Shown: one piece after another, positions 1-26,787 of the stretch | How the letters are laid out: each line of letters begins with the position of its first letter | How positions within the stretch are numbered: position 1 is the stretch's first letter | Assembly (NCBI RefSeq): GCF_006345805.1 | Contig: NW_021834067.1 | Location: forward strand, 1 to 26,787 | Length of the DNA stretch: 26,787 bases | Direction: 5' to 3' | Source of the DNA: Octopus sinensis | Taxonomy: Eukaryota | Notes under the pieces: model-generated | The model's database searches: none | What the model saw: only the letters and a program-made list of their open reading frames with translations | Told to the model about the DNA's origin: nothing | Program-made: the position numbers and the translations under genes

Positions 1-108
1 AAAAAAATAGTAAATGTTTCCAATGGGAGAATACAAATATCTTTAAAAAAATAAATTATTTCACCTTTAAATATCTTTAAAATAAAAAATAATTTATTTG
101 ACCTTAAA

Positions 109-1497
109 ATGATCATTACTTCCAGAGCTAAAATATTGATCATTCTCATGATTTTCTATACAACGTTTTATATTTGTGAGCTTTTTAAATTGAACCACCA
201 GACATCAATTTCCTTACGGGGAAGAAAAAAAGTTCCCAACAGGAATATGCTGGAGAAAATCATCGACTACTTCCATTTTGAGAGACAGCTGGAACCCACT
301 GACGACCTGATGCACGTCTTTGCTGTTGTTGGAGAAAATTTCATTTTCAGGATTCGAAAGGGATGCCGATCTTAGAGAAATCGGAAGTGTTTGACCACTA
401 CGGATTCTCTTCGTCGTATAATTACAAGGTTCAGGAATTGAGAGTGAGTTTCCTGTTTTTATGGGTAGAATAAGATCGTGGCGTCATGCCTGGTAGACAT
501 TCCTATCAAGTCATGTGTCTACTACTACCCTGGGGGACACAGTGTTGATTGTATGGGGGCAATCGGGTTTGCTAAAAGTAGTAAAATTAAAATTTCTGGA
601 ATCAAAATTGTGAAAAATGGGTTTTTTGAGATCAATTTTGAAAATGAGGTTGCTGTCGAAAGGTGGGAATGTTTTGTGACTGTTTAGATTTTTGTTGATT
701 CTGAGAGACCGGCCAATTAATTACGAGATTAGATTAGTGATTGATGCCAAGTTTCTGGTTAGGGGACTGAACAGTGCCAGAGAGACCGTGTTTTACTATG
801 AACAAGACAAAGATGTGGACGTATTTCCGAATTCTTTTGGGAATGTGAGCCTTATTCAGGTTGCGACGATTGTCGACTCTGACTTTAACGTTGACGTCTT
901 TGTATTCTGTTATTCATACATTTTTAAGATTGAGTTACTCAAATGGACCGACAGTATTTAATTTTGTGGTTATTTAAAAAGAATCTTTTATTGTTTTCGT
1001 GTGCATATTTAACACCATATATTTTTGGAAAGACGATTTCAAAGGGCATTAGGAGCCGCAAAGTGTTTAAGTTGGACGGAGGTAGAAGAATGTCATCAGA
1101 AGCCACAAGGCGGACAACTATCATTTTCCATAAGCTTGGAGTGGTCTTTATTACGAAGGTTAGCATTTTCATATTTATTCCTTGAACAGGGCTCAGATAC
1201 AACGGAAGGAATGGAAAGAACTATGTATGGATTTTGGTCAAAGAGAATAAGGTTTTCTTTTAATAGCGAAGTCTGTGAAGCACGTGGCTTCGAATTAGGT
1301 TTCCTTTGAGATATGCAATAGTCATGGCTCCGAAGCAAAATAATTTCAACCAATCAGTAGGCTGGTCAGAATCAAGGGTATTTACAATGGCCTTAGTGAG
1401 CGAGTCAACGACAGCAATTCTACCGGCTTTTGGTATCTTCCGTGCACGGCGCAGATCGAGACATTCGATAACACATAGACGGAGGCGGGGGATTTGA
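109..1497 (+). CDS. Multi-exon gene of unknown function with an N-terminal hydrophobic signal/anchor; integrity uncertain
   Basis: ORF-track pieces 109-375, 478-687, 692-961, 943-1185, 1025-1309 and 1306-1497 can be joined in one open frame through GT..AG introns of about 23-34 nt (e.g. gttggagaaaatttcattttcag, gtgagtttcctgtttttatgggtag, gtgggaatgttttgtgactgtttag, gttagcattttcatatttattccttgaacag). The N-terminus is MIITSRAKILIILMIFYTTFYI. No family recognised. The first putative intron and the frame of the last exon are ambiguous. Confidence 0.45.
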
Positions 1498-2614
1498 ACG
1501 GATACGGGCTTCGGAGGGCAAGCGCTGAGATTGCAAGGGACATTTATAAGATTGACTGATAAAGGGGTGATATGAAAAAGAATTATTAATAAAGAATTGA
1601 AATGAAAAATAATTAGAAAAGAAATGAGAGATTAGAGAACAGCAATGAGAGCAGGTCTTTTGACGATTTTTCGAGCAATGAGCTCTACGATGATGCATTA
1701 TTCGAGAAGCATAAAAATTTCTACTTAACACGACTGTAAGAAATAATTATCTGATAATATTTTATTCTAAACAAAAGGTATCCATTCTAGGGTTAAAATG
1801 TCAATTTTGGATTGACAATCGAAAAGATAGGTTCACATTGAAGCTGGCTTATGGAGTACAACTTGACGGAAGGCTAGAAAGCTTGCAAGAATCTTCTGTG
1901 CCCACGATCCGGACGGTCTCGGAGAACAGTTGTCGACACCAACAATAATTGGTGATACGCATTGAAAAAGACACTTCGATGCCTCGTTTAATCTTCTCGT
2001 TAACAATCTTTCCTTGTTTTCTTTTGGTTTCTGTTTTTTTGATTAATAAACGACATTCTATTTTATAATTTATTTCTCGAGACCTCGTTAAGAAACACTG
2101 CTCTTGGTTTTCCAAGTTCTACATTAATTTAAGTTTCAAGTCAAATCGAGTCCCTTAATCACATCCGTAGGTCCTATAATGGCAAAAATGGGTTTGACGG
2201 CAGAATTTTTTACCGAATTAGCTTTTAAATTACATGTAAAAAAACTAATCAATGCCAGTTTTAGTCTGATACAATATTTTAATTAATTTGTCAATCTTTA
2301 GTTAATTCTAACAATTGAGCTGTTTTTATTTCTTATTCAGATCATTCGTATGTTTTTATATCTCTATTCAACATTTTTCCATACCTCAGTGACGTTTGAT
2401 TCAGCTCTGATACTAGAATAAACGTTTTCCTGCATTCCCCGTTTGTGACAGTTTACCTTTCATTCGGGATCGATTGACCACACAAGTCAACGCATAATCA
2501 TACAAAAAAAGCATTTCGTTTTTGTATCAAAGAAATTTTCTTACTCAATAATTGAAGTAAGAATTAAATAAAAATAATCGTGCAGAAACACGAATAAGAA
2601 AGACAAGATTTGTA

Positions 2615-3480
2615 AATATTCAGTATCGCCACTTGGAGTTTTTATTGATTTTATTTGCCAGACTTTTCCCGGCAATATTTACTTCATCCGCATTGTTGGA
2701 TACGGAATTTGTGTACTCGGGTCTTGCTGATTTTATCACGGGATATTGTGAATGCTTATTGTGCTGTATTTGATGGGAGTACAGAAAAGGCATGGTTTTT
2801 TGATGTATTGCAGGTTATGTGCTTTGTCGGAGACTTGGTTGAGGATTTGGACACGTGCGATATGACACAGGAGTTGGGGGAGAATGTATATCTGGTTTGT
2901 AATTGTAGATTACTCGTTTGTTGGACTGGGCCTGTCGTTTAGTTGACGATAGGAAGACACTTTCTATGGTGTTGTCTTTAGTTCGGAAGTGGGTTGTTCA
3001 GTCACTAGGAAAAGGGGAGACAGTTGGGGTGAGTCGATATTTGTCATGTGTCGTAGAGGAAGGCTGTTTATCGTTGGTTGGGATCATTTCCCGGAGTGGA
3101 GGATGATGGGGATGTTCTCTTTTTCGTACTCCGAATTTTGTGTCGAGAAATGTGTGATAAGTCCAGTGCGAAAGGTAATATAATTTGCATGATAATATAA
3201 TTCAGACTCTGACATGGGGAAAGTGTTGGCCCAGTCTTTTGAGGATATCCAGACTGTCGTAGGGGCCGATGTGTTTAACCGCATGTTTGCGGATGCCAGT
3301 CGAGAGATCACTTCTCGGAAATATAAGAAACGGCAAGATCAGATAATGACCAGTCTTCATAATTTGACTGTTGCTAATGAGAGAAGGTTGAAACAACGGT
3401 TGCGAAATACTACAGCAATTAAGAGAAGACGTGAAAAGTTTGGAGAAGCTATTCCCCTTGCCAAAAGACTTGATTTATAA
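2615..3480 (+). pseudogene. UTP20: 3'-terminal fragment of UTP20 (SSU processome HEAT-repeat protein), 5'-truncated, introns retained
   Basis: After splicing 23-31 nt introns it reads WNFSRQYLLHPHCWIRNL...DMTQELGENV...LLDWACRLV...RKAVYRWLGSF...LRILCREM...LAQSFEDIQTVVGADVF...RREKFGEAIPLAKRLDL*. This is collinear with the UTP20 C-terminus (HLRHPHNWVW, DQSLGEQV, RTCIFKFLGAV, PLFRELN, LSQEIIELLKKLVG). UTP20 is >2500 aa and nothing upstream continues it. Confidence 0.7.
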
Positions 3481-3654
3481 TTATCTTTTATATTTTTTTC
3501 AGAATCATGACTTTATATCTAAAGAATTTAAAGGATTGGGTAGGGAGATAATCTAGGGATCTAGTTTTCGTACCTTCTGAAAGACATTAGTTAACAAAGC
3601 ACTAGGTTTTCTAAAGATTGTTACTCTCTATCAGACGAATGGTTTAATTTTCAC

Positions 3655-3985
3655 GTTAGTTAGTTATCCCCGGTTTCGCAATCTTGTAGAAAACCACCAG
3701 CAAGTAAAAAGCGAGCGATGGAGGCCGGCCGCTCCCACAAGGAGGGGAGACGATTGAGATGGCCCAGGGGATGAGAAAAGTCATTTGGGTGCAAGCACTA
3801 ATATGGTTTGTAAGGGAGCAAGTGGTTTATATTGACGCCAGGATTGTTCTTTGATGTGAGGAGTAATTGTTAAATCTGCCTGCAATGTAATTCGTTAGTC
3901 GTGAGGTCAGTGGTTGTTGAATGTTGTGGGCAAAAGCCATGTTGCGATTTGGATAGGTTGAATGTGTGTTTAATTGAGCTAAGAA
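3655..3985 (-). mobile_element. Internally deleted I-group LINE relic (RT domain 2-3 joined to the element 3' end)
   Basis: Minus strand reads SKSQHGFCPQHSTTT...IAGRFN...QRTILASI (RT motif QHGFRP.HSTTT). It then jumps to the C-terminal SLWERPASIARFLLAGGFL and the tail ggggataactaactaac. Confidence 0.7.
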
Positions 3986-4679
3986 TGAATTTTTCAAGAA
4001 TTTTTGAAATTACCGAGAGGAGACAGATTTTTCTGAACGATTTTTGTTTAGTTTAAAGATTTGGATAATGATTGACTTTTTCTATGTCATCGGTATCATA
4101 TCAGAATTTAACGATGAGTTTATAATGTCTGATAGTGTTTTCAGCCTCCATGGGCCTAATTCTTCCGATCGTATTTACAAAGGCCATAAGCTTCCTTGGC
4201 AAGTGTGAATTTTTGGTATTTTTGACCAACTAGTAGATTTGGCAAAAGTAAATAGTAATTAAGTCTGATTGTTTTTTGTCTAAAAAGGGACTTGGAATGT
4301 GGTTAATTTGTTGTGTTCATTTGGCTAATTTTTGCGTATTGGTTAATAAGAGTGTTTGCTTGTTCGAGGAATGTCTTTGTTTGGTGTTTAGTGTTTTCCT
4401 AGTTACGGGAAAAATTTTTTTAGTATTTTCTAAAAGTTGGAGGATTTTGTACGGTGGTTGAGAGAGGAAACAAGTCGGAGTCGTAGACTGTTGTAGATTT
4501 TCTGTGACGTTTTTTAAAGTCAGAAAATCTGTTGATCATACGGATTTACAAAAGTAAAAGAGAATTTTTGAAATTCCCTCTCAGTACACGTGGTTTTTTC
4601 AACCTGAATTAATTTAGTTGTGTATCGGAGTTGTAGACTTTTGTAGGAATTTGGGTCATTTTTATTTCTTAATTGAGAA

Positions 4680-6200
4680 ACAAATTTCGGAATCAGTTTA
4701 CTTTTAACCCTGGCTCGATTTTACAGTGGTTATGTACTGGGGTCACTTATCTGATTTCTAAAGTAGATAACCCTTCCGTCCCGACAGATTATTGTCCGAT
4801 TACCTGTATGCCTAATTTGTACAAGTTGATGACTAAGGTAGTGACTACTGAAGTCAGAAATTTCATGTAGGTGAATGGAATTCTGTCCGAGAACCAGTTA
4901 GGTACTCGATGGGATTGCCAGGAAGTTAAGGAGCAGGCACTGATCAACAAATACCTTGCGGGAGCCCACGGAAACTTACTAGTATCAATGTGGGTGGATG
5001 TGAAGAAGGCATATTACTCGGTTGACCATGCCTACTTTGTTGAGTGTCTGTGAAGACTCAAGTTGCCTTCATAGTTTATCAAATTTGTTGCAACTGTGAT
5101 GCACAGGTACGTGCCATAAGCGAGATTAAGCTAGAGAGGGGCATATTACAGGGCGACAGCATGTTTTCGTGGCTGTTTGTCCTCTGCTTAGAACCGTCGA
5201 GTAAAGTCCTCACTGCCCAATTTAAACAAAAGTCAATCGAACATGACGGAATGTGTTTTAACATCAACCATATCATGTTCATAAACGGCATTAAACTGTT
5301 CGCTTGGTCTTCAGAGACCCTCCTCTCAATGGGCAAAGCCTTGGAAGGTTTTATGAAGGGCCTGTGTCTGGAGCTTGAATACAACAAGTCGGCGACTGTG
5401 TGTGGTGACCTATTCAAAGTCTTGGAGGAGCACCAAAAGTATAAGTATCTTGGCTTAGTTGAAAGTCCAGCCTCATTAATCACACTTGAAATGAGGAAGT
5501 GTGTAGTTAGGGGTATCGTAGTAGGTTTTTTTAAAAGGGGCAGCAATGTAATGCAAAACTTGCCTCAATTCACGAAATTTATTTCATGCCTTGAACGAGT
5601 ACACCACCTCATTGTCTGAAGAATACTCCGAAAGAATCCCATCGACGTGTTGGCAAGCAATAAGGAGAGATTATACTTGTCTTGCGGGCAGTTAAAACGT
5701 GGACTGAGTAACGTCGTACACTTAAGTGAATGAATTCTTACTAAGATGCACGACACCTTGTGAAGTAGGTCAAGTTTATCCCAAAGGAAGGTTGTCATCA
5801 TTGCTTTTGAAAAAACGCGTGGTACACACCTTGGGACTATAAAAAACTACGTGTCGGCTAGGTATGGTCTGAATGCTACCCAAGTTAATGTGAATGAGTT
5901 GATCAAACTTCAGAGGGAATCCCTAATTAAAAAGATCAACTTAAAAGTCTTTCACAAGATTCTCTTTACCAGCCTGGACAACCCGCACATTGACGTATCG
6001 TCGTCATCAACGTGGCTGAAATATGGGAATAACTCTCCCCGATCAGAAGGGTTGTTCTCATATTTGCTGGATAAAAACGTAATGGTCAACGGAAACAGTG
6101 CAAAGACTGTAAATGGAAAGCGATGACTGTTGACCATTTAGCAACGAAGTGCGGGAGAATTCTGTACCATGATTACAAATAATGAGGTCCCACTGCAGAC
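4680..6200 (+). mobile_element. Degenerate R4/Dong-like (REL-endonuclease class) non-LTR retrotransposon, RT to CCHC region, truncated at both ends
   Basis: Motifs TGVTYLISK..DYCPITCMPNLYKLMTK, LSENQLG, VDVKKAYYSVDH, RGILQGDSMFSWLF, NHIMFINGIKLFA (catalytic DD changed to NG), YKYLG, ERLYL, SSTWLKYGNNSPRSEG and TVDHLATKCG. Multiple stops and frameshifts. Confidence 0.9.
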
Positions 6201-6519
6201 AAGATGTCAAGCCTAAAACGGTCCATTTATCAATCAAGTTAAACAAATTATACTTAGTATATATAATTCAAACTGATTAAATTTGGAGACAAACCATAAA
6301 GGCTGTTGCTATTTAATATGCTTAATTTTTTTGAAATTTTGCTCCCACTTCTGAAATCAAATACATTTTATTTGTCTTTTTCAAATGTATTCTCTCCCTC
6401 CCAATTTTTCCTATCTTATATTCTCTCTTTCAATTATGTTAATGATATTCTTATATTTTTGTTTAATTCCCATAATTTTTAGTTGTCTAAAACAAAACGA
6501 ATATTTTCCTGTAGACATA

Positions 6520-7002
6520 ATTGTGTCCCAACAAACCTATTGACCCTATAAAATATATCCTTTGAGAACTTGATGCGATGTCGGCACGATCAATGATTAA
6601 GGTATAATTGTTAAAGTAAAAAAATAATCACTTTTAAAAAACTCAAAAAACTTTAATAACCTGGAATTTTATGAGGTTTAAAAATTATTTGTTCAAAATA
6701 CCAATATTCTACTACATTAAAAAATTCCTAATTGTTGAAAATATATATTAAAGAAATATTGATGCTAAAATATAGAAAATTACATGACGATAGTTCTAAA
6801 GTTCCGATATTTCTGCAAATTTGAAAAGCTTCCCGAAACTGCAATAATCTGAATGACTTTTATTATATTAGTATCGACTAAATTAAGTAAATAACCAACA
6901 TACATTTGATTGAAGCGCAGTCTTTATAGTTTCTCGAATATCGGCGGCAACAATTCCGCTTCCAGCGTATTTAATTGCAATGGGAGTTGTATAATTTGTC
7001 AT
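6520..7002 (-). pseudogene. Degenerate proteasome beta-subunit-like fragment (resembles beta7/PSMB4)
   Basis: TTPIAIKYAGSGIVAAD.R, then a 26-nt intron (6878-6903), then NIIKVIQIIAVSGSFSNLQ and a later GSIGLLGHNY. These resemble TSVLGVKFEGGVVIAAD / MLGASGDYADFQ / GYVDMLGVAY. The phase across the intron is broken. Very AT-rich and diverged. Confidence 0.4.
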
Positions 7003-7119
7003 TTCCTATTAAAAACCCAGCAATATCAATAGATATGAAAAAAATATTTAATAAAATATATTATTTGATCAATTTTATTAAATTAAATAGTATATACAAT
7101 TGTAACCTGTCTCGTGGGA

Positions 7120-9110
7120 ATGACTGCTTTTGAAGGTAGTCATTAGTCTGTGAAATGGCTGATAGAAATGGGTGTAATTCCGGAAATAGCCAAGTCCATC
7201 TACAAACTAGAATGGGAGTAATTATACTGCTGTATTCCTTTCTCCAAACCTTCTAGGCCTTCTGTATTCCACTCTTGCAAGTAGTTTTCGAGTCACTTTC
7301 CACTGGAGTGACTCATTCAACCACAGAAAAGTCGCGTTGTGAGTGGAATAAAGCTGATTGTGACCCCGACTTGAGTTGAGGACTATTTCTAATTCTTAGG
7401 AATGGAAGGACTCGAGTGTTGTGCAGTAGGCAATCGATGGACAGGCTGTCGTTGTTCGTTTGGGACAAATCACACTGGTGGGGCCAATAATTGTTATCGT
7501 AGTTAAGAATGATGGGCTATGTCGAATTGGTTGGTCGACCAGACAAGCTGCACTGTGCATTGGACTTGATAGATTTAGTTTTGGATATGGTAGCACTGCC
7601 AAAAAGTCTACGAACCGACAATTTATGACATATGGAGAGGAATATGGTATCCACGATGTCGTCGGGTCTTTCATTGACCGAGATTTGGGTGTTATTCGAT
7701 TCACCAAAAACGGTTTTAGTGTTTACCTGCTCATAATTAGGCCGGGACCTCGGTTTGGCTTTTGAAATTCCAAAAAATTTAAAATTTGAAACATTTTATC
7801 CTGCCAGTGCTTTAAAAGTTGAATCGATTTATTAAATTAAAGTGTTGTCGCGTTAGTACTAATTTTGGACCATTTTCATCGGTATGTATTTCTGGTCACT
7901 CCAATAGAATTACCCTTCTCAGTTGGAACAGATGGTCGCACAGTCCCCTTCTCATACAGCCTCGAGGAGTCCCAGATCTCCTTTAGCCTTCATTATTGAG
8001 GTCTGTGTTTTATCACTATTTGTAGCCTTCACGAGAGTTAGTCCTTCAGGTAGGTTAGTACGATTAATCAGGTCAGACTTTTGCCCAATTGAATGACTTG
8101 GACATATTTGCCAAACATTCAGTTGTGTTGTTGGCTTATTCCTGCAGTTGTTTGTCGCTGACTGGAGGGGGGAGTGTCGAAGAACAGATGAATGAGTGTA
8201 GAGTGGGACAAGTATATATAATTATTGAGATTAGAATCACATTGTTGTTGCCACGGTGGGTAAATTGAAGGAATTTTTGGATTCGGACACTCTCAATACG
8301 CTGGGATGCAAATTCCTGATTCTAGACGAAGCCGACACATTGATCAACAGTTCAGACAGAGTGTGCTTGTATTACCAAAACATTTTATTACCAACAAACA
8401 CAACTCGTCGTCAAAATATAATTTGTTCGGCCACACTGCACAATCCATCAATTCGTCGATTTGCTAATCAAAGACTGCCGTTTGCCACCTTCATCGACCT
8501 CAAGAGAGAGGACAGTGTTCCCGAGACGGTTCATCAGATTGTAATCCGCGTTGTGCTCATTGCGGGTTTGTTTTGTGGACGCGGATGAGGACCGAGATTA
8601 CATGACATTTGCGAATCCAATCGCGACTGATAGAGTACACAAAATGACCCGACACGAGATATTTCCTGTATTTTTATGGCAGTATTCAGACGAGAGATCT
8701 CGAGGGGTCAAGTTACTGATGGGGATATACGTAGTGAGGACGATTGAGAGACTTGGGATAGATCGGGCGATTATATTCCGCAGGACTAAGCTTGATTGGG
8801 ACAATCTGCATGCTTATTTTGTTGGGATATATAATTGTATTTTAATTGGTGTATTTCAGCTGGGAGTCCTTTTGCCAGCAAGTTTAAATCACTGCCCTTC
8901 CATTCTGGGGAAAGTAGAAGGAATGAAAATTTGAGTGAGTTTCAGGTTTTTGTGTTTTAGTTAGTTTAGAAAGGAGGTGTTAACTTTCTCATTTCGACGG
9001 ATGTGGCTTGTCGTGGACAGTTGAACAGTTGCCTTTTGGTGTTATTTAATTTATAAATATTTAGTTATAAACATGACTCTCCCGGACGATCCTGCGAACT
9101 ACCTTCATCC
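7120..9110 (+). pseudogene. DDX1: DDX1 (DEAD-box helicase with SPRY insertion) pseudogene; Walker A exons missing, 3'-truncated in motif VI
   Basis: Starts MTAFEEMGVIPEIAKSIYKLEW. SPRY: DGLCRIGWST...FSFGYGSTAKKSTNRQF. Then IIEPSREL, FLILDEAD, ICSATLH, IDLKREDSVPETVH, AIIFRRTK, FLISTDVACRG and VINMTLPDDPANYLH, with many 21-30 nt introns. Lacks PTDIQ...AETGSGKT, has frameshifts near 8970-9020, and stops before HRIGRVGR. Confidence 0.92.
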
Positions 9111-9320
9111 GGAGGAAGCACAAGACTGACATGTGTTTCTTTAGTCTCATAGCAAAATTTTCTAAACAGACGATCATACTTGCTGTTTGCTTTAGTTTTG
9201 TTGATGGTTTTAATAACTATATTTAACTTTTCATGTAGAATTGGTGAAAGAGCTTTTGAAACCAAATGGTGTTTATATAGAACCAGTGGCTGAAGACTAT
9301 GGATGTTGGAATTCAAACGT
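9111..9320 (-). mobile_element. hAT transposase fragment (Buster/ZBED5/SCAND3-like)
   Basis: NIHSLQPLVLYKHHLVSKALSPILHEKLNIVIKTINKTKANSKYDRLFRKFCYETKETHVSLVL matches the Buster CxxH..LA.K.LSP.LHE.LN.VIK.VN.IKA.....RLF...C......LLLHTEVRW segment. Confidence 0.75.
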
Positions 9321-9370
9321 CGTGGGTTCGAATCCGATAGAACCAAGTTTTCAGCCGGGGTCAAATCTTG
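9318..9370 (+). repeat. tRNA-derived SINE-head relic (Pol III B box)
   Basis: gtgggttcgaatcc (T-loop/B box) followed by non-tRNA sequence; no complete cloverleaf. Confidence 0.4.
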
Positions 9371-9974
9371 TCAACGTTCCCCACCCGTGAGGCGACGAGT
9401 CCATCTGGCACGACACAGATGTCGAAAGGGGTACCTCCTACCTCCCCTGATCACATTACCGATGAAGAATCTCCATTATGCAAGAAACCCGTCCGGATTC
9501 AAATGAAGTGCGGTGAGCTACGGTAGGAGGCTGACAAATGGGAACTGGACATACCAGAAATTCCCCATTTCTCTTTGGAGACGGATGGCTGTAATGAAGA
9601 TTTGGAGGCTAATGTTGATCGGCACAAGCAATCCCTTCGTTCCTTGCTCCTTCATTTGATTAATTAGTTGTGACTGTTTGTGCTGGGCTTGCCATGTTGT
9701 GCAAGCTTGGGGGTTATAAATAAATTTATGTAGAACGCATTATATATGAATCATATTAGGACAAATTTTTTTCAAATATGCTGCAAATCATTCATACTTC
9801 TCAAATTGATGAGTTAGCTAACCGACGAAAGTCTTAATTCTTGTGTAAAATTAAAAATGACTAATTGTCAGTGAGATACAGGGACAATTATTTTATACTT
9901 TCTATTTTTAAATTTTCTTTCATTTTTTCTTTACAAAATATTTTTTATATGGCGGCTCTTTAATTATGGAACAA

Positions 9975-10255
9975 ACTGGTAGACGACTCTCCTCCTCTGG
10001 TGGACGACTCGGAGTCTTCGCTGGACCGAGAAACGAGAACATCTCTGGCACAACTTCGTTCCGGACATTCCCTCCTAATTGATGAATCTGGCTATTGGTC
10101 TCCTCCTCCGGACCATCTATGCCTATTGCTTCGAGAAGCTTCCTCCGGACCGGGGCCTCCGGCGTGCATTATGGACTTATGGAAGCGCCCAGCACTCGCT
10201 AGTGAGCGCCTGAGGACAGCCGGCCTCCTACAAGCTAGAGAGGTCGGGGTAACTA
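9975..10255 (+). mobile_element. 3' end of an I-group LINE
   Basis: SLDRETRTSLAQLRSGH...DLWKRPALASERLRTAGLL followed by ggggtaac; the LAQLRSGH and DLW..P motifs are typical of I-group ORF2 C-termini. Confidence 0.7.
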
Positions 10256-10499
10256 ATTATGCTTAATTGCTGTTTAAGTAAAAAAAAGTGGCTTTTTGCC
10301 ACAAAAAGGGTGCCGACTCCTGACCATGTCTATAAAAAATTCCTTCAAATCTATTTTTTGGTTAAAAAATTGTGGCACTCCGGATAGTTCCTCGATTTTA
10401 ATTGTCAGCATTTTTCAGGATTTTTAATTGAATTTCAGCATTTTTTGGTCATTTTGTATGCACAGTAACACAGTAGTTAGATGTCGGGTTAGAGTGACT

Positions 10500-10798
10500 T
10501 TTGTTACAGGTTCGAGTTTGGCTGCTGTCAATCTGAGGGAAGGTGGAACGATGCTCCTCATTAAACCACTATGCACATAAAATGGACATCTCGATCTTCC
10601 CCTTTTGTCCCATTTGCTGTGTTGACGAACATAAAACTGCCAATCTATTCCGCTGTCCCGGTCTTCTTTCACTCCGCAAAAAATTTGTCATTCACTCCCT
10701 GGAGGTCCTATAGGAGCTACCTGGGAGGGCGCTCTTGTTTCTGCAAGCTGCTGGTCTCATAATCTAATGTGAGATCGAGGTTACGCAACAACAACAAC
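10500..10798 (+). mobile_element. 3' end of a second I-group LINE with CCHC knuckle and (CAA)n tail
   Basis: RCSSLNHYAHKMDISIFPFCPICCVDEHKTANLFRCP...VL*ELPGRALLFLQAAGLI*, then (CAA)4C at 10786-10798. Confidence 0.75.
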
Positions 10799-11342
10799 GA
10801 TGCTTTGAAAAGGATTTGACAAATGAAGTTGTCATCAGTGGTCCTCCGCGGTGGAACCAGATTGTCTGTGAAGGACCCACACGCAAGAAAAATGAAAAAA
10901 ATAATGAAGAACGTTAGCCTCTACCTACGATTAATTAACATTAACTGTTCTTCACTTAAAAATAAAGTTTATGTCTTGCCTATGCGGGGTCATAAAGTAC
11001 TATAGCTTTCTGGAAAAGGCTATTATTAGTAACACAGTTGTGTGTGGTCTGCTTCGAAAGCAGCCGGTGCTTCGAAAGTCCGACCTTATTATATCCTCTC
11101 AGGAGGGGAAAGATCCATTCTCAAGAAGTAGTCCTTATCGAGCATTCCTCATAGTGGTCCCCAATTATTCAGATTTATATTTAGCGTATAGTTTCATGCT
11201 TTGATCACCTTTAAAGACTAAGTAAGCCGGGCAGACAATGGAATAATACCTAGTTTTTTAAGAAAAAATTAAATGCTAGCTAGGCTAGGTGGCTAAAAGA
11301 CTATTCAATAGCCTATGGATCAGTTCAGCTACGCCGCAATAT

Positions 11343-11400
11343 GTATTCCCGGAGCACGAAGACAGAGATTCGATGATAGATCCAATATAAAATAATATTG
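11343..11400 (-). mobile_element. CRE-clade LINE 3' coding relic (inverted copy)
   Basis: Minus strand YWIYHRISVFVLR; recognisable DNA similarity to 11654-11695 in the opposite orientation. Confidence 0.45.
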
Positions 11401-11529
11401 GATTCATTTCTTCCTTCAGTCATTGCGTCGCATTTATCTTGGACAATTTCACGTTTCCATGCCCATATCTTCACTCTTGATTCATCAACTGCAGGGGGCT
11501 AAGGGAAGTTTGTGTCCAATCGACCGTAT

Positions 11530-11625
11530 ACAGGAAGCTCTATCTGCAAGATTCAACTGTTCTCAGTCTCAAGTTTCACGGATTTTTAAGAATAGGCAAG
11601 AAATTATGAAACTAATTTTGAAAAT
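11530..11625 (+). mobile_element. pogo/Tigger N-terminal HTH relic
   Basis: QEALSARFNCSQSQVSRIFKNRQEI resembles the CENP-B/psq helix-turn-helix of Tigger transposases. Confidence 0.55.
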
Positions 11626-11720
11626 AAGTGAAACCGACCGGAGGGAGACGAGCTGGCTCTTCCAGCGAATCTCGGTCGCGGTGCTCCGCGGGAACTGCCA
11701 CTCGATACGCAGCGCGGGGT
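11626..11720 (+). mobile_element. CRE-clade LINE C-terminal (REL) relic
   Basis: ETDRRETSWLFQRISVAVLRGNCHSI matches the CRE-clade terminal motif D.RE..WL.QR.S.AVQRGNA.SI. Confidence 0.6.
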
Positions 11721-12309
11721 CTTTGAGCTGACCACCAGGCTCTTCATAAACTCGTGTTAACTTTTTCATATTTTGTTTAAGAATCTAAAAAAAAGTGAAG
11801 CCTCTTTAAAGAAAATTAAAAACAAGAGGTTGAAAAAGAGTTCTGGAATTCGTACACACCGTCAATTAATTTGATACTTTTGTCAATTCATAATTGAAAA
11901 TAATAATTTTTTCTAAAAATGCTTTCTTGATATTGTTCGTCACTCAACAGAGTAACCTTTCCAGGAGGATTGCAATCACGTCAATCATCAAAACAACAAA
12001 TCTCGCTGAAATTTCCATATTTCCTTAGGAAGATCTCCGATGGACGTAACTCAACCTGCCGTATTTGATGACAGTTGGAGCCAAAGGGGCGTTTGCCTTT
12101 ATATTAATAGGCCTTTTAAATCGGTATATTAATTATCGATTTTTTTAACGGCTCGTATTCAACCGTATCTCATTGTGAACCGGTCACAATTAATGTTTTC
12201 GTGATCATCATTTGAATTTTTGATGAGAAATGTAAGTTTTAATGATCTCTAGTGGTCTAAAAGCTTCCGATAGCTCAACTTTTTTTTCAACATCACTTGT
12301 TTCCTAATT

Positions 12310-13794
12310 TTAGTCATTAAATAAAATCAAGTACTGGTTGAGATTTTTTATCTTCTCGAGATTGCCCTTCCAAAAATTTAATTAGTTCTTCTTTTTCAAT
12401 ATAGACATATTCAAGAAATCTATCATAAAAAATTGCATCATTGATTTCACATTTTTTAATTAATTCTTCATAATTATTCTCATAATCTTTGTTAATGTTA
12501 TTTATTTCTTCATCAATTGTGCATGCCGAAAGCAATTTCAAATAGTTGTGGGAGTTAAGTTATTTCAAGCAAAGAAAGTAAATTGCGCAGCAGATTTAAG
12601 GGTGATTGTATTAATTGCATTCTGATGTTTTTCTCCTGCCTCAATCTTTTCTATTATTTTGTTTATTTTCAATTCTGTTAACTCAGCTTTAAAACATTTT
12701 ATTATTCCCTGATCCATTGGTTGCAACAATGAGGATGTTCTTGGAGACAAAAAAGAATTTCTATAAACTTCAAAGTGACTATGATTTGATGAGAAAAACA
12801 TTGGTTAATCACAAGTAAAATTTTTCTTTTTCCCTTGCCAGCTCAAATTCAAAATCAGTCAGTCATTTATTAAAAATTTCAGTGTTCATCTATGCTTTGT
12901 TCGAATATGTGTAGGTAACATAATTTCCAAAGTTAAAATTTTTGAAGCATCTAGGATTTTTAAATCTTCCTATCATCAATGGCATTCTTTTATCTTCTCC
13001 GGAACATTTTGCACATATTAATAATGAAAATCGATCCTTCGACAACTTTATTCCAGGTCTTCATTTTGTACATACACTTTTCGAAAGAATTGCCTTGTAA
13101 AAAACACCGGTTTCATCAGCATTATAAACGTTATCCAATCAATATTGTTGAATTTTTAAACTGGTTATGTCGTTGAAATCAGTAATGGATTTTTCATTAT
13201 GATTAATTGATCCCATATCGCCGTGATGTTTTCTTAGCTTAAGACCATTTCGGGTCTTGAACTTTTCTTTCCACCCACGGCTTGCTTTAAATGCTCCATT
13301 ATTTTCTCCAAATTTGAGAGACTTTGAAATGATTATTGAATCGGATAAAATTGCTCCCTTTGACTCCTTTAGGCTAATCCACGCTACCAGTTTCTCATCA
13401 ATTTCTTTAAATTTGAGTTTAGAAATTATTGTAGCGTTGAATGTTTTTATATCAGTCCTGTTTAATCGGTCGGATTTTGACTTAAGATCGTTTATTGCTC
13501 TCGAAGAAATCGTCTTTTACAGTCTGACAGAAAAAATTATAGAAAATTGTAAAGCAGACATTGACGGGTTGTCAGAAATATAACGAAAAATAAAAAAATT
13601 TTCGTTGATAGAAAGTCTACAGTACTACGACTTATCTCAAAAAAACAGCGTGGCGTGTAATTTAAATAATTAATTTGATTAACAATTAAGTATAAAAAAT
13701 TTTTCAAATTAATGACAAACGGATTCGAGAAACAGGCGGATTCGAGAATCTTCCATAGGAAATTCAACAAGCAGATTCGAGAGGTTTTACTGTA
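12310..13794 (-). mobile_element. Degenerate pogo/Tigger DNA transposon with one surviving TIR
   Basis: CENP-B HTH (EIDEKLVAWI...FKASRGWKEKFKTRNGL), VYNADETG, and FLSPRTSSLLQPMDQGIIKCFK, with stops and frameshifts. TA-CAGTAAAACCTCTCGAATC TIR at 13774-13794 with subterminal GATTCGAGA repeats near 13722 and 13739. The opposite TIR was not found. Confidence 0.85.
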
Positions 13795-13849
13795 CTTTTT
13801 TTAGAATTTTTCATCCACGTGAATCTAATTCTTTTTACTATAATATATG

Positions 13850-14030
13850 TTCGCTTTTATAACAGGAGACATTAATGATCTCGGTTTTCGTTTAATTGAC
13901 CGAAAGGCTGAGCTCAGCCAGAGCTGGGACGATATGTTCGACATCCGAATTACGTGTCCAGCACACCCTCCTAATGTGGCATCATCCAGATACCACAGAT
14001 TGAAGGAAGAGACAGCAAATCGAGAAGTTC
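13850..14030 (-). mobile_element. CRE-clade LINE RT fragment
   Basis: FNLWYLDDATLGG followed, after a frameshift, by LSLSVN*TKTEII (GL.LN..K.E motif). Confidence 0.65.
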
Positions 14031-14354
14031 TGACCGTTTTAAAATGCGGCGAGACGAGTTGAAACAGATAGTCGCGAGGAAATCGTTTTTTTGGTGCATG
14101 TGGGGTGGTAGAGTTCACCAACGTTGACCGTTCCAGTACAGTTTACAAGGGTAGACCTGTGATCAGATCACTGTATCGGAAGGATAAAGTTTGGGTTATT
14201 TGTATTTTCGATAGCTACCGAGTGTGCGGGCTCCTAGTCTAACTGAAACGTCATCATTTACAAAAAGTTACATATGATATATATACGAGTAAGTTGCTTA
14301 ATAAAGTAATAATATAAATGACTAAAATTTTGCAGCTCACTTGTTTTTGTTGTT

Positions 14355-15690
14355 ATGTCTAATTCCCCATTATTAGTTTATATAAGAATAAGATTATATT
14401 ATACGATATAACTAAACCCAATAGACCACAAAATTCAGAAGAAACACAAAATTCAGAAAACATAATTAAAACGACCTCAGAAAATGCAATATCCATTACC
14501 GATAAGAATGGAAATGAAACTAAGAATTTCAAATTTTGCAAAATTTTCGATTAAAACTCATCTCAGGAAGAGATTTACAGCACAATTGTGACACCAGCTA
14601 TCTCCAAAGTTATCAACGGCTACAATTTTACTGTCTTTGCATACGGACAAACAGGTGCTGGGAAAACATACACAATGGAGGACGATTATAATGATCAAAC
14701 TTACAATGAGTGGCCAGTACTTTCACGTGCAGGCATCATTCCTCGTGCCGTTGGCGATATTTATCGAAAATTGAAAAAATGGTATTCAATCTGTCTATAT
14801 GTGCCATAGGACTGCTATACATCAATGAAACTGTCATTTCTTGAACTCTTTAACGAAGAATTGTATGATCTGCTTGCTAAAGAGGAGGAGAGTGACATTA
14901 AGCTTTCTGTATTTGAGGATTCGATGAAAAAAGTTATTTTTATTTATATTTTCGAAAGGGAGCTGTCATCATTAAGGGCTTAGTGAAGTCGTTGTGAAGA
15001 ATCAGAAGGAACTTTACCAAAAAATCAATCTTGCTTGACTCCGAAGAATAACTGCCGCTACTCTCAGCAATGATAAATCTAGGTTTGGTTATATTTTTAA
15101 TTTCAAGCCGATCACACACAATTTTTACTATAACTGTCCACATTCGACAGAATTTTGGAAATGGAGATGACTCAATTCAGCATTTATTTATTAATTGACT
15201 GTCATCAGGTGGATTTGCCAGAATCTGAAGAAAGTAGCCGAACAGGGAGTAGCAAGCAGAGAATTCGGGAGGCGGGTAATGCGGTGGTTTTAACTCTCAG
15301 CTTCCATAAATCAAAGTTTATTGACCTTGGGACGAGTTATTTATGCTTTGACTATCAAATCTCCCCATATTTCTTACCGAGAGAGCAAACTGACAAGAAT
15401 CCTCAAAGATTCATTTGGAGGGACCACTAAAACAGCAATGACAGTCAACATTTCCCCAGCTGGAAGTTGCCTAGAAGAGACAATCAACTCACTCGATTCT
15501 GCCAAAAGAGCACAAAATATTAAAAATACGCCTGAAAAGAACCCCAAAATAGAAAAAAGCCAGCTTACTCAGGTTTGTGATGGTGGATTGTGATTTTTAG
15601 TTGTACGAATTAGAGATTGCTTCTCTTAAGGCTGAAATGATGGACATTACTAACAAAAATTCACTTTATATAACTGACGAGCGATATCGG
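14355..15690 (+). pseudogene. KIF11: Kinesin-5 (Eg5/KIF11/BimC) pseudogene: motor domain plus neck, 3'-truncated
   Basis: [121 protein letters not shown]. Disablements: first intron donor GT>AT, in-frame TAA and TGA, a frameshift near 14980, DLAGSE changed to DLPESE, and loss of the KLNL segment together with its donor site. Confidence 0.92.
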
Positions 15691-15705
15691 TGGATTATTT
15701 GATTT

Positions 15706-16303
15706 ATTCTATAAATCAGTCCGGGAAACAACTCGGATTCATAACTGCAAATAAGTGAGAGAAATGCCTGCACAAATGTTTGTGTGCATAGTAAAGTCCT
15801 TCCAACTGGAGTGCGAACTGCACATCCGACGACCCGACCATATTCTGAATTTTGAACTCAGAAAACACCGCCTACAGCAATGGCTCGACTAAACCACCGG
15901 AAATCCCAACTTCTGGACAATACGAGCGTACTTCCTGGCTGCCCACTTGGCCTTTTCTTCACTCTTAGCCCCTGTGCACACCATTTTGCCAGAACTGAAG
16001 ATCAGGGCAGTGGTCCTCGGGTCCCTAATCCTCATAATCACTGCCGCAAATCGCTTTTGGTTGTATTCTGCATTGTAGAGCGATGTGTTTCAAGTCAAGT
16101 TTGACCCAAGGTTGAGAGTACAGACGATATTCCTGCAGGTGTTAGACAGTTCTGTACTGAAGTTGGGGTCTCATAGCAAAATTGACCTCGGAAGTGGGAT
16201 TGAATGGTGTTTGGGGGACTTCCAGGTCATTTGGCAGCATGCTTGGGATTTGAGGCTGTGTGGAGGGTGCTGGGGTGGCTGCGGTGTCAATTGAGTTAGT
16301 CAT
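15706..16303 (-). pseudogene. TBP: TATA-binding protein pseudogene, 3'-truncated (not called by the ORF track)
   Basis: MTNS...PQTP...RPQLQ|[18 protein letters not shown]...[34 protein letters not shown]...[14 protein letters not shown]|...FKIQNMVGSSDV...LEGL...|YESELFPGLIYR, with three 23-26 nt introns. A 1-nt deletion and an inferred 8-nt deletion create a premature TGA; the sequence ends at GLIYR. Confidence 0.95.
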
Positions 16304-16334
16304 GTTGTTGAATAGTGATATTTCAAAGCAACGA

Positions 16335-16409
16335 TTGGGGTCGAGGAGTGCATTCACGGAATCTAAATTGCTGGGATACTTTAATATTTTGGGGTCGAGG
16401 AGTGCATTC
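16335..16409. repeat. Perfect 21-nt direct repeat at the retroelement/TBP junction
   Basis: ttggggtcgaggagtgcattc at 16335-16355 and 16389-16409. Confidence 0.9.
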
Positions 16410-17270
16410 CTATGACTTTTGAAGAATCATGAGACAATTCCATCTCAAGTAAGTACAACAGGGATTATCTTCACTTTAGCCAGATGAATCGCCCCTAATT
16501 CATTTGCCAAAAGGTCATATTTGTGGAACTTTTCCACTTCAACTTGCTTTAGGCAATTTTGTGAGGTAATCCCAACTTCAATGAGTGTAATTGTATTCCT
16601 CACCTTGTCATGGACAAAAATATCTGGTTTACCGTTTGAAACAGCCGTATCCGTAATAGTTGTGTCCACTCGAATTTCCACAACTTCATTGGCGACAACA
16701 GATTGAACTGAGTGAGTTTTTAATTTCTTCGTTTTTCTTATTCCGTATTGGCGGCATAAATGCAAATGTAGACATTTGACAATTTCATTATGCCGTCTTA
16801 GATAAGAGCTGTTCAGCATTCGTCCACATCTGGTAGCAAGGTGATCAACGATCTTCTTTGCTGAATTGCATTTATTTTCTCCGTTATCAAAAAACAAATT
16901 TTGATCCTGTAGTAGACAACACATTCCTTCAGTTCTTGCAGAGTTGTTTCCATGAACTAGCCACCCTGCAGATTCATTAACATTAACTTCAGTGTCCTTC
17001 AAACACTGGAAAAGAAAAGAATGCAATGGCTTAGTTTCAATCTGCCTAATTAGATATTCATGTTGAATTTCCACCAATTTCGTTATTGTCAGTTCATTTA
17101 TATTTTCGATATTGTACTTTCGGGATATGAATTCTACGATAGTGGCCATATGACTCAACTCATATGATATGAGTTTTCTTTGAATTAACGACCCGTAGAA
17201 TTCCCTTTCTTAGGCAGTAATCGGCTTTATGCTTCAAGTCATGATAAAATTGGAATAGCATTCGTTCAGA
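16375..17270 (-). mobile_element. R4/Dong-like non-LTR retrotransposon 3' part (CCHC plus REL endonuclease), degenerate
   Basis: ORF 16445-17158: SAGWLVHGNNSARTEG, VDHLATRC, RRHNEIVKC, KPDIFVHDK, LIEVG, EKFHKYDLLANEL, IIPVVLT*DGIVS*. Confidence 0.9.
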
Positions 17271-17863
17271 TTTGGGTAAGCCATTTTTAAAAGATAATTC
17301 AAATGCAATTTTTAATTAGAATAATTGATTAATCTACACTCTCCCATATATAAATTGCTATATTCAATACCTTTTATGTGGTTGTCATAAAAACACGTAA
17401 AAGGACAGGGTGCCCAAATCTGAATCTTGCAACTCAACGACCTCCGTAACCCACCGTCTGTGGTACACAGTATGAACCTTGTCAATCAGGCATTGGAGAG
17501 TCAGAAGATGTTCTTTAAGATTTGTGTTAACCATTTCTTGAGTCTTGGACAAGTCACCAACCACATTGTCTACGTTCCTTTTGTTTTTTCTTTTAGTAAC
17601 TTATGTAGATAAGTCGGATGATACAGAATTTCATTTCTTAGCAGAAACCAACATGGCCACAACAACAAGAAAATTAATAATTACTTTCTTAAATACTATA
17701 TAATCATATATCCTGCATTGGTCGATTCGCTGATCTAGATTATGAGAGCTAAAGGAGTGCTAATATAATTTCTTTATTTTAAGAGTGGCTTTAAGCAATA
17801 TTTTAATCAGGAAAGTTAGTGATAGAGAAAATAAAGTCCATGATTAGTTGATAGAGAAAATGA

Positions 17864-20147
17864 TTAGTTGAAACCGTAGTATTCAACGTCGTCAAAGTCC
17901 GCCACCTCGAATCCCGACAGTCCAAAGCCGGTGAATATTCCATTGGTCACGTTAGTTGTATTCGCATAGATCAAATTCCCTTGAATCCTGGCAGTAATGT
18001 TATTATTCTGGAACTCATATAATAATCAAACGTGTGCACTGAACCTCATCGTTATCCATTCGGGTACGGGCAGTGTGGTGGCGTTAGGAATCCGTGCAAT
18101 CAAGGACTGGCGTGCTAAGGGCGAGTCACAATTTGTGTGTACCCAAATCGTTGTAGATATATGCTTCGTTTAACTGAGTGTCGTAAAAAAAGAAAAGTCC
18201 TTCGGCATTGTAGATATTGATTTCTCGTTGAATCATTCGCAGCATTACGAACGGCATCACATTCAATTTGGGCAATATTTTCACTCTAACGGAAATCACC
18301 GAACTAAGTAGAAAAAGCATGCCAACTTGAGGGCGGACGGGGGGAGCATAACGAATGGTGTGTAGCAAGTAGCGGGTGTCCACAATGTGGGCGGCGCAGG
18401 CGCCATTTGACGGTAAAAACGATTCCCACTTTCCTCCATCACTTCGAACGACCCGCATTGTTGGGAAAGGTAGGGAGCCTCAGAGTTAACTTCAAGATGT
18501 TCAAAATTCTCAATGAAAATGTCGGGGAAGCTGGCGGAGGGCGGAATGCTGGGCAGAGTGATGTCGTTGGTGTCCCTCGTACTAAACGAATACACACAGT
18601 CCGGCTCGAATGTAAAACTGAATTCTCCGTCCACGATCTGGCTTATACACACAAATCAACCTCCACGTCCGCCATTTTGGCAAATTTGTCGCCATCGTTG
18701 GTCAACTTGGTCCTCCGAACGTGTAACACAGTATTATTCTTCGAGACTATGAACTTGTTGTTTATTACGGACTCGACTTCCTGAACAAGTAAACCAGCCA
18801 TGCAACCGTCGTCTCCACCAGAATTAAAAAGTCCTCTCGACTCGGACTGGCCAGAGTAACGTAGGACCCAAAGTCGGCAAACCCAGCAGATCTTTCCAAA
18901 AACACCCAATCCATATCCACGTGGTGTGTCACATGAGCTGGGCGGTTAGGTTCGCCAAGTCACCAATTTCGAAGAATGGGATCGTGACGGAGAAGTAGTT
19001 GCTCCAGGGCTCCAAAGCGCGGATGATTCCCGTTTCGTAGTTGGGGAAGCCCGGGTTGTAGGACGAGGTGAGGGACCACGCGAGGAATCCCGTTAGAGAG
19101 TGGTTGATGTAGTTCCTGTTGAATCTCTTAGAATATGCATAAAAATAAAACACAGCCACGAATCCGCCGTCGAACTTGTCTTCGGAGGCGATCTGGGGTT
19201 TTCCTTGAGAGTTGTAGTTGTAGTAGTTATTAGGGTAATGGAATCTGATTGGTAGACAAAAATCAACCCGACGATATCCACCAAATCGGCAAGTGTGGGA
19301 TCATTCTCCATATCCCGGTTGATGATGGGGACTCCGTCTACGATTATTTTAGTGTCCTGGCAGCATTGGCTAAGATTATCCCGCAGAATCTACTCGGCTC
19401 ATCCCACAGTCCAACCTGCATGCAGCTCTTGTTGTACAGTCTTTGATTCCAAATCTGTGAGTTAGTCCAGGAATAACCCCGATGGAGTCAATCGTCAAGT
19501 TGTGGTGTTTCTTCGCCCCAGTAATCCATTTGGTGGTGTAGTTCGCCAGTTTATGTTGATGCAAGTACATACCCTCCAGCCAGGAGGGGAAGCACCAGGA
19601 GAGTCCGCTCAGATGGAGTTTGTTATTTAACTATAAATTAAGGATAAAGACGACATCTTTGGCTTTAGTCATGATTTTCCACTCGTATCCTCGAAAGTAG
19701 TTTTCGTCGTGTTCGGTGTGCATGTGAGAGGCCTCACTGCCGCCTGGAGATGTGGCATTACTGGCTCACTTGAGGATTCACAGTCGCCCCCAATTTCGAC
19801 TTTGAGGATTTGCAGAGATGCTCCGTATTTGGGCTGAACTGATTTAATTAATGAATTACCCGGAAAAGTAATTCCATAATTTGGTGGAAATTGGAATAAT
19901 TGGTCAAATATTTGGATGTCGCCTAAGAATAAGTTGAGGAGAAACTACCTTGCCGCTGATTGCCCCGATCCCCATGTATTTCGAGGTGTTTTGGTCATCT
20001 AGGTCGATAACAGTGCTTGATTCCGAGATGCTGTTGTTACCCGAGTTGATCCCACTGAGGGATTGCCAGGTCTGACTGAGGGTTATTTGAGTTGATCACA
20101 AACGTGCATGCCAAAACTGTAAGGACAAGCAATTGGGTCGCTGCCAT
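17864..20147 (-). CDS. GALC: Galactocerebrosidase-like glycoside hydrolase family 59 protein, about 634 aa, 15 inferred introns of 23-28 nt, signal peptide; acid/base Glu replaced by Gln
   Basis: Manual splicing gives an unbroken frame from ATG 20147 to TAA 17866-17864: GIGAISG|ATS..LTNY, LF.PKYGASLQILKVEIGGD, GSEASHMH...DENYFRGYEW, GLSWCFPSWL, IG|IWNQR, HYP, ASED, AWSL..SY, EPWS, SEAP...Q.GSFE, FEVADFDD. All are collinear with animal GALC through to its C-terminus. One 27-nt intron is in-frame and stop-free, so it could be retained (+9 aa). Confidence 0.92.
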
Positions 20148-20520
20148 ATATTATGAATATTCTTATTGCTTTATAATTAGTCTATTCAAGTATACGTTTC
20201 ACCACTGAAAAAAAACAAAATTAAATAAATTTATTTTATATGGGAAAAGACGGAAGACATGTTTGTATAGCTACAGTTCCTCTATTCGGTGGGTGGTATT
20301 TTGGAGGATTTTCCCGACGTTCCTAGACGTGACGGTAAGCCAGAAAAGCACATTTAGGACTATAATCAGTCGATCATCAAAAGCACTAATCAGTCAATCA
20401 TCTCCTGTGACTTTATCTAACCATAACTAACAGCACCCATTTACATAAATATTTTCCTTTCCAAAAAGCGCTAAATATTATTAGGTCAGTCTGTAATTAT
20501 TTTTTAATTAACATTGCTCA

Positions 20521-20898
20521 ATGCATTGGCCACTTTGCTCACTTAACGAGGCTTTTGTGGAGGGGACTGATCCTCGAACTGTAAATGAAATATGTTCCTC
20601 CGTGTTGCTCAGACAGGACTTTATCACCACTGAGGAAGTAGAGCTACTGACCAAAGAGGTCCACTATCATCTAAAAAGAGCCAAATATCAAAACAACCAT
20701 TTGGATGATGTAAGATACACCACATGTAGGCCATTGTGGACTTCAGAAAACTGGAGAGACGGGACTGGTCTCCCCCATTTCCCCTATTACTCGTGCGAGG
20801 GAGACTGTCTTCAAGGAGACGGCGAAATAATGCCCTCCTTCCACGTGCTGGATTTGAGCGAGGATGGGTACATTAAGCCGCATGTGGACAGTCCGAGG
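20521..20898 (+). pseudogene. ALKBH7: ALKBH7 pseudogene fragment, 3'-truncated
   Basis: DFITTEEVELLTKEV...KRAKYQNNHLDD|AIVDFR...W...HVLDLSEDGYIKPHVDS matches ALKBH7 (YEYDHWDAAIHGFRE; HVLDLEARGYIKPHVDS). After a 20-nt intron at least two frameshifts are needed. Nothing follows the next donor site. Confidence 0.88.
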
Positions 20899-20905
20899 GT
20901 TAGAG

Positions 20906-20972
20906 AATAGTTGAGCATTTTAATCACAGAATTATTTTTAGAAAATAGTTGAGCGTTTTAATCACTGAATTA
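20906..20972. repeat. 29-nt near-tandem duplication at the ALKBH7 truncation point
   Basis: aatagttgagc(a/g)ttttaatcac(a/t)gaatta at 20906-20934 and 20944-20972. Confidence 0.85.
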
Positions 20973-21104
20973 CAAAATCACTGTCGAAGTTGAAGTATCC
21001 TAATAAAGATAAATGTGTCTCGATTCTTCAGTCTACATACAACAATACACTCATTTTCAAATGAGACCCCATTCAAGCGTTATCGAGGAATTTTGAGTTT
21101 TTAC

Positions 21105-21270
21105 CACCCAATTCGAACAAATGTCGATCGAGCATGATGGAGGGTGTTTTAGCATCAACCATCTCATGTTATAGACCACATTAAATTGTTCACTCTACTA
21201 ACACCGAATTCTTACTAAGGTGGAGTGAGTTAAGTGTATCCCAAAAGGGTCAAGTCACACTTATAGATTA
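21105..21270 (+). mobile_element. Deleted derivative of the same R4-like family as 4680-6200
   Basis: Direct DNA similarity to about 5215-5300 (cccaatt..aacaaa.gtc.atcga.catga.gga..tgtttta.catcaaccat.tcatgtt), joined to similarity with about 5733-5790 (gaattcttactaag...tatcccaaa). Confidence 0.7.
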
Positions 21271-21319
21271 TGAGATGTCCATGATGGCGTCACTCTTCAA
21301 ACCAGAACGGAGCTTCCAG

Positions 21320-21395
21320 CACAGGCAGCCGCTGGGATTCGAACCCTTGACAGATGGAATCGATCGATTCCAATCCATGCATTGCGATGCATTTT
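21320..21395 (-). repeat. tRNA-derived (tRNA-Leu-like 3' half) SINE-head relic
   Basis: Minus strand GGGTTCGAATCCCAGCGGCTGCC resembles the T arm and acceptor strand of eukaryotic tRNA-Leu (GGGTTCGAATCCCACCGCTGCC); the 5' half is not tRNA-like. Confidence 0.4.
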
Positions 21396-21639
21396 TCAAC
21401 ACTGAATCAAGTTGCTACTGATTCCTACTTGACTTTTGAGAAAAGAGCTAACATATATACTTTCCCTTTTTTGTCTTTTCTTTTGATTCAAAAAATTCAT
21501 TTTTATTGTTATCTTTATTTGTTCGTTTGCTTTTTTGGGAGCCAAAGTTAGTCAATTTTTTCAGATTTTAACAGTACACATATTGAACTTCATTTACACA
21601 AAAAAGGCAATCTGATGAAAGAAGGCAATTTATCAATTA

Positions 21640-21810
21640 TATCAACTCTGTTCCGTCGATATAGACATAGCTTTCGACTTAGTTTTGAGGAAGATTCTAT
21701 TAAGCAAAATAATTTAAAACAAGTTTCTAGGGAAGCTCAAACTATGGATCACCAACTTTCTAAGTAGACGAAGGAGTAGGGTGTGCCTCACAGGACTGAA
21801 ATCTATGTTA
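21640..21810 (+). mobile_element. LINE RT fragment (AP-endonuclease class, I/CR1-like)
   Basis: VDI..AFDLV...LLSKI...GKLKLWITNFLSRRRSRVCLTGLKS (RT domain 3 to 4 linker). Confidence 0.65.
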
Positions 21811-21964
21811 CGTCTTCTGCCTAGTAAGACACTGGTATTGACCAAAAATGTGGATCCAAAACAATAGTAAGACATCATCCTGGCATCAATAAACATCAGT
21901 TGCGATTTAAAATTATAATTAAAGATGTCTCATTTTTAGTTAATTAACCAAGAATCGGTGAAAG

Positions 21965-22640
21965 CGAATTTTACGTGACAACTGGCTAATTTTTTTCCTT
22001 ACGATTCTAAGGTAACCATCTTCCCCCAAGGACGACACCAACTATTTTTAATTTCAATGCCTGTTTTTTATGAGCCAGTATTCTTTTCTATTATCTACCC
22101 CATATTCAACGAGACACGTTCTATGTACGCGGTCACATCCAGGATTATCAAAAATTCCTTTAATTCAACACAATTATACCTCCTGAATACAAATAATTTG
22201 ATATACAAATTGTAATCCAAATAGGACCAATTTCCAGTAAAGTTCTTAATGCCAAGGAATGGTAAGTATAGACATAATTTGTGAATACTACTGGATTGTT
22301 TTTATATCTGCATTCTTATTTCTATTATAAAGTGTTTCATAAACAATTCCTAGATAAGGGTACTGTTCAGTTGTGCTGATTCCCCAATTTTAAATGATAT
22401 ATTCATAAGCGTAATACGGGTATCCGCTTTTACATCGACAATACTTACAGCAATCAAGCACGTTTTGTTCACTAAAACTAACCAACTTGCCATGCTTAAG
22501 CGCGTATATACTTTCTATACTGGAAATCTGGAGAGTATTTATTTACAAACTAAGCTAAATATATAACATGATCCACAATCAAGCTGATTTTTAACATTTG
22601 TGACTACATTTTTATCACATCTTAATATCCAATTAACAGA
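21965..22640 (-). pseudogene. Papain-family (cathepsin L-like) cysteine protease pseudogene, mature domain only (not called by the ORF track)
   Basis: SVNW..VTNVKNQLDCGSCYIFS|..SIES..ALKHGKLVSFSEQNVLDC...C.SGYP..AYEYI...GI.T...YPY...GPI...|GIFD..C...H..CLVEYG.....YWLIKN|SW...G.DGYLRI, with four 19-23 nt introns, two in-frame TAA and a frameshift. No propeptide upstream. Confidence 0.88.
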
Positions 22641-23237
22641 TTATACTAAACCCCTGATTCTTTAGTTAATTACTACTAGGGCAATAGGCAGTGGTTGTTT
22701 GAAAATACAAAGTGTATGGAAATGCAGAGATATGTGTTTAAAGATCAAATGGAGACTCGGAGTGGCTGTCTTAGCACTCCTCTTGTATTCCTAGACGCCG
22801 ATCATCAACGACAGTTCAAGTCATTACTATCCCTACTGCTCTGCCCTCCAGGGTGTCGTGGCAGAAAGTGGTGAACAAGAGTTGTAGTTTGTGCCGGGAG
22901 GGAGAGGGGTGTACGTGAGTTTAGACAGAAGGGAATTTTGAGTATGGAGAGGCAGTCGACGGAGGGGGGATTGGTTGGAAATAAGAGCAGTGATTTGGCA
23001 GGTCAACTCGTTGCAGCTGCGTGCCATGTTATCGAATGAATGGCAGGTAGTGAGTATTCAGAGAATAATTGGAAGTGATGGGCAATGTGTTGGCGGGGGA
23101 GGACAGTCCTTAACACGCCCCTCCTACATCTGCACACTCCTCAGTGAGTTAGACCAGCCATTCCTCACAGAACATCCTCCTCAACACTACGCCACCCACC
23201 CAGTACTTGCTCACCAAAGTACTCGCTTTCCTCAGGA

Positions 23238-23295
23238 CAATCGCTTTCAATACATATCAGCTCATATGAGGTCAATAACACGTGGAATTTGGTGA
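23238..23295 (-). pseudogene. Micro-fragment (about 60 nt) of a Mi-2/CHD3-4-5 chromatin remodeller ATPase domain
   Basis: [15 protein letters not shown](E/D) matches [14 protein letters not shown] of animal CHD3/4/5; the match is very short. Confidence 0.6.
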
Positions 23296-23299
23296 CACG

Positions 23300-23590
23300 T
23301 CTTTGCCTCTGTCGGTGGTGGGGCTTCTGAGGCCGATTGAGGAGTCCCCCCCGAAGTACGTCACATAAAAATTGTCCCTCAACAACCCCAACTCGTCTAC
23401 CAGGAATTGGATTGCCCACGCAGCCATTTCGGCCTTGAAGTAGTCCCCGAATGACCAGTTTCCCAGCATTTCGAACAATGTGTGGTGGTACGAGTCCTTC
23501 CCCACGTCGTCCAGGTCGTTGTGCTTCCCGCCCGCCCGAATGCATTTCTGGGAATTGACTGCTCGCTTGAGTTTCACAATTTTTGAAAAA
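23300..23590 (-). pseudogene. AARS1: Internal fragment of eukaryote-type alanyl-tRNA synthetase, truncated at both ends
   Basis: [47 protein letters not shown]...YVTYFGGD; neither the N-terminal DPTLLF.NAGM segment nor the downstream domains are present. Confidence 0.9.
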
Positions 23591-23699
23591 TTTGTTTTAG
23601 ATGAAGTTTTAACGCTCAAAATCGATGATTATCCAAAATAAATGTACATTCATGAGGTCACAAATTTAAAAATAAGATTTACAAATATTTTCCTGAAAA

Positions 23700-23990
23700 T
23701 AACCACTCCGACTGCAAGAAAGATATCGATCAACGGACTTTGATATACGGCCTCGAATAATAGTTAATAGTTTTCTTTCGAGTGGTGACCAGTATTATCG
23801 GTCTTAAGTTTCCAGACGGTCCTCTTCGTATTTCTGGTTTCTGAATAGGTTTTAATATTTCTGTCGCGATTGGCTAAGCTATTGGGGTCATATTTGAGTA
23901 ATTACCACGGAACTCCGTCACATACTGAAGCTCTGTTGTTGTTCATACAGAGAAATGCTTTTGACCTCAGAATGTGTTATTTCGTTTGAC
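23700..23990 (-). mobile_element. RTE-like LINE RT fragment (domains 0-2)
   Basis: ITHSEVK...NNNRAS.CDGVP..LLKY..., LKPIQKPEIRRGPSGNLRPIILVTT.KKT, ..LQS, with frameshifts. Confidence 0.7.
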
Positions 23991-23994
23991 AGGC

Positions 23995-24555
23995 TCTGTG
24001 GGTGTCCAATATAGTTTGTTTCTGGAAGTGGTCAGCAATTCTCGAACTTTTTCTCCATCATCCAGTATTCCGAGGAGTGACTGTACAAAGGGCAACCTGT
24101 AGTGTACAATGAGAATATATATGATGATATAGAAAAGTATATTGGAGTAAGAAGTGTGAATTCATTGACTAGTTCGTGAAGTACACAACTCGTCTTACTT
24201 CTGAACAGCCCTAATGCGCTTGCAGGCAATCTAGACTGGGGGAGTCACACCAAAATGGATAGACTCACTGTACTCTTTTAAACAAGTGTCAAACTGGTCA
24301 ATTTGTGGTATACACGAATGTATTCTAACAGGTTGTATTGTATCATATGAGTTGTGTATTTTCCACGAATTGGTCTGTGCTCAATACATTATCGGACATG
24401 TCCTTTATCAGCCTACTTAGAAAGGTGTCTGCATTTACTATGTTTTGGTCAATGTTATTGAATAGGCCTAACATGTTCTTGTTCTGTTGGGAGGTAAATT
24501 CCAGGGAGGAATCTCGTCTGTCCTCTAAGTTGACGAAGACTGCTTTCTGACTCAA
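23995..24555 (-). pseudogene. EXOC1: Exocyst Sec3/EXOC1 internal fragment with short introns and stops
   Basis: LEFTSQQNKNMLGLFNNIDQNIVNADTFLSRLIKDM...IPQIDQFDTCLKEY aligns with EXOC1 [36 protein letters not shown]...EVDQIELKLSSY. It has GTGAG/GTAAG-type introns of about 30-33 nt and in-frame TAG/TGA. The left boundary is uncertain. Confidence 0.55.
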
Positions 24556-24589
24556 CTGGATAGTGAGTGATGGGTACCATCGACAGAGA

Positions 24590-24735
24590 GTTAATGAAGT
24601 TAATAAGTTAATGAATCGTAAATAATTTTAGCATTAATGATCGAAATTGTGATTTTAAAAAACTGAATGGAGTGAACCTGTCAAAAGCAATTAATAAACA
24701 CGCTCTCTCACTGTACAACTATTATGTGGCAGCCC
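24590..24735 (+). mobile_element. R4-like LINE relic (post-RT region)
   Basis: KLNGVNLSKAINKHALSLYNYY matches the KLNG.NL..AIN..A.SL.NY motif of this clade. Confidence 0.55.
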
Positions 24736-25129
24736 ACACTGGCGACCAGAGCGACCTTTATTGAAAGGGTTAACAGGATGACCAACATAGTTTGACACTA
24801 ATTACTGACTGACTAAAAATAATTGCAGATAATTACTAAAAATTCAAAAAACTTAACATTTTTTAACTCTATTCAAATCAACTATCTTGGTTTCATTTCG
24901 TAATTCGATTTAAATGTTAGGAAAAAAACTAACCATTAATCTGTTATTACTAATAAGGGCAAGTTTTTTCTAGCAATTAAAAAAAATTTTAGCCCTACAA
25001 TCACAAAATCTAGAATTTATAATTAAAAAAATTAGCACTTAAAATGATCAAATCTAGCATTTAAAATTGTAAAATTAATAACAAAACAATGAAAAGAACA
25101 TCAAGTATAAACACTAATTAGACGACTCT

Positions 25130-25480
25130 TAAATTTTTGTTTTCGGAGTTCCCCATGACTCTACTTTGATCGTCCCCGCCATGATCCTCAATCTTCTCTT
25201 AGGTTATCTATTGAAGTCACACCCACTTCAATAAGCCATATTAGGTTCTCTTTTTGTCATAGAGGAAAATGTGAGGTTTGTTATATTGTATTTTCAACTC
25301 TGTTGGAATTGTTGTATCAACTCGTATTTCTGCCATGGTGTAGCACATAAGACTCTGGACAGAGTGATTTTTCAGTCTTCTGGATTTTTTGAATACAAAT
25401 CTACGGCACAAGTGCATGTGGATGCATCTCACAATTTCATTGTGTATTCTTGTATAATCCGAATTTTCAATCAAATTAGT
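25130..25480 (-). mobile_element. R4-like LINE REL-endonuclease relic
   Basis: DYTRIHNEIVRCIHMHLCRR...HSVQS...AEIRVDTTIPTELKIQYNKPHIFLYDKK; paralogous to 16445-17158. Confidence 0.8.
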
Positions 25481-25984
25481 AACTTAGAAATTTCTGCGAA
25501 AAAAATATTAAAATCAAAAAAGTAATGAACAGAAAAAGAAAATAACCTCAAAAAAGTACTTTTTATTAAAAATTTCGAACGTGACCGATCTGGCCCCTCG
25601 ACCGGTCTGGACGGTGACATTATATAACTTCGCATTTACTAGACTTAAAGAAAAAAATTAAAAATATCAATGAAATTAATGAAGTAAATCTTATCAATCG
25701 TTTTTCTGTAAAACTTTATGATTTAACTTCAAATATCCAAGAGCCAAAAATAAAAAGCAGAAAGACTGTTTTCGGTCGTTTTACTTGTCTTCACGGCTTC
25801 TTGTTTCTTAATTGCAGTTCATTAGTGAATGAAATTAAAAATTATTTCAAAATTTCGACTTTAAAAACGGAAAAAAACAAATTAAAAACAAAATTAATCA
25901 TGATAGTGATAAATTTATTCATTTTCAGATTACTTAAGTTTTAATGAGCGCCAATAAAGTATTTATATTTGTTAATTAAGAGGG

Positions 25985-26060
25985 GTTTTGTTCGTTGTTG
26001 TACTGTTTAACACCTTCCCACACTGCGTAGCCAAATGATCAATTTTTTCCATCTTTCTTG
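25985..26060 (-). mobile_element. R4-like LINE CCHC micro-relic
   Basis: KIDHLATQCGKVLN, the same motif as at about 6130 and 16830. Confidence 0.6.
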
Positions 26061-26787
26061 TATTGGTCTCAAGAGGAAGCAGGCAATCCCTTGCTAAAGT
26101 TTTGAAAGCGCAGATCGCTGAATTCATGTCCAATTTCGAGTCCGTCCTCTGCCCCCCTACCGAAGGGACGCACAAAGTTGAAAGAAGCCCTTTAAAGGCA
26201 TCTGAGGCCGAAAGGTCACATTCAACTCCTCCCACAACACTCCCATTCAGTTCTACGACGTCATCCTCAACAAAGTTCCGGGAAGCGGAAAAAATTTGAT
26301 CACAATCCAAACCACGGACGAGGAGATCGCAGAATACGGAAGATTGAAGTACTATGAAACACACATCAACGGAAAATATTTTATGTCATATGACGGAGAG
26401 ATTGCACAGTTCGGCACATATAGAGTATTGAATGATGTATTTTACGTGGATGTGAACTACCTCGAATGTGGAATCCACACCAAAAGATGTATACAATTAC
26501 TGCACAGGTTGGGATATATTATTAATCCACTTGCTCACAAACCACGGGGGGTTCGAGTTTGTCACAATCACAGGCAGGAGTGCACTCGCACGGTTCCTGC
26601 ACTTCACAAGGCCTACTCTTTGTGAGGACTTGGGAGGCTGTCGTCGATTAAACACGCATTACTGTCATGTCCTCGACAAGGCAGGGGGCACGGACTGCAC
26701 GTGCATTACAAGTTCTAAAGGAGTGTGAGCACCTTCAGTTTATGCAGAATTGTTTTGATTGATAAGTGCTTTGTAGACACGATAGTC

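Follow-up and report, generated by a model that had tools for sequence, protein, structure and literature searches.

One intact galactocerebrosidase gene amid decaying gene copies and transposon debris on a dicyemid contig

The 26,787-nt window analyzed here, the entire contig VCDQ01012182.1 of assembly GCA_006345805.1 (filed as Octopus sinensis), comes from the genome of a dicyemid mesozoan, an octopus kidney parasite, and not from that of the octopus. In it, a single intact gene sits among broken, incomplete copies of essential genes and the debris of transposons, which makes it an ordinary pseudogene graveyard in an unusual animal. On balance, we lean toward reading it as repeat-rich dicyemid DNA in which the galactocerebrosidase gene (GALC) is intact and the partial gene copies, decaying as non-processed pseudogenes, are the remains of duplicated gene blocks.

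Mini-introns and organism of origin

Thirty-seven introns of 18 to 39 nt (median, 26 nt) were inferred in the window, all of them GT-AG by construction, since the intron aligner requires these ends. Dicyemid introns have a median length of 27 bp (PMC6543705), and among animals, introns below 30 bp in length have been recorded only in dicyemids and myxobolid myxozoans (PMC13644364). The GT-AG mini-introns of the window's genes, of 22-30 nt, therefore identify the contig DNA as dicyemid, bearing out both the tiny introns and the organism suggested in the first-pass annotation. On other contigs of the assembly, the window's transposon family adjoins intact mini-intron genes. The proteins of assembly GCA_006345805.1 carry the name Octopus sinensis, and protein searches returned no near-identical protein for the window. 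Dicyema japonicum has been sampled from O. sinensis and has a GC content of 36.7% and a repeat content of 49% (PMC6736024). A species such as this one, from the O. sinensis kidney, may have been the source; the contig was assembled and deposited within the octopus genome.

Intact and broken genes

Once the 14 introns of GALC were taken out, a single ORF remained, with Pfam matches to GH59 (9e-75) and to a C-terminal lectin domain (4.7e-13); the gene is presumably functional. No disabling defect was found in the 1,479 codons of three control genes (GALC, 644; pyruvate kinase, 527; MDH2, 308), whereas the fragments have about 21 over some 1,300 codons, a split with a chance of about 1e-7 if the rates were equal. 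The frameshift sites in the fragments were not at long homopolymer runs. Since the three intact controls are free of defects, the stops and frameshifts of the fragments reflect real pseudogene decay and not sequencing noise, as had been argued earlier from the unbroken GALC frame. The larger fragments are real non-processed pseudogenes, and their defect density is roughly alike, at about 1.5 to 2.5 per 100 codons.

Table 1. Genes, gene fragments, and repeats in the window, in order of position
Feature	Position	Strand	Extent or evidence
UTP20, C-terminal end	2649..3480	+	~250 codons of ~2,785; 5' part absent
Reverse-transcriptase fragment	3873..4052	-	Pfam RVT_1, E = 3.5e-4
Degenerate non-LTR-type retroelement	4673..6123	+	Pfam RVT_1, 8e-13
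Proteasome-beta-like N-terminus (MTNY/TTPIAIKYAGSGIVAADIRET)	6928..7002	-	Own ATG, ~25 codons; motif level only
DDX1 pseudogene	7120..9108	+	Native ATG to ~codon 620 of 740
Dispersed repeat with GGTTCGAATCC box at head	9280..9750		tblastx
Harbinger/PIF-type transposase HTH fragment	11396..11728	+	Pfam HTH_Tnp_4, E = 2.9e-5
pogo/Tigger-type DNA transposon remnant	12320..13516	-	Pfam DDE_1, 6.6e-6; HTH_Tnp_Tc5, 5.9e-11
Kinesin-5 (KIF11) pseudogene	14423..15690	+	Limited to motor domain and neck (residues 22-397 of ~1050)
TBP pseudogene	15705..16303	-	N-terminal region and core residues 5-137 of 181
Dispersed retroelement ORF family, young copy	16412..17274	-	91% identical to L003 copy
GALC, intact gene	17864..20147	-	644 codons, with signal peptide; 14 introns (GT-AG, 23-28 nt)
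ALKBH7, 5' part	20521..20892	+	~First 60% of protein, up to HVDS of HxD motif
38-nt tandem duplication, 1.9 copies	20900..20972		Exactly at ALKBH7 break (Tandem Repeats Finder)
Papain-family cathepsin pseudogene	21991..22640	-	Mature domain only, without propeptide
CHD/Mi-2 snippet	~23240..23296	-	~57 nt; motif level only
AlaRS, internal piece	23323..23580	-	258 nt; single open exon, no intron
Two more fragments of the retroelement ORF family of 16412-17274	25244..26385	-	tblastx (25247-25475); 25975-26385 by eye

The DDX1 piece matched DDX1 in the PDB (E = 1.7e-23) and the Pfam SPRY and DEAD domains, with support from spliced alignments. Its frame is broken by a stop codon at 7377 and by several frameshifts, an internal 78-nt deletion takes out the Q-motif and the P-loop (GSGKTG to GSNYTA), and the piece ends immediately before motif VI. 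Its ATG stands head-to-head with that of the proteasome-beta-like piece (7002), across a 117-nt spacer. The latter piece aligned to human beta5 over 21 residues (11 identities) and to beta1 over 30 residues; a PDB search gave no match at an E value of 1 or below.

Kinesin-5 was identified by Pfam Kinesin (2.8e-54), and the best database matches were all KIF11. Three stops (14552, 15036, and 15196) and three frameshifts interrupt the piece, switch II reads DLPESE in place of DLAGSE, and the stalk and tail were not found anywhere in the window. The neighboring TBP piece (Pfam TBP; PDB TBP, 4.8e-39) has, in spliced alignment, two frameshifts and a 3-residue (9-nt) deletion. Kinesin-5 and TBP are joined tail-to-tail, and in the junction sequence the TBP 3' end is at most 17 nt from the kinesin piece.

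The UTP20 piece, which was built with our own ORF builder limited to mini-introns, has an open frame and a native stop. With introns removed, it matched Pfam UTP20_C over profile positions 214-307 of 308 (E = 1.5e-6; 28.1 bits, with a curated cut-off of 27), and human UTP20 residues 2668-2763 gave a weak match (E = 0.68). ALKBH7 was identified by spliced alignment and by a PDB match (1.4e-8) over residues 2-111 of a 200-residue construct, and the window has no C-terminal remnant. The ALKBH7 and GALC start codons (20521 and 20147) are head-to-head, 375 nt apart. The cathepsin piece (Pfam Peptidase_C1, 2.4e-9) spans human cathepsin L residues 100-301 of 316 in spliced alignment and has two stops and three frameshifts.

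The AlaRS piece (Pfam tRNA-synt_2c, 1.1e-37; PDB, 1e-33) corresponds to human residues 60-145, or to 63-148 of 968 in the full-length sequence. It lies at most 27 nt from the CHD snippet, which matched CHD4 in the PDB at an E value of 1.3 and, with a CHD4 query, gave 2e-5 by tblastn within the window; no further CHD homology is present in the window. EXOC1, proposed at 24346..24555 on the minus strand, was unsupported: there was no Pfam or PDB match, and neither tblastn nor spliced alignment with an EXOC1 query was significant. Among the ten gene identities in the first-pass annotation, UTP20, DDX1, kinesin-5, TBP, ALKBH7, cathepsin, and AlaRS thus stand on Pfam or PDB matches, proteasome beta and CHD stand at the motif level only, and EXOC1 is unsupported.

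Introns are retained in DDX1 (at least 12 mini-introns by spliced alignment), kinesin-5 (5, of 25-28 nt, by spliced alignment), TBP (3, of 25-29 nt), UTP20 (3, of 23-31 nt), cathepsin (2), and ALKBH7 (at least 1). This finding indicates that the copies are DNA-level copies and not retrocopies, in agreement with the earlier claim. The statement that all but the two shortest pieces keep introns holds for the larger pieces, but the AlaRS piece is intronless as well. Retrocopies, like these pieces, can be truncated, dead copies of housekeeping genes amid LINE debris; here, however, introns are kept in every piece long enough, and truncation is mostly 3' and not 5', five pieces retaining their 5' ends and losing their 3' ends. 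No marks of retrocopies were found in the window, and no poly-A tails were noticed. A processed origin was therefore rejected.

Origin of the fragment mosaic

Five pieces have native or near-native 5' ends. The native starts and the head-to-head spacers fit eroded duplicated blocks better than piecemeal capture, and the retained native UTP20 stop also counts for blocks. The pieces would be the leftovers of a gene-dense block that had been duplicated, or of a few such blocks: proteasome diverging from DDX1; kinesin-5 converging on TBP, with GALC diverging from ALKBH7; cathepsin; and CHD with AlaRS. Deletion after deletion, together with the insertion of transposons, may have pared such blocks in a genome whose introns are known to have shrunk to an extreme degree, and the internal deletions in DDX1 and TBP show that erosion by deletion is ongoing. 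The window contains none of the missing gene parts at any other position. TBP, AlaRS, and the other fragment genes are essential, and intact parent copies are thus expected; functional copies would lie elsewhere in the dicyemid genome, and the stretch would have no function other than that of GALC. A search of 5.8 billion proteins, which also missed the window's own kinesin model and so was not exhaustive, found no functional parent or second copy of DDX1 or kinesin-5. Because the proteasome-DDX1 and GALC-ALKBH7 pairs look native, the fragments, first counted as about ten unrelated ones, are not all independent, and the independent joins number nearer five to nine.

The direct abutment of pieces described earlier is real for kinesin-TBP and AlaRS-CHD, and these joins count against the block model: it needs several separate large deletions, whereas capture or template switching gives such joins directly. 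The first-pass annotation had proposed a sink into which pieces of unlinked genes were copied singly, by template-switching break repair (polymerase theta/MMBIR), transposon pick-up, or circle reintegration. Besides the abrupt joins of unrelated coding pieces, one of them in opposite orientation, this proposal draws support from piece sizes of about 60 nt to 2.2 kb, from the presence of pieces on both strands, from the 38-nt tandem duplication at the ALKBH7 break, and from the extrachromosomal circles reported in dicyemids (PMC6543705, citing Noto et al. 2003). These circles, however, are reported to be largely non-coding and to have a median size near 700 bp (PMC6543705). No terminal inverted repeats surround the pieces; a search of the window at seed 12 returned no inverted repeat reaching 30 nt, and one at seed 10 gave weak pairs only, many of them AT-rich, with 71-85% complementarity. 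Pfam scans of the plus strand and of chosen minus-strand ORFs revealed no Helitron-type domain or other capture-type protein. Native starts and head-to-head spacers are kept, one of them with the intact, presumably functional GALC, and the similar decay across the larger pieces fits one event better than many. The sink proposal thus has partial support, and we regard piecemeal capture as rather unlikely.

The joins might also belong to no real genome, as assembly or library chimeras that arose when a contaminant sequenced at low coverage was assembled from long reads. At 26.8 kb the contig is short, and it is a contaminant within a long-read assembly; another contig of the assembly ends with a 12.3-kb copy of an internal segment, 99.66% identical. 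Mis-joined working genes would nevertheless keep clean exons, whereas these pieces have stops and frameshifts and have lost motifs, and GALC, their neighbor on this contig, has no defect in any of its 644 codons. Native-looking intergenic spacers are also present, and read chimeras join long segments, not snippets of 57 or 258 nt; we consider a chimera quite improbable. The same decay bears on the idea that the contig was rearranged during dicyemid development, by chromatin elimination and selective amplification, and does not reflect germline order. Dicyemids are reported to undergo somatic rearrangement and elimination (PMC6543705), and most sampled cells would be somatic. Stops, frameshifts, and catalytic-motif substitutions, however, need evolutionary time, so the fragments are inherited; the sequence shows no marks of programmed breakpoints, and no repeated junction motif was found. 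Somatic rearrangement is accordingly a very remote prospect.

Eroded gene blocks resemble non-processed pseudogenes and segmental-duplication mosaics, such as primate pericentromeric duplicons, in which partial genes keep their exon-intron structure. Like those mosaics, the window juxtaposes DNA-level partial copies of unlinked genes, with introns, in repeat-rich DNA, where they decay by stops and frameshifts; it is 10 to 100 times smaller (pieces of 0.06-2.3 kb and introns of 25 nt). In the literature searched, no such mosaic is described from dicyemids. Pack-MULE, Pack-TYPE, and Helitron capture also yields mosaics in which intron-bearing fragments of several genes occupy both strands, but no terminal inverted repeats were found in the window, and its fragments are flanked by neither a transposase nor a Rep/helicase. 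Templated insertions (polymerase theta/MMBIR/FoSTeS) directly join short snippets from distant loci, as at AlaRS-CHD. Inserts at break repair are typically tens to hundreds of bases, whereas some blocks here are 2-3 kb long and take in entire intergenic spacers as well as an intact gene. Dicyemid circles (2003 work, per PMC6543705) come from the same animal group and offer a mechanism that might move DNA pieces, but the window shows no pointer to circles.

Transposon and repeat debris

The transposon scraps noted in the first reading were confirmed by RVT_1, DDE_1, HTH_Tnp_Tc5, and HTH_Tnp_4 matches and by a dispersed ORF family. The repeat at 9280-9750 shares 86-94% amino-acid identity (tblastx) with a copy in L007; it is possibly a tRNA-derived SINE, and tRNA and Rfam searches with it gave no match. 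The element at 4673-6123 has a reverse-transcriptase domain and a C-terminal domain, belongs to the family of the 16412-17274 copy, and has tblastx matches in L003-L005. The young copy itself fills part of the interval that separates the 5' flank of TBP from the 3' end of GALC.

Mini-introns and the source of the contig

The genes and gene pieces of the window were aligned to proteins with a custom protein-to-genome aligner that permits GT-AG introns, frameshifts, and stops. By spliced alignment, introns of 18 to 39 nt (median, 26 nt) were present in every gene or piece of sufficient length to assess. The median length of dicyemid introns is 27 bp (PMC6543705), and in a survey of 51 genomes, the only animals with introns of <30 bp were myxobolid myxozoans and Dicyema japonicum (PMC13644364). 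O. sinensis is the host from which D. japonicum was collected, and the D. japonicum genome has a GC content of 36.7% and 49% repeats (PMC6736024); the GC content of the window is ~38%. A transposon family of the window also lies beside mini-intron genes on other contigs of GCA_006345805.1. The agreement with the mini-introns of published dicyemid genes and the shared transposon family bear out the dicyemid source that the first-pass annotation had raised. These data establish the window as parasite DNA and not octopus DNA.

One window gene, GALC, is intact. When its 14 introns (23 to 28 nt, all GT-AG) were removed, a single unbroken frame of 644 codons with a signal peptide remained. The product has the full GH59 architecture, with a Pfam catalytic domain (9e-75; profile positions 1-293 of 294) and a C-terminal lectin domain (Pfam, 4.7e-13). 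References for the GALC spliced alignment were weak matches (≤43 bits) from a representative-library search with a GALC exon.

Open frames were also assembled with a mini-intron ORF builder, for which an intron range of 18 to 45 nt gave spurious splicing and a range of 22 to 31 nt recovered UTP20_C. Whole-window shuffles scored 611 to 707, and only scores above ~750 are meaningful. At 55-1496 (+), a 430-codon open path running through six GT-AG introns of 23 to 28 nt scored 1112. No Pfam match was obtained for this path, which probably represents a dicyemid gene that the annotation lacks.

Identity and disablement of the gene pieces

The first-pass annotation had named ten gene pieces. Profile and sequence searches confirmed seven of the ten, and the proteasome beta and CHD assignments rest on short motifs. 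EXOC1, placed at 24346-24555 (-), is wrong or unprovable, being unsupported by every search tried, including Pfam and PDB. The proteasome beta piece had no significant match in a PDB search. CHD4 was the sole remodeller to appear in the PDB search for the CHD piece and was absent at E≤1; a CHD4 protein query gave an in-window E value of 2e-5. Relaxed alignment of the AlaRS N terminus, and of CHD outside its core motif, was unconvincing, and the missing portions of the fragmented genes were not found elsewhere in the window. For profile searching, the + strand alone was scanned as two X-joined pseudo-proteins, with a reduced sensitivity at which DEAD and UTP20_C were missed. The interval 22800-23170, flanked by the cathepsin and CHD pieces, is GC-richer (~45%) and open over long stretches of each strand; homology was not detected for it.

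Genes, gene pieces, and dispersed ORF family members. Coordinates are those of the window except where prefixed with L005, a locus on contig VCDQ01008671.1.
Feature	Coordinates	Strand	Inferred introns	Extent and evidence
UTP20	2649-3480	+	3	Extreme C-terminal end; Pfam UTP20_C, 28.1 bits (cut-off, 27), profile 214-307 of 308
Proteasome-beta-like	6928-7002	-		21-residue match to beta-subunit mature N terminus; motif level
DDX1	7120-9108	+	At least 12	Native ATG to ~codon 620 of 740
Kinesin-5	14423-15690	+	5	Residues 22-397 of ~1050
TBP	15705-16303	-	3	N-terminal region and core residues 5-137 of 181
GALC			14	
ALKBH7	20521-20892	+		Roughly first 60%
Papain-family cathepsin	21991-22640	-	2	Mature domain only
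CHD	~23240-23296	-		Short motif; PDB CHD4, E=1.3
AlaRS	23323-23580	-		Residues 63-148 of 968
Dispersed ORF family	16412-17274, 5733-6123, 25244-26385			C-terminal part of reverse-transcriptase element
MDH2-like (mitochondrial-type malate dehydrogenase)	L005:675-1706		4	Complete; 308 codons, no defects
Pyruvate kinase	L005:4693-6417		6 (23-27 nt)	Complete; 527 aligned codons, no defects

Several pieces are disabled in addition to being truncated. Three frameshifts and in-frame stops at 14552, 15036, and 15196 interrupt kinesin-5, whose switch II motif is also spoiled. DDX1 begins with its native ATG (MTAFE), followed by a 30-nt intron and EMGVIPEIA; it has lost 78 nt over the Q motif and P-loop, is interrupted by a stop at 7377, and shifts frame several times. 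In TBP there are two frameshifts and a deletion of 3 residues, and in the cathepsin, three frameshifts and two stops. Truncation aside, no certain defect was found in the UTP20, ALKBH7, and AlaRS pieces. Using the same aligner, we found 0 defects in the 1,479 codons of GALC, pyruvate kinase, and MDH2, whereas ~21 defects all fell within ~1,300 fragment codons, a distribution with a chance of ~1e-7 under equal rates. Long homopolymer runs do not underlie the frameshift sites. The comparison with the control genes excludes sequencing noise as the source of the defects, as the first-pass annotation had argued. We also considered whether stop-codon reassignment or RNA editing might rescue the broken frames and rejected this, since the pieces additionally contain frameshifts and have lost motifs and since three other genes can be read in the usual way.

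Because the pieces keep their introns, they differ from retrocopies and are DNA-level copies, again as proposed from the first reading; among known kinds they come closest to the non-processed pseudogene. The window shows gene death in a genome famous for reduction. That partial copies of essential genes bear introns implies that DNA was duplicated in the past and later eroded by deletion. Since TBP, AlaRS, kinesin-5, and DDX1 are indispensable and the pieces were copied at the DNA level, we infer that working copies exist elsewhere in the genome. Two protein searches returned no near-identical relatives and missed the window's own kinesin model too. The second of these used a chimeric query of all fragments and was swamped by KIF11 matches, making it uninformative on the parents of the other genes.

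Origin of the mosaic

We lean toward the simpler story, in which one or a few gene-dense blocks would have been duplicated and the redundant copies then worn down, by deletions as well as by insertions of transposons, to islands of coding sequence. The first-pass annotation had instead read the window as a sink for piecemeal capture of gene fragments. In keeping with capture, the kinesin and TBP pieces abut abruptly as had been described, tail-to-tail within 17 nt, as do the AlaRS and CHD pieces, on the same strand within 27 nt, and ALKBH7 homology ends exactly at a 38-nt tandem unit (1.9 copies; 20900-20972). Other observations count against capture. The DDX1 ATG (7120) and the proteasome-like ATG (7002) are divergent across 117 nt, and the ALKBH7 ATG (20521) and that of the intact GALC (20147) are divergent across 375 nt. 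TBP apparently retains its N-terminal region and ~110 nt upstream, up to a young transposon insertion, and UTP20 retains its native stop. The larger fragments have similar defect densities, and small internal deletions are visible. No terminal inverted repeats were found around the pieces in the window, which sets it apart from Pack-type capture, and no capture-type transposon proteins were among the Pfam hits from the + strand and from selected - strand ORFs. All of these observations argue for block erosion over capture, which we regard as the less likely origin; the mechanism put forward in the first-pass annotation remains a hypothesis and is somewhat disfavored, while its account of DNA-level copies from a dicyemid, free of sequencing noise, stands.

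An assembly chimera is unlikely, because working genes that had been mis-joined would show no stops or lost motifs, which here lie beside a clean GALC. A product of somatic rearrangement is unlikely on the same grounds. It is also unlikely that the contig is a footprint of active mosaic building by dicyemids rather than of passive decay. Under that reading, pieces of essential genes would be excised or copied and reinserted at particular repeat-rich loci, for instance in the form of extrachromosomal circles or in the course of developmental DNA rearrangement. The abrupt junctions provide concrete test cases for any role of dicyemid DNA rearrangement or circular DNA. Window ORFs, two of them spanning the AlaRS-CHD junction, had no exact-sequence match among 15 billion proteins. 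Mosaics of partial, intron-bearing gene duplicates occur in repeat-rich regions with segmental duplications, primate pericentromeres among them, and at the level of the locus the window resembles these mosaics most nearly. No description of gene-fragment mosaics in dicyemids was found in the literature searched.

Transposons, octopus annotation, and other parasite contigs

The transposon scraps reported in the first reading are real and comprise two RVT_1 stretches, a pogo/Tigger remnant (DDE_1 and HTH_Tnp_Tc5), and a Harbinger HTH. Three further readings were made by eye only and have no Pfam match at their positions: a hAT-like element at 9110-9370 (-), a LINE 3' end at 9964-10710 (+), and a reverse transcriptase motif at 13828-14142 (-). 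Four fragments of one dispersed ORF family are present in the window. Relatives of its ORF at 16448-17152 (-) show 82 to 91% identity and carry the name "uncharacterized protein LOC... [Octopus sinensis]"; one lies on another contig of the same assembly. The family also has relatives with 45 to 60% identity in microsporidia (Hamiltosporidium, Vairimorpha, and Pancytospora) and in many metagenomes. This host range is odd in that all hosts are parasites, and it might reflect horizontal spread. A repeat at 9280-9750 is headed by a tRNA-like B box (GGTTCGAATCC) and in tblastx matches a VCDQ01011117.1 copy at 86 to 94% amino acid identity. A tRNA-derived SINE is one possibility for this repeat, for which neither ARAGORN nor Rfam returned anything.

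Mini-intron genes mark three contigs as dicyemid: the window (27 kb), VCDQ01008671.1 (77 kb), and VCDQ01000770.1 (246 kb). Two larger contigs, of 379 kb and 285 kb (VCDQ01011117.1), are linked to them by the shared transposon family only. The record of the window, contig VCDQ01012182.1, calls only two genes: the transposon ORF, and over 9419-15593 (+) a kinesin model of 251 residues that joins a dispersed-repeat piece (~9419) to exons from the dead copy of kinesin-5. There, a pseudogene has been annotated as coding for a protein. On VCDQ01008671.1, where the introns of the MDH2-like and pyruvate kinase genes are 23 to 30 nt long, the called models break up both genes, leaving MDH2 partial (144 amino acids) and pyruvate kinase split (268 and 103 amino acids), probably because the gene caller did not cope with mini-introns. 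Products of the parasite contigs bear Octopus sinensis names, including "GPI ethanolamine phosphate transferase 3-like," "chitinase-3-like protein 1," and many "uncharacterized protein LOC..." entries.

The practical result is annotated parasite DNA inside a reference octopus genome. This widely used assembly holds sizeable parasite contigs on which genes and pseudogenes are labelled as octopus proteins, which can mislead comparative and horizontal-transfer studies. No report of dicyemid contigs within the O. sinensis assembly was found in the literature searched, and these contigs constitute unrecognized long-read data for a group whose genome is hard to assemble. On VCDQ01008671.1, a 12.3-kb segment is present twice (L005:7303-19629 and L006:1-12317, both loci of this contig) with 99.66% identity, and one copy reaches the contig end. 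Either the parasite has recently undergone a segmental duplication, or the second copy is an uncollapsed haplotype or assembly overlap.

What the first reader, a model, noticed from the sequence alone, without database searches (positions are those of the whole stretch)
17864..20147. Intact secreted GH59 galactocerebrosidase homolog with the catalytic acid/base Glu replaced by Gln
Seen in sequence: the motif reads IWNQR (codon CAA at 19445-19443) where GALC has IWNER, while the nucleophile motif SED (GAA at 19183-19181) is retained. The beta-sandwich loop that carries the active-site Arg (KCIRP) is absent. The frame stays open across 15 introns. Established knowledge: GH59 is a clan GH-A retaining family using E182 (acid/base) and E258 (nucleophile), and in GH1 myrosinases a natural Glu-to-Gln change at the acid/base position marks a shifted mechanism and substrate. 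Inference: this is a pseudoenzyme or glycolipid-binding protein, an enzyme with altered chemistry, or a recent duplicate just starting to decay (GAA>CAA is one substitution).
Basis: partly seen in the sequence, partly recalled or inferred. Interest (0 to 1): 0.7.

Follow-up and report, generated by a model that had tools for sequence, protein, structure and literature searches.

The report
Galactocerebrosidase homolog missing catalytic acid/base
This is an intact, 16-exon gene for a very divergent relative of the lysosomal enzyme galactocerebrosidase in which one of the two catalytic glutamates, unchanged in all 137 relatives examined, is a glutamine, so the protein probably cannot cut galactolipids in the normal way; one sequence cannot show whether it now only binds them, uses other chemistry, or has just begun to decay.

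Summary
On the minus strand, 20147..17864 encodes a 635-aa protein in 16 exons separated by 15 GT..AG introns of 23-28 nt. It matches Pfam GH59 (1.7e-74) and mouse GALC (7e-73). The acid/base Glu (mouse E182) is Gln185 (CAA, 19445-19443). That column is Glu in all 137 other GH59 sequences that cover it. The nucleophile Glu256 and most of the galactose pocket (N184, W142, Y238, W282, W489) are kept. The Arg380 loop and both cysteines of GALC's single disulphide are gone, and Ser261 has no counterpart. Loop-less GH59 proteins with an intact Glu are common, so the missing loop alone proves nothing. The protein is the longest branch in the family. It keeps 73% of near-invariant positions, against a median of 98%. 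The reading frame, the splice sites and GC3 of 0.61 argue against long neutral decay. No paralogue lies in the window, and no close relative exists in the databases searched. Ultra-short introns, 38% GC and best TIM-barrel identity to molluscs suggest a dicyemid such as Dicyema japonicum. The most likely reading is a selected but hydrolytically disabled or repurposed GH59. Altered chemistry, very recent inactivation and a base-call error remain open.

The parts
17864..20147 (-). Complete CDS of the GH59 homologue: 16 exons, 635 aa, TAA stop ending at 17864.
   Evidence: Manual model. Confirmed by homologue-guided spliced alignment. Pfam GH59 1.7e-74. Mouse GALC 7e-73.
20088..20147 (-). Codons 1-20, MAATQLLVLTVLACTFVINS: a hydrophobic N-terminus that looks like a signal peptide.
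   Evidence: Read from the sequence. No predictor was run, so this is an inference.
18927..19978 (-). TIM-barrel catalytic domain, aa 49-323, introns included.
   Evidence: Pfam PF02057, profile positions 1-293 of 294. 48% identical to a mollusc GALC, 45% to a mammal, 40% to a bacterium.
19416..19454 (-). 39-nt micro-exon IWNQRLYNKSCMQ, flanked by introns 19477-19455 and 19415-19390.
   Evidence: The same two introns were found with three guide proteins.
19443..19445 (-). CAA = Gln185 at the acid/base position (mouse GALC E182).
   Evidence: The column is Glu in 120/120 plus 17/17. The role of E182 is stated in PMC4445328.
19181..19183 (-). GAA = Glu256, the retained catalytic nucleophile (mouse E258).
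19127..19153 (-). Intron 9: 27 nt, 22% GC, in frame and without a stop. If spliced, the segment after the nucleophile is 6 residues shorter than in GALC. If retained, it adds VFYFYAYSK. Either way Ser261 and Cys271 have no counterpart (Phe259 and Phe263).
18781..18806 (-). Intron 11, at the place where GALC carries the Cys378/Arg380 active-site loop. The loop is deleted (ETT|EVESVINN).
18464..18926 (-). Strongly remodelled beta-sandwich domain, aa 324-461.
   Evidence: Pfam PF17387 scores 23.8 bits, below the cut-off of 28. 24-25% identical to animal GALCs, against 46% between animals.
17885..18463 (-). C-terminal lectin domain, aa 462-629, including Trp489, which corresponds to the pocket residue W524.
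   Evidence: Pfam PF21708 4.6e-13..
17773..17778 (-). AATAAA about 86 nt after the stop codon (an ATTAAA lies at 17807-17802): a candidate poly(A) signal.
   Evidence: Pattern match only.

Best explanation
This is a real gene, kept by selection, that descends from an animal-type galactocerebrosidase. It lies in a fast-evolving genome with ultra-short introns, probably that of a dicyemid. The protein keeps the three-domain GH59 fold, the nucleophile Glu256 and the core of the beta-galactoside -1 subsite. It has lost the general acid/base (Gln185) and the Arg380 loop, the two elements that move in GALC to accommodate the leaving group. Without a general acid it cannot protonate a poor leaving group such as ceramide or sphingosine. 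Without a general base it cannot activate water to release a galactosyl-enzyme. Normal retaining hydrolysis of galactosylceramide should therefore be reduced by orders of magnitude. The most likely role is a non-hydrolytic or extremely slow protein that binds beta-galactosides or glycolipids in the secretory or endo-lysosomal pathway, that is, a pseudo-glycosidase. Shown: the gene model, the substitution, its uniqueness among the relatives surveyed, the pattern of kept and lost pocket residues, and the signs of selection on the reading frame. Inferred: loss of activity, ligand binding, cellular location and the source organism.
For: The acid/base column is Glu in 137 of 137 other GH59 sequences and Gln only here. 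E182 is the acid/base and E258 the nucleophile of GALC (PMC4445328). Of 36 strictly invariant family columns the protein keeps 32. Within the TIM barrel only D75E and E185Q differ, so the change is specific and not part of general erosion. Pocket residues N184, W142, Y238, W282 and W489 are kept, and T93 becomes Ser. S261, R380, C271 and C378 are lost. E182 and R380 are the residues that move to position the leaving group (PMC5764952), and R380 is catalytically critical (PMC4949656). Under simulated neutral substitution, the reading frame plus the 30 splice dinucleotides stay intact in fewer than 5% of runs at only 0.02 substitutions per site. Yet the protein differs from every relative at about 65% of residues. 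Almost all of that divergence therefore happened while the frame was under selection. GC3 is 0.61, between the AlaRS-like fragment (0.76) and a retroelement ORF (0.33). Several positions where Krabbe-disease mutations cause misfolding or disease are kept or conservatively changed: G41, G270, N279, P302, R515, Y319F and L618F.
Against: There is no orthologue, paralogue, read set or transcript, so when the Glu-to-Gln change arose, and whether selection has acted since, is unknown. The protein is an extreme outlier, keeping 73% of near-invariant positions against a median of 98%. That could reflect relaxed constraint as well as a new function. Three of the five residues that hydrogen-bond galactose 3-, 4- and 6-OH in GALC (G48, S261, R380; G48 aligns either with Gly57 or with a gap next to Lys58, depending on the alignment) are changed or missing, so galactose binding itself is not assured. 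Loop-less GH59 proteins that are presumably active exist.
Confidence: 0.45

Rival explanations
1. The protein is still an enzyme but uses altered chemistry. As in plant GH1 myrosinases, where the acid/base Glu is naturally Gln, it would act on a substrate whose leaving group needs no acid catalysis. Deglycosylation would use an external or substrate-borne base. Alternatively it would favour transfer to an acceptor over hydrolysis.
For: The nucleophile Glu256, Asn184 and Tyr238 are kept, which is what a covalent glycosyl-enzyme mechanism needs. The Gln-for-Glu precedent in myrosinase, with ascorbate as the base, is cited in PMC9632345. Removal of the R380 loop and the change at S261 reshape the aglycone side, which fits a different substrate. 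The frame and codon bias indicate a working gene.
Against: No candidate substrate, cofactor site or relocated acid/base can be identified from the sequence. No other GH59 with this substitution is known among 137 sequences, and none appeared in the literature searched. A pseudoenzyme is the commoner outcome of such a loss.
Confidence: 0.2
2. The gene was inactivated recently. It served as an ordinary, though fast-evolving, galactosidase until a late GAA-to-CAA change, and it is now an incipient pseudogene in a genome that is shedding genes.
For: A single transversion produces the change. The protein already shows unusually low retention of conserved positions. The window shows other signs of gene erosion: a DDX1 homologue apparently without its Walker A segment, and an isolated AlaRS-like fragment. 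If the source is a dicyemid, its genome is strongly reduced, with 5,012 genes (PMC6736024).
Against: There is no stop codon, frameshift or broken splice site across 16 exons. The simulation allows at most about 0.02 substitutions per site of neutral drift. GC3 remains high. The coordinated loss of the R380 loop and both disulphide cysteines shows that the active site has been changing for a long time while the frame was kept.
Confidence: 0.2
3. Base-call error, assembly error or a rare allele: the true or common codon is GAA, and the protein is simply a very divergent active GALC.
For: One base decides the matter, and no reads could be inspected.
Against: A random substitution error falling on exactly this base of a 26.8-kb window is very unlikely a priori (inference). 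The gene shows no other sign of sequence error. The neighbouring active-site features are independently altered.
Confidence: 0.07

Closest known systems
Galactocerebrosidase (GALC, EC 3.2.1.46; CAZy GH59; mouse structures 3ZR5 and 4CCC)
   Same: [quoted passage not shown] The alignment is full-length with E = 7e-73. The nucleophile Glu is kept, as are Asn before the acid/base position, Tyr238, the galactose-specificity Trp291 (here W282), Trp135 (W142) and the lectin-domain Trp524 (W489). The GIWN motif is of the animal type, and the TIM barrel is closest to molluscs.
   Different: The acid/base Glu182 is Gln. The Arg380 loop and the single disulphide (Cys271-Cys378) are absent. Ser261 is lost, and Trp255 next to the nucleophile is Ile. 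Overall identity to any member is only about 34%, whereas the eukaryotic members compared share 41-62% with each other.
Plant GH1 myrosinases (for example Sinapis alba and Arabidopsis TGG1)
   Same: They are clan GH-A retaining glycosidases in which the acid/base Glu is naturally Gln and the nucleophile Glu is kept (PMC9632345, citing Burmeister et al. 2000).
   Different: They belong to a different family (GH1), have a known activated thioglucoside substrate and use ascorbate as cofactor. Nothing comparable is known or testable here.
Pseudo-glycosidases such as GH18 chitinase-like lectins and the Klotho GH1 domains (from my own knowledge, not tested here)
   Same: They keep a glycosidase fold and binding groove after losing a catalytic carboxylate, and they serve as binding or signalling proteins.
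   Different: They belong to other families. Binding by this protein has not been demonstrated. I found no GH59 pseudoenzyme in the literature library searched.
Loop-less, mostly bacterial GH59 proteins (for example P0013, P0035, P0071, P0076)
   Same: They lack the Cys378/Arg380 loop and Cys271, as this protein does. Their beta-sandwich domain is the one most similar to this protein's (35% against 24% for animals).
   Different: All keep the acid/base Glu. They carry GGWNE or GGRNE where this protein has GIWN, and they often carry extra ricin-type domains.

Membership tests
CAZy GH59 / Pfam Glyco_hydro_59 (sequence family) | Significant match to the GH59 catalytic-domain profile above the curated cut-off. 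| tested here: met
   PF02057: 251 bits against a cut-off of 27, profile positions 1-293 of 294.
CAZy GH59 / Pfam Glyco_hydro_59 (sequence family) | C-terminal GALC lectin domain. | tested here: met
   PF21708: 50 bits against a cut-off of 27.
CAZy GH59 / Pfam Glyco_hydro_59 (sequence family) | Central beta-sandwich domain. | tested here: inconclusive
   PF17387: 23.8 bits, below the cut-off of 28, and only 28 residues matched. HMMER nevertheless aligns the region to mouse GALC along its whole length.
Active GH59 retaining beta-galactosidase / galactosylceramidase (EC 3.2.1.46) | Catalytic nucleophile Glu (mouse E258). | tested here: met
   Glu256, GAA at 19183-19181.
Active GH59 retaining beta-galactosidase / galactosylceramidase (EC 3.2.1.46) | General acid/base Glu (mouse E182). 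| tested here: not met
   Gln185, CAA at 19445-19443. The column is Glu in 137/137 other sequences.
Active GH59 retaining beta-galactosidase / galactosylceramidase (EC 3.2.1.46) | Galactose-binding residues G48, T93, W135, N181, S261, W291, R380 and W524. | tested here: inconclusive
   W135, N181, W291 and W524 are kept. T93 is Ser. G48 aligns with Gly57 or with a gap next to Lys58, depending on the alignment. S261 and R380 have no counterpart. Residue roles are taken from PMC4445328.
Active GH59 retaining beta-galactosidase / galactosylceramidase (EC 3.2.1.46) | Measured hydrolysis of galactosylceramide, psychosine or 4MU-beta-galactoside. | not testable with these tools
   Needs recombinant protein.
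Myrosinase-like mechanism (acid/base Gln, external base) | Gln at the acid/base position with the nucleophile Glu retained. | tested here: met
Myrosinase-like mechanism (acid/base Gln, external base) | A substrate with a self-sufficient leaving group, and a cofactor such as ascorbate acting as base. | not testable with these tools
   No substrate or cofactor site can be inferred from the sequence.
Myrosinase-like mechanism (acid/base Gln, external base) | Membership of GH1. | tested here: not met
   Only GH59-family Pfam domains were found.
Pseudo-glycosidase / lectin-like protein | Loss of a catalytic carboxylate while the fold and aromatic binding residues are kept and the gene stays under selection. 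| tested here: inconclusive
   The loss and the retention are shown. Selection on the frame is supported only indirectly. dN/dS could not be computed for lack of orthologues.
Pseudo-glycosidase / lectin-like protein | Ligand binding without turnover. | not testable with these tools
   Needs binding assays.

The most novel reading that the evidence does not exclude
This would be the first natural GH59 that works without a protein acid/base. It would be a galactosidase or transgalactosidase of a cephalopod parasite that, like myrosinase, uses a substrate-borne or small-molecule base on an activated or unusual galactoconjugate taken up from the host. Alternatively the retained nucleophile would trap galactolipids covalently.
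Probability: 0.15. Interest if true: 0.75.

Novelty: new variant of a known kind. Interest (0 to 1): 0.45.

Why it matters
GH59 is a small family, best known because loss of GALC activity causes Krabbe disease. In every sequence I could survey, both catalytic glutamates are invariant. A naturally occurring member that has been kept by selection and carries Gln at the acid/base position would be a ready-made substrate-trapping variant. It would be the first candidate pseudoenzyme or altered-mechanism enzyme of the family. It would also give a view of how an extremely reduced parasite reuses a lysosomal hydrolase scaffold. If the gene turns out to be merely decaying, the finding is an ordinary case of gene loss caught at an early stage.

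Tried and rejected
1. A minimal-intron path search gave a wrong model. My first manual model had two wrong splice sites, at introns 3 and 15. Both were corrected.

No 3D model was therefore made.

3. An exact look-up of the exon-13 ORF found nothing on record.

4. A word-indexed search with the C-terminal half gave no hit at all.

5. An exhaustive phmmer search of exon 13 against 1.84 billion representatives gave nothing better than 36-40% identity. No orthologue is available for dN/dS.

6. A search with the AlaRS-like fragment, meant to identify the organism and to test database coverage, gave only 56-75% identities from unrelated taxa. The source organism is therefore absent from the protein database, and the absence of GH59 transcripts there says nothing about expression.

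7. The supplements of the Dicyema genome paper do not mention GH59 or GALC.

8. A neighbour-joining tree placed the protein between the eukaryotic and bacterial clades on the longest terminal branch. I regard this as long-branch attraction and not as evidence of horizontal transfer, because the TIM barrel is closest to animals.

9. Rejected: a non-standard genetic code.

10. Rejected: a hidden exon that encodes the Arg loop, since the gap is only 26 nt.

11. Rejected: a tandem paralogue in the window.

12. Rfam and tRNA scans of the window found nothing.

Full report
OBSERVATION

The minus strand of 17600-20400 was read and translated in three frames. The coding pieces are interrupted every 40-310 nt by very short GT..AG segments. 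A hand-built model gives a 1908-nt CDS from the ATG at 20147 to a TAA ending at 17864. It has 16 exons and 15 introns of 23-28 nt and encodes 635 aa.

I wrote a protein-to-genome spliced aligner and ran it with three GH59 homologues as guides. It recovered the same introns, including both that flank the 39-nt exon IWNQRLYNKSCMQ (19454-19416). Gln185 is CAA at 19445-19443, and Glu256 of ASED is GAA at 19183-19181. CAA also encodes the invariant Gln480, so the code is standard.

Three splice choices are ambiguous:
- The intron 2 donor may be 19948 or 19945.
- Intron 9 is 27 nt, in frame and stop-free, so retention cannot be excluded. Its 22% GC argues that it is an intron.
- Intron 11 has an alternative at 18794-18772.
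None of these affects residue 185.

FAMILY

Pfam finds Glyco_hydro_59 (1.7e-74, full length), the GALC lectin domain (4.6e-13) and only a sub-threshold central domain. The PDB search finds mouse GALC (3zr5, 4ccc) at 7e-73, aligned over residues 38-628. GIWNQR lies opposite GIWNER, and ASED opposite SSED. In GALC, E258 is the nucleophile and E182 the general acid/base (PMC4445328).

HOW UNUSUAL IS THE GLUTAMINE?

- Among the 120 best homologues (animals, a sponge, a slime mould, many bacteria) the acid/base column is Glu in 120 of 120.
- Among 69 further, more diverse representatives from an exhaustive search, 17 cover the column, and all have Glu.
- In an HMM-registered alignment there are 36 strictly invariant columns, and the protein keeps 32. 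In the TIM barrel only D75E and E185Q differ.
These samples are the sequences most similar to the query, not the whole family.

THE REST OF THE ACTIVE SITE

I mapped the residues named in the GALC papers through the alignments.

Kept:
- W135 as W142
- N181 as N184
- Y238 as Y238
- E258 as E256
- W291 as W282
- W524 as W489

Conservatively changed:
- T93 as S100

Changed or lost:
- G48 loop: SGKATS or SGKVATS in place of SGGGATS. G48 aligns with Gly57 or with a gap next to Lys58, depending on the alignment.
- S261: the segment after the nucleophile is 6 residues shorter, or carries an insert if intron 9 is retained.
- The whole loop carrying C378 and R380.
- C271, now Phe, which is the disulphide partner of C378. 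PMC4949656 describes this as the single disulphide, which stabilises a critical active-site loop.

E182 and R380 are the two residues that move to position the leaving group (PMC5764952). Both are gone.

A caveat applies to the loop. 43 of 120 homologues lack the Arg380 column. About 32 of them, mostly bacterial, also lack Cys271; the other 10 still have Cys271 and are probably incomplete models. All keep the Glu. In 10 further homologues Arg380 is replaced: Tyr in six annotated invertebrate sequences, Trp in three unnamed ones and Lys in one marsupial. Loop loss alone does not imply inactivity.

DIVERGENCE

The protein is 32-36% identical to every homologue, whether animal, slime mould or bacterium. 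The eukaryotic members compared share 41-62% with each other. It keeps 80 of 109 near-invariant columns (73%). The median for the others is 98% and the minimum 83%. It has the longest terminal branch in a neighbour-joining tree, 0.40 against a median of 0.10.

By domain:
- The TIM barrel is closest to a mollusc (48%), then a mammal (45%), then a bacterium and Physarum (40%). This fits descent from an animal-type GALC.
- The beta-sandwich is only 24% identical to animals.

IS IT A LIVING GENE?

Three observations bear on this.
- There is no stop codon, frameshift or broken splice site in 16 exons.
- In a simulation of neutral substitution, the frame plus the 30 splice dinucleotides survive in 24% of runs at 0.01 substitutions per site, 5% at 0.02 and 0.2% at 0.05. 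Indels were ignored, so the real figures would be lower. Nearly all of the large divergence must therefore have accumulated under selection for an open frame.
- GC3 is 0.61. The AlaRS-like fragment has 0.76, DDX1 exons 0.46, a KIF11 exon 0.37 and a retroelement ORF 0.33. The window as a whole is 38% GC.

A TATAAA lies upstream and an AATAAA downstream of the CDS (pattern matches only).

These data cannot date the Glu-to-Gln change, which could be recent.

RELATIVES

- tblastn with four homologues finds only this locus in the window.
- A word-indexed search with residues 330-635 found nothing.
- phmmer with exon 13 against 1.84 billion representatives found nothing better than E = 4.9e-8 at 36-40% identity.
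- A control search with the neighbouring AlaRS-like fragment found no identical or near-identical protein. The source organism is therefore simply not in these databases.
Paralogues, orthologues and dN/dS, which are the tests that would decide the matter, could not be done.

SOURCE ORGANISM (INFERENCE)

- Introns of 23-28 nt with splice signals reduced to little more than GT and AG are reported in animals only for myxobolid myxozoans and Dicyema japonicum (PMC13644364).
- The window is 38.4% GC and carries retroelement ORFs.
- D. japonicum is 36.7% GC, 49% repeats and rich in LINEs (PMC6736024). Henneguya salminicola is 29% GC.
- The TIM barrel is closest to molluscs.
A dicyemid is the best guess but is not proven.

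INTERPRETATION

A retaining clan GH-A glycosidase without its acid/base has two handicaps. It cannot protonate a poor leaving group such as ceramide, and it cannot activate water to clear the glycosyl-enzyme. This follows from the established mechanism described.

Because the -1 subsite and the nucleophile are kept while the aglycone-side elements are lost, I favour a selected but hydrolytically disabled or repurposed protein (0.45). The rivals are:
- Altered chemistry on the myrosinase model, for which the Gln-for-Glu precedent is given (0.20).
- Very recent inactivation in a genome that is losing genes (0.20).
- A wrong base or a rare allele (0.07).

I found no report of a GH59 pseudoenzyme in the literature library. 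I class this as a new variant of a known kind, of moderate interest, limited by resting on a single sequence.

Noticed in passing
window 7147-9108 (+): A DDX1 homologue is present, with a SPRY domain and DEAD and SAT motifs. The spliced alignment finds no counterpart of human residues about 25-54, which hold the Q motif and the Walker A motif AETGSGKT. The sequence reads NGSNYTAAF where GSGKTGAF is expected, and the N-terminal MGVIPEIAKSIYKLEWE lies in another frame with no intron that could join them. It may be an ATPase-dead DDX1, a decaying gene or an indel error.
   Followed up: partly
window 23323-23583 (-): An isolated 86-aa fragment resembles cytoplasmic alanyl-tRNA synthetase (human residues about 62-148, 63% identity, GC3 0.76). 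Neither tblastn nor spliced alignment finds any other AlaRS-like piece in the window. It could be a gene fragment, a pseudogene relic or a misassembly.
   Followed up: partly
window 16445-17158 (-), 5851-6126 (+), 25244-25483 and 25972-26364 (-), 5044-5619 (+): There are several ORFs of a repeated element. Three of them share a similar segment by eye (for example ...GWLVHGNNSARTEG... and ...TWLKYGNNSPRSEG...), and 5044-5619 gives a weak reverse-transcriptase match (RVT_1, 20 bits, below the cut-off). They are probably LINE-type retroelement remnants flanking the GH59 gene.
   Followed up: partly
window 14555-15690 (+): A kinesin-5 (KIF11/Eg5) motor-domain gene with the same 19-31-nt introns. 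One exon gives a strong match (E = 1.4e-22) to human KIF11 over 78 aa. My automatic model still contains one stop codon, so it needs manual curation.
   Followed up: partly
window 19127-19153 (-): Intron 9 of the GH59 gene is 27 nt long, in frame and without a stop. Retention would insert VFYFYAYSK just after the nucleophile segment without breaking the frame. This is a possible alternative isoform that only RNA data can settle.
   Followed up: no
protein P0141 (405-aa GH59 fragment from the representative library): This fragment has Ala at the nucleophile position (LWASADY where LWASEDY is expected). It may be another natural GH59 catalytic-residue variant. It is incomplete and does not cover the acid/base column.
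   Followed up: no
window 11423-11731 (+): This ORF gives a weak match to the helix-turn-helix of DDE (Harbinger/PIF-type) transposases (HTH_Tnp_4, 24 bits, below the cut-off of 27).
   Followed up: no
window 20521-20910 (+): A 129-aa ORF is transcribed divergently, about 370 bp upstream of the GH59 start. It has no Pfam match. From memory it resembles an AlkB-type dioxygenase (ALKBH7-like), but I did not test this.
   Followed up: no
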